Assembly (NCBI GenBank): GCA_963779755.1
Contig: CAVZZO010000001.1
Span: 640,001 to 704,000 of the forward strand
Length of the DNA: 64,000 nt
Direction of reading: 5' to 3'
Origin: an uncultured Gemmatimonadales bacterium
GTDB taxonomy: Bacteria > Gemmatimonadota > Gemmatimonadetes > Gemmatimonadales > GWC2-71-9
Part shown: piece by piece, positions 1 to 64,000 of the stretch
How the letters are laid out: the number at the start of each line of letters is the position of its first letter
How positions within the stretch are numbered: position 1 is the first letter of the stretch
The notes under the pieces: generated by a model
Told to the model about the DNA's origin: nothing
Database searches by the model: none
Seen by the model: the letters and a program-made list of their open reading frames with translations, nothing else
Made by a program: the position numbers and the translations under genes

Positions 1-1345
1 CCATCTGCGCTCCCTGCAGTTCGTCCAGCGGGCCGATGGCGGCGGCCGTAAGGAGGCGGTCGGCTGCCTCCGCCGCTCCCGCCCCGAGCATGGCCCGGGC
101 GGCCGCCAGGGCCCGGGTTGCCCGCCGGGCCGGATCAGGCGTCAACTGACTGGCGCGTTCCAGGAACGCGGCCGCGGCCGCCATCCCACCCCGGGCCTGA
201 GCCCGGACGGCGGAGCGTTCCAGCTCGCCGGCGACCGGTTCATCCGGGCCCACCGCGGCGTGGGCCAGATGCCAGGCGCGCCGGTCAGGGTCGGCCACCG
301 GATCGGTGGCGTCCGCCAACGCCGCGTGAATCGCCTGGCGTTCCGGCAGAGTTCTCGCGCGGTACGCCGCCCGCCGCAGCAGCGGATGGCGGAAACGGAC
401 GCGGGCGCCGAACTCGACCAGCCCGGCCGACTCGGCGGGCCCGGCTGCGCCGGCGCCGATGCCCAGCCCCGCGGCGGCTCGCCACAGCAGCGTGACATCG
501 CCCACCGGATCGGCCGCCGCGATGACCAGGAGGCGCTGGGTTTCCCCCGGCAGCGACCGAAGCTGGCGGAGGAAGCTCTCTTCGATCCGCGTTCCCAGGG
601 CATCGGGATCGGGTGGGGCGAATCCGCCCGCCAGCTCCGTCACCGTCAATCCGTTCGGTAGCTCCAGGAGGGCCAGGGGGTTGCCGCGGGCCTCGGAGAT
701 AATGCGGTCCCGCACCTGCTCGTCCAGGCGTCCGGGGAGCACCGAGCGCAGCAGCGCCCGGGCGTCGCTGTCGCCCAGACCGGGCACCGTCAGCACCGGC
801 AGGCCCTCCAGCTCCGGCCGATCGGCGGGGACCCGAACCGCAAACACCAGCCCAACCGCCTCGGCGAGGAGTCTCCGCGCTACGAAGGCAAGCACCTGGG
901 CCGACGCCTGATCGAGCCATTGGGCATCATCCACCAGGCAGACGACGGGGCCGTCCCCGGCCACGTCGGACAGCAGGCTCAGGACGGCCAGCCCGACGAG
1001 AAACCGATCGGGGGTCGGGCCGGAGGACCGGCCGAACGCAGTGTTGAGGGCATCCTGCTGCAAGGCGGGGAGATGCGGCAGCCGATGCAGCATCTGAGCA
1101 CAGAGCTGCTGCACGCCGGCGAAGGGAAGCTCCATCTCGGACTCGACGCCAATGGTCCGGGCGAGGTGGCATCCGGCCGCGGTTTCCGCCAGGTACTCCA
1201 GCAGGGCGGTCTTGCCGACGCCGGCCTCTCCTCGCAGCACCAGTACCTGGCTGCGGTCGGCCCGCACTTCAGCAAGCAGGCGATCGAGCGTTTCACGCTC
1301 ACCGCGCCGGCCATGCAATACCGGCACGGGATGCAGGGTGGACAT
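1..1345 (-). CDS. AAA-ATPase/LuxR-family transcriptional regulator, N-terminal part (runs off the window)
   Basis: Manual translation gives MSTLHPVPVLHGRRGERETLDRLL..LRGEAGVGKT (Walker A)..CLVDDAQWLD..GNPLALLEL..RFRHPL. It is missing from the ORF track because no stop lies in the window. Confidence 0.85.
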   Translation of the reverse strand, partial: MSTLHPVPVLHGRRGERETLDRLLAEVRADRSQVLVLRGEAGVGKTALLEYLAETAAGCHLARTIGVESEMELPFAGVQQLCAQMLHRLPHLPALQQDALNTAFGRSSGPTPDRFLVGLAVLSLLSDVAGDGPVVCLVDDAQWLDQASAQVLAFVARRLLAEAVGLVFAVRVPADRPELEGLPVLTVPGLGDSDARALLRSVLPGRLDEQVRDRIISEARGNPLALLELPNGLTVTELAGGFAPPDPDALGTRIEESFLRQLRSLPGETQRLLVIAAADPVGDVTLLWRAAAGLGIGAGAAGPAESAGLVEFGARVRFRHPLLRRAAYRARTLPERQAIHAALADATDPVADPDRRAWHLAHAAVGPDEPVAGELERSAVRAQARGGMAAAAAFLERASQLTPDPARRATRALAAARAMLGAGAAEAADRLLTAAAIGPLDELQGAQM

Positions 1346-1480
1346 AGCAGCGCCGTGGCTGGGGGGAGGAGCCCTCGGCTGGGCCAAGCACAATATTATA
1401 ACGCCGTATGCCCGCCACCCCGCAGGGGACTCAAGTCACACCATTGGTAGAGGCGGCAAGAGGTAAGGCGTGAGGCACAC

Positions 1481-1740
1481 CGTCATTGCGAGGGCACGCA
1501 GCACCCGTGGCGATCTCATGGCCTCGCGGCGGGTGGGCTGTCTTGCCCGGCTGGTCGGGTCTTGTGGAAATGAAACCGCAGATTTGGCAGACTTGCGCAG
1601 ATTGATCTCCGGTATTGCATCCTTCCGCCGGCCATCCCTGCTCCAGGAAGACGAACAACAGGAAGTGGAAGGACGGCAATCCGGCATCGCTCCGCGGAGC
1701 CACGCGAATGACCGGAGCAGATCCGCGTAATCTGCGGTTT
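1481..1740. repeat. Palindromic composite: GTCATTGCGAG arm plus CGCAGATT/AATCTGCG 9-mer inverted repeats
   Basis: Same motifs occur at 25523-25750 and 55714-56265. Confidence 0.7.
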
Positions 1741-1909
1741 CATCAGTCTTTTCCTGAATCCTGCTCCGGCCATTGCCACACGCCGGCCGCGGCCGGCCAC
1801 GCCGAGTCGAGGCGCTCAGGACTCGAGGCGGAGTCAGTCGAGCCTCCCGGGCGCAGTCCGCCCCCGCCACGAACCGGTCCGCGTTCGCGGCAGGGGCGGG
1901 AACCGATCT

Positions 1910-2368
1910 CTACGGGTGCGTGGCGTCCTGCTGCTGCCCGCTCGGGTCGTCCGCCGGGTTCACGTAGGTCAGCTGGAACGGCCCCCTCGAGTGAACCTGC
2001 ACCACCGTGCGCCCCTTCGTGATCACGTAGTGATTCATGTGCGCCGGCAGGTTGACGTACCCGCCGCTGGGCAGCGGCGCCGTCTTGTCCACCTTCAGGG
2101 TGTCGCCCATGCCGTACATCAGCGTGCCCTCGATCACCGTCACGAATTCATCGCTGGGATGGGAGTGGGCGGCAATCCGGTAGCCGTCCGGCATCTCCAG
2201 CCGCACGGTGAACTCTCCGGCCTTGCCCGGATCGCCCTGGAGCACGGCCATCCGGGAGCCGGCGGGAAAGACGGCGGGTGCCGGGCCCCAGGCTGGGGCG
2301 GGCGCCTGGCCCTGGGCCGACGATACACCCAACGCCGCGCATGCGGCGACAGGGATGAACCAGCGCAT
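1910..2368 (-). CDS. Secreted cupin-domain protein
   Basis: Signal peptide; cupin motifs HSHPSDEFVTVIEG and HMNHY. Confidence 0.85.
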   Translation of the reverse strand: MRWFIPVAACAALGVSSAQGQAPAPAWGPAPAVFPAGSRMAVLQGDPGKAGEFTVRLEMPDGYRIAAHSHPSDEFVTVIEGTLMYGMGDTLKVDKTAPLPSGGYVNLPAHMNHYVITKGRTVVQVHSRGPFQLTYVNPADDPSGQQQDATHP

Positions 2369-2499
2369 AAAGCCTCCCTGGCTTGTGGACGACTGCGGTG
2401 GGTCCTGCGGTACCAGGTTGAGCTCCTCGTCCTAACTCTGCTGATCCGGGCAAAACGCGCAAGAGGGGAATTGTCCGTGTGTCCTGTTGCTCGCCGTGT

Positions 2500-2614
2500 C
2501 GCGACCTGCCTCGGCATCGCGGGAGCGCTGGCGGCAACCGCGGTGGCCGGTTTGCTCGGGCCGGTGCGCCGGGTGCTCCGGCTTCAGCCGATAAGTGCGA
2601 TCCGGCTGGAGTAG
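2500..2614 (+). pseudogene. C-terminal remnant of an FtsX/MacB-type ABC permease
   Basis: ATAVAGLLGPVRRVLRLQPISAIRLE* matches the typical P-x-RR-x-x-R-x-x-P-x-x-A-(I/L)-R-x-E terminus; no upstream gene body. Confidence 0.5.
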
Positions 2615-2746
2615 CGGCCCATCCCCGGCGGCTTAACGCTTGAAGGGAAGCCGGTGGGCGTGCTTCCCCATGCACCTTCCGGCTGCAAACCGATCGGAAC
2701 CGGATTTCCGACAGGTCGTCACCCGCGCGGCCATGGGTAACGCCGC

Positions 2747-2900
2747 TCAGCCATTCTTGTCACTCCGTGGCGGGCTCCCGGCGACCAGCATACGCTCTGC
2801 GAAGTCGAGGCGTTCCTGCAGTTCGGCCACCTGTGCGCGCATATCGTTGAGACCGTCAGTCAGCGCGTCGACCGCCGCTCCCGCAGCAAGCCCCGGGGCT
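2747..2900 (-). pseudogene. Small coiled-coil protein or remnant (ELQERLDFAERML)
   Basis: Only the C-terminal motif is recognisable; no clear start. Confidence 0.35.
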
Positions 2901-2966
2901 CCCAAAGTCGCCCGCGTGCAAGATATCCCGCGCGGCCGTGACGTGCGAACGCTCCGCTCAGCTACG

Positions 2967-4799
2967 TCAGTCCCCGGGCCGCGCGCCCGGGTCGCCCGGT
3001 CCGGCGGAGAGACGGCGCGAACCGGCCGCCGGGGAGGGTGATGTCCCGAACACTGATGCCGAGTGCAGGTCCCCCTCCAGCGCGGCGAGCAGCCCCTCCA
3101 GTTCCGTTCGGCCCTGACGCAGGGCATGGCCATATCCCCAGCGGCATCCCGCCAGCGACAGCCCGCCGGCCAGCGCGGCGCCGCCCACGGCCACCATCGC
3201 GGCGAACGGACCCAGCGCGACAGTCAGCCCGAGCCCGGCCCCGGCGGCGGCCCCGGCCGACCCCGCCAGGCTGGTGACCCACTTGTCCACGGTCCATGCC
3301 TTGCGCAGCCCCCGCCGGAGATCGCCCGACACCGTGACTTCGCATCCGGTCACGGGTGCGCCCAGCGGTTTCAGTGCCACGTGGAGCTGCTCCAGCTCGA
3401 GCTGCGTCATCCGGTGGCTGAACAGGCCCCTCGCCCCGTCGAACGCGACGATGGCGGACCGCAGCATCGGCACGTTGAATACGAGGATGCCGCCGTCGAG
3501 GGGATGCCCGCCGACCGTGTCGCGCAACTTGAGCCCGTAGGGGAGCGCCGGGAACACCCGCCCGATCGCCTCGAGCACCGCGGCGGGTGTCGCCGGGATC
3601 ACGCGCGAACAGGAGATGCTGCGATCCCGCGTGCCCAGCATCCGGGTCAGCCGGCGCTCCTCCCGATCCGAGAGGTCCGCTGACCGTGCCCCCGATCCCG
3701 CCGGCCGCTCCGCAATGGCCATGGCCACGAATTCCGCCGCGATGCCCGCCTCCTCCGCCGCGCGTTCCACGTCCTGCAGTCGATACCCGTTATTCGCCGG
3801 GCCGGCCGCAGGCGCACTCCCTGACGCAGGCTCCCGGTATCGCGCCTGCAGCCTGGTGGTGGCCTCCGCCTGCAGCTGGGCGGCGCGCGACCAGATGGCG
3901 CGGGCCTGATCGGTGCTCACCACCTCCGCCAGGGAGCCGGCGGCCGCCGGCAGGGCCGCCGACCGCAGCGCCGTCTCCAGCGCCTCGGCAAAGGCCTCCC
4001 CGGTGGGATACCGGTCGGCGGGCTGCTTGCTGAGACTCCGGTCGACGACCGCCACGAGTGCGCCCGGCACGTCCGGCGCGACGGACGCCAGCGAGGGGGC
4101 GGGGCGCGTCACCTGCTGTGCCATCACCGACGCGGCCTCCGCTCCCTCGAACGGCAGTCGGCCGCTCAGGATCTGGAAGCCGACGACGCCGAGCGAGTAG
4201 AGATCGCTCCGGCCGTCGAGGGTGTCGCCGGCGGCCTGCTCCGGACTCATGTAGTGGGCCGAGCCGAGCACCATGCCGCCCTCCGTCAGGGGGGTGGCCC
4301 GCTGGTTCTGCGCGATGCCGAAATCCGTCACGACGGCGCGATTGGCGCCGCGCTCGATCATGATGTTCTCCGGCTTCACGTCGCGGTGGACCACGCCACG
4401 GGCGTGCGCGTAGGCCAGCGCCCACGCCGCCTCGCGCAGGACCCGCACCGCCTCCGCCGGCGGGAGGGGGCCGCGGGCCCGGACGCGCTCGGCCAGATTC
4501 TCGCCCTCCACGAAGCCCATGGCGAAGAAGGCCACGCCGTCGATCTCGTCGGCCCGGTAGATCGGCACGATATTCGGATGGGCGAGCTGGGCCGAGGTGC
4601 GCGCCTCGCGGAGGAACCGCTCGCGCAGCTCGGGGCTGGCCGCCAGCGCGCGGGGGAGAACCTTGATGGCCACCGGCCGGTCCAGGCGGACATCCCGGGC
4701 CAGGTAGACCACCCCCATCCCGCCGCGCCCGAGCTCCCGCTCGAGCGTGTATTGGCCGGCAAGCAACGCCTGCAGTGGGGCGAACGATTCAGAAGTCAT
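2967..4799 (-). CDS. Hanks-type Ser/Thr protein kinase with C-terminal membrane segments
   Basis: GRGGMG, VAIK, HRDVKPEN, DFG, YMSPEQ, DLYSLG motifs. Confidence 0.95.
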   Translation of the reverse strand: MTSESFAPLQALLAGQYTLERELGRGGMGVVYLARDVRLDRPVAIKVLPRALAASPELRERFLREARTSAQLAHPNIVPIYRADEIDGVAFFAMGFVEGENLAERVRARGPLPPAEAVRVLREAAWALAYAHARGVVHRDVKPENIMIERGANRAVVTDFGIAQNQRATPLTEGGMVLGSAHYMSPEQAAGDTLDGRSDLYSLGVVGFQILSGRLPFEGAEAASVMAQQVTRPAPSLASVAPDVPGALVAVVDRSLSKQPADRYPTGEAFAEALETALRSAALPAAAGSLAEVVSTDQARAIWSRAAQLQAEATTRLQARYREPASGSAPAAGPANNGYRLQDVERAAEEAGIAAEFVAMAIAERPAGSGARSADLSDREERRLTRMLGTRDRSISCSRVIPATPAAVLEAIGRVFPALPYGLKLRDTVGGHPLDGGILVFNVPMLRSAIVAFDGARGLFSHRMTQLELEQLHVALKPLGAPVTGCEVTVSGDLRRGLRKAWTVDKWVTSLAGSAGAAAGAGLGLTVALGPFAAMVAVGGAALAGGLSLAGCRWGYGHALRQGRTELEGLLAALEGDLHSASVFGTSPSPAAGSRRLSAGPGDPGARPGD

Positions 4800-4950
4800 C
4801 GAGGAGGCGCAACCTCACGGGCATCGTCGTTGTCGCGTAGCGAGCGGTGCCGGTATCGATCCTGGGCATCTGCGGGATGCCGGCACCGCCTTCGAGCCGT
4901 GTCCGCCATCGGAGATCACGTAAGGTACTCTGATACGCCGGTGCTGATCA

Positions 4951-5900
4951 TCAGTCTTCCCGCGGACTCGCGCGGACAATGTCATCATCCAGGCCGGGAA
5001 GCACCCACAACGCCGCCAATCGCCACTCGCCCGCCTGGCGGGCCAGCACCCAGGTACCGCGGGCGTACCGTACCGGTACCAGCCGCGCCGCGGCTTGCGG
5101 CAGTGCACCGGTGCCGATGACGTTGAGCAGGGCCACATCGGGTGCGATCATCCGGATCTGATCGACAATCATGAGCGCCCGGTAGGGCCGGGGATCGCCG
5201 AAATAGGTGCGCCACCAGCGGCGAATGGCGTCGCGGCCGCGGATCGGCGGGAGATTGCGGATGAGGATTTCCGCATCGGGCCGGTAGAGGGCGCTCAGAG
5301 CTGCCGGGTCGTGGGCATTGAAGGCGTCTTCGTACGCCGCCACAAAGGCCCGCAGACCGGGCCGGAACGCTTCGGCGGCTTCACGGGAGTCATGGAGAAT
5401 CACCTGGTCCGCTTCCGTGGGCAGGCCGCGCATGGCCGCAATGCACCAGGCGCTGTCCTGCCGGTGCCAGAGCCAGGTCCCCCGGAACTTTCTGGCCCGC
5501 AGCGGGCCGCCCTGGTCATCCTGTCCGCCGGTTGTCGTCCCGACCGTCATCACGGCGACGTCGGGCGTAAGGAAGCTGACCGGACTCACGTCCAGCGTCA
5601 GCTGCCGGCCGGGTTCCTGCCGCCTGAAGTACTCCCGCCACCAGTCCCCGATCTGCCGCCGGCCGCTCACCGCCGGCAGGTTGCCCATGACGAAGTCCGC
5701 GTCCTCGGTAAAGAACGCCGAGAGCGCCCGCCCGTCGTGTGTATTCCAGACGTGCACGTAGGCTTCGGTACGCGCCTGGAGGGCAGCGCTGTCCCGGGCG
5801 GTCTGTGCCGGCAGGGCGCTGGGCCAAGCAGCGAAGCACAGGATCGTTGCCAGCGTGGCGCCGCAGGCGGCCGTCAGGTGTGGACGTCCAGATCTCGCCA
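4951..5900 (-). CDS. Secreted tandem NTF2-like (SgcJ/EcaC, DUF4440) protein
   Basis: Two repeats of WN/FNxHD..FTEDA..G R..I..WW..PDVA..W. Start chosen at MARSGRPH. Confidence 0.75.
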
Positions 5901-6009
5901 TGCCGCAACCTCCTCTCGGTTGGGGGCATCCGGTGGCCGACGGCGCCGGGCCCGAGGCGGCGGGTTTCTCCGTCTCCCACCTCCACCTCGACTTCTTCAG
6001 CAGCGACAC

Positions 6010-6294
6010 TGCCCCTTCCGGGGTTCCGATAGGTGAGGTGGTTCTCAATACCCGCATCATAGGCGTTCGGCCCCAAAGCCTCCTTCTTACCCTCTCTATG
6101 TAGGGTCCAAGTTGCCACACGATGTTGCCGGCGGTCAGCGCTTCAAGTGTCGCAAGGTCATGTTCCTTGCTGGCCCGGGCATACCGCTCGAACTGTTGGA
6201 CCACGCCAGGGGGGTGGACGCACCCCGCCAGCGTCAGCGACGCGGCCGAGAGCAGAACACCTGGAACGGCGAAGCTCCAGAAACGCGTCGTCAT
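6010..6294 (-). pseudogene. Truncated NTF2-like lipoprotein, probable former cassette gene
   Basis: Lipobox LAGC, RBS, preceded by core site GTTAGAC (6323-6329); frame degenerates after about 65 codons. Confidence 0.45.
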
Positions 6295-6433
6295 GTCTCC
6301 AATCTTCTCATCCTTCTTGCCCGTCTAACGGCGAATGAGTTCAGCGGCTGTGCCCGGCAGCGTTTGAGAGCTACTCACCTAACGGACGGCCCGCGTGTTG
6401 GGACCCGGCGACGCAAACGGAGCCGCCCCCCTA

Positions 6434-6895
6434 TCAATGCTCCGTCCCGGGCATTATTCCAATCTGCCGGAGAAAGGCCACATTGTCCCAGCTCACCCAG
6501 GTCTCGGCGATCTTCCCGTCCTCGAGCCGCTGGATGACGATGTTCACCAACTCGAACTTCTTCCCCGTGGCCGGTAGATCTCCGAGCGCACCGACCTGGG
6601 TTCCGGTCATGGTCTCGACGTAGGCGACCCGGTCGCCGTCGGCGATCATCTGGCTGAGGGTGTCGTGGTGATCCGGCACCGCCTGGAGCCAATCCCGGAT
6701 GAAACCGAGGAACTCCTTCGTCCCCTGGAGCTCCTGGAGTTCGGGGGGCATGGCCTGGCAGTGGCGGACGTAGCTCGGCGAGAGCTCGGCCGCGAAGGCT
6801 TCGACGTTGCGGTCGTTCAGTGCCTCATGGGCTCGTCGAACCACCTCCACGTTGCGGTCTTCGGTCTCTTCGCGCGTCGGGTTCCCGGGCTCCAT
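6434..6895 (-). CDS. SnoaL-like ester cyclase
   Basis: AVPDHHDTLSQMIADGDRVA..TGTQVG..PATGKKF..EDGKIAETW. Confidence 0.9.
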   Translation of the reverse strand: MEPGNPTREETEDRNVEVVRRAHEALNDRNVEAFAAELSPSYVRHCQAMPPELQELQGTKEFLGFIRDWLQAVPDHHDTLSQMIADGDRVAYVETMTGTQVGALGDLPATGKKFELVNIVIQRLEDGKIAETWVSWDNVAFLRQIGIMPGTEH

Positions 6896-7055
6896 GTCTG
6901 CCTCCTTTGCTCCGGCAACGGTGACTGCGTCCAATCGCCGCCGCGTCACTCCGGGATCGTCATCAGGCCCCGGATCATCGCAGATTCCGGCATCCGCTCC
7001 GCAGAATGCTTCTCAGGAAGCAGGTAGCCTTTCGAGCACTGCGTTCTGCAGTGCC

Positions 7056-7176
7056 GCCTGGCGCATCTTGGACCTGCAAGGACCACCTCCTCCAGTCCCG
7101 AAATCATCTTACGAACCGCTACCGAATTCCACAACGTTGCCAACGGCCCCGCCGCGAGCAGGCCCGGCGGGCTCCG
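7056..7176 (-). other. Degenerate attI + Pc + intI 3' tail module (copy 4)
   Basis: TTGGACCTGC motif, TTGTGG-17-TAAGAT (7134-7106), tail RSPPGLL; core decayed to GCCAGGC. Confidence 0.7.
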
Positions 7177-7304
7177 CCGGCCGGGGTTGTCACGGCTGAG
7201 TACGCTGCCCAGCCGCCCCGAGAGAAGGCAGGTAGAGCACAGAAGTATCGCATCAGACTCTGGCAAGTCTGCCGCGGGCGGGGAAGGTGGCTGGCGGGGA
7301 TTCT

Positions 7305-7350
7305 TCATTTCAGTGACAGGCATGGCCGAGACACGGCTTCGGTCGAGAGG
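7305..7350. repeat. CTTCAG double-palindrome element (degenerate copy)
   Basis: Similar to copies at 31908, 37006, 39001 and 40457. Confidence 0.6.
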
Positions 7351-7369
7351 GGGATCCTGGCTCCAGTTC

Positions 7370-8282
7370 GAAAGGGCTGTCACCCTGAGGCCGCGCCAGC
7401 GGCCGAAGGGGCCGAAGCTGAAGGCTGGCTTCGGTCCCTTCGCTGCGCTCAGGGTGACCTAACCCCCGTCCCCCTTCCCGGTTGGGAAGGGGGGACCGGG
7501 GTGGCCAGTTCGGAGAGAAGATGGAACCGGGACGGGCGGTGCGAAAGGGCTGTCACCCTGAGGCCGCGCCAGCGGCCGAAGGGGCCGAAGCTGAAGGCTG
7601 GCTTCGGTCCCTTCGCTGCGCTCAGGGTGACCTAACCCCCTGTCCCCCTTCCCGGTTGGGAAGGGGGGACCGGGGTGGCCAGTTCGGAGAGAAGATGGAA
7701 CCGGGACGGGCGGTGCGAAAGGGCTGTCACCCTGAGGCCGCGCCAGCGGCCGAAGGGGCCGAAGCTGAAGGCTGGCTTCGGTCCCTTCGCTGCGCTCAGG
7801 GTGACCTAACCCCCTGTCCCCCTTCCCGGTTGGGAAGGGGGGACCGGGGTGGCCAGTTCGGAGAGAAGATGGAACCGGGACGGGCGGTGCGAAAGGGCTG
7901 TCACCCTGAGGCCGCGCCAGCGGCCGAAGGGGCCGAAGCTGAAGGCTGGCTTCGGTCCCTTCGCTGCGCTCAGGGTGACCTAACCCCCTGTCCCCCTTCC
8001 CGGTTGGGAAGGGGGGACCGGGGTGGCCAGTTCGGAGAGAAGATGGAACCGGGACGGCCGGCTCGAAAGGGCTGTCACCCTGAGGCCGCGCCAGCGGCCG
8101 AAGGGACCGAAGCTGAAGGCATAATCTCGGCCCCTTCGCTGCGTTCAGGGTGACAATCCAGTGCGCCTCCGGCGCTCGCCGCGTATCGGCCAGCATCCCT
8201 GTCACCCTGAGGCCGCGCCAGCGGCCGAAGGGGCCGAAGCTGAAGGTACGGTTTCGGCCCCTTCGCTGTGCTCAGGGTGACA
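7370..8282. repeat. Tandem REP/BIME-like mosaic, 173-174 bp period
   Basis: GTCACCCTGAG..CTCAGGGTGAC palindromes start at 7379, 7552, 7726, 7900, 8074 and 8201. The first four are each followed by a CCCCCTTCCC-GGGAAGGGGG hairpin. Confidence 0.95.
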
Positions 8283-8311
8283 ATAAGCTCTGTCTCCGCG
8301 CCCGGCCCCTC

Positions 8312-8345
8312 TTGACAACGCCAGGCAGTTTGACGATCATCAAAC
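8312..8345 (+). promoter_or_regulatory. Sigma70-like promoter with palindromic ArsR-type operator
   Basis: TTGACA-17-GATCAT; GTTTGA-N6-TCAAAC at 8328-8345, with a related copy at 8690-8707. Confidence 0.6.
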
Positions 8346-8346
8346 C

Positions 8347-8655
8347 ATGACGACCCGGGCCGCCCCTCCAACCCTCACCAGCCGGCAATTCGAGCTGGTG
8401 GCCAAGGCACTCGCCGATCCCCGGCGCATGCAGCTGCTGGAGGCGATCTCGAGCACGCGGGAGTTTCCCTGTTCGCGCCTGTGCGAGCTGTTCCCCGTCT
8501 CCAAGGGGACGATCTCCCACCATATGAAGGAACTGCTGCGGGCCGGCCTGATCAACGCGCGGCGGGAAGGCCAGCATCTGCTCTACGAAGTGCGCCGGGA
8601 GACGCTGGATGCCTATACCAACGAATTGATGAGACGCCTGGGCCAGGCCGGGTAG
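8347..8655 (+). CDS. ArsR/SmtB-family regulator
   Basis: KALADPRRMQLL..SKGTISHHMKELLRAGLI..REG. Confidence 0.93.
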   Translation: MTTRAAPPTLTSRQFELVAKALADPRRMQLLEAISSTREFPCSRLCELFPVSKGTISHHMKELLRAGLINARREGQHLLYEVRRETLDAYTNELMRRLGQAG

Positions 8656-8733
8656 GCCGCAGCAGGTGGGCTCTTTTTTTTAACTTAGTGTTTGATAGTT
8701 GTAAAACTGTTGTACAGCACGACCGGGCGAGGA

Positions 8734-8760
8734 TGTCGATTTCGCGATCGCCCAAACGAC
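8734..8760 (+). promoter_or_regulatory. ECF42-like sigma promoter
   Basis: TGTCGA-17 bp-CGAC. Confidence 0.55.
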
Positions 8761-8807
8761 GAAGAGAGGTAGTGCAGCCCAACACCCTGATGCACGAGGA
8801 GCCCCCC

Positions 8808-9917
8808 ATGCGTACCACTCCCCGGCTGAATACCCGCGGCTGGGCCGGACCCACGTTGCTCCTGGGCCTGATTGCCCTGACCGGCGGCGGACTTGCCGTC
8901 TGGAAGCACACTAGTCTCCGGCACGCCGAAGCAGTGGCGGCCGCGCAACCCGAACAGGTGCTGACGGTCACGTCGGCGGTGGCGGAGCAACGTCGGTACC
9001 GCGCCACCACCACCTCGATCGGCACCGTGCTGGCGCTCAACTCGGTCAGCCTGCGAAACGAGCTGGCCGGCACCGTCCGCGAGGTCCGGATGCGGCCGGG
9101 GCAGATCGTGGAGCCCGGCGCCCTGCTGGTCGCCCTCGACGTCTCCGTGGAGCAGGCCGAGCTGGATGCCGAGACCGCCGAAGCCAGGCTGGCGGAAACC
9201 ACGCTGGCCCGGCTGGAGCGGCTGAGAAAGGTCCAGGCCACCTCGCAGGAAGAGGTGGACCAGGCGCGAGCGGCGCGGGACGTGGCCCAGGCGCAGATCG
9301 AACGGACCCGGGCCGTTATTGCCCGCAAGACCATCCGGGCGCCGTTCCGGGGCCGGGTCGGCCTGGCCGATATCCATCCCGGCCAGTACCTGAACGAGGG
9401 CACCGAGCTGACCACGCTGCAGGGGGTGGATGCGGCGGCGAACGTGGACTTTACGGTGGCCCAGACGGTCGCCGCGGAACTGAGGCCGGGTCAGCCGGTC
9501 ACGGTGATCCCCGCGGGAGATTCGTCATCGTCCCCGGTGACGGCCCGGATCGTCGCCATCGACGCCCAGGTGGATCCTACCACCCGGAATGCCGCGGTGC
9601 GGGCCCGAATCCCCGACCATGCCCCGGCCCCGGGAGCCTCGGTGCGGGTGGAAGTGCCGGTCGGTCCGCCGACCACGGTCGTGGGCATTCCGGTGAGTGC
9701 GCTGCGCCAGGGGCCCGGAGGCGACCACGTGTTCCTCCTCGCCGATACGGCGGGCCAGACGCGGGCGCATCTCCAGCCGGTGGTGAGCGGCCCGGTGACG
9801 GGCGATGAGGTGCTCATCCTGCGGGGGTTGCGGCCGGGACAGCGGGTCGCGACGTCCGGATCCTTCAAGCTGCGCGAATCGGCCCTGGTGGCCGTCGCCG
9901 GCGATTCCACCCGCTGA
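8808..9917 (+). CDS. RND efflux periplasmic adaptor (MFP)
   Basis: N-terminal TM, IRAPFRGRVG, VDPTTR motifs; RBS GAGGAG. Confidence 0.93.
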   Translation: MRTTPRLNTRGWAGPTLLLGLIALTGGGLAVWKHTSLRHAEAVAAAQPEQVLTVTSAVAEQRRYRATTTSIGTVLALNSVSLRNELAGTVREVRMRPGQIVEPGALLVALDVSVEQAELDAETAEARLAETTLARLERLRKVQATSQEEVDQARAARDVAQAQIERTRAVIARKTIRAPFRGRVGLADIHPGQYLNEGTELTTLQGVDAAANVDFTVAQTVAAELRPGQPVTVIPAGDSSSSPVTARIVAIDAQVDPTTRNAAVRARIPDHAPAPGASVRVEVPVGPPTTVVGIPVSALRQGPGGDHVFLLADTAGQTRAHLQPVVSGPVTGDEVLILRGLRPGQRVATSGSFKLRESALVAVAGDSTR

Positions 9918-9928
9918 GGGAGGCCACC

Positions 9929-12900
9929 ATGCGCTCCTTCACGGACATCTTCATCCGGCACCCGGTGCTGGCGGCGGTGGTCAACCTGGTGATCGTGCTG
10001 GTGGGCTGGCGCGCCCTGACCACCCTGCCGGTCCAGCAGTACCCGAAGATCGAAAGTTCCTCGGTGGTGATCACCACGGTCTACTACGGCGCCAGCGCCG
10101 AGACGGTCCGCGGGTTCCTCACCACGCCGATCGAGCGGGCGGTCTCGGCCATCAGCGGTGTGGACTATGTCGAGTCCACCAGCCGGGCCGGGCTCAGCAC
10201 CATCACCGTTCACCTCAAGCTGAACCACAACAGCACGGCGGCGCTGGCCGAAGTGACCGCCCGGCTGCAACAGGTCCGGGCCGAGCTGCCCGAGGAGGCG
10301 GAACCGCCGGTGGTCGAGGTGCAGCGGGCCGACCGGCCGTACGCTTCATTCTATCTGAGCTTCACCTCGAGCGAACGCGATATCCCGGCGCTCACCGACT
10401 GGCTCTCGCGGACCCTGCAGCCCCAGCTCAGCACCTTGCAGGGCGTGCAGCGGGTGGACGTGGTCGGCGGGCGGGCGATCGCCATGAGGATCTGGATCGA
10501 CCCGGATCGTCTGGCCGCGCTCAATCTGGCGCCCGGCGACGTCTATGCCGCGTTGAAGCGGAACAATTATCTCGCCGCGGTGGGGCAGACCAAGGGCAAC
10601 CTGGTCCAGATCAATCTCCTGGCCAACACCGACCTGCGCTCGGCCGGGGAGTTCAGGAATCTGATCGTGGCCGAGCGGAACGGGGCGGTGGTGCGGCTCT
10701 CCGACGTGGCCCGCGTGGAGCTGGGTTCGGAAGAGCCGGACATGATCGCCAAGTTCAGCGGGAAGGAGGCGGTCTACCTAGGCGTCTGGCCGCTGGTGGG
10801 CAGCAACGAGATCGAGGTGGCGCACCGGCTGCAGGCCGAGATGGACCGCATCCGGCCGACGCTGCCCAAGGACATCGACATGGAGCTGGCGTACGACGCC
10901 ACCGTCTTCATGCGAGACGCCCTGCACGAGATCACCAAGACCCTGGCCGAAACGGTCCTGATCGTCGGCCTGGTGGTGTTCCTCTTCATGGGGTCGGTGC
11001 GGACCGCGCTGGTCCCGCTCATCGCCATGCCGGTGTCGCTGGTGGGCGCGGCGATCGTGATGTGGGCGTTCGGCTTCAGCCTGAACCTCCTCACCATCCT
11101 GGCCATCGTCCTGTCGGTGGGCCTGGTGGTGGACGACGCCATCGTGGTGGTGGAGAACGTGGAACGGCACGTCCGGGAAGGCAAAACCCGGCTGCAGGCG
11201 GCCCTGGTCGGCGCCCGCGAGCTGCTCGGGCCCATCATCGCCATGACGATTACGCTGGCGGCGGTGTACACCCCGATCGGTTTCCAGGGCGGCCTTACCG
11301 GCTCGCTGTTCCTCGAGTTTGCCATCACGCTGGCCGCCGCGGTGGTCGTGTCCGGCATCGTGGCCATCACCCTTTCGCCCGTCATGAGCTCCCGGCTGGT
11401 GCACCCGCGCGGGCGCGAGGGCCGGCTGACCGCCCTGGTGAATCGCGGCTTCGAGGCGGTGCGCCGGCGCTACGAGAAGGTGCTGGACGGTGCGCTCCGG
11501 ATGCGCTGGGCGGTGGTGGCCGCCGCCGTCCTGATCATGATCGGGGCGTGGCCGCTGTATCACTACTCCAAGCGGGAACTCGCGCCGATCGAGGACCAGA
11601 GCCATATCAGCCTCTTCATGCAGGCCGCGCCGGACGCCTCGCTGGCCGCGACCAACAAGGCCTCGCTCCAGGTGGTGAAGACGATCACCGCCTTCCCCGA
11701 GGCGAAGTTCATGTGGTCGCTGGTGGGGTCCTGGGGCGGATTCGGCGGCATGGTCGCGAAGAACTGGAAGGAACGGGACCGGACCACGCCCCAGATGTAC
11801 GGGCAGGTCTACGGCGCCGTGTCGCAGATTCCCGGGCTGCAGGTCTTCCCCCGGCTGGACCCGCCGCTCCCCACGCCCGGCCAGTATGACGTGGAGCTGG
11901 TGCTGGAGAGCGATGCACCGCCCGAGCAGATGCTGCAGACGGCCAACGCGGTCATGGGTGCGGGCTGGCAGAGCGGGAAGTTCCTCTACGTGGACACCGA
12001 CCTGAAGATGGATCTGCCGCAGGCTCGGGTGGTGATCGATCGTGACCAGGTCGCCGACCTGGGCCTCGACCTGGCCACCGTGGGCCGCGAGCTGGGAATC
12101 CTGCTGGGCGGCGGGTACGTCAACCGGTTCAACTATTTCGACCGGAGCTACAAGGTCATTCCCCAGATCGGCGACAAGGACCGCACGACGGTAGGGCCAC
12201 TGCTCGATCTCAAGATCAAGACGCCCAGCGGCCGGCTGGTGCCGGTCTCGACCTTCACCCATATCGAGTCGAGCACGGCGCCCCGCACGCTCAACCGGTT
12301 CCAGCAGCGGAACGCGGTTCGCATCTTCGGCGGCGTGCAGCCGGGCGTCACCAAGGAAGAAGGGCTGCGCGTGCTGGAGAACGCCGCGCGGGCGGCGGGC
12401 GGGCCCGGCGTCTCGCTGGATTACGCCGGCGAGTCCCGCCAGATCCGGCTGGAGGGCGGGACCCTGACGGTGACGCTGGGCTTTGCCGTGGTGCTCATCT
12501 ACCTCGTGCTGGCGGCCCAGTTCAAGAGCTTCCGGGACCCGCTCATCGTGCTGGTGGGGTCGGTGCCGCTGGCCATCTCCGGCGCCCTGGTCTTCAGCTT
12601 TCTCGACCTGACGACGATCAACATCTACTCCCAGGTCGGCCTCATCACCCTGGTGGGTCTGATCGCCAAGAACGGCATTCTGATCGTCCAGTTCGCCAAT
12701 GCCCGCCAGGCGGAGGGCGTGGCCAAGCTGGCCGCGCTGCGGGAGGCCTCGCTCACGCGGCTGCGGCCGGTGCTCATGACCTCGGCGGCCACCGTGTTCG
12801 GCCACTTCCCCCTGGTGCTGGCCACCGGTCCGGGATCGGCGGCGCGGAACAGCATCGGCACCGTTCTGGTGGCCGGCATGACGGTGGGCACGCTCTTCAC

Positions 12901-13021
12901 CCTGTTCGTGGTGCCGGTGTTCTACTCGCTCATCGCCGCGGACCACGCCCCCGACCGCAGCGCGGCCGAGGAGCTGGTCCCGGTGGAACCCTCACTGGTG
13001 CAGGAGGCGGTCCATGCGTAG
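9929..13021 (+). CDS. RND efflux permease (AcrB/AcrD/AcrF family)
   Basis: 1030 aa; GLVVDDAIVVVENV, AKNGILIV, RLRPVLMT motifs. Confidence 0.97.
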   Translation: MRSFTDIFIRHPVLAAVVNLVIVLVGWRALTTLPVQQYPKIESSSVVITTVYYGASAETVRGFLTTPIERAVSAISGVDYVESTSRAGLSTITVHLKLNHNSTAALAEVTARLQQVRAELPEEAEPPVVEVQRADRPYASFYLSFTSSERDIPALTDWLSRTLQPQLSTLQGVQRVDVVGGRAIAMRIWIDPDRLAALNLAPGDVYAALKRNNYLAAVGQTKGNLVQINLLANTDLRSAGEFRNLIVAERNGAVVRLSDVARVELGSEEPDMIAKFSGKEAVYLGVWPLVGSNEIEVAHRLQAEMDRIRPTLPKDIDMELAYDATVFMRDALHEITKTLAETVLIVGLVVFLFMGSVRTALVPLIAMPVSLVGAAIVMWAFGFSLNLLTILAIVLSVGLVVDDAIVVVENVERHVREGKTRLQAALVGARELLGPIIAMTITLAAVYTPIGFQGGLTGSLFLEFAITLAAAVVVSGIVAITLSPVMSSRLVHPRGREGRLTALVNRGFEAVRRRYEKVLDGALRMRWAVVAAAVLIMIGAWPLYHYSKRELAPIEDQSHISLFMQAAPDASLAATNKASLQVVKTITAFPEAKFMWSLVGSWGGFGGMVAKNWKERDRTTPQMYGQVYGAVSQIPGLQVFPRLDPPLPTPGQYDVELVLESDAPPEQMLQTANAVMGAGWQSGKFLYVDTDLKMDLPQARVVIDRDQVADLGLDLATVGRELGILLGGGYVNRFNYFDRSYKVIPQIGDKDRTTVGPLLDLKIKTPSGRLVPVSTFTHIESSTAPRTLNRFQQRNAVRIFGGVQPGVTKEEGLRVLENAARAAGGPGVSLDYAGESRQIRLEGGTLTVTLGFAVVLIYLVLAAQFKSFRDPLIVLVGSVPLAISGALVFSFLDLTTINIYSQVGLITLVGLIAKNGILIVQFANARQAEGVAKLAALREASLTRLRPVLMTSAATVFGHFPLVLATGPGSAARNSIGTVLVAGMTVGTLFTLFVVPVFYSLIAADHAPDRSAAEELVPVEPSLVQEAVHA

Positions 13022-14447
13022 CGCGCTGCTGCCGGTGTTCCTCGCGCTCTACGGATGCGCTTCGGCTCCGGCTTATCAACCGACCGCGGTGGCTCTCCCG
13101 CCCGCCTTTCAGGAAGCGCGGGTTCAAGACCGGCCGGCGCCGTATGTGGCGATCCGGGACACCGTGCCGGGGGCGGCGGAGGCCCCCACTCCGACTCCCG
13201 TCGAGTACTGGCGGGAGCTGGGCGACACGACTCTGAGCCGGCTGGTGGAGGAGGTCGCGAACAGCAATCTCGATCTCGCCGCCGCCCGGTCGCGGGTGAG
13301 TGCCGAACGTTCGGAACGGAACCGGGCGCTCCTGGACCTCACGCCGTCGGCCACCTTCGCGGGCTCCTATTCCCGGCAGCGCCTTTCGGCCGCCGGGTTC
13401 CCCGGCGCCTCGGGCCCTTTCCCCGACCAGAACGTGTGGCAGGCGGGGTTCGACGCCTCGTGGGAGCTGGATGTGTTCGGCCGACTGCAACGATCGGTGC
13501 AGGCGCACGGCGCCCTGGTCGGGGCCGCGGAGGCAAGCCTGCGGGATGCCACGGTCTCCCTCACCGCCGAGTTGGCGCGGGCCTATTTCGAGCTGCGCGG
13601 AGCGCAGGAACAGCTGGCGGTCGCCCGGCGGAATGCGGAAAACCAGCGTCAGACGATGCTGGTCGCCCAGGAACGGCTGGACGCCGGCCAGGGCACCGCG
13701 TTCGATACCGACCGGGCGCAGGCCCAGCTCAGCTCCACCCTGGCGTCCATCCCGGAGCGGGAGGCGCGGGTGGCCGCCGCGCAGTACCGGATCGGGGTTC
13801 TGGTCGGACGCTCGCCGACCGAGGTTGCGCGCGAGCTGGAGACGCCGGCGGCGCTGCCGGCGCTGCCGGACGTCGTGCCGGTGGATAATCCCGATTCGGT
13901 GGTCCGGTACCGGCCCGATGTAGCGGCGGCGGAGCGGATGGCGGCGGCGCGCCACGCCCAGGTGGGCGCGGCCAAAGCCGAGTACCTCCCCCGGATCACC
14001 ATCGGGGGAGCCGCCGGCTACTCTTCGGCCGCCTTCAACTCCCTCGGCAATGACGGCACCTTCCGGTACGCGGTCGGGCCGGTCATTACCTGGCCGGGAC
14101 TCAACCTGGGCCGGGTGCGCGCCGCCGTGCAGACCTCCGAGGCCCAGGAAGAGGAGGCGCGCTCCGAGTATCGCCGCACGGTGCTCCAGGCCGTGCAGGA
14201 AATGGAAACGGCCCTGGCGAATTACCGGGCGGCGCGCCGGCGGGTGGCCCGGCTGGAGGAAGCCAGCGCCGCGAGCGGCCGCGCCGCCGACCTGGCGCGG
14301 TTGCGGTTCAAGGAAGGGGTCACCGATTTTCTCCAGGTGCTGGACGCCGAGCGGACCCAGCTGGCCGCGGAGGACCTGCTGGCCCAGGGGCGGATCGACG
14401 CTGCCACCGCGTATGCCGCCCTGTATAAAGCGATGGGAGGGCGCTGA
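13014..14447 (+). CDS. Efflux outer-membrane lipoprotein (NodT/OprM family)
   Basis: Lipobox LYGC; ASWELDVFG, RPDVAAAER, LYKAMGG motifs. Confidence 0.95.
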   Translation: MRSALLPVFLALYGCASAPAYQPTAVALPPAFQEARVQDRPAPYVAIRDTVPGAAEAPTPTPVEYWRELGDTTLSRLVEEVANSNLDLAAARSRVSAERSERNRALLDLTPSATFAGSYSRQRLSAAGFPGASGPFPDQNVWQAGFDASWELDVFGRLQRSVQAHGALVGAAEASLRDATVSLTAELARAYFELRGAQEQLAVARRNAENQRQTMLVAQERLDAGQGTAFDTDRAQAQLSSTLASIPEREARVAAAQYRIGVLVGRSPTEVARELETPAALPALPDVVPVDNPDSVVRYRPDVAAAERMAAARHAQVGAAKAEYLPRITIGGAAGYSSAAFNSLGNDGTFRYAVGPVITWPGLNLGRVRAAVQTSEAQEEEARSEYRRTVLQAVQEMETALANYRAARRRVARLEEASAASGRAADLARLRFKEGVTDFLQVLDAERTQLAAEDLLAQGRIDAATAYAALYKAMGGR

Positions 14448-14751
14448 GATGCGTCCACGCAGGGCTGATGTCTCCGGCAGCTGCCGGCAAGGGCATTCCG
14501 ACCCCCGTCCATAAGACGGTGTACGTGGCGCTCAAACGGGAAGACGAAAGGGCAGAGGCCGGGTCCATGGAACGATGGACCGGTGTCTCGGCGCCCAAAG
14601 CGACGGGTGAAGAGGTTCAGGTGCCGGACCCGGAGCGGACCCGGATGGCTCAGGGGCGGGTGGATGCCGCCACCGGACAGGCCGCCCTGTACAAAACGAT
14701 GGGAGGGCGCCGAGATTAGGGCGGTACCGCCGATCCCGGAGATGTGGTCAG

Positions 14752-14994
14752 ATGGCGAAGCGCCTTCAGGTCTATGAAAGCAGGGAAATCACCGTGACCT
14801 TCGATCCGGAGGCATGCGTCCATTCGGGCGTGTGCCTCCGCGGCCTTCCGGCGGTATTCGATATCAAACGCAAGCGCTGGATTCGCCCGGAGCTGGCGCC
14901 CGCGGCGGACGTGGCCGAGCTGGTATCGCGCTGTCCTTCCGGCGCGCTGCAGTACCGGTGGACCAACCCACCCGGCAGTTCGGAACCCGGCTGA
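14752..14994 (+). CDS. Divergent 4Fe-4S mono-cluster protein (YjdI-like)
   Basis: CVHSGVC..PAVF..WIRP..CPSGAL. Confidence 0.9.
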   Translation: MAKRLQVYESREITVTFDPEACVHSGVCLRGLPAVFDIKRKRWIRPELAPAADVAELVSRCPSGALQYRWTNPPGSSEPG

Positions 14995-15263
14995 GCCGGC
15001 TTTTCCGCGTTCCGCACCTCCCGTCCTCCTACCTTCACCGCCTTCCCGCTCCCGGATCGGGGGCCGCGATAACCAGGAGGCCCTGGGTTTCTCCCGGCAG
15101 CGACCGAAGCTGGCGGAGGAAGCTCTCTTCGATCCGCGTTCCGAGCCGGCGTGCCGGTTCGCCCCTGCGCAAGCGGGGGATCTCCTGAACTTCCAGCCGC
15201 TGGCTGGCGAGCGAAGTGCGCCTCAGCTGCCGGCGCCTGGCGAACACCTGTGCTCCGTTCGCC

Positions 15264-15857
15264 TCAAGGACGGCTGGGCCTCAGCGGAGTCCTGACCGGC
15301 CCGCGTTTGTCGGCTGCACGCGCGGGTGAGGCGGCGCCGGCTGCGGAGTAGCTGAGCCGCCCCCTGACAAATCGCGCCGCGGCCGTGTAGGGGTGGGGGG
15401 CCGTCGAGCCCGGCCCCAGGATATGGACCACCTCAAACTGGAGCGACCGGAGCGCATCGGCAATCAGCCCGCGGTGACAGCGCCACCAGAGGGCCTCGGC
15501 ACAGAGGATCGAGGTGCGTAGCCCCGAGGCCAGGTTTACGAGCCGGTCCAGCCCTTCAGCAAATTCCTCAGTCGCCATGTAATCCGCGTAGCCGCGGAAC
15601 GCCGCGCTGCGCCACGCCGTGTTCGGTGAATCCGCACTTGGGGTGCGCCGCCCCCCCAGCTCTGGAAACCATAGATAGAGGAGCCCGCGGGTCTCGATCG
15701 CCAGCCCGAGAGGTTCCCGAGCGAAGTGGGGCCAGCGACGGGAGCCTGGATAACGCCGGACGTCTGCCACCGCCTCAATCCGGTTCGCGGTGAGGAGCTC
15801 GAGAAGCCCCTCAAGAGGGCGCGTCGAATGCCCGATGGTCCATATCGTCTCGGCCAT
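15264..15857 (-). CDS. DUF488 family protein
   Basis: WTIGHSTR, ADVRRYPGSRR, LGGRR, FRGYADYM, CAEALWWRCHR. Confidence 0.92.
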   Translation of the reverse strand: MAETIWTIGHSTRPLEGLLELLTANRIEAVADVRRYPGSRRWPHFAREPLGLAIETRGLLYLWFPELGGRRTPSADSPNTAWRSAAFRGYADYMATEEFAEGLDRLVNLASGLRTSILCAEALWWRCHRGLIADALRSLQFEVVHILGPGSTAPHPYTAAARFVRGRLSYSAAGAASPARAADKRGPVRTPLRPSRP

Positions 15858-16195
15858 ACCCACCTGTCCAGCCCGCTCGTGGCGTCCGCCTGACGCATCG
15901 CGCCTCTGCGGCGGGGCTCTGCCGCCCCCATCGCGGCTATCATCTCAAAAGTACTTGCGGCCGGCCCCGGCGGCAGCGAGCGCTGGTTCGCTGGCACGCC
16001 TTGCCGCCCCGAGACCAGTCGGTGCGCACCCGAGCGCCAGCTTCTGTCAAGTATGGTGCGGCTGTCGGCACACCAGCCGCGCTGTGGCTGGAGGAGCGCA
16101 ATCGTTGTGGCCACCCGTTGGCGGTGGGCCACGAGCACGCCTCGGCGAGCAGGATACGTGTGATCGCCTTTCACCACCAGCTCACGCAGCCTCCC

Positions 16196-16295
16196 ATCTA
16201 ACGACTCAGCATTCCGCTCACACGGAGGAGACGGACCAACGTGCCCAGCCCGGCGGGGGCTGTCCTGCCGGTGCGGAGTGCGATGACCGTCGGGA
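16196..16295 (-). other. Degenerate attC site
   Basis: ATCTAAC..GCATTCCGC / GCGGAGTGC..GTCGGGA inverted arms. Confidence 0.45.
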
Positions 16296-16467
16296 GTCAC
16301 GGCTAAACCAGGTTTGTCCGCAGCTTCACCAATTCCTCATGACCACCGTGGGATCATAGATCCGGTCGTTCACGGGGACACTCAGCGCCGTCGCAGCGGC
16401 CGGCGGGACGAAACGCGGCGAACGGCAGTGATCGCAGGATTCACGACTGGTCGAGAAAGGACACCGT

Positions 16468-16617
16468 ATGTTGCTCACGATCGCGGTCATCCTTGTAGTC
16501 CTCTGGCTTCTCGGCGCCTTCGTAGTGCCAGTGGGCGGCAGTCTGATTCATCTGCTTCTGGTCATCGCCCTGATTGCCCTCATTTGGCATTTCCTGAGCG
16601 GCCGGCGGAGTATTTGA
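16468..16617 (+). CDS. Small membrane protein (lmo0937/DUF5670-like)
   Basis: MLLTIAVILVVLWLLGAFVVPVGGSLIHLLLVIALIALIWHFLSGRRSI; RBS AAAGGA. Confidence 0.85.
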   Translation: MLLTIAVILVVLWLLGAFVVPVGGSLIHLLLVIALIALIWHFLSGRRSI

Positions 16618-16761
16618 CCATCGCCCTCGGGCGGGCCGCGAGTGCCGAGGCAGCCCCCATCCTGGCGATGTCATGACGGTGGGCCAACGACCCGCGTGGA
16701 TTCGCGCGGAGCGGCGGCGCCTTCGCAATCCACGGCCCCTCCCGGCTCAATGTCCGGTGGA

Positions 16762-17121
16762 TCAGGGAACCGAGCGGCTCTCCTCTCGCAAGACGGCCAG
16801 GCTGGTGGAGCCGAGCGTGAACAGCGCCTCGAACCTTCCTTTCACGCCGATCTTCGAGCCGGTGCGAGGGGGGCTGGCCTGCGCGCTCAGGACCGGCAGG
16901 GTGCCCGTCGCGTCCCGGACCTGATAAGCACCGAGCCCGAACCCTCCTGCCGCCTCCCGCACCTCCCCCTCGATGCGCACGGTCTTCCCATCGTAGCGTG
17001 CCGCGTTGTCGAGCAGATCGCCGATCGGCGTCACCGAAGCACATCCGGCGAGTAGGGCGAGGGTACCAGCCGACAGCACCAGGGGAATCAATCGACGGAG
17101 GCGGTGGAGAGCAGTAGACAT
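16762..17121 (-). CDS. OB-fold-like lipoprotein, probable cassette gene
   Basis: Lipobox LAGC; TVRIEGEV..YQVRDATGTLPV; RBS CAGGAG. Confidence 0.7.
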   Translation of the reverse strand: MSTALHRLRRLIPLVLSAGTLALLAGCASVTPIGDLLDNAARYDGKTVRIEGEVREAAGGFGLGAYQVRDATGTLPVLSAQASPPRTGSKIGVKGRFEALFTLGSTSLAVLREESRSVP

Positions 17122-17229
17122 AGTCTGCTCCTGACGGGAATCTCGTTGTCTCGCGGATGGGGTAAGCCGAATATGGCGTCGCGTGGGTTCGCAGCCAGAG
17201 GCCACCATGGACCCACAAGCCGGTACGTC

Positions 17230-17303
17230 CGTCTACTGCCCAAGCTAACCTGCCGCCCCGGAGTGAAGCGTAGGGGTGGTCAGGTTCATCGCCTTGTTGG
17301 GCG
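17230..17303 (-). other. attC site with a slightly degenerate R' box
   Basis: Minus strand GCCCAACAAGGCGATGAACCTGAC..GCAGGTTAGCTTGGGCAGTAGAC. Confidence 0.6.
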
Positions 17304-17485
17304 GTATGAAGCCGTGGCCGCCAGCACTGAAGTTGTGGGCTTCGCGATGGCTGACCGCCGCCCATTTTCTGGGAACCCGCGCTCGGAAGCCGGGCCGCCG
17401 GCCGGGCCAGCGGCTGAAGGGTTGGAGCTGAAGATATGGTTTCGGCCCCTTCGCTGCGCTCACGGCGATAACGTGCGTCCGGCGC

Positions 17486-18301
17486 TCACCGCTCACCGTC
17501 CAGGGGCGTGAAGCCCCGGTGCCCCACATGGAGGGAGACCGTCTTGCGGCGGGGAGATCCTCGTCCGGCTCGTCCCGCCCCTCGCGTTTCGCTCGAGGCA
17601 GGCTTCCCGTCTTCCCGCCTTCCCGTCTTCCCGCCTCTTTGCTGTCGGAGCAGCATCGCTGCGAGGACCGCGTACCAGAGGTTGGTGGCGTACTGGGACG
17701 CGCGCTCGCTCGCGCCCATCCACGGCGTCGCTTGATTCACCATCACGGCGGAGACGTACGAAAATCCGATGACCGCGAACACGGACGTGAAGAGGATGGT
17801 GGAAACGGTGTACACGCGGAACCAGCCCCGGTAGGCGACGGCACCCAGCACCACCGCCGTCAGCAGGAAGGGATCGATCGCCAGCAGCCCGTGCATCAGG
17901 TCCGTGAACGTGGGCTGCGTCCCCCGCATGTGCATCGGGAAGAAGTTCCAGAGCACCAGCGCGTCGAGCGCGTTCAGCGCCATCATCACGGCCATCACCC
18001 GAACCAGCCGCCGGCCGTTGGCCGACCTCCAGATCCCGATGGCAAAGAGCAGCAGCAGGGTGCTCGACAGGCTGAACAGCGCCACCACGAGCCGGCTGGT
18101 GGGCGCCCCGATCGCGAAGAGCTCGCTCACCGCCTGGTCCCGGTAGCTGAACCCGGGATAGAGACGCGCCGCGACGATGTCTGCCAGGGGGTAGAGCGCC
18201 GCGGCCACCATCCCGCATACCAGTAGCCAGCGCCGGAGCGAGGCGCCGGGCACCCCGGTTGACGCTGCTCTGCCGGGAGATTGCGTGCTTGCGCTGGTCA
18301 T
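17486..18301 (-). CDS. DUF998-like membrane protein
   Basis: [21 protein letters not shown]; several TM segments; PWMGASER. Confidence 0.8.
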
Positions 18302-18663
18302 TGGGCAGTTCCTCTCCTGGAAGCTGCCGGCATCCGGCGCAAGACGTCGTGAGGCTGACGTGAAGAAAGCGCGACCGGGCCTCAGGCGCGCTTCATGACT
18401 GTCGATCTTTGGTCTCAGTCGTCTTGGCGGCTGGCCCCGGGGCAGCTTTGGCGCCTTGCAGCGCAGGGCGATGCTCCCCCCCCGGTGCGGGAGGCCGCCA
18501 TGGGCCTTCGTTACCGGTTCATCGTGCCGTCCGACGCCCCGGTTCAGCGGCAGGCCGCGACCTGGCTTGAGCCGAACCCCGGAGGGCAAGCTCCATGGAG
18601 GTCGTTCCCTCAATTGGATTGGGGCGATAGGCGGGGATGACCTGAAACCCCAGGCTTTGGAGC

Positions 18664-20385
18664 TCAGCGTCTGACGCGGGCCGGCGCCGCCGGCCGAATC
18701 CGGTAGAGGTGAAGGCGCCAGAACGACGTCGGGCTTTCGAATACCCCCATCGGGACGAGACCGAGTGCCGGCGCGTTCCTGATCGCCGCCGCCGAAATCA
18801 GGTAGCCAGCGCCCATCTCGCGAAGCGCCCCGGTATTGATCTGCAATTCCTGGATCGGCCGGACGCTGTTCTTCGGCATCAACAGGCTCCGCAGTTCGGA
18901 TGAAAAAACGTAGACCCGGCTTCCCCAGTCGTCGTAGTACTGCCGCAGCCTCGCGCTCCGGGCCAGTTCGCCGGCGATTACCGCCCGGAACCGGTGCTTG
19001 TAGGCGAGCGGGTAGTTGCTCTGGTAGCTGTCCAGCGTGTAGAAGCCGTTGAACTGGGCGATCGCGGGGTGAAGGCCGACCGACACCACCCGGTACTCGG
19101 ACTGGGGCCGGCCGATCGTGGAGTCGATCCGCGCGAACAGCCCGGGGGCGAAGAACTGCCGGAACGTCGGCATGCCCGGGCACGCGAGGCCCACGTTGCA
19201 GACGAACTCGTCGCTTCGGCGGAGGGCATCGGCCGCCACGACGATGCATGTCAGCCCGACCAATGCCAGGCCGGCGCGGCCGTGGCGGCGCAGCGCCCGG
19301 GCCGCCGCCCCGAGCAGGACGAACCAGAGCACCGGAAGCAGCCAATAGAACCGCTCGTGCACCAGCCGGGCGGCCGGTACGATGCGGCCCAGCCGGGGAA
19401 TGACGACCGGCTCATAGACGGCATACGTCACCACGATCAGCAGGATCGCGGCGCCGAGCGCGGTCATCAGGCGGAGGGTCCGGGCCGAGCGGGACCATGC
19501 CGCCGCGATGGCGGCGCAAACGATGATGGGGATAGTCGTGAAGGCCCCGGTGTGATATTGCGTCGCGCTCAGGAGCGACCACGCACGGTTTGCCAGTCCG
19601 TGCAGGCTCGCATCCCGGAACCCCGCCAGCCGGAACTCTACGCGGTGGCTGACGAAGCTTCCGCTGAGGAACCCCTGAATCAGCGGCTCCGCCGTCGCGA
19701 CGTACCCCGCGGCGAGTACCACGCATGCTGCCCAGTATCGCGCGGGGAGCGTGCGTCCGGTCGCGATCCACCACGCACCGAGGAGTCCTGCCGCTACCAC
19801 GATGAACAGGCCCGACAGCACGAGCTGCGAGTAGAAAGGCACGCCGATCAGGATCGCCCAGTCAAACCAGCGGGATCGGTTCTTCCCTATGTTCAACAGC
19901 GCGAAAAGCAACAGGGGCTGGCCGGCCACGGAGAGCCCGTAGAGTGTGTAGAACGGCACGACGGCGAAGGCGGTCGCAAGGAGCAGCGGCTCCGGCCGGT
20001 TCCGTCCCGGGAGTACGTGGCGGCGGAGCAGCAGGTACATGCCGGCGAACGCCGTGAGATGGACCGTGACATAGTTCGCGACGAACGCCCGAAACGGCGG
20101 GAGGGCCGCAAACCACCAGGCCGTCGCGTCGAACCCGGAGCGGAGCGCCCTGCGAGGGAGGCCGTTCATGACCTGCGGCAGGACGGCGTTGCCGTGGAAC
20201 AGCGTGCCGGTCCTCGCGAGCAGGACCAGATAGAGGAATTCGCCGTCCAGTTGATCGTGCACCGTCACCACGGCGTCCCAGCCGCGGAGCAGGAGGGGCA
20301 GCAGGGCCGCCAGCAGCAGGGCCGTACAGGCGATCGCCAGCAGATGGTATGCAGTGCGGGACGGCAGCGCAGCGGGCTTGTCCAT
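18664..20385 (-). CDS. Polytopic membrane protein (DUF6044-like)
   Basis: [33 protein letters not shown] motifs. Confidence 0.8.
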
Positions 20386-20450
20386 GACTTCCTGCTTTTC
20401 CGGGCCTGACGTGACGGGGCCTCAAGAGATGAGGGTCGCCCCCGGTCCGG

Positions 20451-21911
20451 TCATTGGATGTACTGAGCACCAGTTCGTCCCGAAGCGAGCCTCGGTTGAG
20501 CACCGGGATCAAGCACAAGACTCGGGAAGAGCCCGGCGTTGGTGACGGGGTCGACCACGCGGTGCCGCCAGCTTGCTGCGACATCACAATTGGCGGCGCA
20601 TGTCGCCAACGCCAGCCCGCCCGCCTGGCCGGCATAGGCGATAGCCATACGCCCGCCAGGATGACGTGCCTCCGAAACACCAACACCGTTCCCCGACGGA
20701 TCCACCTCTGCGGAGGTCCAACTCGCCGACTGGAGGCAATTGGATTCGCACGTCGCGTAGCGGAGGCCGGACGATCCGCTGTAGTATGCGTGATGCAGCA
20801 CGCCGGAGGCATCGAGTTGGAGGTCGCTCCCCGAGCCTGGCATCGCTTCGGTCGCCAGCGTGACGGACTGCCAATTGGCAGTAGTGGTGCAGCTCGACGA
20901 GCAGGCCGCGTACTTTATCAGGCTAGCACCTGTGCTGCCTGCCTGGCCGCGATATGCTGCGTGCACCTCTCCGGAAGGACTCACGGCGACTGCGACATCC
21001 TGCATGTTGAGGAGCCCCTCCGGCAGCGTACCATTGGTCCAGCCTCCTGGGAGAGTGCAGCCGGTGGCACAGCTGGCGTAGTGGAGTTTGCCGTCGCCCC
21101 AATTCGAGTAGAGAGCATGCGCGGCACCGCCGCTGTCGACTGCGATTGATGCGAACATGCCGCTCCTGGAGCCTGAGTCTACTACGGTATGGAACCAGTT
21201 TGCCGCCAGACCGCAGTTCGCGGAACAGGTGGCATATCGGAGGTCTGTGCTGGCGTCCGCGGAGTAGACGACGTGGAGGCGTCGAGACTGATCAAGGACG
21301 GCGCTGACGGCATTGCCCGCGGCAGAATCGTCGATGATCAGCGTCTGCCAGGAATCGGGCGCACCGCAAGCGGTGGTGCAGGTGCTGTAGTAGAGTATCC
21401 CCCCGGTTGGATCAAGCGTTACGAGGTGAGCCCGCCCGGCACCGTCCAGTACCAGACGCTGAATCGCAGCTTGGGAGAGGGGTACGATTGATATCGGGCT
21501 GGAGGTTCTCGTCGTGAAGCTGCTCTGGAACCCAGTGAGTGGCGTGCCCGTGGTTGCTCTGATGGCGGCGGTAGCCGACACTTCGTAAGTCGTTCCAGGA
21601 AGGAGGGGGGCATCGAGTGTGACGGACCGCCGACCATCGGCCACGTTGAGGGCGGTGGGGAGCGCGTTCCCCGCTTGAGTGATGGCCAGGCTCGAGCTGG
21701 TCACCGTGGTTGGGTCCAGAGAATCGCTGAAATAGACCGTGATTGTCGGCCAGAGTGCTGCGACGGTGCCGGGTGTGGGGCGGACGGAATCGACAGTGAG
21801 TGTTCCGCCGCTGGGGGGAGAGGGAGGAGCGGTACCGCTGTCGCCGCAGGCTGCCAGGAGAATCGCAAGCACTGCCAGCCCGACGCCGTACTCTATCGCA
21901 GCGGATCGCAA
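20451..21911 (-). CDS. Lipoprotein with an Ig-like domain and Cys-containing beta-propeller-like repeats, probable cassette gene
   Basis: Lipobox LAAC; repeated LxYATCxxxC..W units; lower GC; follows the attC at 21954. Confidence 0.8.
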   Translation of the reverse strand: MRSAAIEYGVGLAVLAILLAACGDSGTAPPSPPSGGTLTVDSVRPTPGTVAALWPTITVYFSDSLDPTTVTSSSLAITQAGNALPTALNVADGRRSVTLDAPLLPGTTYEVSATAAIRATTGTPLTGFQSSFTTRTSSPISIVPLSQAAIQRLVLDGAGRAHLVTLDPTGGILYYSTCTTACGAPDSWQTLIIDDSAAGNAVSAVLDQSRRLHVVYSADASTDLRYATCSANCGLAANWFHTVVDSGSRSGMFASIAVDSGGAAHALYSNWGDGKLHYASCATGCTLPGGWTNGTLPEGLLNMQDVAVAVSPSGEVHAAYRGQAGSTGASLIKYAACSSSCTTTANWQSVTLATEAMPGSGSDLQLDASGVLHHAYYSGSSGLRYATCESNCLQSASWTSAEVDPSGNGVGVSEARHPGGRMAIAYAGQAGGLALATCAANCDVAASWRHRVVDPVTNAGLFPSLVLDPGAQPRLASGRTGAQYIQ

Positions 21912-21953
21912 TGGTTACCTCCAGGAAGTCCGTTCTGGAGAACGGGTAGGCCC

Positions 21954-22047
21954 GCCGAACGTCATCAGCATCAGTTGCGAGACGCTCACGCGTACCGAAA
22001 TTGTAGTGGCAGAGTGGCGCCTCGATAACTGCATCCGATGGTCAGCC
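21954..22047 (-). other. attC site
   Basis: GCCGAAC..CATCAGTTGCGAGACGC / GCGCCTCGATAACTGCATCCGATG..GTCAGCC, 10 bp after a stop codon. Confidence 0.65.
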
Positions 22048-22056
22048 AGCATCTCG

Positions 22057-22620
22057 CTAACGCCTCTCCAGGTACCCTCTGCCTTCGAATATCGCCGCTA
22101 TCGCCTTTTCGATTCGTGCTACCCGCGTCGCCGACTGCTTGGCCGCGGCGAAGTGATAGAGGTAGCTCCTCTGCCGTCCCGGCGTCAGCGCCTCGAAGGC
22201 GCGCTTGAAACGCGGGTCCCTTCGGAACCGCTCGGTCAGTTCCTCGGGAACCGGAAAATCCGAGGTCTCCTTCCGCTCCATGCGCAGCCCGGCCTTCTCG
22301 ACTGCGATGGCCTGGCGCACGTAGGCCTTGATGGTCGCCGCCTTCGCCGTGATGTCCTTCGCGCTAGTGAACTTCATCACCCGCCCGGCGTGCACCTGAC
22401 CGAGCTGCACCAGCACCTTCTTGGGGTCCTTCAGCAGGGCGCCTTGAAAGAAGCCCAACCCGAGGTACTCCTTGAAGCCCTGTATGATGACGATGTTCTT
22501 CCCATCCACCGTGTAGGTGGGTTTACCCCACTTACACTCCTCTTTCATCGCAAGGCCGGCGAGCACCCGCCGCATCTCGGCAATCTCCGCCTCCCACCGC
22601 TCTCGATATGCCATCTTCAT
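22057..22620 (-). CDS. YdeI/OmpD-associated family protein (DUF1801 + OmdA)
   Basis: KWGKPTY, FFQGALLKDP, FEALTPGRQRSY, AKQSATR. Start uncertain. Confidence 0.88.
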   Translation of the reverse strand: MKMAYRERWEAEIAEMRRVLAGLAMKEECKWGKPTYTVDGKNIVIIQGFKEYLGLGFFQGALLKDPKKVLVQLGQVHAGRVMKFTSAKDITAKAATIKAYVRQAIAVEKAGLRMERKETSDFPVPEELTERFRRDPRFKRAFEALTPGRQRSYLYHFAAAKQSATRVARIEKAIAAIFEGRGYLERR

Positions 22621-22810
22621 GCCAGCACCTCTTCCGGTAGCTTGGACAGCTTTATCGCCCTCGCGCTTTCCCATGGCCATGTCCGCATCGTGCACAACCC
22701 GAGATCCGTCGTCGATCGTGATCGGGGATGCAGGCATTCCCGACTTACACCACGGGCTGAGGAGAGCGGCCGCTCTGTTTGCTGCGCGCATGAGTGTCGA
22801 CTCGCCGTCT

Positions 22811-23113
22811 GGCTAACGGCCTGCGTTTCAGCCGCGGCGGCGCCGGAGCCCACCACCGCCGGCACGGCGCCTTGGCCGCCGGCCCCGGCACCTGGGCGGC
22901 GCGGGGTGGGGCTCAAAGCCCGGGTCCGCCGCGGGCGTCGTTTCCGGTCCGATTCGCGCCCCCCGCCAGCAGCGGAGGCCGGCCGGCCGGAGCTTTTGGT
23001 GAGCTTACTGCGGGGAGCCTGGGGTCGCTAGAGGGAAGCTGGCCCGGGGCAAAAACCTGGAGGCCGTTCCGGAGTCTCCCAAGAATCGGCGCGCGGAACC
23101 CGGTGGCTCGTGT
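22811..23113 (-). other. Decayed ORF-less cassette with degenerate attC, related to the 455-bp cassettes
   Basis: The first ~70 nt after attI align with the cassette at 50723; GGCTAACGGCCTGCGTTTCAGC arm at 22811. Confidence 0.55.
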
Positions 23114-23245
23114 GGCTAACAGGTATTGGACCTGCGTACCCATCCCACTGAACCGCCGACCGACTAGAAATTATCTTACGGTCCGCAGCCTGATTCCACA
23201 ACATCGCCGCGGAGGCTCGCCCAGGAGATCTGCCGGGCTCCGAAG
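23114..23245 (-). other. attI + Pc + intI 3' tail module (copy 3)
   Basis: GTTAGCC core, TTGTGG-17-TAAGAT (23201-23173), tail LRSPADLLG; cut by a REP. Confidence 0.85.
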
Positions 23246-23338
23246 CGGCCGAAACTGAAGGCACGGTTCCGGCTCCTTCGCTCCGTTCAGGATGACAGCC
23301 CGTGCATCTTCCCGCCTTCCCGCACGACTAGCCCGCAC

Positions 23339-25459
23339 TCATGGACGGTAGGCCCGCTCGATGTGCCCCTGGAGTTCGGCCAGCGTCATCCAGGCTGGCC
23401 GCATTTCCCCGCGGGCGAACATCGGGGCCTGATCCCTGAAGTGGGGCGAGCCGGGATGGCCGGATGCGCCGAAGACATGGACGGCACGGGCGCGCACCGG
23501 CCTGCCCAGCTCGACCACGCTGATGTAGCTGGCCCCGGCCACGCCGAATGACTGCCGCCCTTCGCCGGCCGGCTTGGTGTACATGGTGAAGATGGCGCCG
23601 TAGTCTCCCGGGACCGCCGGTACCGCCACGCTGGGGCGGTCGTCCCGGAAGTCGGCCAGGGTGTCGAGGTCGTTGATGCGCTGGAGCCGGGTGATCCGTC
23701 CCCACGGTACCTGCCACGTGCCCCGGGTGCGTGCCAGGCCGGCCAGCGCCGAATCGAGGGCCGCAACCTGGTATGCCGGATCGTCCTGTTGCGACCCCGG
23801 GAGGTCCCCGATGGCCCGGATCCAGTAGACGAACAGGGTGGTGGCCACCGAGGCAGTGTCGGCCCGGTGATCCCAGGCCGCCAGCAGTTCCAGCGCCGCT
23901 CGGCGCGCCGCTGGCCCGCCGTCCTGGCGGCGCGCCTCGCTCAGCAGCGGCTCCAGCACTCCGTCGGCCAGGCTCAACCGGGTATCGAACGCGGCACGGT
24001 TCCAGGCCTCCCAGGTGAACGACGAGTCTGCCGCCAGGAGGCGCCGAGCGGCCAGGCCGCGGGGGTTGTCGCCCTCGGGCACCATGTAGGGCGGGAACGT
24101 TGAGGAATCGGGGTTGCCCCGGTCGGTGAGCAGGAAGGGCGTGGTGTTGTTGTTCTGCATCCAGCCTGAGGGCGGGTCGAGCAGCTGGGGCAGCTCGTCG
24201 ATGCCGTGGTAGCCCCGCCACTCGGTGGCCGGGTCGGACCCGTCCACCGGGCGCTGCCAGTCGAAGCGGGGATCGCGCCTGGGCACGGCGCCGTTGTAGA
24301 GGTACCAGATGTGTCCCGCGGTATCGGCTCCCATCACGTTGCCGAACAGCATGGCGAGCGGCGCCATGGCCTGCCGCAGCTCCGCCATGCTCCGCGCCCG
24401 GGTCATCCGGTACCACTCCGCCAGCCACCCCGGTTCATCGAAGCGCGCCATCCGGAGCGCCAGGGGATGGCCGTTGCGCACCGCGACCAGGGGACCGTGA
24501 TGGGTGCGCCGGAAGGTCACCACCCGGGGCACCAGGCCGTGACCGATCCGTACCAGCAGAGTATCCCGCCATTCGATGGCGGTGCGATGTTCCCTGTCGT
24601 AGCGGTAGCGCAGCGGGTAGCGCGGGTCGTCGAAGGTCTCCGACCAGAGATCGGCCTGGTCGGCGGCGTTGTCGGTGCTCACCCAGCCGATCGCCTCGCT
24701 GTGCCCCACGTAGGGGAAGGGAAACCCGAACCGGGTATAGCCGGTGAAGTTCCAGCCGCTGGCGCTGCGGACCTGGCCCTCGTAGACCTGGCCCGGGCCG
24801 AAGTAGGGCAGGTGCGGGTTGATGAGCAGCATCGCGTGGCCGGTGGCACTCCGGGAGGGCGCGATGACGAACCCGTTGGAGCCGGTGTTGCGGCGGAGGG
24901 CGGTGTCGCGGGCGACGGCCAGCTCACTCTGGCGCAGGCCGGCGGCGTAGACGAACCCGGTCTGGTAGTAGAGGTAGCGGATCAGGGCCAGCGGATACCA
25001 GGGCTCGATGCGATGCAGGAGGCGTGGAGCCTCGGGGTGCTGCTGCAGCCAGCGGTTGATGCCGGCGGCGAAGCCGTCCACCAGCGCCCGCTCATGCGGG
25101 GCCAGCCTGCGATACTCGGCCTGGGCCGTCTGCGGAACGCGCAGCAGGTGGTTCAACCGGTCGTCGGCGAAGCCGGCCCCGCCGTCCACCTCCGCCCGGC
25201 GACCGATGGCCCGGATGTAGTTGTCCTCCAGCCGGGCGAAGTTGTCCTCGGCCTGGGCATAGCCGAAGCCGAATGTCGCCGCCTCATCGGACTCCCCGAA
25301 GACGTGCGGGACGCCGTAGCTGTCGCGATAGATGGTGACGCTGTCGGCGAGGGTGCGGCCTTCACCGCCGGCGGGCGCCGCGCCGGTGGCCCATACTCCG
25401 AGGAAGAGGAGCAGGGTGACGGGGATCGGTCGTGCGAACGCGGGGCGGGAATGATCCAT
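23339..25459 (-). CDS. Penicillin acylase family (Ntn hydrolase)
   Basis: RDSYGVPHV, GYAQAEDN, GSN nucleophile, LLINPHL. Confidence 0.95.
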   Translation of the reverse strand: MDHSRPAFARPIPVTLLLFLGVWATGAAPAGGEGRTLADSVTIYRDSYGVPHVFGESDEAATFGFGYAQAEDNFARLEDNYIRAIGRRAEVDGGAGFADDRLNHLLRVPQTAQAEYRRLAPHERALVDGFAAGINRWLQQHPEAPRLLHRIEPWYPLALIRYLYYQTGFVYAAGLRQSELAVARDTALRRNTGSNGFVIAPSRSATGHAMLLINPHLPYFGPGQVYEGQVRSASGWNFTGYTRFGFPFPYVGHSEAIGWVSTDNAADQADLWSETFDDPRYPLRYRYDREHRTAIEWRDTLLVRIGHGLVPRVVTFRRTHHGPLVAVRNGHPLALRMARFDEPGWLAEWYRMTRARSMAELRQAMAPLAMLFGNVMGADTAGHIWYLYNGAVPRRDPRFDWQRPVDGSDPATEWRGYHGIDELPQLLDPPSGWMQNNNTTPFLLTDRGNPDSSTFPPYMVPEGDNPRGLAARRLLAADSSFTWEAWNRAAFDTRLSLADGVLEPLLSEARRQDGGPAARRAALELLAAWDHRADTASVATTLFVYWIRAIGDLPGSQQDDPAYQVAALDSALAGLARTRGTWQVPWGRITRLQRINDLDTLADFRDDRPSVAVPAVPGDYGAIFTMYTKPAGEGRQSFGVAGASYISVVELGRPVRARAVHVFGASGHPGSPHFRDQAPMFARGEMRPAWMTLAELQGHIERAYRP

Positions 25460-25522
25460 AGCGGAATACCCCGAGGGAAGGCGGATGGGTCGGGAGGATC
25501 ATAACACAGACTGGAGCGGTCC

Positions 25523-25885
25523 GTCATTGGCGAGGGCGCTGAGCGCCCGAGGCAATCCCCCGGCCTCCTGACGTCCCATCATCAGGGATCCACAGATTAC
25601 GCAGATTGACTCCGATTGCCGGCACGGCTCCTTGGGTTGTCCCCGTCCCCCCAACAAACAGAATTCTGTTTTCTTCCGGGTGCCCGGCAAAGCTTGGCGG
25701 AGGCTACGGGTCACCGGAGCATCATCTGTGTAATCTGTGTAATCTGTGGATCCCTGATAAGAGCCATCCGCGCGCCCGGGCTCCTGGCGCAACCCAACTG
25801 ACCTAACCCCCTGTCCCCTTCCCTGTTGGGAAGGGGGAACCGGCGCCGGAAACCCCGTCGTCCCAACCCGCGAGCGGGTGAGGGC
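25523..25885. repeat. Composite palindromic repeat cluster
   Basis: GTCATTG arm, CAGATTACGCAGATT / AATCTGTGTAATCTGTG, and a CCCCTTCCC hairpin. Confidence 0.8.
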
Positions 25886-25894
25886 CGCCGGTCG

Positions 25895-26737
25895 CTAGGC
25901 CTTCGGGCCTGCCAGACCCTGGGTTCGGAGCCAGTGATAGAACTCCTCGATCCAATAGTCGCTGCTGGTACCCTGGTGACGCATCCCGAACCCGTGACCG
26001 CCCGAGCGAAAGATGTGGACCTCCGGGTTGGCGCCGGCGGCCTCCAGCGCCGTCAGGAACCGGCGGACCGGCTCGAGGGCGACGCGGTCATCCTGAGCCC
26101 AGGCAAGGAAAAGGGGCGGCAGGTGAGCCGGGATCGCCGGCATGACCCCGAACGGGGCCCCGTACAGGAGGGCGGCGAACCTCGGGCGAGCCGCGGAATC
26201 CGGTTGGAGCACCGCGGCGCTGGCTACCATGGCCCCAGCCGAGAAACCAAGGAACCCGATGCGATCCGGGTCGACGCCCCAGGCGGCGGCATGGGCCCGC
26301 ACTACCTTGAGGGCCTGGATGCCGTCCGCGATGCCATACCGGCCGGCCGTGTCCATGTCCATCGTTGGGATGCCGGACTCCCGCTTCTCGACGGTGCGGT
26401 ACTTCAGGACGAAGGCCGCGATGCCACGGGCCTGGAGCCAGCGGGCCACGTCGCGGCCCTCGAGGTCGATCGCCAGAGCCACAAAGGCGCCGCCGGGGGC
26501 CACGATCACCCCGGTGCCGGTCGCCTGGCTGCGCGGGGGGAGGTAGGCCGTCACGGTCGGGGTCACCACGTTGAGGATCACGGTGCCGAGCGGGGTATGC
26601 TCGAGGGTGACCTCGCGCTGAGTCCAGTGCTCGGATCCGGGGGGGATGCCGGGCCAGAGATTGACGACCTGGGCGGAGGCGAGCGCGGGGCTGAGGAGCA
26701 GGGCCGCGGCCACAAGCGGAAGACGGATGCTGGTCAT
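25895..26737 (-). CDS. Secreted alpha/beta hydrolase (esterase)
   Basis: PGGAF, GFSAG, GGHGFG motifs. Confidence 0.9.
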   Translation of the reverse strand: MTSIRLPLVAAALLLSPALASAQVVNLWPGIPPGSEHWTQREVTLEHTPLGTVILNVVTPTVTAYLPPRSQATGTGVIVAPGGAFVALAIDLEGRDVARWLQARGIAAFVLKYRTVEKRESGIPTMDMDTAGRYGIADGIQALKVVRAHAAAWGVDPDRIGFLGFSAGAMVASAAVLQPDSAARPRFAALLYGAPFGVMPAIPAHLPPLFLAWAQDDRVALEPVRRFLTALEAAGANPEVHIFRSGGHGFGMRHQGTSSDYWIEEFYHWLRTQGLAGPKA

Positions 26738-26871
26738 CGGGTTGTCGAGTCTGGCAGCAGGAGTGCGGGTGGGGACGGCATTCACGCGGGTGCAGCAGGT
26801 GCGTGCAATAGTCGCGAGGTTGCGTACTCGCCTGCGCTGCCGCCAGTCCAACCTGGGCCTCGAGTGGCCGA

Positions 26872-27930
26872 TCATTCGCAGAGGTGAAGCCGGGATCGGC
26901 CGGTTTGGCGGTCTGATGAGGGAGCGTCCAGGCAGTACCGCTGCAAGTCCTCGCTGCCGAACACGGGACCCGGGAAATACTTCGCCACGCCCGCCACATA
27001 GGTAGCGGGATCGGTCGGATACCAGTGGTACAGCAGGACGGCCTTCACGCCGGCGTTGGCCGCCATCTGACCCACCTCCCTGATGTCCAGGTGCTCCTTG
27101 GTCATGTGGGCCTCGAAGGTGTTCCGGCGCGCCGGCGACCAGTGATTCTTTTGCGCCATGCTATCGACAAACTCACCGATGGCCACGGAGTTCTGCACCT
27201 CTGACACGAGCACGTCGGCGCCTCCGGCGAGGCGGGTGACCGCCTCGCTCGGTCCGGTGTCGCCGGTGAACACGATCGTGCCGTGCGGCGTCTCGAACCG
27301 GTAGGCGTATGACTTCATAGTCGCGCGCGAGCTCTCGGGCATCAGGGCGTAGTGCGTATTTTCTACCGCAACGACTCTGATCCTGTCGTCCTGGTAGACG
27401 ACACCCTCGCCGATCTCGTGCACCGCGAACGGGCTCGTTGCCGGCACGCCGCCTCTGGGTCCGCCGCCCTCGGCGGCGAAGACAGCGTACGGGATGCTTA
27501 TGTACCGGTACGCCGCGTCGACCAGCGCCTTCGTCTGCGGCGGGCCGTAGACGTTGATGGTGTGCGCCGCGTCGGCCGCGTCCTTCCGCTGAAAGTCGTT
27601 CGCGAGGACATCCGCCAGTCCGAGCGTGTGATCCGCGTGCAGGTGCGTGAAGAAGATGGTGCCGATCGTCTCCGAGGCGATGCCGGCCTTCACCAGTCGT
27701 CGCGCGGTGCCGATACCGCAGTCGATCAGATAGCGCCGACCATCGACTATGAGCAGCGTGGCCGGCTCGGACCGGTCCGCCCGCAGCGGCGGCCCCGCGG
27801 CGGTACCGAGGAAGAGGATTTGTGTCCCCGGCGGCTGGTCCGGCGCCAGCCGTTGTCCCGGCAAGGCGCCCGGAGCAAGAACGAACGAGAGAGCGGCGAT
27901 TGCGCCCACGCATCGCGTTCCCGTGGTCAT
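26872..27930 (-). CDS. MBL-fold metallo-hydrolase (RNase Z-like), secreted
   Basis: LGTAAGP, THLHADH, FTGDTG motifs. Confidence 0.9.
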   Translation of the reverse strand: MTTGTRCVGAIAALSFVLAPGALPGQRLAPDQPPGTQILFLGTAAGPPLRADRSEPATLLIVDGRRYLIDCGIGTARRLVKAGIASETIGTIFFTHLHADHTLGLADVLANDFQRKDAADAAHTINVYGPPQTKALVDAAYRYISIPYAVFAAEGGGPRGGVPATSPFAVHEIGEGVVYQDDRIRVVAVENTHYALMPESSRATMKSYAYRFETPHGTIVFTGDTGPSEAVTRLAGGADVLVSEVQNSVAIGEFVDSMAQKNHWSPARRNTFEAHMTKEHLDIREVGQMAANAGVKAVLLYHWYPTDPATYVAGVAKYFPGPVFGSEDLQRYCLDAPSSDRQTGRSRLHLCE

Positions 27931-27989
27931 GAATGCCTCCGCGAGGGGCGGTTCAAGCTGCCAGACCGAAACTGCCAATCCACGTCGTC

Positions 27990-28124
27990 ACGGCTGCACA
28001 GTTACCGGTGCAGGCTGCGGTCTCGTCGGTGATGCGGATTGTTGGTGAAGCCCAGGGCCTCGTAGAAGGACCCGGACCTCGGCAGGTCTCTCACCGGCAG
28101 GTTCACGAAAATCATCCTGGTCAT
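27990..28124 (-). pseudogene. Truncated VOC/glyoxalase gene
   Basis: MTRMIFVNLPVRDLPRSGSFYEALGF, then the frame breaks; RBS present. Confidence 0.7.
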
Positions 28125-28301
28125 CTCAAGTCTCCCTTTGGTGCGGCAAGCTCCACGGTCACCGTGCCAAAGATAGGAATATGACGGGGCGAGTGCATTG
28201 GCGCCCATGGTGCCGGTGCAGGCGCTGGCCGCCGGCCAGGCGTCGCGCATCCGCGAGTGGTGTGCTCGCACCGCCGCTGCTTCCCGACACCGTGGTATCA
28301 G

Positions 28302-28631
28302 TCAGGCCCGTCCCCCGGCCACCAGCACCTCACGCCAGAAGCCAAACTCCGCCGGCTCGTCCAGAAAGTCGGCCGCGGTCTTGAGGAATGCCTGCTGGTA
28401 AGGCGTCTGCATGTGGGGGCCGCTGAAGACCTCCTCGCTTTCCCATTGTTCGATGATCAGGAGACGGGTGGGGTTCCGCGGATCTTCGTGGACCCGGATG
28501 CCGTGGCACGCCGGCTCACGCTCGATCACGATCCGGATCACTGCTTCCAGCTCGCGCCGCGCCACCGCCAGCTTCCCGGGCTTGATGACGCAGGTAATGA
28601 CCACGGTGACCGGCCCGGCGTTGCGGTTCAT
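28302..28631 (-). CDS. Antibiotic biosynthesis monooxygenase (ABM) family
   Basis: IKPGK..EPAC..EQWESEE..HMQTP. Confidence 0.85.
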   Translation of the reverse strand: MNRNAGPVTVVITCVIKPGKLAVARRELEAVIRIVIEREPACHGIRVHEDPRNPTRLLIIEQWESEEVFSGPHMQTPYQQAFLKTAADFLDEPAEFGFWREVLVAGGRA

Positions 28632-28695
28632 CGCCCCTCCCGTTGGTGTCCGTTGCTGCGACCGGCTGGCTCCCGTCCCCCCGCGCGGGCGTCCC

Positions 28696-29157
28696 TCACT
28701 CCACCCGGGTATACGTCAGCTCCAGATCCTGCTCCCACGTGACATCGTCCTTCGACAACTCGCTCACCCCCCGGAGGGTATCGCCCTCCGGAGCCATGGC
28801 CAGAGTAACGCGCTGCGAAAACCCGGGCGCCGTGCGCCACCACCGCATGACGCCGCCGTCCATCACAACCTCATACCGCCGCGAGAGTCCCCGCGCGTCG
28901 AAGTACAGCATGGTGAACCGCTCGCTCGCATCATCACTGCCAACAAGGGCGATCCCGGGCGGGATACGCGGTTCCTCCATCTCCGAACGAATTCGCAGGA
29001 AGGCGCCCCCATCATGCCAGTCGAAGACCGTCCGGCCGCGCAGCTCGACCCCCGGCAGCATCGAGTGGCGCCCCGCCGTCGACCATTCGCCGATCAATGG
29101 CGCGAACACGGCGAGGCGAGGATTGGGGATCATGGCGGCACTGGCAAACTGCGACAC
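28696..29157 (-). CDS. Conserved hypothetical protein (DUF1579-like)
   Basis: LIGEWST..YFDARG..WEQDLELTYTR. Confidence 0.7.
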   Translation of the reverse strand: MSQFASAAMIPNPRLAVFAPLIGEWSTAGRHSMLPGVELRGRTVFDWHDGGAFLRIRSEMEEPRIPPGIALVGSDDASERFTMLYFDARGLSRRYEVVMDGGVMRWWRTAPGFSQRVTLAMAPEGDTLRGVSELSKDDVTWEQDLELTYTRVE

Positions 29158-29226
29158 GAGTCCTCCGGAGGTGCGAGAGGCGGCGGGCCGGGGCCGGACA
29201 GGACGGCCTGTCAGCCCGCGCCGGCG

Positions 29227-29388
29227 GCCCTACGGCGTGAGATCAAGCGCGGAAAACGGGTGGTCGGGCGGCAGCGGCGACCAAGGGCGGCGTCGAACTC
29301 CAGGAACTGTCAGCCTGAGGCCGCGAGAGCGGCCGAAGGGACCGAGGCCGAAGGACGGTTTCGGCCGCTTCGCTGCGCTCAGCGTGAC
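29227..29388. repeat. Truncated attC-like remnant followed by a single REP palindrome
   Basis: GCCCTAC..GTCGGGC, then GTCAGCCTGAG..CTCAGCGTGAC. Confidence 0.5.
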
Positions 29389-29583
29389 AGCCTTCCAGGT
29401 TCCAGTTAGCACAAACGCCCCTGCTCGTCCATCCGTTGCTCCGCGATGGTACCCGGGGAATCCGGCGGCGTCGCAACCGGAACCCCTGAAACGCAGGCTC
29501 GCCGAGACCGTCCAGGTCATCCCACCCGGCCTCAAGCACCGTCGGCCGCGAAGCGGGCCGTCCGCCCAGTCGTGCCGCGGGTT

Positions 29584-30082
29584 CTAGCCCGGAATCTCGC
29601 GGTTCGAGTAGTACGCGCGCCAGCCGGGAAAGTCGTGTGCGATCCAGTGCTGGAGCGCCGCGTAGACTTTCCCGTAGTAGCCGCGTTCGCAGGCGGCCGG
29701 TGTGACCCACCAGCTGGCGTCCACATCGAGTCGAGAGTTCGGCGGTCAAGGGTGTGCGCCGGCCGAGGGGGTAGAGGTAGGCGCAGCCGAGGTATTCGCC
29801 GGCGGTCGTGTAGAGGGCGTAGCTGAACGAGTATTCCTCGCGGAACTCGCACTCGTGCCACATGAGGTCGACGAGGTCGTAGTCCTCGGTGACGGGCCCG
29901 GCGGGCCAGGGGCCGCCGCGCGTCTGCCGGATCAGGTCGAGGCTGGCATTGATCCCGCGCACGTCGTCTCTCAGGTGGGCGCGGGAAAGCGCCGTCGCCA
30001 CCAGGTCCTCGTAGGTCAGCGTCCTCGGCGCCGCGCACCCGCGCGGCAAAACGAGCTTCTTGGTCAACGGTGTGTAATCCAT
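29584..30082 (-). CDS. GNAT-like protein with one frameshift near 29735
   Basis: SFSYALY..LGCAYLYP continues in a shifted frame as DVDASWWVT. Confidence 0.65.
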
Positions 30083-30102
30083 GGCGGATGGTGCCTCTCC
30101 GG

Positions 30103-30747
30103 TCAGGGTCGCTCGAATTTGAGGTGTGTCACGCCCGGAGCCGGCACCGTCTGCACCAGCTCGAGCCCGTGCAGATCCGTGCCCACGTCGTCGAACAGCC
30201 GCTCGCCGCCGCCCAGCAGGATCGGCACGAGGTGCAGTTGCATCTCGTCCACGAGCCCGGCCCTGAGATACTGCTGCGCCGCCTTCGCGCCTCCAGCGAG
30301 TGCGATGTCCATGTCTCCCGCCGCACGGCGTGCCTGCTCAAGCGCCGACTCGATGCCGTCCGTCACGAACCTGAACCTCGTTCCGCCTTCCATCGTAAGC
30401 GGCGCGCGCGGGTGATGCGTGAGCACGAACACGTGGTGGTGGAACGGCGGGTTCTTCCCCCACCATCCCTGCCACGGCGATGTCGTGCTCCACGGCCCGG
30501 GATGCCCGCCGAACATGTTGCGCCCCATGATCGTCGCGCCGATGTTCGCCAACTCTTCCTCGAAAACGGCCGAGTTTTCGTTCGCCACACCGCCCTGCTT
30601 TCCGTGTGCCGACAGCCAGGCGCTTAACTCGACCACCCAATCGTGCAGGCGCTCACCGCCCACCCCGAGCGGTTCCGCGAGGCTCTGGTTCGGACCGGCC
30701 ACGAAGCCGTCCAGTGACAGCGAGATTCTGAAGCGCAGTCTGGACAT
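30103..30747 (-). CDS. Dihydrofolate reductase / RibD C-terminal family
   Basis: SLDGFVAG, MGRNMF, AGGA, LVPILLGGGERLF. Confidence 0.92.
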   Translation of the reverse strand: MSRLRFRISLSLDGFVAGPNQSLAEPLGVGGERLHDWVVELSAWLSAHGKQGGVANENSAVFEEELANIGATIMGRNMFGGHPGPWSTTSPWQGWWGKNPPFHHHVFVLTHHPRAPLTMEGGTRFRFVTDGIESALEQARRAAGDMDIALAGGAKAAQQYLRAGLVDEMQLHLVPILLGGGERLFDDVGTDLHGLELVQTVPAPGVTHLKFERP

Positions 30748-30763
30748 GGGTACGCTCCTCGGA

Positions 30764-31687
30764 CTAGCGATCCTGCGGTGAGGTGCTCGGCGGGCCGTCT
30801 TCACCATTCAGGAACGGGAGCACGACCACCGGCACCAGCGGTGACAGCGCCATCTCGTAGTGGGTGAGGTTGGGCAGGATCGCGAGCCGGTTCGGCGACA
30901 TGTGCTCGCGCTGCCACCCTGCATCCCTCAGCCCGCCGCCCAGCAGCTGAAAGAAGCTCACGGCGTGCTCGGGGCGAATCATGTCGGCATCGCCGTACAC
31001 CAGCATGACCGGGCCCTTGAGCCGCTTCACTTCTTCCGACCAGTCGTACGACCGGCGCATCCATTCGCCCATGCGATCGAGCAGTCTCGGGAAATCCTGA
31101 GGCCGGGGGGCGAGTGCCGCGTAGGATTGGTAGATCGGGGTCCCTTTCATCTGGTCGGCCATGGCGGCGCCCACCGCCGCCTGCTGGGGCAGCATCTCGG
31201 GATGGAACCCGCTCGTCGCGTAGGGCGTCGACACGAGCACCAGGCGCCGCACCATCTCCGGATGCTGGATCGCGAGCCGCAGGGCGATGCCACCGCCCAT
31301 CGAGTAGCCGAGTACGTCAACCGTGTCGTACCCCGCCTGCCGCAGCACGCTGGCGATGTCGTCCGCCATGTCGCTGTAGTCAATCGGACGATCTCCCAGG
31401 GTCGTCCGGCCGTGGCCCTGGAGATCGACGGCGATGACCTGCCGTGCCCGGGCGAACTCCGGCAGGCCGGGCTCGAACAACCGGGTGGATCCCAGGCCAC
31501 CATGGAGCAGGAGCAGCGGCGCCCCGCGGCCATGGATCTCATAGTAGTAGTTGACGCCGTTCGCCGGCGCGTACCCCGTGCGCACCGGCCTGGGGGCGGC
31601 GGCGGGGGCGGGTGCCGGTTGCTGGGCATTCGCGGTAGCCATGATGAACGCTCCTGCGATCGCGAGTAGGGGGATTTTGGCCGGCAT
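30764..31687 (-). CDS. Alpha/beta hydrolase
   Basis: LLHGG, DLQGHGRT, GYSMGG motifs. Confidence 0.92.
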   Translation of the reverse strand: MPAKIPLLAIAGAFIMATANAQQPAPAPAAAPRPVRTGYAPANGVNYYYEIHGRGAPLLLLHGGLGSTRLFEPGLPEFARARQVIAVDLQGHGRTTLGDRPIDYSDMADDIASVLRQAGYDTVDVLGYSMGGGIALRLAIQHPEMVRRLVLVSTPYATSGFHPEMLPQQAAVGAAMADQMKGTPIYQSYAALAPRPQDFPRLLDRMGEWMRRSYDWSEEVKRLKGPVMLVYGDADMIRPEHAVSFFQLLGGGLRDAGWQREHMSPNRLAILPNLTHYEMALSPLVPVVVLPFLNGEDGPPSTSPQDR

Positions 31688-31736
31688 GCTCGGTGTCCGG
31701 TGGATGGTCCTGGAGTGGCTTGGCTTCCATGATACC

Positions 31737-31763
31737 GTCGATCCGGCGGTGCGAAAATCGACA
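31737..31763 (-). promoter_or_regulatory. ECF42-like sigma promoter
   Basis: TGTCGA-17 bp-CGAC. Confidence 0.55.
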
Positions 31764-31907
31764 TGATCGGTACGGTAGAAGCGAACCACCCTGTCCTCTC
31801 CCGGCCCGAAGTCATTCTGCAGGGCCGGAGCTGATTTCGCCGGTCCACCTCCGCCTCACCCGGGAATCTGGAAAGTACCGTCGGGCAGGGAAGGTGGCTG
31901 GGCTGCT

Positions 31908-31953
31908 TCACTCCAGTGACAAGCCCCGGCCGAGACCCGGCTTCAGCCGAGGG
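31908..31953. repeat. CTTCAG double-palindrome element
   Basis: TCACTCCAGTGA..CCGAGACCCGGCTTCAGCCGAGG. Confidence 0.75.
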
Positions 31954-31958
31954 CAAGA

Positions 31959-32396
31959 TTATCTGAGCTCCTGGGCGAGCCCGATCAGGATCCCTTCGGG
32001 ACCCCGGATGTAGCACAGCCGGTAGATATCCTGGTACTGGACCACCTGGCCGACCAGCTCCGCACCCCGCCGGCGGAGCCTGACGAGCGTCTCGTCGAGG
32101 TCGTCCACAGTGAACATGACGCGCAGGTAGCCGAGCGCGTTCACCGGGGCGTTCCGGTGATCGGCGACGACGGGCGGGGTGAGGAATCGCGAAAGCTCGA
32201 GCCGACTGTGGCCGTCTGGGGTGACCAGCATGGCGATCTCGACGCGCTGGGACCCCAGTCCGGTGACGCGCCCGGCCCACTCTCCTTCGATCGTGGCGCG
32301 CCCCTCGAGTGTCAGGCCGAGCTCGAGGAAGAATGGGATCGCGGCATCGAGGGATTCTACCACGATGCCTACGTTGTCCATCCGCTTGAGAGTCAT
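31959..32396 (-). CDS. VOC/glyoxalase family protein
   Basis: MDNVGIVV..RLELSRF..CYIRGPEGILIGLAQ. Confidence 0.93.
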   Translation of the reverse strand: MTLKRMDNVGIVVESLDAAIPFFLELGLTLEGRATIEGEWAGRVTGLGSQRVEIAMLVTPDGHSRLELSRFLTPPVVADHRNAPVNALGYLRVMFTVDDLDETLVRLRRRGAELVGQVVQYQDIYRLCYIRGPEGILIGLAQELR

Positions 32397-32445
32397 GTCA
32401 TCCCCGCTTTATGACCGAAACGCCCGGCATGGCGTTTGTCATGGC

Positions 32446-32535
32446 GTCCAGAGTGTTCAGGGTCGGTTGCGCGGCGCGAGATGACGTATGACTCCAGGCG
32501 CAACCTGGCGCCGCGACAACTGCACCCGAATCTTT
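32446..32535 (-). other. Degenerate attC
   Basis: GGTTGCGCGGCGC / GCGCCGCGACAACTGCACCCG arms resemble the 21954 attC. Confidence 0.45.
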
Positions 32536-32538
32536 GCA

Positions 32539-33183
32539 TCACCGGCCAGGATTCCAGGTGCCACGATTGAGACCGGCTGTTCTACCGTCACTCAGTGTGC
32601 CCTGAGGTGCGGCCTGCAGCGAGCCGACGTGCCGGTAGGTGTTAAAGAGCACGCCCGTCGGCGTGGCCTTGGTACTGACGAGAGTGAGCGCGCGCGCGTC
32701 GACCCGGTCCGAGAAGAAGCATTTGCCCCGGCCCAGCAGGACCGGATAGACCAGCAGTACCACGTCGTCAACCAGTCCCTGTTCGAGCAGCGTCGATGTC
32801 AGGGTGGAGCTGCCCCAGAGAACGAGGTCCGGGCCGTCCTTCGACTTGATGCGGCGCACGCCGGCGACGAGGTCCGGTCCAACGCCCTCGAAGGGGCCCC
32901 ATTCAAGACTCTCCGGACGGTGGGTAGCGACATATTTCGTTGCCGCATTGAGGCCGTCCGCGAGCGGACTGCTTGGCGCCTTTGGCCAGAAGCGCGACCA
33001 GATATCGTAGGTGCGACGGCCAAGCAGCAGATCGAAGCTCGTTCCATGCGCGGCGACGATTGCGTCCCGGCCAGCCGGGGTCCGATAGGGCGCTTTCCAG
33101 TCGCCGTAGGGGAAGCCGTCCTCGCCGGAGGCCTGAATCACGCCGTCCAGCGAGATGTGTTCGATGATTCTGAGCCTTCTCAT
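32539..33183 (-). CDS. Dihydrofolate reductase / RibD C-terminal family
   Basis: SLDGVIQA, LLGRRTY, WGSSTL, YPVLLGRGK. Confidence 0.92.
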   Translation of the reverse strand: MRRLRIIEHISLDGVIQASGEDGFPYGDWKAPYRTPAGRDAIVAAHGTSFDLLLGRRTYDIWSRFWPKAPSSPLADGLNAATKYVATHRPESLEWGPFEGVGPDLVAGVRRIKSKDGPDLVLWGSSTLTSTLLEQGLVDDVVLLVYPVLLGRGKCFFSDRVDARALTLVSTKATPTGVLFNTYRHVGSLQAAPQGTLSDGRTAGLNRGTWNPGR

Positions 33184-33223
33184 GTGAGTCTCCGTCCGTG
33201 AGTTGAGGAACCTCCAACCCGAC

Positions 33224-33250
33224 GACGAACGGAGCCTGCGGAAATCGACA
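33224..33250 (-). promoter_or_regulatory. ECF42-like sigma promoter
   Basis: TGTCGA-17 bp-CGTC. Confidence 0.55.
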
Positions 33251-33339
33251 CGCCGATTGGACCGGCCAGGACGGCTGAGGCTGCGTTACAGGGTGCGCCG
33301 ACCGTCATGTACTCGACGTGGATGGTGGTGTCAGGTGCT

Positions 33340-33425
33340 GCCTGACGGCCTGCCCTCAGCGGCAGCAGCCTGATCGGTTCAACCAGCGAAGGCTGCCGCC
33401 CCGGCAGCTGGAAGCGCAGGTAGGG
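33340..33425 (-). other. Degenerate attC
   Basis: GCCTGAC..GCAGCAGCC / GGCTGCCGC..GGTAGGG. Confidence 0.5.
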
Positions 33426-33506
33426 GGGGCTGAGCGCCCGCTGGGTTGCAGGGCCGACGAAGCCCAGGGTGGCGAGATCATACCCGGAAGCAACGGCGTG
33501 GCCGAA

Positions 33507-33643
33507 CCTACGTGAACGGGGAACGTGCGGGCATAGGCAGACTTTTCGTCGGGGGTCATGGCGCGGCTCCGGGTGGAGGGAATCACAGGAGTCGCGGAAG
33601 GAGCTACGGGCCGCGCAGCGGCGTCAAGCGGGTATAGATGTCT
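33507..33643 (-). mobile_element. 5' end fragment of the IS110-family element, abutting an attC R'' box
   Basis: Identical to 46651-46787; followed by AGTTAGGC (33644-33651). Confidence 0.9.
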
Positions 33644-33665
33644 AGTTAGGCGGCAATGGTCAGCT

Positions 33666-34046
33666 TCAGGTCATCAAGGCCCGGATGTGCTGGCCGACCA
33701 CAAGGAGTTGGTCCGAGTCCATTGACCCTAGGACGCGGCGGGCTACAGGCCCCATGAGGCGACGAATGCCGCCGAGACCCATCTTCGTAGTCTGTGAGGC
33801 GACGAGTCCGGCCTTCGCCTCCTGGACGGGCTTGAGGAAGTAGTAGTCCAGGCCAGTCTCGGTGAGATCGAGGACGATTTCTGCCAGTTGATCGCAATGG
33901 TTTGTCGCATCCTCGGCGGCCTCCAACGCGTCCAGCACTTTCAGCGTCTTGGTCCGGAGCGCTCTCGAGTAGTAGAAGCGGAGTGAGGGGAGACCTGGGG
34001 GCACGGCCTCCTCATGGGGTCCTGTCCGGTCGGCGGCGCGTTTCAT
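33666..34046 (-). CDS. Hypothetical cassette protein
   Basis: 126 aa ORF ending just before GCCTAAC. Confidence 0.7.
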   Translation of the reverse strand: MKRAADRTGPHEEAVPPGLPSLRFYYSRALRTKTLKVLDALEAAEDATNHCDQLAEIVLDLTETGLDYYFLKPVQEAKAGLVASQTTKMGLGGIRRLMGPVARRVLGSMDSDQLLVVGQHIRALMT

Positions 34047-34396
34047 GTAATCCCCACGAGGCTAGGGTAGGTGGCGGATCCGAGGCTCGCCTCAGCACTG
34101 GGTTCGACTCAGCACCGTCCCAGCCTGGAGGCTCGCTGGGCACCCTCAGGTCGCAGAAGAGCCTTGCGCGGAAGGATATCGGGAGGGACATGAGCGAAGG
34201 ATGAAGGCGCAAGGAAAAACGCTACGAGCTCGCCAGGTGCGTGTGGGAACATGGCCACCTATCGCTGCGGCAGCTCTGCTGCGGCGTTTTTCGGCAGCGC
34301 GGCGCGGTGCTGGCACGGCTGCACAGTGCGCCCCGTGGAGGACTGGGCGACTGGATCGGTGTGCGCAGCCGAGCCAATTGCCGGCAATCCCACCGG

Positions 34397-34948
34397 TCAA
34401 AACACCACTGCCAAGGCCATGCCAATTCTGGCCCCCGCCAGTGGCCTCAGGCTGACCCGTAGGCGCTCGAGCGGGATCTCCTGCCAGCCCTCGGTCCGGA
34501 TCAGCCCGCCGACAATGGCGCCCAGCCCGGCCCCAGCTACCCCTCCAAGAGCCGTCAGACCGATGCACTCGGCCGAGGCCATTGCGTCCTGATTCGCCGA
34601 CTGATCGCAGGGGCTGGTGGAACCGCCTGTGTATAGCACGGCGGCCGCAACGCCTCCCCCGACCAGTAGGCCGATGCCAGCACCGAAAAGAGCGTGCGAC
34701 TTGCGGCCCTGGCTAAGGTCAACCTGGTTCACAGACGCGAGCGAGACGCGCCAAGTATCCTTGCTGTCCTGGACCACAAGCGAGTCAGCCGTAAGTGCCA
34801 CGAAAGTGCCGACGAAAGGGCTACCTGGCACGCTTGGTGCGACAACCCGCACCCGGTCTCCGGCCTTCACGGCAGGTGCCTCCTGCGCTGCGACCGTAAC
34901 GAGTGGGGCGACAACGAGGCCGATGACCATACGTGTGCGGAGGCGCAT
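34397..34948 (-). CDS. Secreted or membrane hypothetical cassette protein
   Basis: Signal peptide, glycine-zipper segments; starts 38 bp after the attC. Confidence 0.8.
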   Translation of the reverse strand: MRLRTRMVIGLVVAPLVTVAAQEAPAVKAGDRVRVVAPSVPGSPFVGTFVALTADSLVVQDSKDTWRVSLASVNQVDLSQGRKSHALFGAGIGLLVGGGVAAAVLYTGGSTSPCDQSANQDAMASAECIGLTALGGVAGAGLGAIVGGLIRTEGWQEIPLERLRVSLRPLAGARIGMALAVVF

Positions 34949-34985
34949 GGAGGGCCTCTTTCCCTGGGTGGATGCTCCTACCGCA

Positions 34986-35049
34986 GCCTAACGCTCGGGT
35001 TCAGTGGCGGGCCGCGCAGCGGACCGTTCGCTGCCACCCGTTGTTAGCC
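34986..35049 (-). other. attC site (64 bp)
   Basis: GCCTAAC..GTTAGCC; the upstream gene's stop codon lies in the R'' box. Confidence 0.9.
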
Positions 35050-35604
35050 GCGCGTGCGCCGGTAGTGCATAGCGACTGCGCCGCTGCGGAGCGGATTGGC
35101 CGAGACCAGTTCGAGAAGTCGCGTGCTGGGCAGCCCGCTCTGGTACAGTGTCGGGCCATGGCCGGCGATCCTGGGGTGGACGAGGAACTGGTACTCGTCG
35201 ATCAGATCCAGCCGGTCCAGCTCGGTCGCGAGCTTGCCGCTACCGAGGAGCACGCCGGCAGGGGTCGCATCCTTGAGATTCTGCAGGCTCGTGCGTAAGT
35301 CACCGGCGATGTGGTGGCTGTTGGTCCACGGGAAGTCGGTTCGCGTCGACGACACCACGTACTTCGGCTTGGCCTCCAGCTTGACCGCCCACTCGCGCAT
35401 CGCTGGCGGTGCCTCTTCGTCGCCGCGAGCGACCGCCGGCCAGTAGCCCTCCATCATCTCGTACGTGACGCGGCCCCACAGCATCGCCCCGCTCTCATCC
35501 ATGAGGCTGGTGAAGAAAGCGTGTGTCTCGTGGTCGGCGATTCCCTCCTGGTGGTCGACGCAGCCGTCCAGGGTTACGTTGAGGCTGAAGGTTAGAAGTC
35601 CCAT
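35044..35604 (-). CDS. Dihydrofolate reductase / RibD C-terminal family (cassette)
   Basis: TLDGCVDH, LWGRVTY, LGSGKL, HPRIAGHGP. Confidence 0.92.
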   Translation of the reverse strand: MGLLTFSLNVTLDGCVDHQEGIADHETHAFFTSLMDESGAMLWGRVTYEMMEGYWPAVARGDEEAPPAMREWAVKLEAKPKYVVSSTRTDFPWTNSHHIAGDLRTSLQNLKDATPAGVLLGSGKLATELDRLDLIDEYQFLVHPRIAGHGPTLYQSGLPSTRLLELVSANPLRSGAVAMHYRRTRG

Positions 35605-35728
35605 GCGATCTTACTCCGAGTTTGCCATCCCGCTGGATTGTCGCTTGTCGACGAGTACCTCGCTGCGGCTGACGCTCGACATCACCGGGCCGCCGGACTG
35701 AGCCTGCGGCTTTTTAGTAGGACTAAAA

Positions 35729-36753
35729 CTAGAGAATCCCGCTCTCCTTGAGCCAGTTCTCTACAAGCGAAGGCCACATCGCCACCGGATGTTCTGTGCG
35801 CCTCAGTCCGAAGGCGTGCCCGCCCTTGGTAAAGAGATGGACCTCTGCCGGGACGCCCGCATCATCAAGGGCGCGCGCGTAAACCGTGCTGTTGCAGATT
35901 TCGTCCACGGGGTCATCCCACGCCTGCAACAGGAACGTCGGCGGCGTCTGCGTTGTGACGTGTATGCCGGGGTCGAGGGTGGCACCATCGCGGCACAGGT
36001 GACCCGGGTAAAGCGCGACGGCGAAGTCAGGGCGGCTACTTAGTTTGTCTGCCGCATCCACCGGCTTGTATGTGGGCTCGAATATGTTGCTGGTCTGCGC
36101 GACCAGATAGCCGCCTGCCGAGAAGCCGATCACCCCAATCTTGTTGGGATCAAGGTTCAACTCCTTCGCCCTGGCGCGAACGAGCCTGATCGTTCTTTGC
36201 GCGTCCTGAAGTGCGCGGGGACCTTGGGTGTGATGTGGCAATGGCAATCCTTGTCCCAGTAGTGATTGCTTTTGGGAACGCGATACTTGAGCAAGACGCA
36301 CGTGATGCCTTTGGCGGTCATCCAGTCACATATTTCAGTCCCTTCAAGGTCCATAGCCAAAAGCCGGAATCCGCCGCCGGGGAAAACCACCATTGACGCG
36401 CCGGTATTCCTGCCCACGGGTGGAAAGACCGTCATGGTCGGAGAAGTTACGTCATAGGCTGCGGTCCAAGGGCGCCCCGCGACGACATCCGGGGCTTTCG
36501 TGACTTCAACTCTCTCGGCCGGTTGAGAGACGCCTTCCATATCCGGCGCACCCTTCGGCCAGATCGGGATTTGTTCCAATCCTGAAGGCGGCTGCCAGAC
36601 GCCGGCCTTCCCGACATCCGTTTGTTGCCGGTCTGATGTCGTCGGCCTAGTCGCTTGCGCCGGCTCGGCCCAAGGTTTGTGCATCACGGCGACGCCACCC
36701 GCCAAGCCCGACAACCCCAAGGCGCATAATAGGCATGAGCAAAGGTCGGCACA
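35729..36753 (-). CDS. Secreted alpha/beta hydrolase, first cassette after attI copy 2 (frameshifted)
   Basis: FPGGGF in the 36157-36720 frame; GFSAGG and GGHAFG in the 35729-36301 frame. Confidence 0.8.
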
Positions 36754-36839
36754 CTATCGACTCCTCCTTGACTCAACGGGCGTTGGCGGCGATTCCCGAT
36801 GGTTCGCAAAAGAACGATCGCAAGGAAGGCTATTCCGCA

Positions 36840-37000
36840 GGCTAACGCAGATTGGACCTGCAGGAACCACGTCCCCCCCAGCCATCCCGAAATTATCTTA
36901 GGGGCCGCCACCTGAATTCACAACATTGCCAACCGGCCCCGCCGCCGGCAGGTCCGCCGGGCTCCGTATACCCTGGCCGCCACGGTTGAGGACGTGGGTA
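36840..37000 (-). other. attI + Pc + intI 3' tail module (copy 2)
   Basis: GTTAGCC core, TTGTGA-17-TAAGAT (36923-36895), tail [18 protein letters not shown]. Confidence 0.88.
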
Positions 37001-37005
37001 TTTTT

Positions 37006-37050
37006 TCACTTCAGTGATAAGCCTGGCCGAGACCCGGCTTCAGCCGAGGT
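37006..37050. repeat. CTTCAG double-palindrome element at the intI truncation point
   Basis: TCACTTCAGTGA..CCGAGACCCGGCTTCAGCCGAGG. Confidence 0.8.
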
Positions 37051-37149
37051 CCTCCATCATGGCGATCTCGACCCGCTGGCCGTGCAGACCGGTGACGCCG
37101 TCCGCCCAGTCGCTGAGCGCAGCGAAGCGGCCGGAGCCCGTTCCGCCCG

Positions 37150-37746
37150 TCACCCGGCGGGCATCCCTTCGCTCCGGGCGCGGGCCAGCAGGTCGTCCAC
37201 ACCCAGGCGCGGCGCCCAGGACTCGAGCCGAGTCCAGTCGAGCCGGGCGCCCTGGGCCCGGATAATCCCGATCACGTCGCGCCACTGCCGTTCCGAGACC
37301 TCGCCACCTCGCCGGTACCACTCCAGCTTCCGCAGGATGGTATCCTCGGCGCTGTCAATCGCGAGGGTGGATCCGGGGCTTTCCCCGAACCGCTGGCGGA
37401 TGCCGCGGGCGATGCGTTCGGCATCGAACGGATCCGTCCCCGCGACGAACAGATCAGCCTTCACCGCCGTCGCCAGGTGGACGACATTGAACGCACCGCC
37501 GGTGCCTGCGGCCTCCCGTGCGGCAGCGGTGCTGACGTAGTAGCCCTGGCCCAGGGCGCGGACGAGGGGGTCCACCTGTTCCGGGGTGAGCGCCACCACC
37601 AGGTCCACATCATTGGTGGACCGGGGCTCGCCGTGGAAGGAGCTGGCCAGCGAGCCGCCCGCGACATAGGGAATGCCGAGCCGGTCGAGATGGCCCGCCA
37701 GCTCGAGAGCGACGCAGAGGAAATCGGGGAGCTGGTCAGGCGCCAT
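37150..37746 (-). CDS. Nucleotidyltransferase-fold protein (putative toxin)
   Basis: GGSLASSFHGEPRSTNDVDLV, EDTILRKL, QWRDV motifs. Confidence 0.8.
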   Translation of the reverse strand: MAPDQLPDFLCVALELAGHLDRLGIPYVAGGSLASSFHGEPRSTNDVDLVVALTPEQVDPLVRALGQGYYVSTAAAREAAGTGGAFNVVHLATAVKADLFVAGTDPFDAERIARGIRQRFGESPGSTLAIDSAEDTILRKLEWYRRGGEVSERQWRDVIGIIRAQGARLDWTRLESWAPRLGVDDLLARARSEGMPAG

Positions 37747-38005
37747 CGGCGGGCGCCCGCCACCCGTAGGCACGCTGGACCACTTCCGGTCCCAGGCGGA
37801 GGGCCGCTAGGCGCAGCAGCAGTTCGGGCTCGGAGGCCGTGGGGAACCGGCGGCGGAGTCCCGCGAGCGCCAGCTCGTTCGCCGCCCGGGCAAGATCCCG
37901 CGCCCGTTCCAGCCGGCCCGTCGGAGACAGGCCGGCCACGGCAGTGTTGTAGATGCGGGCCGCGTCAGGTGAGGTGTCGGAGATGCCGCGGGAACGGTCG
38001 GGCAT
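37736..38005 (-). CDS. Small partner protein (putative antitoxin)
   Basis: DTSPDA..LSPTGRL..GLRRRFP; overlaps the NTase start. Confidence 0.7.
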   Translation of the reverse strand: MPDRSRGISDTSPDAARIYNTAVAGLSPTGRLERARDLARAANELALAGLRRRFPTASEPELLLRLAALRLGPEVVQRAYGWRAPADGA

Positions 38006-38067
38006 GGGGGGAAATATAGGGTTTGTGTCGGTTCCTGTCCCGCTTAGGGCCGGAGAAAGAGCACGCC

Positions 38068-38940
38068 GTCATTGCGAGGGCGCGCAGCGCCCGTGGCAAT
38101 CCCACCGCTTCCGGCGGGGAGCTCCCCACCTCACCGCTTGCTCCTCACGCTCACCGCCGACCTAACCCCCTGTCCCCCTTCCCTGTTGGGAAGGGGGGAC
38201 CGGGACGACCAGTTCGAAGAGAAGGGGGAACCGGGACGGCCGATGTAAAAGAGGCTGTCACCCTGAGGCCGCGCCAGCGGCTGAAGGGGCCGAAGCTGGA
38301 GGATGGCTTCGGTCCCTTCGCTGCGCTCAGGGTGACAACCCCCTGTCCCCCTTCCCTGTTGGAAAGGGGGGACCGGGACGGGCGGTGCGAAAGGGCTGTC
38401 ACCCTGAGGCCGCATCAGCGGCCGAAGGGGCCGAAGCTGGAGGATGGCTTCGGTCCCTTCGCTGCGCTCAGGGTGACCTAACCCCCTGTCCCCCTTCCCT
38501 GTTGGGAAGGGGGGACCGGGACGACCAGTTCGAAGAGAAGGGGGAACCGGGACGGCCGGTGTAAAAGAGGCTGTCACCCTGAGGCCGCACGTGCGGCCGA
38601 AGGGGCCGAAGCTGGAGGATGGCTTCGGTCCCTTCGCTGCGCTCAGGGTGACCTAACCCCCTGTCCCCCTTCCCTGTTGGGAAGGGGGAACCGGGACGGC
38701 CGGTGCGAAAGGGCTGTCACCCTGAGGCCGCATCAGCGGCCGAAGGGGCCGAAGCTGAAGGACGGTTTCGGTCCCTTCGCTGCGCTCAGGGTGACCTAAC
38801 CCCCTGTCCCCCTTCCCTGTTGGGAAGGGGGAACCGGGACGGCCGGTGTAAAAGAGGCTGTCACCCTGAGGCCGCACGTGCGGCCGAAGGGGCCGAAGTT
38901 GAAGGATGGTTTTCGGCCCCTTCGCTGCGCTCAGGGTGAC
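38068..38940. repeat. Second REP/BIME-like tandem mosaic
   Basis: REP starts at 38257, 38398, 38573, 38716 and 38860 (141-175 bp spacing). Confidence 0.95.
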
Positions 38941-39000
38941 ATTACGCGCGCCGCCGGCGCTCATTGCCCGGGCGCGAGAGACACCCAGCGCCGCGATCCT

Positions 39001-39043
39001 TCACTTCAGTGATAAACCCGCCGAGACTCGGCTTCAGCCGAGG
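39001..39043. repeat. CTTCAG double-palindrome element
   Basis: TCACTTCAGTGA..CCGAGACTCGGCTTCAGCCGAGG. Confidence 0.8.
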
Positions 39044-39082
39044 GAAAGATCCCCTTGCGTGCCGCGAAACCCTGCCATTAAG

Positions 39083-39106
39083 ATACTGAACCATATGGTT
39101 CAGTAT
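39083..39106. promoter_or_regulatory. Perfect 24-bp palindromic operator over the ArsR start codon
   Basis: ATACTGAACCATATGGTTCAGTAT; TAAGAT -10 just upstream. Confidence 0.75.
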
Positions 39107-39460
39107 AACACGACCCGGCTTGATACTGCGTTCGCCGCGCTCTCGGACCCCACGCGGCGCGGCGTGCTGGAGCAGCTCGGCCGAGCCGACGCTTCGATCA
39201 CGGACCTGGCCGGGAAGTTCCAGATGACGCTCACGGGCATGAAGAAGCACGTCGGCGTGCTGGAGCAGGCGGGGCTCGTCACCACGAAGAAGATCGGGCG
39301 GGTGCGGACCTGCCGGTTGGGACCGCGGCGACTGGAGGAAGAGGCGGCGTGGCTTGAGCGGTACCGCCGGCGCTGGGACGCACGCTTTGACGAGCTGGAC
39401 AGGGTGGTCGAGGAACTTACCCGAAAGGAGCAGAGCGATGAACGCAAGAACCGGAAGTGA
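39095..39460 (+). CDS. ArsR-family regulator
   Basis: FAALSDPTRRGVL..KHVGVLEQAGLV..GRVR. Confidence 0.92.
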   Translation: MVQYNTTRLDTAFAALSDPTRRGVLEQLGRADASITDLAGKFQMTLTGMKKHVGVLEQAGLVTTKKIGRVRTCRLGPRRLEEEAAWLERYRRRWDARFDELDRVVEELTRKEQSDERKNRK

Positions 39461-39941
39461 ACCCGGCGCCGGGAAGCACCGCACGGCGGTGGAACGGAAG
39501 TCGGACCGCGAGCTGGCGGTGACGCGCACGTTCGATGCGCCGGTGCGCATCGTCTTCGAAGCCTGGAGCAAGCCCGAATTGTTCCAGCGCTGGTGGGTCC
39601 CGAAATCGGCGCCCCTGACGCTGCTCTCCTGCGAGATGGATGTGCGCACCGGGGGCGGGTATCGCCTGGTGTTCCGCCATCCCGCCTCCAATGAGCCGAT
39701 GGCGTTCTTCGGAACGTACAAAGACGTCGTGCCCAACAAGCGGATCGTCTGGACCAACGAAGAAAGCGATCAGGGTGCCGTGACCACGGTGACGTTCGAA
39801 GAAGATGCAGGCAAGACGCTGGTCACCCTGCACGAACGTTACCCCACGACCGCGGCGCTCGAGGAAGCCCTCGCCGGTTCGGCGGAAGGCCTGCCCGAAC
39901 AGTTCGCGCAGCTGGATGAGTTGCTCGCAGGAAGACTGTGA
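39438..39941 (+). CDS. SRPBCC/AHSA1 family protein
   Basis: TRTFDAP..VFEAW..DVRTGGGYR. Confidence 0.92.
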   Translation: MNARTGSEPGAGKHRTAVERKSDRELAVTRTFDAPVRIVFEAWSKPELFQRWWVPKSAPLTLLSCEMDVRTGGGYRLVFRHPASNEPMAFFGTYKDVVPNKRIVWTNEESDQGAVTTVTFEEDAGKTLVTLHERYPTTAALEEALAGSAEGLPEQFAQLDELLAGRL

Positions 39942-39999
39942 CCACACCGCGGCCAACGGCACCGCCGAGCCGGCCAGGCCGGCGCGAGGTGAGGACGCT

Positions 40000-40030
40000 A
40001 TGCAGAGACGCGATTTCCTGAAGACGCGCT
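40000..40030 (+). pseudogene. Tat-signal gene start truncated by a REP half
   Basis: RBS GAGG, then MQRRDFLKT, then CGCTCAGGGTGAC. Confidence 0.55.
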
Positions 40031-40499
40031 CAGGGTGACCTGACCCCCCTGTCGCCCCTTCCCTGTCGGGAAGGGGGAACCGGCGCCGGAAACCCCGTCG
40101 TCCCGAACCCCGCGAGCAACGCGAGCGGGTGAGGGACCTGATGCGCGTGTCTGGAGGGCCGGCCACAGCGTTCCGGGTGCCTTGCCTGGCGTCCGAAGCG
40201 CGTGAAGCATATCCCTCTCTCGCTGCGCTCGCTCGGGATGACAGGCGCCCTTGAGCCAAGGGAGGGAGCCGCCTTGCGGCGGGGGCCACGCTTCGCTTGT
40301 CACCCTGAGGCCGCGCAAGCGCCCGAAGGGGCCGATGCTGAAGGCATGATTTCGGCCCCTTCGCTGCGCTCAGGGTGACATTACGCGCGGGCGCCGGCGC
40401 TCATTTCCCTGGCGCCTGGCGCAGTCACCAGCGCCTCCGAAGTCGATCCACCACTTCACTTCAGTGAAAAAGCGCCGAGACTCGGCTTCAGCCGAGGGG
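40027..40499. repeat. REP cluster ending in a CTTCAG double-palindrome element
   Basis: REP halves and full copy at 40027, 40220 and 40299-40380; element at 40457-40499. Confidence 0.85.
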
Positions 40500-40500
40500 C

Positions 40501-40650
40501 GGCCGACGCCGACGCCATCCGGCCCGAGCACATGGTGGAGTTCTGGAAGGCCCTGGGCGGCGGCCGGCGCGATGCCGGGCTCGACGGCTCCCAGCGGCCC
40601 GCCGGCCAGCTCGCCATCGTGCCGGACACCACCCACTACTCGATTCCTGT
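40501..40650 (+). pseudogene. C-terminal fragment of an alpha/beta hydrolase
   Basis: ADADAIRPEHMVEFWKALGGGRRDAG..LAIVPDTTHY is homologous to the end of 30764-31687. Confidence 0.7.
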
Positions 40651-40784
40651 GGATCCGATGCTGCCGGAGGTCGTCGAGCGGTTCCTCGGAATCGGATAGA
40701 AGGCGGTTGCCCTGGGTGAGAGCTTGGGGCAGTAACAGAGATGTGGATTTCGCGGTCGGTCGTCCGATGGTCCCGGCTCATCTC

Positions 40785-40842
40785 GCGCCGCGCCTTTGGG
40801 AGCGGAGCCCAAGCGCCCCGCCGGTGCAAGCAGCTGTTAGAC
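40785..40842 (-). other. Partial attC (R'' side)
   Basis: GCAAGCAGCTGTTAGAC 14 bp after the toxin stop; the R' side is not found. Confidence 0.6.
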
Positions 40843-40855
40843 GGACCGCACGATC

Positions 40856-41146
40856 CTATTCCACGGGGCCGATGCTCGCCCGACGCCCATGGATCACAGC
40901 CAACACGGTCACGACGTCGGCTTGTGGCCGATAGATGATGCGATAGGATAGCTCGAGCAGCTCGCGAAGATCAGAATTGGAGCGTTCGGGAACTGGTCGG
41001 CCGACATTGGGAAAGTCTCGCAGTTGACCGGCCCGGCGGACGAGTCGGTGCACTGTGAGGTTGGCATATAGAGGAGAGGTCAGGGCAATGTAGGCCCGAA
41101 TGGCCTCCAGATGGGCTTGGGCCGTCTCAGTCCAGAGGAGCCTCAC
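40856..41146 (-). CDS. RelE/ParE-family toxin
   Basis: WTETAQAHLEAIRAYIA..FPNVGRPVPE..RELLELSYRIIY..IHGRR. Confidence 0.9.
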   Translation of the reverse strand: MRLLWTETAQAHLEAIRAYIALTSPLYANLTVHRLVRRAGQLRDFPNVGRPVPERSNSDLRELLELSYRIIYRPQADVVTVLAVIHGRRASIGPVE

Positions 41147-41331
41147 GCCGGGAGACTAAACCGTTTCGCAACGTCCTCATGGGAAATCACTCGCCCGGCT
41201 TCGGCATCGGCCAGGCCGCTATCAATGGCCTGCTGAACGTGAATCTCGTAGAGCAGGTCGTCCCACGAGGCTTGCTCGGCCATTCGTTCTACGATCTGGC
41301 GAGCGCGTTGCTTGATATCGGGAGCTGACAT
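41143..41331 (-). CDS. Cognate antitoxin
   Basis: SWDDLLYEI..GLADAEAGRVISHEDV; overlaps the toxin start. Confidence 0.85.
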   Translation of the reverse strand: MSAPDIKQRARQIVERMAEQASWDDLLYEIHVQQAIDSGLADAEAGRVISHEDVAKRFSLPA

Positions 41332-41396
41332 GAATCCCTCCGGGGTGCCTGAAATATGGCGTCCTTCAGGCCTGATGCCAAATCCGAGGGCGGGCC

Positions 41397-41495
41397 GCCT
41401 AACGGTTGGCGGTTGAGCGGTGATCCGCGCTCACAATATGCCAGCCATCCGACTGGTGCGCGGGCGCGGTTGACCGCTCCAAGCGCGTGTTAGGC
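41397..41495 (-). other. attC site
   Basis: GCCTAAC..TTGAGCGGT / ACCGCTCCAAG..GTTAGGC. Confidence 0.9.
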
Positions 41496-41523
41496 GGCGC
41501 GCACTGGCCGACAAGCACACAAC

Positions 41524-42749
41524 CTACCGAGCTGAGCCGTCTAGGCACGCTTGCAGCGGCGGTTCAGGTGATCCGAAGGCGATGCGAGCCCGCACATATT
41601 CGCGGTCCAAGAGGGTCGCTACCTCCAGCGTGGTTGAAGCCGTACTGCGAAGATCTGCTATGGAAGGGTCGAGACGATAGTTGACTCGCTGTCGCGCGGC
41701 TGTCAACACGGATCTTACTTGGGTGAGGATGCCAGTGACCGTGTCTCGAACTGGCACGAAGGGGACGGAGACTTCCGCAAGGCGGAAATGCGTGATGTGG
41801 AGGTCCGCTCTTGGTAGAAAGAACTCGATCACAGCGCTCATGGTTGACGCCGTTACGGATGTCAGCTTGGATAGGTCTCTCTTGCCAAACAAGCTATCCA
41901 TGAGGTGTCGCGAGTTGTCGAGGAGGTATGCGGCGGAGCAGAGATCCCTCCGGGCACTATCTGCCTGAGCAACGCGACGCGATCCTCGGGCTGCGCTGGG
42001 TGCAGCGTTAGCGATGACTGCGGGCGTGATGCGTTCGCGAAGACCTCAGCGAGGGAACGGGAACTGACAGTGCTGTCCAGAAGTGCAGTGGCATACCGTA
42101 CTGGGACGGCAAAATTCAGCGCTTGGCCGCCCTGGAGGTAGGCCGTCGAGATCGCAATGACCGCCCCAGAATCGTTGAGGACAGGGCCGCCGCTCGAGCC
42201 CGGGCTTATCGGCGCGGATATCTGCAGTAGCTGGCGGCCTTCGACCACGCGATGTGCGCTGACAATCCCGTCCGTGACTGTTTGTGATAGACCGAGAGGG
42301 CTGCCAATAGCAACGATACGGCTGCCCACGGGAGGAAGCGTGGTGCTGGTGGATAACGTCGGCAGACTGGCTCCACGGATCCTGATAATCGCTACATCTG
42401 CGGTTGGATCAGCAGCGAGTGCGGTGACGTTGCTGAAACGCTCGCCTGTTGCCAGAAGGACGGCAGCCGATGTGGCACCAGCCATGACATGATAGTTGGT
42501 GACGACCACTCCATCCGGGACTATAATGAAACCGCTCCCTTGTCCTACTGTGTCACCTCGCGCATCAACAGCGAGGATTGTAACTGTGGCCGGAATGGCG
42601 CGCTTCGCAAGTTGGACGGTAGTTAGAGGGCGCTGGGCTGCTGCCATGGCGCTATAGGCGACAAGGCCGACGAGCACCGCAGTCGTTCTGATCGCTGCTT
42701 GCAAGTATGAACTCCGAAGCGGGTAGGCGCCACTCGGTAGTTGAGGCAA
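41524..42749 (-). CDS. Trypsin-like (S1C) serine protease, secreted, probably frameshifted near 41900
   Basis: GSGFII, TNYHV, DVAII, ISPGSSGGP; the 41524-41901 ORF is the likely continuation. Confidence 0.8.
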
Positions 42750-42779
42750 CGCCGCGTGGCATCGGGGCCAGAGCGAGTA

Positions 42780-43061
42780 TCAAATGCAGGAGAACACATG
42801 TTCCTCTCGAAAATCAATAGCAGATCCTGCAGTGAGCCCTTTGAAGTCAGCGGCGTTCCAGTCTTCGAAGCCAATTATGGTGCCGGAGATCGCTCCTCCG
42901 AGAACACGCACTACTTGAACGACGAGGATAACCCGCCCGTCCCGAAGGGAGACTTGGGCACCAACACGGATGGTCGAAGGGACTGCCGTACCGGGAGCCT
43001 GAAAGCCCCCGAACACGATAGATCTGTCTGCACGGGTGGCGAGTGCAAGCGGTTCATTCAT
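42780..43061 (-). CDS. Hypothetical cassette protein
   Basis: About 93 aa ORF co-oriented with the array. Confidence 0.55.
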   Translation of the reverse strand: MNEPLALATRADRSIVFGGFQAPGTAVPSTIRVGAQVSLRDGRVILVVQVVRVLGGAISGTIIGFEDWNAADFKGLTAGSAIDFREEHVFSCI

Positions 43062-43306
43062 GGGTCGCTTCGACTCCGAAGACTTTAGAATGCGGCTGAA
43101 TGCGATTTGGCACAATGCGGCTACTTGGCACCGGTACCCGACTGGGCTGTGAACCGGCGCGCGAGCTTCAAGTCCTTGTGCGCTTTATGCTTGCGTGTGA
43201 TCTTGTGATTCCTTGCTCGGGCAATGCGGCAAAAAAGAGGCCGGAGGCCGTGCGCGCATTTGCCGCGCGGTGTTGGGTGACTGCGTTTCGTACGAAAGGC
43301 CGCGCC

Positions 43307-43410
43307 GCCTAACGAAATGCGTTTCAGCCGCGAAGGCGCGGCCCTAGCGCCCGGAGGGCTTTTTTGAGCGGGTGCGCCGCGCCTTCGCCGTCTGCAAACG
43401 CTTGTTAGGC
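43307..43410 (-). other. attC site
   Basis: GCCTAAC..GCGTTTCAGCCGCGAAGGCGCG / CGCGCCTTCGCCGTCTGCAAACGCTTGTTAGGC. Confidence 0.92.
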
Positions 43411-43709
43411 CTCCCGGCCAGCCGGCTCCGGCGACGTTCGGTCTCGACCCGATCGGCAAGGTACACCTTGAGCAGACTCTGATAGGGGACATCCCGCTCG
43501 TTGGCGAGCAACTTGAGCTCGGTAAGCAGGGTATCGGGCAGCCGGACCGAAATGGCTGTGGACGAAGGCCGGAGATGGGGAAAGCGCATCACCCGTGCCT
43601 TCGACCAATCCACATATTCGGTCGAGTCATGCGTGGCCCAGAAGTCGCGCTCCTCGTCCTCAGTCCGGAAGGTCGGGATGTTCTTCAATGCTCGCTTGGG
43701 CTTGGGCAT
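43344..43709 (-). CDS. brnA: BrnA/CopG-like antitoxin
   Basis: IPTFRTEDEERDFWATHDS..ISVRL..VPYQSLLK. Confidence 0.88.
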   Translation of the reverse strand: MPKPKRALKNIPTFRTEDEERDFWATHDSTEYVDWSKARVMRFPHLRPSSTAISVRLPDTLLTELKLLANERDVPYQSLLKVYLADRVETERRRSRLAGRPNKRLQTAKARRTRSKKPSGR

Positions 43710-44013
43710 ACTGGTGCCGCTCCTTCCGATTCATGTCCCGGGCCGCGATCACGCGAATCAGAGATCCGCGCACCGTGAAGACGAGGTAGAGCCTCCGGTT
43801 CGCGAGGGTCCGGCCGAGCGCTTGCCACCGGAGCTCGGTGCCGGAGTGCTTCGCATCGAATGCGGCGACCAGAGGTTCCTGAAAGAACGCCTGTTCGCAC
43901 TCCCCCGGCTCCACGTTGTGGCGCGCCAGCACTTTGGGCGCGTTGCCGGCGTCCCATTCAAAGCCGGTGCAGCGGCCCAGAATCGCGTAGGCGTCCGGCG
44001 GCTCTCCCGTCAC
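43660..44013 (-). CDS. brnT: BrnT-family toxin
   Basis: GFEWDAGN..KHS..LVFTVRG..IRVIAARDM. Confidence 0.9.
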   Translation of the reverse strand: MTGEPPDAYAILGRCTGFEWDAGNAPKVLARHNVEPGECEQAFFQEPLVAAFDAKHSGTELRWQALGRTLANRRLYLVFTVRGSLIRVIAARDMNRKERHQYAQAQASIEEHPDLPD

Positions 44014-44019
44014 TCAGGA

Positions 44020-44048
44020 AGTATATGTGGGGTATATACGCCAGTCAA
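44020..44048 (-). promoter_or_regulatory. Sigma70 promoter of the TA cassette with palindromic operator
   Basis: TTGACT-17-TATACT; GTATAT-N7-ATATAC. Confidence 0.8.
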
Positions 44049-44071
44049 CCGGTAGGCTCCGCCATCCGGAG

Positions 44072-44202
44072 GCCTAACGAAGTGCGCGTCAGCTGCAGCG
44101 CGATGCTTTAGGTCTTCACAAACTACGCTTCCTTAGCCGCGCCGCTAGGAACTCCGGATGATGCGACCGGCCCGCGCGACTGGCCTGCCAGCTGGACGCG
44201 CT
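44072..44202 (-). other. attC major part; its R'' box is displaced to 46788-46795
   Basis: Paralogous to the attC at 48001-48140 but stops at GACGCGCT. Confidence 0.85.
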
Positions 44203-44203
44203 C

Positions 44204-44658
44204 ATGTACGCGGATCCTTTCGGGCTGCTTGCCCAGGATTGTTGTATCGAAACGGGGGATTGGCGAAAGGATAACCTGCTTCACCCTGCTGTTACAGCGG
44301 CAAGAGAGACAACCCGATGCTGGGAGTAGCTGTGGGTCTCCTGGCCGTTGCAGGTGGGGCCGAACTGGCTGCTCCCAGGTTATTTGCCGCGGCCACCGCT
44401 GCTCTTCCTAAGGTACCGTTTGAGAAATTCCAGGACTGGGGACGAAATGTTGTCCAATGGGGCCGTGGGGCAGCGGGGGCAATTCAGCGGGTTTCTGAAG
44501 TGACGGCCGAGCAGGCCTCTAAATTGGATCCACAGAAAGTGAAGATGGCTCGCGACTTCTACCAGAAAGCTGTTGATGCTGGCCGAGGGGGAGCCGCCGC
44601 ACCTGAACGAGTAAAGCTGATGGAACGCATTTTAGACCTGCAGCAGAGAACCCATTAG
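44204..44658 (+). CDS. Orphan Rhs C-terminal toxin-like domain (one frameshift near 44275)
   Basis: Starts (L)MYADPFGL (Rhs DPxGL motif); the C-terminus WGRG..RDFY..RVKLM resembles DUF4951-like tips. Confidence 0.6.
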
Positions 44659-44704
44659 TGGCTCGGTCCGGTCTATTCGAGCATTGCAACACGGAGGAAG
44701 AGCC

Positions 44705-44953
44705 ATGCTGGAAGCAGCGGTCACACTTCGGCTTACGAATAGATGCGAAACTGCGCGGAAGCTCGTGATTGAGCCATGGACCACCGAGTTTCGACTGCAA
44801 CCTGGGCACACTTACGACTTGGTGATATCAGGGGACCTTGGCCTCCCCTTAGAGGTTGAGTTCGAGGACGACGAACTAACCGTATACACTTTCGATTCCG
44901 CCAATGCCTCCTTCAAGATTTCCGAAGGCGGGGCTGAACTTAAACCACTGTAG
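44705..44953 (+). CDS. Putative immunity protein
   Basis: Small acidic ORF with RBS GGAGG directly after the toxin tip. Confidence 0.55.
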   Translation: MLEAAVTLRLTNRCETARKLVIEPWTTEFRLQPGHTYDLVISGDLGLPLEVEFEDDELTVYTFDSANASFKISEGGAELKPL

Positions 44954-45437
44954 GAGCCCGGCCCTGTCTAGCCTGGGGCGCTCGGGGCGCCTCCGGGTTG
45001 TCGGGCCTGAACTCCGAGGGGTCGGGTCTAGTAGGAGCCTCGCGGGCTGCCGCGCGTGGCGGACCTCGGCCGGCGGAAAAGGAAAGTGGTGGGGGCCCCA
45101 CGAGTTCAGCGGAACCCATCGGCTCCAGACCTGCCGCGAGCCGGCTCCCTCGTCGGGCGTCATGCGCCCACGGGAGCAGACGGGGTCACCCCACCGGCTC
45201 CAAGGTGCTACCCGGTCCTTCGATTGTCAAAGAGCGCCGCGTTCCGCGTGCCGGCGGGATCCTGGCACCACCCTCATAGGTCGTTGAGGCTCGGGGCCTC
45301 CCACATCTTCATGGATGCTCTCCGATCCGCGGCCGGGCGGCCAGCAACTCTGTGCGCGGAACTCACCGAAGACGCCGGCGGCTCAAGGCAAATAGAGGGC
45401 GGCCCGGCGCGCACGCGCGGCTCCCCCCGGTCTCCGA
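44954..45437 (-). ncRNA. Long 3' non-coding end of the IS110 element, candidate bridge/seek RNA region
   Basis: About 480 nt without a credible ORF after the recombinase stop; the 5' leader is only about 83 nt. Confidence 0.45.
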
Positions 45438-46703
45438 CTATTCGATCACCACCGGCTCTGCGTGATGCCGCTGGGTCTCCCAGCGCTCCCGGTCGAACGG
45501 CTGGCCCGACTGGAGCACGGCCAGGAGGAGCGGCACCAGCTTGCGGGCCACCGCGCAGACCGCCTTGGTCCGGAGCCCGCCATTGCGGGCCAGCAGGGCC
45601 TGGTAGACCCCGGTACAGCCCCCGGGGCTGGCACCAGCGGCCGCCGAGCAGAAAGAGTTGGCGGCGCAGCAACGGCCGGCCCCGTTTGGACTGCTTGCGC
45701 CGGCCCTGCACCGTGCCGCTGGAGCGCTCGACCAGATTCATGCCTGCGAGTTTCAGCACCTGGCGGGGATGAGTGAAGCGCTCCGGAGCGCCCAGCTCGG
45801 CCACGATCGTGGCCGCACAGGTGGCGCTCACCTCGGGAATGGTGGTCAGCGCCTTGGCCGCGGGGCACTGCTCCACCGAGCGCGGCGATCTGCTGGTCCA
45901 CCTCCGCGAGTTGCGCCCGCAGCAGGTCCCAGCGGGCCAGCAGCTGCTGGATCTCCAGCGCCGCTCGGGAGCGGCGCCGGCCAGGGCGACACTGGTGCGG
46001 GCGGACTCGCGCAGGACGTGGAGCTGCCCTGGGCTCACGTGGCCCCGCGAGACGGACCGCGCCAGGCGAGTCACCGCGGCCGGGGCGGCCGCCAGGAAGT
46101 CCTGCGGCAGCGGCCAGCGCGCCAGCAGGGCGCGCGGCGTGGGCTTGCGCACCTGCGAGAAGTGCGTCAGGAACTCGGGCCAGGCCAGGTCGAGCAGGCT
46201 CTGGAGACGGTTCTTGAACCGGGTTTCCTCGACGGTGAGCCGATGACGGTGGGTGGTGAGCAGCCGCAGCTCGAGATACGGGGGCTGCAGCGCCGGATAT
46301 CCCACGAAGATCCCCAGGCTCACCAGCTTGCAGATCTCGGCGGCATCCTTCGCGTCCGTCTTGTTGGGGCTGTTATCCTCCAGTTCCTTGGCCCGCTTGG
46401 TGTGGGCCGGCAGGATATTGACCAGCGCATAGCCGCGCGCCCGCAGGCACTCGGCAAACGTGAAGCCGTGATGGCCGGCGAACTCCAGCCCCACCAGCAT
46501 CTGGCCGGGCCGGATGCCGGGAAACCAGGCCGTCAACTGCGCGCGGCGGCCTCGAAGCCCGCGCGGCTCACCGGCACTCGGACCGGCTTCGTGCGGCGCC
46601 CATCGGGGCCCTGAGCAACCAGCACGTGGACCCGCTTCGCGGTATCCACGCCTACGTGAACGGGGAACGTGCGGGCATAGGCAGACTTTTCGTCGGGGGT
46701 CAT
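45438..46703 (-). CDS. IS110-family recombinase/transposase (several frameshifts)
   Basis: DEDD residues VGVD, GLE, KTDAKDA; Tnp20 motif LAG..SSG..SKRG; ARKL. Confidence 0.9.
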
Positions 46704-46789
46704 GGCGCGGCTCCGGGTGGAGGGAATCACAGGAGTCGCGGAAGGAGCTACGGGCCGCGCAGCGGCGTCAAGCGGGTATAGATGTCTAG

Positions 46790-47530
46790 TTAGGTAGCAC
46801 CACGAATCAGACGGCGGCCGTGAGGAGTGAGTTCCGCGTGTCTGACGCTCCCAATCTGGTAGTCCCCGGGACCTCCTGTGGTAATGATTCCGAGGTCTTT
46901 CAAGCCGCGCAAGATCAGATCAAGTCGCGCAACCGGGATGCCCGTCACCTCAAGCACCGTGGTCGTGTGAAGTCGGTACTGGTCTGGCGTCAGGGTGCGG
47001 AACTGGGCAAGTACCGCAGCCACCTCGGCGGCCGAGTCCACATCTGGGAGTAGCGACGGAGCAAGGGCGATGTATGTGCCAGGCACGAGGCGCGTTCGCG
47101 CGATTCCGACAGCGTGATTCAAGTCTGGATCAATACGAATGAAGCCGAAATCGCGAAGATCCTCCGCTGCCTCCAAGTACTCATGCGGCGAAACATCCAA
47201 ATCGGTAATGGCATCCTCTGCTTCAGCAAACTGGAACAGCTGGCTGGCCTCGCGATAGAGGCAGTAGGCCAGCAACCGCAGGGGCGTACCAGAAAGGCGG
47301 ACGAATGGAACTTGAATTGCTTCGAGCGCGGTCACGCGCTCTTCGAGACTGCCAACCCGGACACCGAGTTTCGATACCTGCTCATTCGCTACGCCGTAGC
47401 CGCCCAGGGCGGCAAGACGCGCTACCAAGGACGCCACGCCCGAAATCGGCTCGACAACCAAGGCCACGCCAGTGAGTGTCCACGCAGCGATGGTCGGCCA
47501 ATCGAGGCTCGAATCCTTTGCTGAGGTCAT
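46790..47530 (-). CDS. Hypothetical cassette protein
   Basis: MTSAKDSS start just after the attC at 47546; stop codon in the R'' box. Confidence 0.8.
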   Translation of the reverse strand: MTSAKDSSLDWPTIAAWTLTGVALVVEPISGVASLVARLAALGGYGVANEQVSKLGVRVGSLEERVTALEAIQVPFVRLSGTPLRLLAYCLYREASQLFQFAEAEDAITDLDVSPHEYLEAAEDLRDFGFIRIDPDLNHAVGIARTRLVPGTYIALAPSLLPDVDSAAEVAAVLAQFRTLTPDQYRLHTTTVLEVTGIPVARLDLILRGLKDLGIITTGGPGDYQIGSVRHAELTPHGRRLIRGAT

Positions 47531-47545
47531 CCCGCCTCGTAGTGC

Positions 47546-47685
47546 TACTAACGAAGTGCGTTTCAGCGGCGGCGCGATGCCCCGCTCCCTCACATCCGAC
47601 GCTTCCTTACCGCGACCGCTAGATGTCCCAGAAATGCACCAGCGGGCTGCAGCACCGTGCCCGCCGCTGCAAACGCTTGTTAGCT
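47546..47685 (-). other. attC site
   Basis: TACTAAC..GCGTTTCAGCGGC / GCCGCTGCAAACGCTTGTTAGCT. Confidence 0.92.
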
Positions 47686-48000
47686 GCCGGCCGCAATGAC
47701 AATTTCGGGTGCGATGACGCTGCCGGTATGTGCGGAGCCCCCGCGCCGGGAGACCGGGCCGCCAACCGGGAGCCTCGGCGGGGCGGGAGAACGCTGGACG
47801 CCTCCGAACCTGCTCGGCGCACCTTCCTTGCCATGGAGCGCCCCGCGGAGAGAAACCTTGGGCGGCATCGCGGAGCCTTCCAGGCGTCCCGCGCAAGGAG
47901 GCCGGTGCCGCCTCACCGCTACCAACCAACTGCAGAGTTCCGGCGGCACCACCAGGCGCCCACCAAGAGATCAGCACTGGGCGGCCCGACTGGCGCGTGC
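47686..48000 (-). other. ORF-less cassette, diverged copy
   Basis: Colinear with 49950-50262 and 50405-50717. Confidence 0.8.
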
Positions 48001-48140
48001 AGCTAACGAAGTGCGCGTGTGCTGCAGCGCGATCCCTCAGGATTTCACAAACCTACGCTTCCACAGCCGCACCGCTAGGAGGCCCGAGTGGGGGCCGGCG
48101 GCCCGCGCGACCGGCCTGCAGAACGACGCGCTTGTTAGGC
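48001..48140 (-). other. attC site
   Basis: AGCTAAC..GCGCGTGTGCTGCAG / CTGCAGAACGACGCGCTTGTTAGGC. Confidence 0.9.
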
Positions 48141-48142
48141 CC

Positions 48143-49226
48143 CGCGGATTCATATACTAAGTGCAACAACGGAAGGCGACGAAAGCGGTGATCTGACAGC
48201 AAGTAGACTTCTCTGTCCGCCAAGACAAGGAAGCCGACCATGAACTACCGCCAGATCACCGCCGCTGAACGGTACACCCTCGGCCTGCTTCGCCGACAGG
48301 GGCTGACGGCGGCAGCCATCGCGCGCCTCCTCGGTCGCCACCGCAGCACCATCGGCCGCGAGGTCCGGCGCAACCGCACCCACCACGACGGGGGCTACCG
48401 CCCCCAGCTCGCCGACTGGTACGCGCGGGGCCGGCGGAGCCACTCGCGCCGCAACACCCGGTTCACCGCCACGGATTGGGCGGAGGTGGAACGCCTGGTG
48501 CGCGAGGACTGGAGCCCCGAACAGATCGCCGGCCGCCTCGCCGCGGACGGACACCTCGCCATCAGTCACGAGACGATCTATCGGTACGTCTGGGCGGACC
48601 GCGCGGACGGCGGCACGCTCTACCAGCACCTCCGCGGCGCCCGCAAGCAGCGCCGCAAACGGTACGGGCGCTACGACAGCCGGGGCCGCCTGGCCGGGAA
48701 GCGGATGATCACGGAGCGGCCTGCGATCATCGAAGGCCGCAGCCAGGTCGGTCACTGGGAAGGCGACACCGTCCTCGGCGCGGGACAGGCCGGCCCCTGC
48801 GTGCTGACGCTGGTGGAACGGAAGACCGGCTATCTGATGCTCGGCCAACTCCACCAGCGGACGACCACCGCCGTCACGCGCCGGGCGACCCAGCTGATTC
48901 ATCGGGAAGCTCGCCCGGTGCGCACCATCACCGTGGACAACGGCACCGAGTTCCATGACTACGCGGCGATCGAACGGGAGACCGCCACGCGCTTCTACTT
49001 CGCCACGCCGCACCACAGCTGGGAGCGCGGAACCAACGAGAACACCAACGGCCTGCTGCGGCAGTACCTCCCGAAAGGCCACTCTATGGCGCACCTCACC
49101 CAGGCCGCGTGTGATCGCCTCGCCCGCAAACTCAACCGCCGACCCCGGAAGCGCCTCCTCTACCGCACCCCGGAGGAATGCTATGCACGATGAGGCTCAG
49201 TGTTGCACTACAAACTTGATATCAGA
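48143..49226 (+). mobile_element. IS30-family insertion sequence
   Basis: Imperfect terminal IRs ..AGTGCAACA / TGTTGCACT.. flanking the transposase. Confidence 0.9.
48240..49193 (+). CDS. IS30-family DDE transposase
   Basis: WSPEQI, SHETIY, GHWEGDT, TVDNGTEF, WERGTNENTNGLLRQY. Confidence 0.96.
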   Translation: MNYRQITAAERYTLGLLRRQGLTAAAIARLLGRHRSTIGREVRRNRTHHDGGYRPQLADWYARGRRSHSRRNTRFTATDWAEVERLVREDWSPEQIAGRLAADGHLAISHETIYRYVWADRADGGTLYQHLRGARKQRRKRYGRYDSRGRLAGKRMITERPAIIEGRSQVGHWEGDTVLGAGQAGPCVLTLVERKTGYLMLGQLHQRTTTAVTRRATQLIHREARPVRTITVDNGTEFHDYAAIERETATRFYFATPHHSWERGTNENTNGLLRQYLPKGHSMAHLTQAACDRLARKLNRRPRKRLLYRTPEECYAR

Positions 49227-49229
49227 CGG

Positions 49230-49799
49230 CTATTGAGAGCGACATTGGAGGCCCTCGCCCGTCAGCGCTCGGAGGACCTTCAGCATGCGCTGATCATCAC
49301 GCGAGCAAAAGACCTCGGGATTGTCCGCTCCGGCCGCACCACTTGCTCCGTCGAATCGCCATTCTAGAAGGAAGGAGCGGCCATCATCCACTAGGAAGAT
49401 GGAAGGTTCCTGCGGCGCGGGCGGTAGCTCGCGTAAGCCTGCGCGCTGTGCCGCAGCAATTCGACTCTCCCAGTTGGCCGAGTCGGGCAATGCCTGATGG
49501 AACGGTACGTGCGCTGTATTCGTTGCGTACTCCTCGGCATGCCAACGCCGTCCCTCCAGCAGGAACCGGTACAGGCGGATGCCAGTGAGGCCGAAGCCAT
49601 CCCACAGGCGAATCTCCGCGTCTACACCAGGGCGCGAATCCGCAATACTGGGTAGAGCTAGGTTGCGAGCGAGTTCTGTGGCATACGGCGAGAGTTCCGC
49701 AGCCCCTGCCCGCGTCGAGCGCGGACTCGGTTGCTGCCCAGCGGCGACCGCGGTTGGCAGCGCCAGGAGCCCGAATATGAAACTCAGTCGGATCGCCAT
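49230..49799 (-). CDS. Secreted hypothetical cassette protein
   Basis: Signal peptide; starts 9 bp after the attC R' box. Confidence 0.8.
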   Translation of the reverse strand: MAIRLSFIFGLLALPTAVAAGQQPSPRSTRAGAAELSPYATELARNLALPSIADSRPGVDAEIRLWDGFGLTGIRLYRFLLEGRRWHAEEYATNTAHVPFHQALPDSANWESRIAAAQRAGLRELPPAPQEPSIFLVDDGRSFLLEWRFDGASGAAGADNPEVFCSRDDQRMLKVLRALTGEGLQCRSQ

Positions 49800-49807
49800 A
49801 TCAGTCC

Positions 49808-49949
49808 GCCTAACGGTCTGCGTTTCAGCGGCGGCGCGATGCCCCGCTCCCTCATAATCCTACGCTTCCTTACCGCGACCGCTAGATGTCCGAGCAATGC
49901 ACCAGCGGCCTGCAGCACCGTGCCCGGCCGCTGCAAACGCTTGTTAGCT
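49808..49949 (-). other. attC site (142 bp)
   Basis: GCCTAAC..GTTAGCT with CGTTTCAGCGGC / GCCGCTGCAAACG arms. Confidence 0.92.
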
Positions 49950-50723
49950 GCCGGCCGCAATGACATTCTCGGTTGCGATGACGCTGCCGGCAGGTGCGGA
50001 GTCCCCACCCCGGGAGGCCCGGCCGCCCCCTCGGAGCTCCGGCGGGGCGGAAGATCGCTGGACGCTTGTCCACCGGGAACGACGCTGACCCTGCCCCGAC
50101 CGCCCCGCGGGGAGGGGCCCCGGGCGGCATGGCGGAGCCTGCCAGACGACCCGCGCAAGGAGGCCGGTGCCGCCTCACCTCCGCCAACCAGCTGAGGAAC
50201 TCCGGCGGCACCACCAGGAGCCCACCAAAAGATCAGCACTGGGAGGCCCGGCTGGCGCGTGCAGCTAACGGTCTGCGTTTCAGCGGCGGCGCGATGCCCC
50301 GCTCCCTCATAATCCTACGCTTCCTTACCGCGACCGCTAGATGTCCGAGCAATGCACCAGCGGCCTGCAGCACCGTGCCCGGCCGCTGCAAACGCTTGTT
50401 AGCTGCCGGCCGCAATGACATTCTCGGTTGCGATGACGCTGCCGGCAGGTGCGGAGTCCCCACCCCGGGAGGCCCGGCCGCCCCCTCGGAGCTCCGGCGG
50501 GGCGGAAGATCGCTGGACGCTTGTCCACCGGGAACGACGCTGACCCTGCCCCGACCGCCCCGCGGGGAGGGGCCCCGGGCGGCATGGCGGAGCCTGCCAG
50601 ACGACCCGCGCAAGGAGGCCGGTGCCGCCTCACCTCCGCCAACCAGCTGAGGAACTCCGGCGGCACCACCAGGAGCCCACCAAAAGATCAGCACTGGGAG
50701 GCCCGGCTGGCGCGTGCAGCTAA
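49814..50723 (-). repeat. Two identical tandem 455-bp ORF-less cassettes (array positions 1 and 2)
   Basis: Exact 455-bp period bounded by GTT core sites. Confidence 0.92.
50263..50404 (-). other. attC site (142 bp)
   Basis: AGCTAAC..GTTAGCT, internally identical to 49808-49949. Confidence 0.92.
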
Positions 50724-50804
50724 CAAATATTGGACCTGCGTACCTCCCATTGAACTCCCGACCAACCAGAAATTCATCTTACGGTCCGCAGTCTAATTCC
50801 ACAA
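50718..50804 (-). promoter_or_regulatory. attI site and Pc-like promoter downstream of intI
   Basis: GTTAGCT core without an attC partner arm; TTGTGG-17-TAAGAT at 50804-50776. Confidence 0.85.
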
Positions 50805-50806
50805 CA

Positions 50807-51784
50807 TCACCCCGTCTGGCCCAGCAGGTCCGCGGGACTCCGTACCCCCAGGCCGCCCCGGTTCAGGACATGGGTGTAGATCATCGTGGTCGAGACATCC
50901 CGGTGGCCCAGGAGCTCCTGTACGGTCCGGATGTCGTAGCCCGCCTCCAGCAGATGCGTGGCAAAGCTGTGCCGCAGGGTGTGACAGGTCGCCCGTTTGC
51001 CGATACCGCTGGCCCGCACCGCCTCCGCCATGGCCCGCTGCACTGCGGTCTCGTGGTAGTGATGCCGGCGCAGCTGCCCCGAGGCCGCGTGACGATGCCG
51101 CCGCCGAGCCGGAAAAACCCACTGCCAGGGCCAGGAGCATCCCGCTCGCGGATACTTCCGCTCCAGGCCATCGGGGAGCTCGACCCAGCCCGCCCCCTCA
51201 GCCAGATCCCGCCGGTGCCGCTCCCGCACCCGCTCCAGGTGGAGATGCAACGGCTGACGCACCGACTGCGCCAGGACGGTGACCCGATCCTTGGCGCCTT
51301 TGCCTCGGCGCAGCCGTATCTCCCCCCGTTCCAGGTCCAGATCCTTGACCCGCAAGGTGAGGCACTCAAGCAGCCGCAGGCCACTGCCATAGAGCAGGGC
51401 GGCTACCAGCGCCGAGACGCCACGCAGGTGTGCCAGTACGCTCCGGACTTCTCCCGGCGTCAGCACGACCGGCAGGCGCACCGGAGCCTTCGGCCGGGGA
51501 ATGCTCCCCATGTCCACCAATGGCCGCTCCAGGACCTCGGAGAAAAGGAACGAGAGGGCCGCCTGCGCCTGCGCCTGAGTTGAGGCGGAAACGTGCCGCT
51601 CGATGCGCAGATCGGCCAGGAATTGGAGTACTTCTTCCCGCCCCAGTTCCGCCGGAGGACGGAGGCCGTGAAACCGCACAAACCGCCGAACCCAGCCCAC
51701 GTAGGCCTCCTCGGTCCGCGGGCTGAAGTGCCGTAGCCGCAGGTTGAGCCGCAGGGCCTGCAGCAGTTTCGGTTTGGACTGCAT
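50807..51784 (-). CDS. intI: Integron integrase
   Basis: [13 protein letters not shown], integron-specific insert [43 protein letters not shown]. Confidence 0.97.
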
Positions 51785-51884
51785 GAGAGTATCCCCGCGG
51801 AAATCCACAAGCTTGATCCGCGACGCCTTTCCACCCGTACCCCGCCAATGCCGAGAGGACCGAAAACGCCCGCGAACTCCTCCC

Positions 51885-51918
51885 TTGTGTATCGAACAGT
51901 TGTTTTATACGTTTGTTC
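51885..51918. promoter_or_regulatory. Two tandem imperfect palindromes in the divergent intI/hlyD promoter region
   Basis: GAAC-AGTT-GTTT and ATAC-GTTT-GTTC overlapping TTGTGT-17-TACGTT. Confidence 0.5.
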
Positions 51919-51943
51919 TCCACGCCCCCGGGAGCTCCGACCA

Positions 51944-52891
51944 ATGGCCCGTAAGTTCGTCATCACGCTCCTCGTCCTCGGGGCCGCCCTTACCGCCCTC
52001 GTCTTTTTCCGAAGGCATCCCACCCCCCTCACCCTCACCGGCACCGTCACCACCAACGACGTCCTGGTCAGCCCCCAGGTCACCGGCCGGCTCGATAGCC
52101 TGCTCGTGGCCGAGGGCGACTCGGTGGCGTCCGGTCAACTAATAGCGCTCCTGAGCCCCGAGGAGCTCCGCGGCCGACCGGACCTTCTATACCCACAGCG
52201 CCGAGGCGCTCGGCTCCCAGGTCCAGGCCAGCTCGGCCAACCTGGCCGCCGCCATGGCCCAGGACAGCGAGGCCGCCGCCACCCTGGCCGATGCCCAGCG
52301 CACCTACCAGCGCGACTCGGCGCTGACCGACGCGACGGTGCTGAGCCAGGCGGACCTGGACCGGGCCCGGACGTCGTACCAGGTGGCCCAGGCCCGCGCC
52401 GCCGCGGCGAAGAAGCAGGTGGCCGCCGCCCAGAGCTCCCTCGCCATGGCCCGGCAGCAGCAGGACGCGGCCTCGGCCCAGGCGACGAAGGCGGGGGTGC
52501 GGCTGGGATATACCGAGGTGCGGGCGCCGGGAGCGGGGATTGTGGATGTGCTCGCCGCCCGGCAGGGGGAGATCGTGGGCCCCGGCCAGCCGATCCTGAC
52601 GCTGATCAACCCGGACGATCTCTGGATCCGGGCCGACGTGGAGGAGAGCTACATCGACCGGATCCGCCTGGGCGACACGCTTGACCGTGCGGCTCCCCTC
52701 CGGCGCCGAGCGCCGCGGGGTGGTGTTCTACCGCTCGGCGGACGCGGACTTCGCCACGCAGCGCGACGTCTCCCGCACCAAGCGCGACATCAAGACGTTC
52801 GAGATCCGGCTCCGGGTGCCCAACCAGGACCGCCGGCTGGCGGTGGGGATGACGGCCTACGTGCTGCTGCCGGCTGCCGAAGACCTCATGA
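51944..52891 (+). CDS. HlyD-family membrane fusion protein (frameshifted)
   Basis: VSPQVTGRL..EGDSV; YTEVRAP; ADFATQRDV..FEIRL spread over three frames. Confidence 0.85.
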
Positions 52892-53882
52892 GCGCCATAG
52901 ACGTCCAGAGCATCACCCGGAAGTTCGGCGACTTCACCGCGGTGGACGCGCATCTCCTTCGAGGTGGAGGAGGGCGAGATCTTCGGCCTCCTGGGCCCCA
53001 ACGGGGCGGGGAAGAGCACGCTGATCCGCATGCTCACCACCCTGCTCAAGCCCACCGCCGGCACCGCGGTGGTGGGCGGGTACGACGTGGTGCGCGAGGC
53101 CGACAAGGTGCGGCGGGTGATCGGGGTGATCCCCCAGGCGCTCACCAGCGATCTCGACCTGTCGGTGGAAGAGAACCTGCTCATCTTCGCCAAGCTCTAC
53201 GGCGTGCCGCGCTCGACGCGGAAGGACCTGATCGCCCGGCTGCTGGAGGCGGTGGAGCTGTCGAAATGGGCCGACAAGCCGGTGAAGAACCTCTCCGGCG
53301 GCATGCGGCGCCGGGTGGAGATCGCCCGCGGGCTGGTGCACCAGCCGCGCATCCTCTTCCTGGACGAGCCCACCACCGGGCTGGACCCGGTCTCCCGCAC
53401 CGCCGTCTGGGAGATGCTGCGCGAAGATCAAGGCGGAGCACGACCTCACGGTGCTGCTCACCACCCACTACATGGACGAGGCCGACCGGCTGTGCGACCG
53501 GGTGGCCATCGTGGACCACGGGCAGCTGCTGGCGCTGGACTCGCCCATCCACCTGAAGGCGGCGATCCCGGGCGAGAACACGCTGGACGTGAGCTTCGAG
53601 CAGCCGCCCGCCGGCTGGGCCGAGCGACTGCGGAGCCTGCCCGGGGTGGAGAGCGTGGACGGGGAGGGAGCGGTCTACCGCATCCTTTCCGGCAACGGCC
53701 CCGCCACCACCACGGCTCTCCTGGGCCTGGCCGCCGGGCAGGGCGTCGCCATCCGGTCGCTGGGCGTGCAGAGCACCACGCTGGACGATGTGTTCGTGCA
53801 CTACACCGGTCACGAGCTGCGGGACGAGCTGGTGGAGGCCTCGGCGCTGGACCGGAGCGTCATCGCCTCGCGGAGGCGCTGA
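52888..53882 (+). CDS. ABC transporter ATP-binding protein (frameshifted)
   Basis: GPNGAGKS, LSGGM, FLDEPT, TTHYM. Confidence 0.9.
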
Positions 53883-53885
53883 GCC

Positions 53886-55016
53886 ATGGAGCGGATGTGG
53901 GCCATCGTGGAGCGGGACATGCGGCGCTTCCGCCGCAGCCCGATGCTGATCTTCGTCTCGCTCATCTTCCCCATCGTGCAGCTGGTGGTGCTGGGCTACG
54001 CCTTCGGCGGACAGGTGAAGCACCTGAAGCTGGGCGCTGGTGGACCAGGACGGCCACGTCCCCGCCGTCCAGCTCCAGGCCCTGGGGAACGCCATCACCG
54101 CCAACGCCAGGACCTTCTCTTTCATTAGATACGACGACCAGGGCCGGGCCCTCACCGCCCTGCGCAACGGCCAGCTCAACGGCGTCCTGACCATCCCGCC
54201 CGGCTTCTCGCGCCGAGTGCTGGCGGGCGAGTCGCCCAGAGTGGCGCTGATCGAAGACAACACCGACAACTTCGTCGCCTCCGCCCTGGCCAACAGCGTG
54301 AACGGCATGGTCCGCGCCTACGGAGACCCGCTCCCGTCTTCCTCCCGTCCAGTCTCCCGTCTTTCTTCCCGTCCTTCTCTCGACATCGTCGAGCTCTACC
54401 CCTACGTCCCCTACATCCAGTACCTGCTGCCGGGCAGTATCGTCATGTCCATCTTCATGATGGTGATGATCGGCGGCGGGATCATCTTCATCGACGACAA
54501 GGCGCGGGGGCTGCACGAGGGCTACCTGGTCACCCCCATCACCCGGTTCGAGCTGATCCTGGGGTTCAACGTGGCCGGTGCCGCCAAGGCGATCATGGCC
54601 GGCACGGTGCTGATGCTGGTGGGCTCGGTGATCGCCGGGATCCCCAACCCCTGGGATCCGCTCCGGCTGCTGCGGCTCCTGGTGGTGGTGGCGGCGGCGT
54701 CGGTGGCGCTGGTGAGCATGATGTTCCTCTTCATGGTGCGGATGAGCGATCCGCTGCTGCCCCGGGCGCTCTTCGGCGTGCTCAACACGCTGCTCTTCTT
54801 CCCCAGCGGCGCGGTCTATCCCCAGCAGGCCTTCCCCGGCTGGATGCGGGTGATCGCCAAGGTGGATCCCGTTCACCTACGCGGTGCACGCGCTGAAGAG
54901 CCTGCTGCTCAAGAACACCGGCTTCAGCGCCATCTGGCTCGACCTGGCCTATCTGGCGCGCCTTCGCCGCGGTGACCATGACGGCGGCGACGCTCCTGTT
55001 CCGGAGAGAGCTGTGA
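53886..55016 (+). CDS. ABC-2 type permease (frameshifted)
   Basis: GYAFGG, YLLPG, GYLVTP, FPSGAVYP. Confidence 0.88.
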
Positions 55017-55693
55017 TGGACGGCGGTAAGGGCGGTAAGGGCGGTAGCGGCGGTAAAGGGAGCCGGCCCAGGCATGACGAGGCCACGCGCGATCGGCCTG
55101 ATGGCCGCGGCGCCGGCGGCTCTTCGCGCGAGCGGGGCTACCACGGTGTCGTGGTGCGCGACCTCTGCGACGCGGCCGGCGCCAACCTGGCGGCGGTGAA
55201 CTACTACTTCGGCGGGAAGCTGGGGCTCTACCGGGCGGTGCTGGAGGAGGTGCTGGGGAAGATCCGGGATTTCCCCATCCTCAGGGCGCCGCCGGGGAGC
55301 AGCGCGGAGGAGCGGATCCGGCACTACGTGCTGAACTACGTGCCCAGGCTGGCCAATCCCGAGGGCCCCGGCGTCATGATTCAGCGGATCATGAGCCACG
55401 AGATGCAGGAGCCGACCGAGCTGGCGCCGTGGATCGCGCAGGAGGTGATCCTGCCGCGGGCGCGGTACCTGGCCGAGGCGGTATCAGAGCTCATGGGTTG
55501 CGCGCTCGATGATCCCCGGGTGGGGCGGTGCGTGATCAGTCTCCAGGCGCAGTGTCATTTCTATCTGCCCAGCCGGTTCCGGGCGCGGGCGATGCCGGAG
55601 GCAGACCGGTACCTCAAGGAGTCGCTGCCCGAGGCGGCGGAGCATATCGTGGAGTTCACGCTGGCGGGCATCCGGCGGATCGCCGGATTGTAG
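55016..55693 (+). CDS. TetR/CerR-like regulator (probable compensating frameshifts in the N-terminus)
   Basis: VRDLCDAAGANLAAVNYYFGGKLGLY; FTLAGI. Confidence 0.85.
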   Translation: MDGGKGGKGGSGGKGSRPRHDEATRDRPDGRGAGGSSRERGYHGVVVRDLCDAAGANLAAVNYYFGGKLGLYRAVLEEVLGKIRDFPILRAPPGSSAEERIRHYVLNYVPRLANPEGPGVMIQRIMSHEMQEPTELAPWIAQEVILPRARYLAEAVSELMGCALDDPRVGRCVISLQAQCHFYLPSRFRARAMPEADRYLKESLPEAAEHIVEFTLAGIRRIAGL

Positions 55694-55713
55694 CGTTACC
55701 TCTCCCCCGCGCT

Positions 55714-56265
55714 GTCATTGCGAGCCGCAGAGCGGCGAAGCAATCTCCGGAACAGCTATCCGCAGATTACGCAGATTACGCAGATTTGTCTCCCTGCCAG
55801 GAGCAGCTCCGCGGAGCGTTGCCGTCTATCCCCCAACAAAAGAAGACTGAATTCTTTTTGGGTGCATGGGCGGGCCTCAGCGGAACGCGGCAGGTCCCCA
55901 GGAAATCATCTGCGTAATCTGCGTAATCTGCGGTTCCACTACTGGGAAGCGTCCGGGGGCACGGACGCCCGGCGTAGCCCCAGCGGGTTGTTTCGCCCGC
56001 TAGGAACTGCTCACCGCGAAGGGCGCGATGGGGGGAGCATGGGCGGGCCTCAGCGGAACGCGGCAGGTCCCCAGGAAATCATCTGCGTAATCTGCGTAAT
56101 CTGCGGTTCCACTACTGGGAAGCGTCCGGGGGCACGGACTCCTGGCATAGCCCCGGGGGATTGCTTCGGCGGCTGCGGCGCCTCGCAATGACGGCGGGAG
56201 TGAGGCTGGGCGACCCTCAGAGGCGAGCGGCAGGTCACCGCATGATCATCTGCGTAATCCGTGGA
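55714..56265. repeat. Nested palindromic composite: GTCATTGCGAG..CTCGCAATGAC enclosing CGCAGATTA 9-mer arrays
   Basis: Outer arms at 55714 and 56192; 9-mer runs at 55761, 55907, 56080 and 56247. Confidence 0.85.
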
Positions 56266-56338
56266 GCCTGCGGCTGCTCGGAGCGGGCGGACGCCGGCTG
56301 CGCGTCCGCCCCTGACCGCCTTCCCGCCGCTACCCCGC

Positions 56339-57157
56339 TCAGGGGGTAGCGTGCGGTTCCCCCGAGATGAAGTCGTCCATGGCCACCAGGTCGGCATCGC
56401 CGCCGGCGCTGATATCCGCGTTGCGGCCGGTGATGGCCGACCGGCCCGACTGGATCCGGACACTGGCCACGATCGGCGCATTGAAGCTGACGCCGACAAA
56501 GGAGAAGCCGGCCCGGTCGGAGCGCACCGGCGCACTGACCCGGGCGAGCAGCTCGCCCCTCGCGTTGAAGAACGCGAGACCGGCGCCGGCCTCCACGTCC
56601 ACATCGGAGAAGACAACCCCGAAGCCGTTCACCCGGGCGGGCGTGCCTGCTCCGGCGACGACGAACCGTACCGTCATCGTCTGCCGGCCCACCGGAATGA
56701 AGATCTTGGGCGGGCTGAAGGCGGCGAATTCAGCGCCGTACGCGGGATTGAGGTCGCTGAGGGCGTTGTCGCTCACCCGGAAGCCGCTGCCTTCGGTGCT
56801 GAAGAGCTGGCCCCGCGGGACCACCCGGTTGAAGAAATCCCCCGGGAAGGTATCCACGTTGACCAGCGCCGCGGCGACGCCGTCCCAGTTGATCTCCCGC
56901 CGGCCGGAGGCCTGCTCGCCCGGCAGCAGATTGACGCCGCCGCCCAGCACGGCGCGGAACGCCGCCAGTGCCTCGGTCAGATCGCCGCTCGCGGCGAACA
57001 CCTGGCGGCCCGACGCCGCCGACTGGGACACTCCTCCCGTGTCGTTCCCGTACCCCGGCCCCGTGGTATCGGTGGGGTGGTCGTAGCCGCACGCCCCGGC
57101 CGCGAGCAGGAGCAGAACCATCCTTGCGGCGCTGCCGCCGCGAAACATACCGGTCAT
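56339..57157 (-). CDS. Hypothetical lipoprotein
   Basis: Lipobox AGAC; GRREINWDGV, GFGVVFSDVD, MDDFISGEP. Confidence 0.8.
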   Translation of the reverse strand: MTGMFRGGSAARMVLLLLAAGACGYDHPTDTTGPGYGNDTGGVSQSAASGRQVFAASGDLTEALAAFRAVLGGGVNLLPGEQASGRREINWDGVAAALVNVDTFPGDFFNRVVPRGQLFSTEGSGFRVSDNALSDLNPAYGAEFAAFSPPKIFIPVGRQTMTVRFVVAGAGTPARVNGFGVVFSDVDVEAGAGLAFFNARGELLARVSAPVRSDRAGFSFVGVSFNAPIVASVRIQSGRSAITGRNADISAGGDADLVAMDDFISGEPHATP

Positions 57158-57462
57158 GACTTGCCTCCCTGATGAATCGGGCTTCCGTGAGCCCATTGGT
57201 GAAGCGCGGTCACGCCGGCTCCTGCCGTGGGTTCGAGGTGGCGGCGGTCGTTCTGGCGATCGTCGAATCACCCTCGTGGCGCGCGGCACTAGTCTCGCTA
57301 CCAAGTGCGATGCGGCCAATGATCTGTCGTCCCCATTTCCTGCCCCGGCGTATCGATTCCGGTAACGCCGGATATTTTCCTCCGGTCCACATGACAAACG
57401 CCGGCGTTTCTTCCGCGGAAGAACCGGCTGCACACCCGAGACGCCGTCTGGTCCATGTTCTC

Positions 57463-58074
57463 TCAGGGATCATCGCGGCAAGTGTCCGCGGCTTCCGCCC
57501 CCGGCACGAAGATCACGTCAACATGCACCACGATGTGCTCGTTCATCTTGAACATGCCGAGCAGCTTCGACAGGCCGCGAACACCATGGTCCTTCACGTT
57601 GACCGGGAAATCGGTGCGGACCTCGATCGAGTCGCTCCGCCAGGCCAGCCGGGCGGGCAGGGTATCGAGCCGGGTGACGCCGTGCAGTGTCAGGTCTCCG
57701 ATCAGATTCACCCGGGTCGAATCCGCCACGTCGTCCGCCGGGACGACCTCCCGCAGGCGAAACCGCAGGGTGGGGAATCGTTCCGTCTCCATGGATTTGT
57801 TGAGATCCCGGTCGCGGTGCCCGTTGCCGGTGACCAGCGTGCCGGCCGGGGCCTGAACGCAGCCCCGCACCTCGCCCAGGGCCGAGCCGCCCGTCATGCC
57901 GCCTGCAACCGACGTGGTGGCGCCGGTGAAGTCTCCGGCCGTGGCGTGCGCGTCGAAGCTGAGCCTGCCCGTCGCGATGTGGGAGGGCGGGATGATGCCG
58001 GCCTGCGCGGCCAGGCTCGCGACCGGCAGGGCCGCGGCGAGAAGCAGGATCCGAAGAGTGCGGCGCATGATCAT
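57463..58074 (-). CDS. YceI-family protein
   Basis: TGNGHRDRDL..FP..GDLTLHGVT. Confidence 0.88.
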   Translation of the reverse strand: MIMRRTLRILLLAAALPVASLAAQAGIIPPSHIATGRLSFDAHATAGDFTGATTSVAGGMTGGSALGEVRGCVQAPAGTLVTGNGHRDRDLNKSMETERFPTLRFRLREVVPADDVADSTRVNLIGDLTLHGVTRLDTLPARLAWRSDSIEVRTDFPVNVKDHGVRGLSKLLGMFKMNEHIVVHVDVIFVPGAEAADTCRDDP

Positions 58075-58926
58075 TGTCTCCAGGTGGTCCGGACGACCAT
58101 GCGTCCGGTAACGGCATCGGCCGGTGCGGCGTGGGCCTCGGCGGTGAGGCCGATCGCGCTGCTCAGGCGCAGGGTGGCGCCCGCGGTGAGGGTGAGCCGG
58201 TCCAGATCCACCTCCACTCGGCGCCGGTCGGTTTCGTTGAAGCGGTTAGTGAAGTTGACCCGGAACCGGGGCGCCAGGTGGCTGTAGCCGGCGCCGCCGT
58301 AGAGCGTCAGCCCTCCGTTCCCGGTTTCCCGCGCCGCCAGCACCTCGAGGGCGAAGATGTTGGGCCGGTAGCTGTCATCCGAGACCGTTCCGTTTAAGCA
58401 TTCGCTGGCAGGGTCGCGCAGCGCGCCGGAGTCACAGGTGATGGGCGCGTGAATCACGCCCAGCGTTGCCTCCGCCCGGAAGGCCAGCCGGAAGGCCCCG
58501 GCAGGCACGATCCGGGCGAGCGCGAGACCGACGAGATTGGCGCTGGCGCCGCGCACCCGGATGGGCGGCACCCAGCCGAGCTCGACCAGGAAGCGCGCCG
58601 GGAGCCCGACACTGATCCTCGGCCGCAGGAAACCGGGCAGGAGATTGACGTTCTCGGGTCCTTTACCCGGGCGGCAGACGGTGGGGGTGGCGGTGGCGCC
58701 ATCCACCCGCGAGAGGTAGGTCGCTTCCAGTCCGGCGCGAATCGACCACCGGCGCGATTCCGCCGGGACCCCGGCGGCGGTGAAGGCGAGCGGCACTGAG
58801 AGGATGCCGAAGACCCGTCGCCTCGTTCGAGCTCGCGCCCGGGAAGCAGTCGCCCTGGGCCAGGAGCGGAGCCGCCAGGGCTCCGCTCAGGACCAGGCAG
58901 GCGTACCACGCATGCCGGATCATCAC
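58071..58926 (-). CDS. Secreted or outer-membrane hypothetical protein (frameshift near 58815)
   Basis: Signal peptide in 58663-58926 joins the 58071-58796 ORF. Confidence 0.65.
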
Positions 58927-59915
58927 TGCACCACGATGGTGCCGCGCATGCCGGTGGTCTGCTGGCCTGCCAGGCCGCCGTGAATGGTGCAGATGTACTG
59001 GTAGGTACCCGGGGTGTTGAAGGTGACGGGCCCGTAGCTGAACGGCGCGTTCCGCGTGGCGCTCGACGCGAAGGAGGGTGCCAGCACCGATGTCACGTTG
59101 TGGCTCTGGCCGTTCCAGTTCCAGGTGACCGTGCCCCCGGCCGCGATGGTGGCCACCTGGGGGGAGAAGGAGTTGTTGTTCACCTGGATGGTCACCGCCG
59201 TGGGCGGCGGCGGGGTAACGCTGCCCGTCGCCGCGAAGGTGAGCGGGGAGCCTGCCAGCCCGGCGGCCGAGGCCTGGAGGGTGTTCGGACCGGCCGTGCC
59301 GCCCAGCATCCAGGCGGTGGCCGCGAGTCCCTGCTGGTTACTGGCCGTCGTGGCGGGATTCACCGAGCCGCCGCCGCCGGTGACAGTCCACTGTACCGAC
59401 GCGCCGCTCACCGGATTGCCGAACTGGTCCGTCACCCGCGCCACGATGAGCTGCGGGAGGATCGAGCCGGTGCGGGCGGTCTGCGCATCGCCGGACGACT
59501 TGACGAGTGCGATGGGGGGCCCGGGTTGGGCGGTCGCCGTGAAGCCCGCCGGCGAGCCGCCGGCGCCCGGCACGATGGCCTGTGCCGTCTGCAGGCCAGC
59601 CGCCTGCCCCAGGGTCCACCGCGTGCTCGCGGTGCCGTCATCCGCCGTGGTCGAGCTGGCCGGGTTCAGGATTGCACCGACGCCCGTGGTTCTCCACTGC
59701 ACCGTGATCCCCGCTTCGGGGGTGCCGTCCCGCGTCACCAGGACCTGGAGCGCCTGGGCGAGCGGTTGCCCCGCCGTCCCGGTCTGGGCGTTACCGCTTT
59801 GGGCTGTCCTGGCCACCTGCTCACTCGGCCCGGGGCCGGAGGAGCCGTCGCCGCCACAGGCACTCGCCAGCAGGGCAAATCCCGCGGCGGCCGTCATCAA
59901 TCTGCGCGATATCAT
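58923..59915 (-). CDS. Lipoprotein with two Ig-like (Big_1) domains and a C-terminal cupredoxin domain
   Basis: LASAC; SGNAQTG/SGDAQT repeats; HNV..YICTIH..M copper ligands. Confidence 0.85.
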   Translation of the reverse strand: MISRRLMTAAAGFALLASACGGDGSSGPGPSEQVARTAQSGNAQTGTAGQPLAQALQVLVTRDGTPEAGITVQWRTTGVGAILNPASSTTADDGTASTRWTLGQAAGLQTAQAIVPGAGGSPAGFTATAQPGPPIALVKSSGDAQTARTGSILPQLIVARVTDQFGNPVSGASVQWTVTGGGGSVNPATTASNQQGLAATAWMLGGTAGPNTLQASAAGLAGSPLTFAATGSVTPPPPTAVTIQVNNNSFSPQVATIAAGGTVTWNWNGQSHNVTSVLAPSFASSATRNAPFSYGPVTFNTPGTYQYICTIHGGLAGQQTTGMRGTIVVQ

Positions 59916-59991
59916 GTCACACCTCTTCGCAGTTCGAATGTTCCTGTGTGGCCGGCCTTTGCCGGCGCGAAAACCGATTGTGCCGGGCCCC

Positions 59992-61059
59992 TCAGTACAG
60001 GGGCAGGCCCGGAGGTTTGGGCCAGAATGCCACGCTCCAGAGGAGATTGTGCCCCGTGAGCTGGAGCCGGATCCTCGGTTCCGGCGCGCCGGACTGGAGC
60101 AGGCTTGCCCGGTCGAACTCCCTGAGACTTCCCTCGCCCCCGGCCACCCAGAGATTGCCGGCGCTGTCGAAGGCGAGGGCGACCGGCAGATTGAGCGATT
60201 CCTCTCTTGAGGAGAGCACGACGTGGGGTGCCGGGTCGCCGCCGCCGGCCAGCTGTGCCGGCGTGAAGGCAAGGATGTCGGGCCCGCCGCTGTTGGCGAT
60301 CCACAGATTCCCCGCGGCGTCGAAGGCCATCCCCGCGGGGAAGGCCAGCCCGTTCGCCCCGGTGAGAACGTGAACTCCGGCCGGCGCGCCCGAAGCCTCG
60401 AGCTGGTCGGCGGCGTAGCGGGAAATGGTGTGAAACTCGTGATCCGAGACCCAGAGCGATCCGGCGGCATCGAAGGCGAGGGCCGTCGGCGTGCCGGGTA
60501 CAGCCAGGCAGACGGCCGGCGTTCGCACGCCGTCGCCGGTCAGCTGCGTCCGGTCGAAACGCACCACGGTGCCCGCCTCGTTGTTGGCGGCCCAGAGCCG
60601 GTGTTGGGCGTCGAAGGCGAGACCGGTGGGGTTATCCAGACACCTGCCGGCAGACCGGATCACGGTGGAGGCGGTGCGCTCCCCCGGGCGCGCCAGCGCC
60701 GCCGGCGCGAAGCCCAGCAGCAGACTGTCGTCCCGGCTCGCCACCCACAGCGTGCCGTCCTGATCGAACGCGATCGCCGCCACGGCCAGGCGCGGTGCGC
60801 TGGGAGTGGTGATCACCGTGGCCGGGATGGCCCCGCCGGAGGCGGTCAACTGCCCTGGAGCCAGCCGCAGAATCGCGGCGGGATCGCCGCTCGCCGTCCA
60901 GAGCCCGGATGCCGGCATGGAATCCTCTACCGGCGGGCGGTCGCCGTGGGACGGGGCCGTGGTGTCCGGCCGGCAGCCCGCCAGCATTGCCAGTTGCAGC
61001 GCCAGCAGGGGCCGGTAGACGGTGGCGCGCGTGGGCGGGCCCTTTCGAATCGAAGTCAT
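59992..61059 (-). CDS. NHL-repeat beta-propeller lipoprotein
   Basis: Five P-x-x-LAFD-x-x-G-x-LW-type repeats. Confidence 0.85.
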   Translation of the reverse strand: MTSIRKGPPTRATVYRPLLALQLAMLAGCRPDTTAPSHGDRPPVEDSMPASGLWTASGDPAAILRLAPGQLTASGGAIPATVITTPSAPRLAVAAIAFDQDGTLWVASRDDSLLLGFAPAALARPGERTASTVIRSAGRCLDNPTGLAFDAQHRLWAANNEAGTVVRFDRTQLTGDGVRTPAVCLAVPGTPTALAFDAAGSLWVSDHEFHTISRYAADQLEASGAPAGVHVLTGANGLAFPAGMAFDAAGNLWIANSGGPDILAFTPAQLAGGGDPAPHVVLSSREESLNLPVALAFDSAGNLWVAGGEGSLREFDRASLLQSGAPEPRIRLQLTGHNLLWSVAFWPKPPGLPLY

Positions 61060-61559
61060 GGAGCGGGTCGGGCGCCGCGCGCCGCCTCGACGGTGGCGCG
61101 GATCTTCGCCAGGTGGTGGTAGCTGTGCCGCAGGGCATGATCTTCCACGAAGAACTGGCAGGTGAGCGGCGCATTGGCATTGAGTGATACCGGGGCCGCC
61201 CGGTCGAGTTGCGCGTCGGTCAGCGCCCGGACCGCGGCGGCGGCGGCCCGGCTGTTGGCCTGCAGGGCCGCGAGCGCCGTCGCCTGGTCCACCCCGGCGT
61301 TCTCGCGCGCGTGTCCGGCATTCACCTGGTGTACGTCATCCCAGGTGACGCCTTCGATCGGCTTCCCCGCGGCGAGCGCCTGGGCCAGCTGGATCTCCAG
61401 GGGATACATGCTCGCCACGTGGTGCACCACTACCCCGACCGACCGGCCGTCGTGCGGAATCCTCAGCTCCCACTCTTCCTGCGTCAGCGAACCGGCATCG
61501 CGGGCGAGTGCGTCGGCGCCGGCCTCGAGCCGGCGGGCGAGTTCATTGCTGCGTGTCAT
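61056..61559 (-). CDS. DinB-like family protein
   Basis: SVGVVVHH..HSYHHLAKI. Confidence 0.8.
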   Translation of the reverse strand: MTRSNELARRLEAGADALARDAGSLTQEEWELRIPHDGRSVGVVVHHVASMYPLEIQLAQALAAGKPIEGVTWDDVHQVNAGHARENAGVDQATALAALQANSRAAAAAVRALTDAQLDRAAPVSLNANAPLTCQFFVEDHALRHSYHHLAKIRATVEAARGARPAP

Positions 61560-61591
61560 GGCGGTTTCTCCTGTAGTGTGCAGTGACGGTG

Positions 61592-62452
61592 TCAGGCGAC
61601 CAACGCCCGCACCTCGAGGTACTCACCGGCCACGACGGTTTCGCCGCGGCCGGCGAGATTGTGTCCGGTGAAGAGCCGCGTCAGCTGTTCGCGGAGTTGC
61701 TGGCGGCCGGCGGGCTCCGCCGCCGCCAGGGTGGTGAGCGTCGGCCCGTAGCAGGTCGCGAAGAGTTCGGTGACCGCGGCCGGGGGCAGGGAGAAGCGGA
61801 GCTGGAGGCTGTGCCGCACACAGGTCAGCTGCCGGACCTGGGGGAGGCGGCAACGCACCACTTCCTCGTCGCCCCACAGCAGCGCGCTGGGCACCCCGGC
61901 CGGGGGCGGCGCCACGGCCGCATGCGCCTCGAACAGCCGGGCGACAAATCCGTCCGGCGTCCAGTTGGCCATCGCGATCCGTCCGCCGGGCCGGGTGACC
62001 CGGAGAAGCTCCGCGGCCGCCCGCTCGGGCCGGTAGGCGAACATCGCGCCGAACATGCTGACGGTGGTGTCGAACTGTCCGTCGGTGTAGGGGAGCGCTT
62101 CGGCGTCGCCCACCTCGAACGCGACCGGCAGGCCCGCCGCGCGCGCTTCGCGCTGCGCCTCCGCGATCAGATTCGGTGCGATGTCCACTCCGGTGACCCG
62201 GGCGCCGGCCCTGGCCGCCGGGATGGCGAGGTTGCCGGTGCCGCAGGCGACATCGAGCACCGCCTCGCCGGGACGAATGCCGAGCCGCTCGATGAACAGG
62301 GCGGCGCCCGCCGCGAAACTCCGGGCGATGGGCAGGAAATCGGCGGCCGACCAGACAGCCCGCGCGCGGGCGGTGAGACGATCCTCAGACCACGCACGCA
62401 GCCGGCCCGTCGTGCCGGGGCTGTCGAGGCAGGGGTTGGGTTCGGACGACAT
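61592..62452 (-). CDS. Class I SAM-dependent methyltransferase
   Basis: VLDVACGTG, GDAEALP, RVTRPGG. Confidence 0.93.
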   Translation of the reverse strand: MSSEPNPCLDSPGTTGRLRAWSEDRLTARARAVWSAADFLPIARSFAAGAALFIERLGIRPGEAVLDVACGTGNLAIPAARAGARVTGVDIAPNLIAEAQREARAAGLPVAFEVGDAEALPYTDGQFDTTVSMFGAMFAYRPERAAAELLRVTRPGGRIAMANWTPDGFVARLFEAHAAVAPPPAGVPSALLWGDEEVVRCRLPQVRQLTCVRHSLQLRFSLPPAAVTELFATCYGPTLTTLAAAEPAGRQQLREQLTRLFTGHNLAGRGETVVAGEYLEVRALVA

Positions 62453-62616
62453 GGGACTCCTCGGTCAAGGCTCGCCAGGCAGCTTTCCTGGGCGCGGACA
62501 GAGTATGTCTGCGCGCTGCGCGGCGACCTATGACTGGCCGTCCGTGTTTGCTGCTCCATCGTACTGGCGAATCGAAGTCTTGTCCGGGAGTCCCGCGGAG
62601 TTGCCTGAGCGTCCCC

Positions 62617-63570
62617 TCAGCCGCGGGTGGTGTGGCGGGATTTGCGCCAGGCGCCGGGCGCCTGGCCGGTGGCCAGCTTGAAGGCGCGGCTGAAGGCGGC
62701 CTCCGAATCGTAGCCGACGTCGGCGGCGATCGCGGCGACCTTGGCGCTTCCCTGCAACAGCAGGTTGGCTGCCACCTGCATGCGCCACCGGGTCAGGTAC
62801 TGCATGGGGGGCTGGCCCACCAGGAGCGTGAACCGTTCGGCCAGCTTGGATCGGGAGGAGGCGACCTCCCGGGCCAGCTCCGCGAGGGTCCAGTGGTCGC
62901 CGGGCCGGCCGTGGAGCATCGCCAGCGCGCGGCCCACGACTTCGTCACGCAACCCGGCGAGCCAGCCGGTCTGCCCCGCGGGGAGCTCATCGAGATAGCG
63001 GCGCAGCAGCTCGATGAACATGAGCTCCGCCAGACGGGTGAGGACGCAATCGGCCCCGGGACGGCCCAGGCGGGCTTCTTCCGTCACCTGCCGGGTGAGG
63101 CCGCCCAGCCAGGCGGTCGGCATCCCGCGCATGTGCATCTGGCGCGGGAGACTGGCGAGCAGGGGATTGAACGGGCGCAGGTCGCAGCCGAGGAAGCCGC
63201 AGACGAAGACGGAGGTGCGGGGGCGGCCCTCGCCCAGAACCACGGTGTTGGGATAGCGGTCGGGGACGTGATATCCCTCGGGACTCGACGGCAGGCCCTG
63301 GGCACTCGACATGACATAACCGTCGCCCTGGGGAAAGACGATGACATCGCCCGCCTCCAGCGCGACCAGGTCGTGCCCGGCGACTCCGCCGAAGGCGCGG
63401 CCCTCGGTCAGGAAATGGTAGGAGATCAGATGTTCCGCACTGGGCAGGATCCGCTTCGAGAGGCGGGTCACCGGCGGCGACTCGACAATCCACGGCTCCG
63501 AGGCTTCGACAGAGTAGAAATAGGCGCCGTCGAGCCGAATCACCCGCAGCACGTCGGACAGGGCATCCAT
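62617..63570 (-). CDS. AraC-family regulator with N-terminal cupin
   Basis: MDALSDVL; WTLAELA..SRS; VGYDSEAAFSRAFK. Confidence 0.94.
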   Translation of the reverse strand: MDALSDVLRVIRLDGAYFYSVEASEPWIVESPPVTRLSKRILPSAEHLISYHFLTEGRAFGGVAGHDLVALEAGDVIVFPQGDGYVMSSAQGLPSSPEGYHVPDRYPNTVVLGEGRPRTSVFVCGFLGCDLRPFNPLLASLPRQMHMRGMPTAWLGGLTRQVTEEARLGRPGADCVLTRLAELMFIELLRRYLDELPAGQTGWLAGLRDEVVGRALAMLHGRPGDHWTLAELAREVASSRSKLAERFTLLVGQPPMQYLTRWRMQVAANLLLQGSAKVAAIAADVGYDSEAAFSRAFKLATGQAPGAWRKSRHTTRG

Positions 63571-63613
63571 GACGCACACTCCCGACCGGTTCCACCGGTT
63601 CGCGACGAAGACC

Positions 63614-64000
63614 CTACCGCCTCGAATACACGCTTCCGTCCAGACTGATGAGTCCGGCGGGCCGGGAGCGGCCGGCGGCGAACAGGGTGTAGCCCCGGCT
63701 GGTACCGTCCGCGAACCGGAGGCGCAAGGTCAGCCCGCGGATCTCATATCGGCCGCGCGCTGCCCCTGTGCGATGGCATAGGCCACCCGGACGACCGGTC
63801 CGCCCTTCGCCGGGGTGACGCGCACGGTAGCAGTGAGGGCGTCCATCCCGATGATCGGCCGCGCCTCGGTGGCACCGCGCTGCAGCACGGTCTCGCCGGG
63901 GAAGGTGAGGCGTCCCTCGAACCATTCCCCAACGCGCGGCCCGCCGGCAGCTGCTCGGCGGGCCAGACGGTGATCAGGAGCAAGTCGCCGCGTTTCAACC
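63614..64000 (-). CDS. 3' end of a hypothetical protein (partial, probably frameshifted)
   Basis: GRYEIRGLTLRLRFADG..ISLDGSVYSRR*; the start lies outside the window. Confidence 0.45.

Follow-up and report, generated by a model that had tools for sequence, protein, structure and literature searches.

Four co-oriented modules, each consisting of an intI end, the promoter-like boxes TTGTGR-17-TAAGAT and an attI, lie on the minus strand of the window (the whole 64-kb stretch of DNA analysed here) at distances of 13.7-16.1 kb (Table 1), with start-to-start spacings of 16067, 13722 and 13881 (repeat family D16). This is where the preliminary description had placed four such copies about 14-16 kb apart, and its further claims of a TTGTG(G/A), 17 nt, TAAGAT pair in each copy (present in 4/4) and of diverged IntI C-terminal peptides (all four read as quoted) hold as well, as does the loss of the remaining intI from three copies, tblastn finding just a 17-residue tail at copy 2. 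The motif GCAGGTCCAA, described as decayed in the 7.1-kb copy, is intact in 4/4, whereas the core has decayed there, from GTT to GCC. The box pair occurs exactly 4 times in the whole 4.23-Mb genome, always within a module, and a profile built from the four modules retrieves those four alone from the genome (E 2e-44 to 1e-34, a match by construction), the next-best match having an E of 1.2. The stack is more than chance. An independent IntI-tail profile from 94 loci (threshold 8 bits) matched the copy 2 tail at 29 bits and missed the tails of copies 3 and 4, the identity of which therefore rests on their homology with copies 1 and 2 at the DNA level. Neither an Rfam scan nor a tRNA scan of the 64-kb window found anything.

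Table 1. Features of the four modules and their surroundings, in window coordinates; a slash within a sequence marks the crossover.
Feature	Position	Strand	Remarks
Copy 1 intI, intact, 333 aa	50807..51808	-	TIGR02249, 425 bits against a cut-off of 265
Copy 1 promoter-like boxes (putative Pc)	50776..50804	-	TTGTGG-17-TAAGAT; 3 bp past intI stop; -35 box starts at 50804
Copy 1 attI	50718..50739	-	GCAG + GTCCAAT, 4 nt, G/TTAGCT; crossover after G 50724
Array 1, about ten cassettes	40760..50723	-	ends in R''-only half site at 40842
Array 1 attC sites	50263-50404, 49808-49949, 48001-48140, 47546-47685, 44072-44211, 43307-43410, 41397-41495		
IS30-family element	48131..49227	+	inside array 1
IS110-family element	44952..46794	-	within an attC of array 1
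Non-cassette DNA ahead of copy 2	37003..40700		palindromic intergenic repeats and genes
Copy 2 intI tail	36949..36999	-	17 codons
Copy 2 promoter-like boxes	36895..36923	-	TTGTGA-17-TAAGAT; -35 box starts at 36923
Copy 2 attI	36840..36861	-	geometry intact, GTCCAAT-CTGC-G/TTAGCC; crossover G 36846
Array 2	33507..36845	-	hydrolase cassette, RibD_C cassette, two more ORFs, R'' box, IS110 end
Alpha/beta-hydrolase cassette, first of copy 2	35701-36845	-	frameshift or read error at 36216; attC lost
Copy 3 intI tail	23219..23245	-	LRSPADLLG; joined to cut palindromic repeat 23240-23300
Copy 3 promoter-like boxes	23173..23201	-	TTGTGG-17-TAAGAT; -35 box starts at 23201
Copy 3 attI	23114..23135	-	geometry intact, GTCCAAT-ACCT-G/TTAGCC; crossover G 23120
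Array 3, decayed	16196..23119	-	attC halves at 22811, 17302 and, weakly, 16196
Fossil ORF-less cassette, array 3	22811-23119	-	start probably homologous to first cassette of copy 1
Copy 4 intI tail, decayed	7152..7205	-	SVLSRDNPGRRSPPGLL
Copy 4 promoter-like boxes	7106..7134	-	TTGTGG-17-TAAGAT, unchanged despite decayed tail and attI; -35 box starts at 7134
Copy 4 attI remnant	7056..7077	-	core GCC instead of GTT; crossover G 7062
SnoaL-like gene, first behind copy 4	6434..6895	-	possible former cassette; attC not significant

At copy 1, intI is co-oriented with the cassettes and has attI at its 3' end, the layout of a reverse integron, here probably one of a Gemmatimonadota, and its open frame shows the RHRHY-type residues. 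The attI adjoins intI and has a GTT core as well as an inverse core. Array 1 comprises three ORF-less members of a 455-bp family, two toxin-antitoxin cassettes, a protease and hypotheticals, and its 7 attC share one orientation and score 66-155 bits, 6/7 of them having been in the training set of the model. By its integrase, attI and attC array, copy 1 is a complete integron, with a putative Pc. The proposal of one intact integrase is correct for this locus but not for the genome, where contig C3 carries another intact IntI, accompanied by about 60 attC sites and an array that has cassettes in common with array 1 at up to 100% identity, so that service by a single IntI is not supported. Behind each of copies 2-4, the first cassette is one that occurs just once in the genome. 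A search with six patterns found no LexA-type box common to the upstream regions of lexA, recA and both intI genes.

The DNA ahead of copy 2 contains the repeat D12 at the junction (37003-37056), a tandem array (38159-38947), an HTH regulator and an AHSA1 gene on the plus strand, and two genes without a family match on the minus strand. The tail of copy 2 differs from copy 1 by 6 synonymous and 2 non-synonymous codons and has 1 (+3 ambiguous) changes of its own in 75 nt, against 16 (+3) in copy 4. Its first cassette starts at the G/TT crossover and is found elsewhere at 88-99% identity, with 97-99% to contigs of three metagenome runs from three studies, where the match stops at the crossover; a pattern for the 5' end of this cassette had no match in metagenome contigs, and a DNA search of 151 genomes of the class gave relatives only at 65-66%, at the protein level. 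Among 26 loci compared with this cassette, 2 aligned at E<1e-10 and 1 was informative. The RibD_C cassette behind it has an intact attC (34986-35049), and further along the array come an R'' box (33646-33655) and 144 bp of an IS110 end that match the array-1 element exactly. Since cassette homology starts at the crossover and the cassette occurs elsewhere, copy 2 is demonstrably a real, used attI. Copy 2 seems to have parted with its integrase recently, and its cassettes can thus be explained without trans activity.

When the DNA downstream of copy 3 was compared with the start of the first cassette of copy 1, 0/2000 shuffles were as good in an anchored test, while the unanchored score was 65 against a shuffle maximum of 74. 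Array 3 further contains a YdeI/OmpD gene and Ig-like and DUF genes. Ahead of the copy 4 tail, D12 and a tandem repeat array are found within 0.1-1.1 kb. Of the several entry points proposed, copy 2 stands as a used insertion site, and copy 4 cannot be an ordinary one because GTT is lost. There are no attC halves between 23.3 and 33.5 kb, and most of the DNA between the copies is not recognisable as a cassette array. Set against the CALIN criterion of at least two attC with no intI nearby, arrays 2 and 3 have one full attC or halves each, and an intact intI at least 14 kb off.

The boxes match the E. coli consensus weakly, at 7/12 positions (8/12 in copy 2), and a consensus scan at 9/12 over 36000-52200 missed those of copy 1 and copy 2 alike. 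In five further platform types, including those of other genera, TT....-17(18)-TA...T stands at the homologous position; more distant attI loci, 25 in number, show no enrichment of this geometry (1 observed against 0.8 expected). In copy 4 none of the 12 box positions has changed, compared with 24-34 of 143 positions elsewhere; by our own arithmetic, such retention has a chance probability of about 0.04-0.11 and is only suggestive.

The copies had been regarded as successive platforms, which as an order of age is contradicted by the identities and the tree, copy 3 being closer to copy 1 than copy 2 is. Two lineages alternate along the locus (A, B, A', B' for copies 1-4), with 82% and 73% identity within and 57-68% between them, and copies 2 and 4 form a clade (bootstrap 95); the copies are therefore not an age series. 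Copy 1 and copy 2 (66%) are about as distant as copy 1 is from the platforms of other genera (56-64%). Serial ageing from copy 4 as the oldest to copy 2 as the youngest duplicate of copy 1 is ruled out by the same identities and tree. A segmental duplication of 28-30 kb yielding A, B, A', B' was also rejected; the distances fit, but the halves have no further homology except for repeat families. Indeed, no trace of a duplicated flank was found between the copies besides genome-wide repeat families, so that duplication is not demonstrated at the window.

The attI motif (0-1 mismatch) lies 80-100 bp behind the intI end in 8 other genomes, and the geometry of inverse core, 4 nt and GTT is found at 24/91 intI loci against 0.4 in shuffles. 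A search of related genomes for intI-less attI/Pc modules had been suggested, and such modules exist in relatives. Stacks occur in 3/20 hand-picked relatives, and one of these has four platforms belonging to two lineages; the relatives had been selected for the motif or for a large number of matches, and the search relied mostly on the tail, a bias toward finding tails. A Chlorobiaceae genome has a stack with a tandem duplication. At locus L102 an intact intI is followed 1.1 kb on by a second platform of 91% identity, and locus L104 has four platforms of two lineages within 9 kb; L103, L108, L118 and L105/L106 are further parallels. At locus L095 remnants of serB lie upstream of the intact intI and the relic is preceded by a serB-like gene that is whole, and L121 has Pc and attI without any intI, ahead of intact-looking genes. 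A half-attC at the junction was dismissed as a general signature (significant at 2/20 junctions, borderline at 4, and at none of the three in the window), and none of the fetched loci showed informative synteny with the flank genes of the window. The similar stacks in related genomes point to a recurring way of leaving old capture sites and not to a one-off. The stack looks like a recurring leftover of capture sites with a likely promoter, rather than a new kind of machine.

We consider it probable that reverse platforms were duplicated or inserted here and that the integrase was deleted from its 5' end, sparing the putative promoter and attI. In a reverse integron intI, Pc and attI would stand in a row, as they do at this locus, which places Pc and attI just behind the 3' end of the integrase. 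Each relic would once have headed a complete integron, as is apparent for copy 2 and presumed for copies 3 and 4, and new platforms may have arisen upstream of older ones, either through a tandem duplication of the kind seen in the Chlorobiaceae genome or through insertion of integron DNA from the second of the two platform lineages in the window. Surplus intI would have been removed by deletions that ran in from the 5' end and halted at the promoter or just short of it, a pattern that extends in relatives to a tail-less module. The promoter probably persists because it continues to drive transcription of the genes that follow, and attI would decay freely, copy 2 being recently used, copy 3 intact but old, and copy 4 dead. 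Everyday cassette traffic would be handled by copy 1 together with the separate integron on C3; either of the two intact IntI might now and then capture a cassette at copy 2 or 3, but no observation requires this.

It seems rather unlikely that the locus is a maintained integron with several entries, in which copies 2 and 3 retain attI as secondary entries that are expressed and regularly served in trans by the copy 1 or C3 IntI, and the delta-intI/Pc/attI unit may itself move like an attI-type cassette. The close metagenome matches of the first cassette of copy 2, ending at the crossover, and the IS110 end identical to the array-1 element agree with such recent activity, but the barely decayed tail means that copy 2's own integrase may have inserted its cassettes, and those common to array 1 and C3 have no near-identical copies at the relic sites. 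The cores of copies 2 and 3 are intact, yet the first cassette of copy 3 is a fossil and the core of copy 4 is dead. In104 is described as having two functional attI1 with one intact intI1 (PMC3285670), and delta-attI cassettes as recombining and crossing between integron classes (PMC12901181), while direct attI x attI recombination excises the intervening DNA (PMC4792948), which makes it doubtful that fully active sites coexist for long. Still less probable is that the relics are without present function, promoter included, the boxes looking conserved as the divergence occurred while the platforms were active. Copy 4 has decayed at invariant IntI residues and at GTT but nowhere in the boxes, intact ORFs lie behind copies 2 and 4, and L121 keeps exactly Pc and attI ahead of its genes, although the weak consensus match, the lack of clade-wide enrichment, the statistically modest box retention and the repeat-rich plasticity zone would all suit mere debris. 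An assembly chimera of several strains' integron loci is very improbable. The genome was probably assembled from a metagenome and includes strain variation or repeats close to other attC sites, 12.3 kb being common to C2 and C4 at 99.8%; among the sequencing runs listed, none of them of RNA, the best share was 0.10, and no contig spans the region. Against a chimera, the copies lie far under haplotype level at 57-82% identity and have a flank of their own each, the assembly has 4 contigs and 0.69% contamination, and the same architecture is present in independent assemblies.

Integron models assume a single attI and a single Pc for each array and take distal cassettes to be silent. If promoter and attI relics are routinely shed by reverse integrons, distal and orphan cassettes would stay expressible and maybe still extendable, and standard finders, which look for half an intI profile or an exact class 1-3 attI, would classify the relics as CALINs or overlook them. 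Four natural versions of a single attI are present here, and together with the young pairs in relatives they would be substrates for defining attI and Pc in an integrase group that is poorly studied. More speculatively, and doubtfully, the unit of intI tail, promoter and attI might form a small, portable module, one that undergoes repeated duplication or import, even from one platform lineage to another, and is maintained by selection, giving several promoter-bearing entries per region served in trans; such modules might then lie unrecognised at the head of many cassette clusters that seem to lack an integrase, in Gemmatimonadota, Chlorobiota and their kin.

With much precedent in clinical integrons, the stack is a moderate surprise. 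The closest layout is that of the reverse chromosomal integrons described for Treponema denticola and Chlorobium phaeobacteroides, where intI likewise points toward attI in the direction of the cassettes and which have IntI, attI and attC cassettes in common with the window (PMC3607928, PMC6557892, PMC4889954). By analogy, the precedents are In104, with two attI1 and one intact intI1, and the delta-attI cassettes. According to the cited accounts, In104 of SGI1 resembles the window in its serial co-oriented attI with one intact integrase, a truncated one (in In104 a groEL-intI1 fusion) and non-cassette genes between the attI sites (PMC2297512, PMC3285670). It is, however, mobile, of ordinary layout, and has two sites in 441-bp direct repeats with ISCR3 between them, whereas the window is chromosomal and reverse, with four sites 57-82% identical and the 3' end of intI kept. 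Assignment of the window to the complex class 1 integrons of the In104 type was rejected on the NF011946 cut-off (354 against 435 for copy 1 IntI), the reverse layout, and the absence of genes of a 3'-conserved segment or an ISCR element among 55 proteins scanned. The delta-attI-type cassettes, described as recombinogenic and exchanged across integron classes, resemble the window in having attI inside an array, with up to 238 bp of the attI2 region, but there attI replaces the attC of a cassette, while the modules of the window carry an intI tail and promoter boxes after non-cassette DNA (PMC12901181). One third of intI genes are reported to be pseudogenes (PMC2426708), and pseudogene calling has used 50% profile coverage (PMC4889954), so that relics like those of the window would be missed, their tails of 9-18 codons lying far below it. 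CALINs and intI pseudogenes share with the window a lost or decayed integrase and possible service in trans (PMC4889954, PMC2426708, bioRxiv 10.1101/2025.06.18.660453); unlike CALINs, the window has promoter boxes and attI that are still recognisable.

Integron platforms, each consisting of intI or a remnant of it, a putative cassette promoter (Pc) and an attI site, are stacked in this genome, and such stacks recur in related genomes. The four co-oriented modules placed in the window, C1:640001-704000, by the preliminary description were confirmed at those places on the minus strand (copies 1-4, numbered from 50.7 kb downwards), each running from the intI end through TTGTG(G/A), 17 nt, TAAGAT and 27-36 nt to GCAGGTCCAA and the core. 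The spaced boxes occur exactly four times in the whole 4.23-Mb genome (four contigs, 97% complete, 0.69% contaminated), over which a module profile gave, besides the four copies, no match below E 1.2. The best IntI matches in named genomes (66-69%) are from Gemmatimonadales and Gemmatimonadetes, which makes a Gemmatimonadota host probable. The cassettes of copy 1 lie behind the 3' end of intI and point the same way as the gene, which makes copy 1 a reverse integron, with a layout like that of Treponema and Chlorobium as described in PMC3607928 and PMC6557892. The assumption of one IntI is true of the locus but not of the cell, since contig C3 encodes a second intact IntI, 57% identical to the first; its array and array 1 (the cassettes behind copy 1) have common cassettes with up to 100% identity.

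Features of the stack and of compared loci (window positions unless a contig is named)
Feature	Position	Strand	Content
IntI of copy 1	51808-50807	minus	full-length integron integrase (TIGR02249, 425 bits vs cut-off 265)
Copy 1	-35 box start 50804; crossover G 50724	minus	
Copy 2	-35 box start 36923; crossover G 36846	minus	
Copy 3	-35 box start 23201; crossover G 23120	minus	
Copy 4	-35 box start 7134; crossover G 7062	minus	
Stretch upstream of intI	51870-51930		AT-rich, two imperfect GAAC-N4-GTTC-like words
Array 1	50.7 to 40.8 kb		7 whole attC, IS30, IS110 inside an attC, two toxin-antitoxin cassettes, three ORF-less 455-bp cassettes
ORF-less 455-bp family	47686-48003, 49950-50265, 50405-50720		
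IS110 within attC	44066-46794		IS110 end mimics lost half
Own promoter-like sites of toxin-antitoxin cassettes (BrnT/CopG-type, ParE)	44020-44048, 41353-41381		stronger than putative Pc
First cassette of copy 2	35701-36845		
Array 2 (behind copy 2)	whole attC 34986-35049 (one)		end = R'' box + 144 bp identical to array-1 IS110 end
attC halves behind copy 3	22811, 17302, weakly 16196		at this threshold the background is 2.6 per 64 kb
Tandem arrays (174-bp unit) and single palindromic intergenic repeats	7377-8283, 38159-38947, 55857-56273, scattered		
Second reverse integron (L001)	G000:C3:362000-406150		intact IntI (TIGR02249, 448 bits), about 60 attC of 140 bp
Exact attI motif at L122, a locus of genome G338	G338:C3 4612-4630		neither intI piece detected nor window-type boxes

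The ORF-less 455-bp family (74-100% identical) has about nine more members on C3 and provides the first cassette at copy 1 and on C3, perhaps also at copy 3; Rfam gave no match, and these may be promoter or RNA cassettes. The 2.7-kb IS110 block of array 1 is found twice in the C3 array at 95%. A box matching the GAAC-N4-GTTC-like words was looked for before lexA and recA and not found. The small contigs C2 and C4 have 12.3 kb in common at 99.8%, with attC near the ends and no intI, and may represent either a CALIN (cassette cluster without nearby integrase) or strain variants. Much of the DNA between the copies is ordinary accessory DNA and palindromic repeats, the latter present at or close to each of the three relic junctions; no attC half reached the threshold at 23.3-33.5 kb. 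Five of the 12 genome hits of D12, a palindromic intergenic repeat family, fall in the window.

The modules belong to two lineages. Identity is 82% between copies 1 and 3, 73% between copies 2 and 4 and 57-68% in the remaining pairs, and an unrooted tree (12 sequences, about 160 columns) joins copies 2 and 4 in a clade with bootstrap 95. Copies 1 and 2 are 66% identical, which puts them about as far apart as copy 1 is from other genera's platforms (56-64%). With the order A, B, A', B' a simple age series is excluded, and a reading of the platforms as 'successive' in age is not supported. A large tandem duplication would fit this order, yet further homology between the halves was not found.

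The intI tail of copy 2 comprises 17 codons with all invariant residues kept; six codons differ silently from copy 1 and two non-silently, and the tail has own changes at only 1 (+3 ambiguous) of 75 positions. Its first cassette is matched at 97-99% by contigs from three runs, each of a different study, the match extending to 36848 in two of the three, and at L139, another compared locus, an 88% homologue lies directly behind a whole attC, with homology beginning at 36847. These foreign matches ending at the crossover, and the content of array 2, show copy 2 to be a real attI that was used recently. At 36216, inside a G run, the cassette has one G fewer than three foreign copies, which splits the hydrolase ORF and is possibly a read error. 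Decay is visible in the other relics: copy 3 has an intact core, and the decayed DNA behind it resembles copy 1's first cassette at its start (anchored score 22, 0/2000 shuffles; unanchored comparison not significant), while in copy 4 GCC replaces GTT and 16 (+3) of the 75 tail nucleotides carry changes of its own, with 0 at the 12 box positions.

The boxes are a likely Pc. Other platform types have TTACCG/TATGCT, TTGCGG/TACAAT, TTTACA/TACACT, TTGCGG/TAACGT and TTTCCA/TACAAT at the homologous place, with a spacer of nearly always 17 nt. The outer T, A and T of the second box are constant and its middle is variable, the pattern expected of a sigma-70 promoter. The window boxes match the consensus at only 7-8/12 positions, a consensus promoter scan did not list them, and over 25 more distant attI loci the box geometry was not enriched (1 observed vs 0.8).

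Three lines of evidence identify the GCAGGTCCAA-bearing motif as attI: its position behind intI elsewhere, the core geometry and the cassette start at the copy 2 crossover. With 0-1 mismatch the motif stands 80-100 bp behind intI ends of eight further genomes (G130, G163, G181, G219, G234, G289, G338, G354); at two mismatches it is noisy (37/401 genomes vs, by our own count, 26 for the reversed control). Among loci L003-L101 and the window attI sites, an inverse core, 4 nt and GTT follow intI at 24/91 loci vs 0.4 in shuffles, and a 5-nt spacing at 5/91 (shuffles below 1). Read in the same register, the C3 attI has a 5-nt spacing, and attI1 has 5 nt by our own count (L box CCCTAAA from PMC4792948, the remainder partly from PMC12901181).

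Co-oriented tails within 25 kb were found in three of 20 relatives, a biased set chosen for many tail matches or for the attI motif. In G289, one locus (L102) has an intact intI and attI and, one gene further on, residues 241-330 of intI together with a platform that is 91% identical, and a second (L108) two decayed platforms; in G163, four platforms from two lineages are packed into 9 kb without a whole intI (L104), and there are two platforms at L103 and two tails 23 kb apart (L105/L106); G130 has two tails 0.5 kb apart (L118). The 97 intI loci fetched without that bias included 34 with 3 kb or more of downstream sequence, and a second tail was present in one (L095, from a Chlorobiaceae genome), ordered intact intI, cassettes, a gene that we take from its sequence to be serB-like, decayed tail, attI, cassettes. 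This gene is also represented by remnants (84-88%) on the upstream side of the intact intI, which marks L095 as a case of tandem duplication with reciprocal loss. Modules of attI and Pc without intI do exist in relatives: L121, found through the attI motif alone, has kept boxes and attI but lacks any piece of intI. Truncation points of intI range from about residue 50 to 323. Half an attC at the junction, considered as a candidate typical feature, was significant in 2/20 junctions, none of them in the window.

We consider it probable that the stack arose by duplication or import of platforms followed by loss. Platforms would stack by duplication or by the arrival of other-lineage integron DNA upstream of a resident platform, and surplus intI would be lost by deletion from its 5' side. 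The promoter and attI, both just behind intI in the reverse layout, would survive; the promoter was probably retained under selection, while attI would decay afterwards. The analysis establishes the layout, the two lineages, the use of copy 2, the decay series, the recurrence and the duplication in L095; the route taken in this genome and the selection on the promoter are inferences. That the relic attI sites are served in trans by an IntI, giving several expressed entry points, is permitted by the intact cores and by precedent, but we regard it as unlikely: the copy 2 cassettes are explicable by copy 2's own integrase, and attI sites in direct repeat get excised by IntI1 (PMC4792948). It is quite improbable that the relics are debris without function, and a chimeric assembly is very improbable.

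In the literature searched, which covered main texts and few subscription journals, serial relic platforms in reverse chromosomal integrons were not found described, and such stacks, real and recurrent, are apparently undescribed in such form. Gemmatimonadota are among the listed integron hosts (PMC8618304), roughly one in three intI genes is a pseudogene (PMC2426708), and CALINs are common, with a detectable intI pseudogene in only 15/279 under a 50%-coverage rule (PMC4889954); similar decay is described for Xanthomonas integrons (bioRxiv 10.1101/2025.06.18.660453), and PMC8876359 reviews the partial loss of attC via slippage or illegitimate recombination. Clear precedents in clinical integrons temper the novelty, the bold part being the putative set of several expressed entry points served in trans: delta-attI cassettes function and pass from one class to another (PMC12901181), and SGI1's In104 carries two attI1 sites, both functional, of which one follows an intact intI1 and the other a groEL-intI1 fusion (PMC2297512, PMC3285670).

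Follow-up and report, generated by a model that had tools for sequence, protein, structure and literature searches.

The whole 64-kb stretch of DNA analyzed here (the window) contains an integron attC site that is split by a 2585-bp insert (44203-46787), composed of an IS110-family DEDD transposase gene, a non-coding region and, beyond the sequence conserved in a relative, about 0.75 kb of compositionally foreign DNA carrying an orphan Rhs C-terminal tip and a small ORF. The initial annotation had proposed that an RNA-guided IS110 recombinase lifted a polymorphic-toxin tip at the conserved Rhs junction and delivered it to an integron; the observation behind this proposal is confirmed, and the interpretation is partly supported. 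The reading that we favor, tentatively, is that of a composite IS110-family element, in which the IS took adjoining rhs DNA along when it entered the attC site.

The interrupted attC and its insertion site

The integron is real, chromosomal, and Gemmatimonadota-like. Its integrase gene, intI (50810-51808, minus strand), scores 425 bits against TIGR02249 (cut-off 265) and carries the Pfam domains Phage_integrase and SAM_4, the cassette array lies to the left of intI and is co-directional with it, and the attC sites have inverse R boxes closing an imperfect hairpin and are repeated between cassettes with intI adjacent. The larger part of the interrupted attC occupies 44072-44202 and ends in GACGCG followed by CT (44201-44202), whereas the remaining R box, AGTTAGGT, is found at 46788-46795, directly after another CT (46786-46787), and holds the stop codon of a cassette ORF on the minus strand (46790-47530). 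Neither part is given a strand; for the attC family the bulged-base call, which draws in part on the general geometry of attC sites, disagreed with the gene-based call. The first bases of the insert at 44203 are CATGTACGCGGATCC, and its junctions show no duplication other than the dinucleotide CT. The description of an attC split between two CTs 2585 bp apart thus checks out in all its sequence statements.

Over 131 nt, the left part (44072-44202) shares 79% identity with the sister attC at 48003-48132, which reads GACGCGCTTGTTAGG at 48125. When 44203-46787 was removed by a scripted join, the restored attC fell in register with five sister attC sites, in agreement with the spacing reported initially, and it folds into one long imperfect hairpin with its two R boxes paired, which answers the check on whether the joined halves fold as one attC. 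The fold energies of the joined site (-28.6/-30.3 kcal/mol) compare with -30.6/-30.1 kcal/mol for the sister attC, and the R-box pairing is gone when the left part is folded alone. Insertion mediated by IntI was rejected, the break being off the crossover between G and TT of the R box.

A truncated second copy of the IS (33507-33650, minus strand) bears on the nature of this site. It consists of the IS left end (to 33641) followed by CT and the AGTTAGG of another attC, and it is 100% identical to 46651-46794 over 144 nt, flank included. Both IS copies in the 64-kb window therefore sit at CT followed by AGTTAGG, and because the second copy precedes an identical CT-AGTTAGG, the placement is site-specific and not due to chance. 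A distance of 3 nt separates the insert from the R box in which the upstream cassette ORF has its stop codon, and insertions of this lineage take a constant position beside one R box within attC sites. At both IS copies the second CT is followed by A, where all five aligned sister attC sites have T; among 13 other GTTAG sites, a raw list of sequences that may or may not be attC, the preceding base is T in eight, A in two, G in two, and C in one. This leaves two options: the element requires the less common A, or this base is itself part of the element and the register is shifted by one. The A at 46788 counts against the composite reading. To the left of the second copy there is no preserved right-end junction; what lies there is a short attC-like site of its own, which ends near 33428. 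An 8-mer, TCATGTAC, at 33305 matches by chance, and that position has no Rhs homology.

The IS110-family transposase and its non-coding region

The transposase gene (45438-46703, minus strand) was read across three frames with the help of an intact 422-aa relative (P0126; 98% identity), onto which four frameshifts map, near 46540, 45962, 45875, and 45608. Its main frame has the two domains of the IS110 family (PF01548, E 1e-16; PF02371, E 5e-16), although the N-terminal piece, at 17.3 bits, is under the cut-off. Site-specific insertion with the short core CT at both junctions and no further target duplication is likewise characteristic of IS110 elements, so that the assignment of an IS110 element inserted in an attC is borne out by both its domains and its fixed position. 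Transposase relatives are abundant, with 656 proteins at E<=1e-30 among 8000 scored; those whose sources are named come from Gemmatimonadota, and most of the 120 relatives listed are 416-427 aa long. The gene shares its strand with intI and with 14 of the 16 Pfam-annotated genes of the array region. Upstream of it, the 82-nt IS left end and the second CT (46704-46787, minus strand) are identical in the second copy (33507-33643).

As assembled, this copy looks defective, with four frameshifts in the transposase and one in the tip. A frameshifted ABC ATPase gene lies elsewhere in the window. Given few substitutions amid the four frameshifts, together with that ATPase, some of these lesions may be errors of the assembly consensus.

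Downstream of the transposase gene lies the long non-coding end noted initially, a region of about 480 nt (44955-45437, minus strand) that is conserved with positions 5038-5601 of a related locus, L001, and is a candidate guide (bridge/seek) RNA. The region is probably structured, RNAalifold giving 55 pairs of which seven are compensatory from an alignment of two sequences only; an Rfam search of 43000-49000 at E<=1 returned no match. The boundary between IS and cargo falls between 44947 and 44969, where CT occurs at both 44947-44948 and 44968-44969 and where GTAGGAGCC, found at 44950, is repeated at 45031. The canonical right end is placed only to this interval because a single relative has DNA context and its left end is missing. 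When the non-coding region was searched for guide segments, 7-9-mers shared with the target, with the left end, or with either of the candidate right ends occurred at chance level, with about 3.6 matches expected by our own estimate and shuffle p values of 0.11-0.99. The one exception was a 9-mer with p 0.02 for one of five sites, which is missing from the flank of the second copy. Comparison of the left end with each of three candidate right ends revealed no subterminal inverted repeats (best match 8-9 nt, shuffle p 0.69-0.97), and the far and near boundaries show no similarity to one another. A plasmid collection queried with the L001 transposase gave 638 records, none of which reached 60% identity (best 34%); they are too distant to define the ends.

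The Rhs tip and the small ORF beyond the IS

Judged by homology, the DNA past the non-coding region is a genuine Rhs C-terminal tip, a predicted toxin. The tip (44203-44658, plus strand) is spread over two frames with a frameshift between about 44258 and 44317. Frame A (44204-44329, plus strand) begins MYADPFGL, and the codons CTC-ATG-TAC-GCG-GAT-CCT-TTC-GGG-CTG read LMYADPFGL, exactly as first annotated; MYADPFGL (44204-44227) aligns with NFSDPFGL of a homologue (P0006), so that the tip starts at the DPxGL motif. Frame B (44317-44658, plus strand) encodes 113 aa, comprising a Gly/Ala-rich stretch and a helical domain that matches Pfam DUF4951 (E 3.7e-8, 33.8 bits against a cut-off of 27.3). 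By tblastn, residues 14-34 of P0006 map to 44195-44257 and the domain to 44314-44649. The homology of the tip therefore begins at most about three codons from the junction, and the break lies eight codons upstream of the GL boundary. The identification as an Rhs tip with DPFGL is supported further by its homologues: among non-self matches to the 113-aa ORF at E<=1e-10, the matching part reaches to within 11 residues of the C-terminus in 31 of 31 cases, RHS repeats (RHS_repeat) occur in seven of 14 homologues scanned, and the motif just upstream is DPxGL in eight and DPxG in 12 of 14 fetched homologues. An AF2 model of the tip (pLDDT 84) is a five-helix bundle, whose best PDB match is 2mmb, an uncharacterized Acinetobacter baumannii protein (E 0.014, TM 0.54); no PDB match reached E<=0.001.

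An 82-aa ORF (44705-44953, plus strand), read from the sequence, begins 46 nt after the tip stop codon on the same strand, with GGAGG (44693-44697) 7 nt before its ATG. By its position alone it is likely an immunity gene. It belongs to no Pfam or NCBIfam family, returns only itself in a homologue search, falls in the Atlas into unnamed clusters only, with recognition under threshold, and shows no similarity to L001. The designation as an immunity gene thus holds for the placement of a small ORF right after the tip but finds no echo in homologues or families. Similarly, the antisense module described as two genes does contain the tip and the small ORF, but there are three ORFs and not two genes because the tip is frameshifted. 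The intact 82-aa ORF could still act as an orphan immunity gene.

This stretch differs from its surroundings in composition, its GC content being 54-60% in 44200-44900 whereas that of the IS is 69-77%. The tip has one frameshift and is joined to no Rhs core in the window, and 12 tblastn queries found no other Rhs sequence in the 64 kb, the only matches at E<1e-3 lying within 44302-44649. This last result weighs against the view that no IS-mediated capture took place, the tip and IS having come together through some unrelated deletion or rearrangement, through recombination of homologous IS copies followed by a microhomology deletion, or through misassembly of repeats. A multi-copy IS does favor recombination and assembly errors, the element has many frameshifts, and a microhomology, CGCT, is possible at the far junction, but at least two independent events would have to hit the CT of one attC and restore that attC to the base, and we regard this explanation as very unlikely.

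Orphan modules of tip and immunity gene are familiar from Rhs and CDI loci and resemble the present one in that the tip begins at the end of the core, a small gene follows, and the pair is detached from a full-length rhs gene. Classical orphan tips lie downstream of the main rhs gene and keep enough of the core for homologous recombination. The tip in the insert, in contrast, keeps eight codons only and lies inside an IS in an integron.

A related locus beside an rhs operon and a proposed origin of the insert

A search of genome contigs with one protein fragment, which reaches close relatives only, returned two loci, of which one (L001, from a Gemmatimonadota) is relevant. Its transposase scores 174.6 bits against NF033542 (cut-off 140), and its IS copy is a 5'-truncated remnant that lacks the left end. 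In L001 the IS abuts, right end leading, the immunity gene of an rhs operon that is nearly complete, and the arrangement is that of the window: the IS end is followed 14 nt away by an antisense ORF (13 nt in the window) and then by a long rhs gene (Rhs_assc_core, 60.8 bits), which contains NNPVMFSDPFGL and runs off the contig end. An orphan tip at about 2890-2700 of the same locus keeps YDP..DPVGL. L001 has no attC-like site, so that the adjacency of IS and rhs exists outside integrons. The homology between window and L001 spans the transposase and the non-coding region and ends at 44955-44969; since the conserved sequence stops there, well short of 44203, the tip is extra DNA that lies past the canonical end and outside any conserved element. 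In this respect the initial interpretation goes too far. On the other hand, an IS abutting a near-complete rhs-immunity operon in like orientation makes it plausible that the tip was lifted from an rhs locus, as had been claimed; for the further claim of a cut at the conserved Rhs junction there is a single case, in which the break is eight codons upstream of GL, and L001 has no junction at the equivalent place.

These observations suggest a path for the composite IS110-family element, which would be of the RNA-guided DEDD type with its non-coding region downstream of the gene. The ancestor of the copy may have resided in an rhs locus, its right end against the immunity gene, as the relative does. 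Excision would then have used the correct left-end boundary together with a non-canonical CT about 0.75 kb past the right end, inside the rhs gene and eight codons before the DPFGL boundary, and the enlarged circle would have entered the attC guided by the RNA of the element. IS1111-type excision and cargo movement have been described (PMC11187229, in part), as have cargo-bearing IS110 loci with one-sided donor matches (bioRxiv 10.64898/2026.08.14.744561) and half-match recombination of IS110 elements (bioRxiv 10.64898/2026.08.31.748434), and the proposed path resembles the half-match boundary use and the cargo growth of these 2026 preprints, as far as the parts considered go.

The insert might also have grown at its present location, an IS of about 1.83 kb having entered the attC first and the 0.75 kb of tip and ORF having arrived later, as a circle or fragment that recombined at CT in the hybrid junction formed where the right end of the IS meets the attC. 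The inner boundary has a CT too (44968-44969 or 44947-44948), so that the cargo itself is bracketed by CT on both sides, and the GC break falls at this boundary. Sequential gain of DNA downstream of the IS110 transposase module, with one-sided donor matches, is moreover reported in 10.64898/2026.08.14.744561 (n = 703 in a figure legend). However, the equal order, orientation, and spacing of IS, immunity gene, and Rhs in L001, where there is no attC, would then be a coincidence, and no source circle is known; we consider this course of events rather unlikely.

A different possibility is that the lineage habitually carries an Rhs tip with its immunity gene, the coding sequence at DPxGL serving as a functional right boundary, and so shuttles toxin tips among rhs genes and other sites. 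Both members with DNA context have an antisense Rhs tip and a downstream ORF beside the non-coding region, the tip in the window starts within three codons of the junction, and TCATG is common to both far sites at corresponding codons. Yet in L001 the rhs frame reads through the equivalent place with no junction visible, and GT, not CT, precedes CATG. The guide match at the far end is no better than chance (shuffle p 0.11 and 0.67), and the comparison comprises two members, of which the L001 copy is a 5'-truncated remnant. Such dedicated carriage is, in our estimate, highly improbable.

Returning to the composite element, both capture of cargo by IS110 elements and attC-targeting IS are already described, and the targeting of attC by some IS110/IS1111 elements, mentioned in the initial annotation, is confirmed by published work (PMC11187229, PMC3001079, as far as the parts considered go). 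Like the insert, the IS1111-attC group (ISPa21, ISPst6, ISKpn4, and ISPa25) combines a DEDD transposase with a long downstream non-coding region (PMC11187229), which in that group yields the guide RNA (PMC11187229) and here is a candidate guide RNA, and inserts at one fixed place near the attC end without duplication (PMC11187229, PMC3001079). The transposase here, at about 422 aa, is nevertheless outside the 330-350 aa given for the IS1111 family (PMC11187229), the insert lacks the subterminal inverted repeats of the group, and its transposase gene, judged by the strands of the array genes, runs with the cassette genes, whereas those of the IS1111-attC group are antisense (PMC3001079). The place of the insert, 3 nt from the R box, would fit the insertions of the group near the 5' end of attC. 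The insert also differs in its host phylum and in having passenger DNA. In the part of the preprint considered, the cargo-bearing IS110 loci of 10.64898/2026.08.14.744561 share with the insert extra DNA that follows a conserved unit of transposase and guide, the latter a candidate in the insert, and one canonical boundary with the other unlike a canonical end, and the 2.6-kb size of the insert falls in the continuum reported for them. Their cargo is mostly plasmid-derived and resistance genes, whereas that of the insert is an Rhs tip, known from assembled sequence alone; toxin, Rhs, integron, and attC have no occurrence in the main text of that preprint. ISPpu9 likewise belongs to the IS110 family and has, past its transposase gene, a module that can circularize with or without the transposase part (PMC12288879, in part); this module is a small-RNA gene between repeated IS-end boxes (PMC12288879), as opposed to the protein-coding rhs DNA with no repeated end of the insert.

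Because the copy looks defective, it probably has no effect at present beyond a possible orphan immunity gene and the disruption of one attC. If the composite reading is true, the insert would be a natural, non-clinical case of an RNA-guided IS110 element carrying competition genes, a tip and its likely antidote, into an integron, and would add a new cargo class and a new target class to IS110 elements as growing platforms. The insert also shows that targeting of attC has arisen in an IS110-type lineage without the hallmarks of the IS1111-attC group. The adjacency of IS and rhs in a second genome raises the question of whether Rhs tips are moved regularly. In the broadest form of this idea, which we find doubtful at best, the abundant Gemmatimonadota IS110 lineage would be a natural vehicle for polymorphic-toxin tips: sitting against rhs immunity genes and having a loose right boundary, it would excise the module near the conserved core end and deliver it under RNA guidance to new sites, be they attC sites or possibly other rhs genes. 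From an evolutionary point of view, such a vehicle would provide a site-specific route for the exchange of toxin and immunity alleles that is independent of homologous recombination.

An IS110-type element interrupting an attC site

The attC-like site that starts at 44072 breaks off at ..GACGCG-CT (44202) and is followed directly by CATGTACGCGGATCCTTTCGGGCTG, which encodes MYADPFGL when translated in frame with the CTC codon upstream, and a second CT occurs 2585 bp further on, at 46786-7, with AGTTAGGT directly after it. The initial annotation had described this break, its codons and the second CT correctly. The left part shares 79% identity with the attC at 48003-48132 across 131 nt, and when folded alone it cannot close the hairpin of an attC. 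Scripted deletion of 44203-46787, on the other hand, gave a product that could be aligned, in register, to five sister sites in the array and that folded into one long, imperfect hairpin. The two R boxes close this hairpin, and its energies are similar to those of an intact sister. The only discrepancy in the restoration is the base after CT, which is A both at the insert and at a second copy of the insertion sequence (IS) vs T in all five aligned sisters; among the 13 other GTTAG sites, listed without filtering, 8 have a preceding T. Misassembly or an unrelated rearrangement is improbable, as several events would have to strike the same CT.

The precise insertion of an IS110 element at this site was borne out by the restored attC and by an IS110-family DEDD transposase gene at 45438-46703 (minus strand; PF01548, E 1e-16; PF02371, E 5e-16). 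The gene is split into four frame segments, the longest of which is 98% identical to P0126, an intact relative of 422 aa that maps onto the DNA with four frameshifts and few substitutions. The lineage is large, with 656 proteins at E<=1e-30 among 8000 candidates, mostly of 416-427 aa, and the few names given by the sources read 'IS110 family transposase', from Gemmatimonadota. A non-coding region of ~480 nt (44955-45437) lies downstream of the transposase gene, and no subterminal inverted repeats were found at the element ends. Because IS1111 transposases are reported to measure 330-350 aa (PMC11187229), the much longer protein and the lack of such repeats indicate an IS110-type element with a downstream non-coding region that would fall outside the known IS1111-attC group, although it resembles that group in targeting attC. 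A stretch 100% identical to the last 135 nt of the element together with the adjoining CT and AGTTAGG is present at 33507-33650 beside another cassette; therefore, both IS copies in the window (2/2) occupy the same position of an attC. Within the non-coding region (45023-45040 and 44947-44976), the junction between the left end and attC is echoed by two short motifs: GTCTAG, present at 44967, 45026, and 46784, and GTAGGAGCC, at 44950 and 45031.

As assembled, the insert carries four frameshifts in the transposase and one in its cargo, and large intact genes occur elsewhere in the window (a 1030-aa AcrB and a 706-aa amidase). The ABC_tran and DrrA-type C-terminal domains of one ABC ATPase also lie in different frames (52901-54187 and 53286-53879, plus strand), which indicates a frameshift outside the IS and bears on the reality of those in the element. 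The latter may reflect real decay or local consensus errors. If real, they would leave the element immobile on its own; an intact, near-identical P0126 exists in another assembly, so supply of transposase in trans is conceivable.

The Rhs tip and a related locus

The GC content of 44203-44953 is 54-60%, vs 69-77% in the IS. This part contains a 113-aa ORF (44317-44658) matching DUF4951 above the Pfam cut-off, and a search of 1.84 billion representatives with this ORF returned 103 proteins at E<=0.001. All 31 non-self matches at E<=1e-10, in proteins with lengths that include 469 to 877 aa, fall within 11 residues of the C-terminus, and weaker matches (E 3.7e-9 to 5.5e-5) in proteins of 1271, 2475, and 2646 aa also lie at the extreme C-terminus. 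RHS repeats were present in 7 of the 14 homologues scanned, and DPxGL stood just before the domain in 8 of the 14 fetched. In the homologue P0006, ..NFSDPFGLC.. aligns onto 44195-44257 and the domain onto 44323-44649, in another frame. Together, these features identify 44203-44658 as one Rhs C-terminal tip, interrupted by a single frameshift, whose homology starts within about three codons of the junction, in agreement with the Rhs toxin tip first proposed. The modelled DUF4951 domain is predicted to form a five-helix bundle (pLDDT 84), for which the sole near PDB match is an uncharacterised Acinetobacter protein. No other Rhs sequence was found within the 64-kb window. The small ORF downstream of the tip (44705-44953, plus strand) has a good ribosome-binding site and, from its position, is a putative immunity gene, the role assigned to it initially; family and homologue searches returned no family and only the ORF itself.

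Scanning genome contigs with a single protein fragment yielded a single true relative, on the Gemmatimonadota MAG contig L001, with 61% identity at the protein level. At the DNA level, L001 resembles the window in the transposase gene and in the non-coding region; the similarity ends at GCTAGA(C), corresponding to 44966-44972, with weaker similarity for a further 13-15 nt, to ~44955. Past this end, L001 carries an antisense ORF of 198 aa, 14 nt away, followed by a long rhs gene that is cut off by the contig end and includes ..NNPVMFSDPFGL.. (Rhs_assc_core, 60.8 bits); in the window, the stop of the small ORF lies 13 nt from the same point. L001 is an rhs locus that also carries an additional orphan tip, and no attC-like sequence was found in it; the left end and ~22 codons are missing from its IS copy, so the target of that copy is unreadable. 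In L001 (1-8748), the main rhs gene occupies two frames (6906-8699 and 6076-7167), an ORF at 2888-3346 is PIN-domain-like, judged from sequence appearance alone, and a decayed orphan fragment at ~2890-2700 reads ..YDP..DPVGL plus a tip. The non-coding regions of the window and L001 share long conserved blocks with variable stretches between them, and a terminal unit of ~55 nt is tandemly duplicated in L001 (about 5505-5601). Their common fold has 55 pairs, 7 of them compensatory, and the conserved folded region would look like a candidate guide RNA, although two sequences prove little. The stretch that holds the GTCTAG motif differs between the two, with conserved blocks on either side, and the motif may be a guide segment.

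The integron setting

The integron integrase gene intI lies at 50810-51808 on the minus strand (TIGR02249, 425 bits; cut-off 265), with attC repeats and small genes to its left. Because 14 of the 16 genes with a Pfam annotation in the 22-50.8 kb interval share its strand and a half R box (..CTAAC) at 50720 is joined to a ~100-nt element abutting or overlapping the intI 3' end (50690-50860), we read the array as extending leftwards along the minus strand and intI as being transcribed in its direction. On this reading, the R box at 46788-46795 starts the attC of the cassette at 46790-47530, whose stop codon sits within that box, and the insertion point is 3 nt inside it. In canonical attC geometry, the bulged bases lie on the opposite arm from those of the window family; the attCs at 43305, 44068, 47544, 48000, 49806, and 50261 have them on the plus-strand 5' arm, i.e. 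3' on the gene-coding minus strand, so the strand given by attC structure disagrees with that given by gene and intI orientation. The conserved ~100-130-nt element occurs four times (7020-7190, 23086-23256, 36812-36982, and 50690-50860), with a half R box before each copy, and resembles an attI-type site plus part of the intI end; this would point to several integron platforms, or to duplicated array heads, and to an 'inverted' layout with intI facing the cassettes. Two tandem cassette-like units of 455 bp (49810-50719; 300 nt 100% identical) adjoin the attI-like site, a BrnT/BrnA (CopG-type antitoxin) toxin-antitoxin cassette (43344-44013, minus strand) lies beside the interrupted attC, and an intact IS30-family transposase gene (HTH_38 and rve; 48240-49193, plus strand), a second kind of IS in the array, begins ~100 nt past the attC at 48003-48140. 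Tandem arrays of a 141-175-nt repeat, which contains a GC-rich hairpin and the motif GGGTGACCTAACCCCC, occur at 7281-8300 and 38159-38960, with single copies at 17388, 25780, 29307, and 40055.

Possible origin of the cargo

Three facts need a joint explanation: the attC is exact upon removal of all 2585 bp, with CT at both outer junctions; the lineage-conserved sequence ends 0.75 kb inside the right outer junction; and in L001, a relative from another genome, IS end, small gene, and Rhs tip are arranged in the same order and orientation and with the same spacing, but on a full-length rhs core outside an integron. The simplest account, which we favor tentatively and at somewhat less than even odds, is that the IS moved from an rhs operon with flanking rhs DNA as a 2.6-kb unit into the attC. 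An ancestral IS would have adjoined the immunity gene of an rhs operon, excision would have taken place at the correct left boundary and at a foreign CT within rhs, and the unit would then have been inserted into the attC specified by the RNA of the element. Published work on IS110 cargo is in agreement with this. IS1111/IS110 elements are reported to move experimental cargo and to need RNA from the non-coding region (Siddiquee et al., PMC11187229), and natural IS110 loci are described as spanning 1 to 100 kb, gaining DNA downstream of the transposase module, and having boundaries of which just one side matches the guide (bioRxiv 10.64898/2026.08.14.744561), a process named 'half-match recombination' in a companion preprint (bioRxiv 10.64898/2026.08.31.748434). 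ISPpu9 is likewise reported to circularise in alternative forms, which include or lack a downstream module (PMC12288879). Growth in place, the chief rival, with the IS arriving first and the tip module later at the hybrid junction of right end and attC, would fit a cargo that is itself bracketed by CT, but it ranks below the simplest account because the L001 arrangement would then be a coincidence, and we consider it unlikely. It would be bolder to propose that the lineage is a regular carrier of Rhs tips, with the conserved core-end sequence as a boundary; this is improbable, as the rhs frame of L001 is uninterrupted at the equivalent place, which reads GT, not CT, and a search of the non-coding region for a guide match to the far end found none.

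Insertion sequences targeting attC, IS110 cargo, and orphan Rhs tips are each already known; our literature searches found no paper uniting them, and the words toxin, Rhs, integron, and attC do not occur in the main text of bioRxiv 10.64898/2026.08.14.744561. The interest of the finding is moderate, as it concerns a single, apparently defective copy for which targeting of the cut to the Rhs junction is putative. What is new is an IS110-type, rather than IS1111-type, lineage with attC as its target in a Gemmatimonadota integron and oriented along with the cassettes, the nature of its cargo, an Rhs tip with a small ORF, and a second genome with the likely source arrangement.
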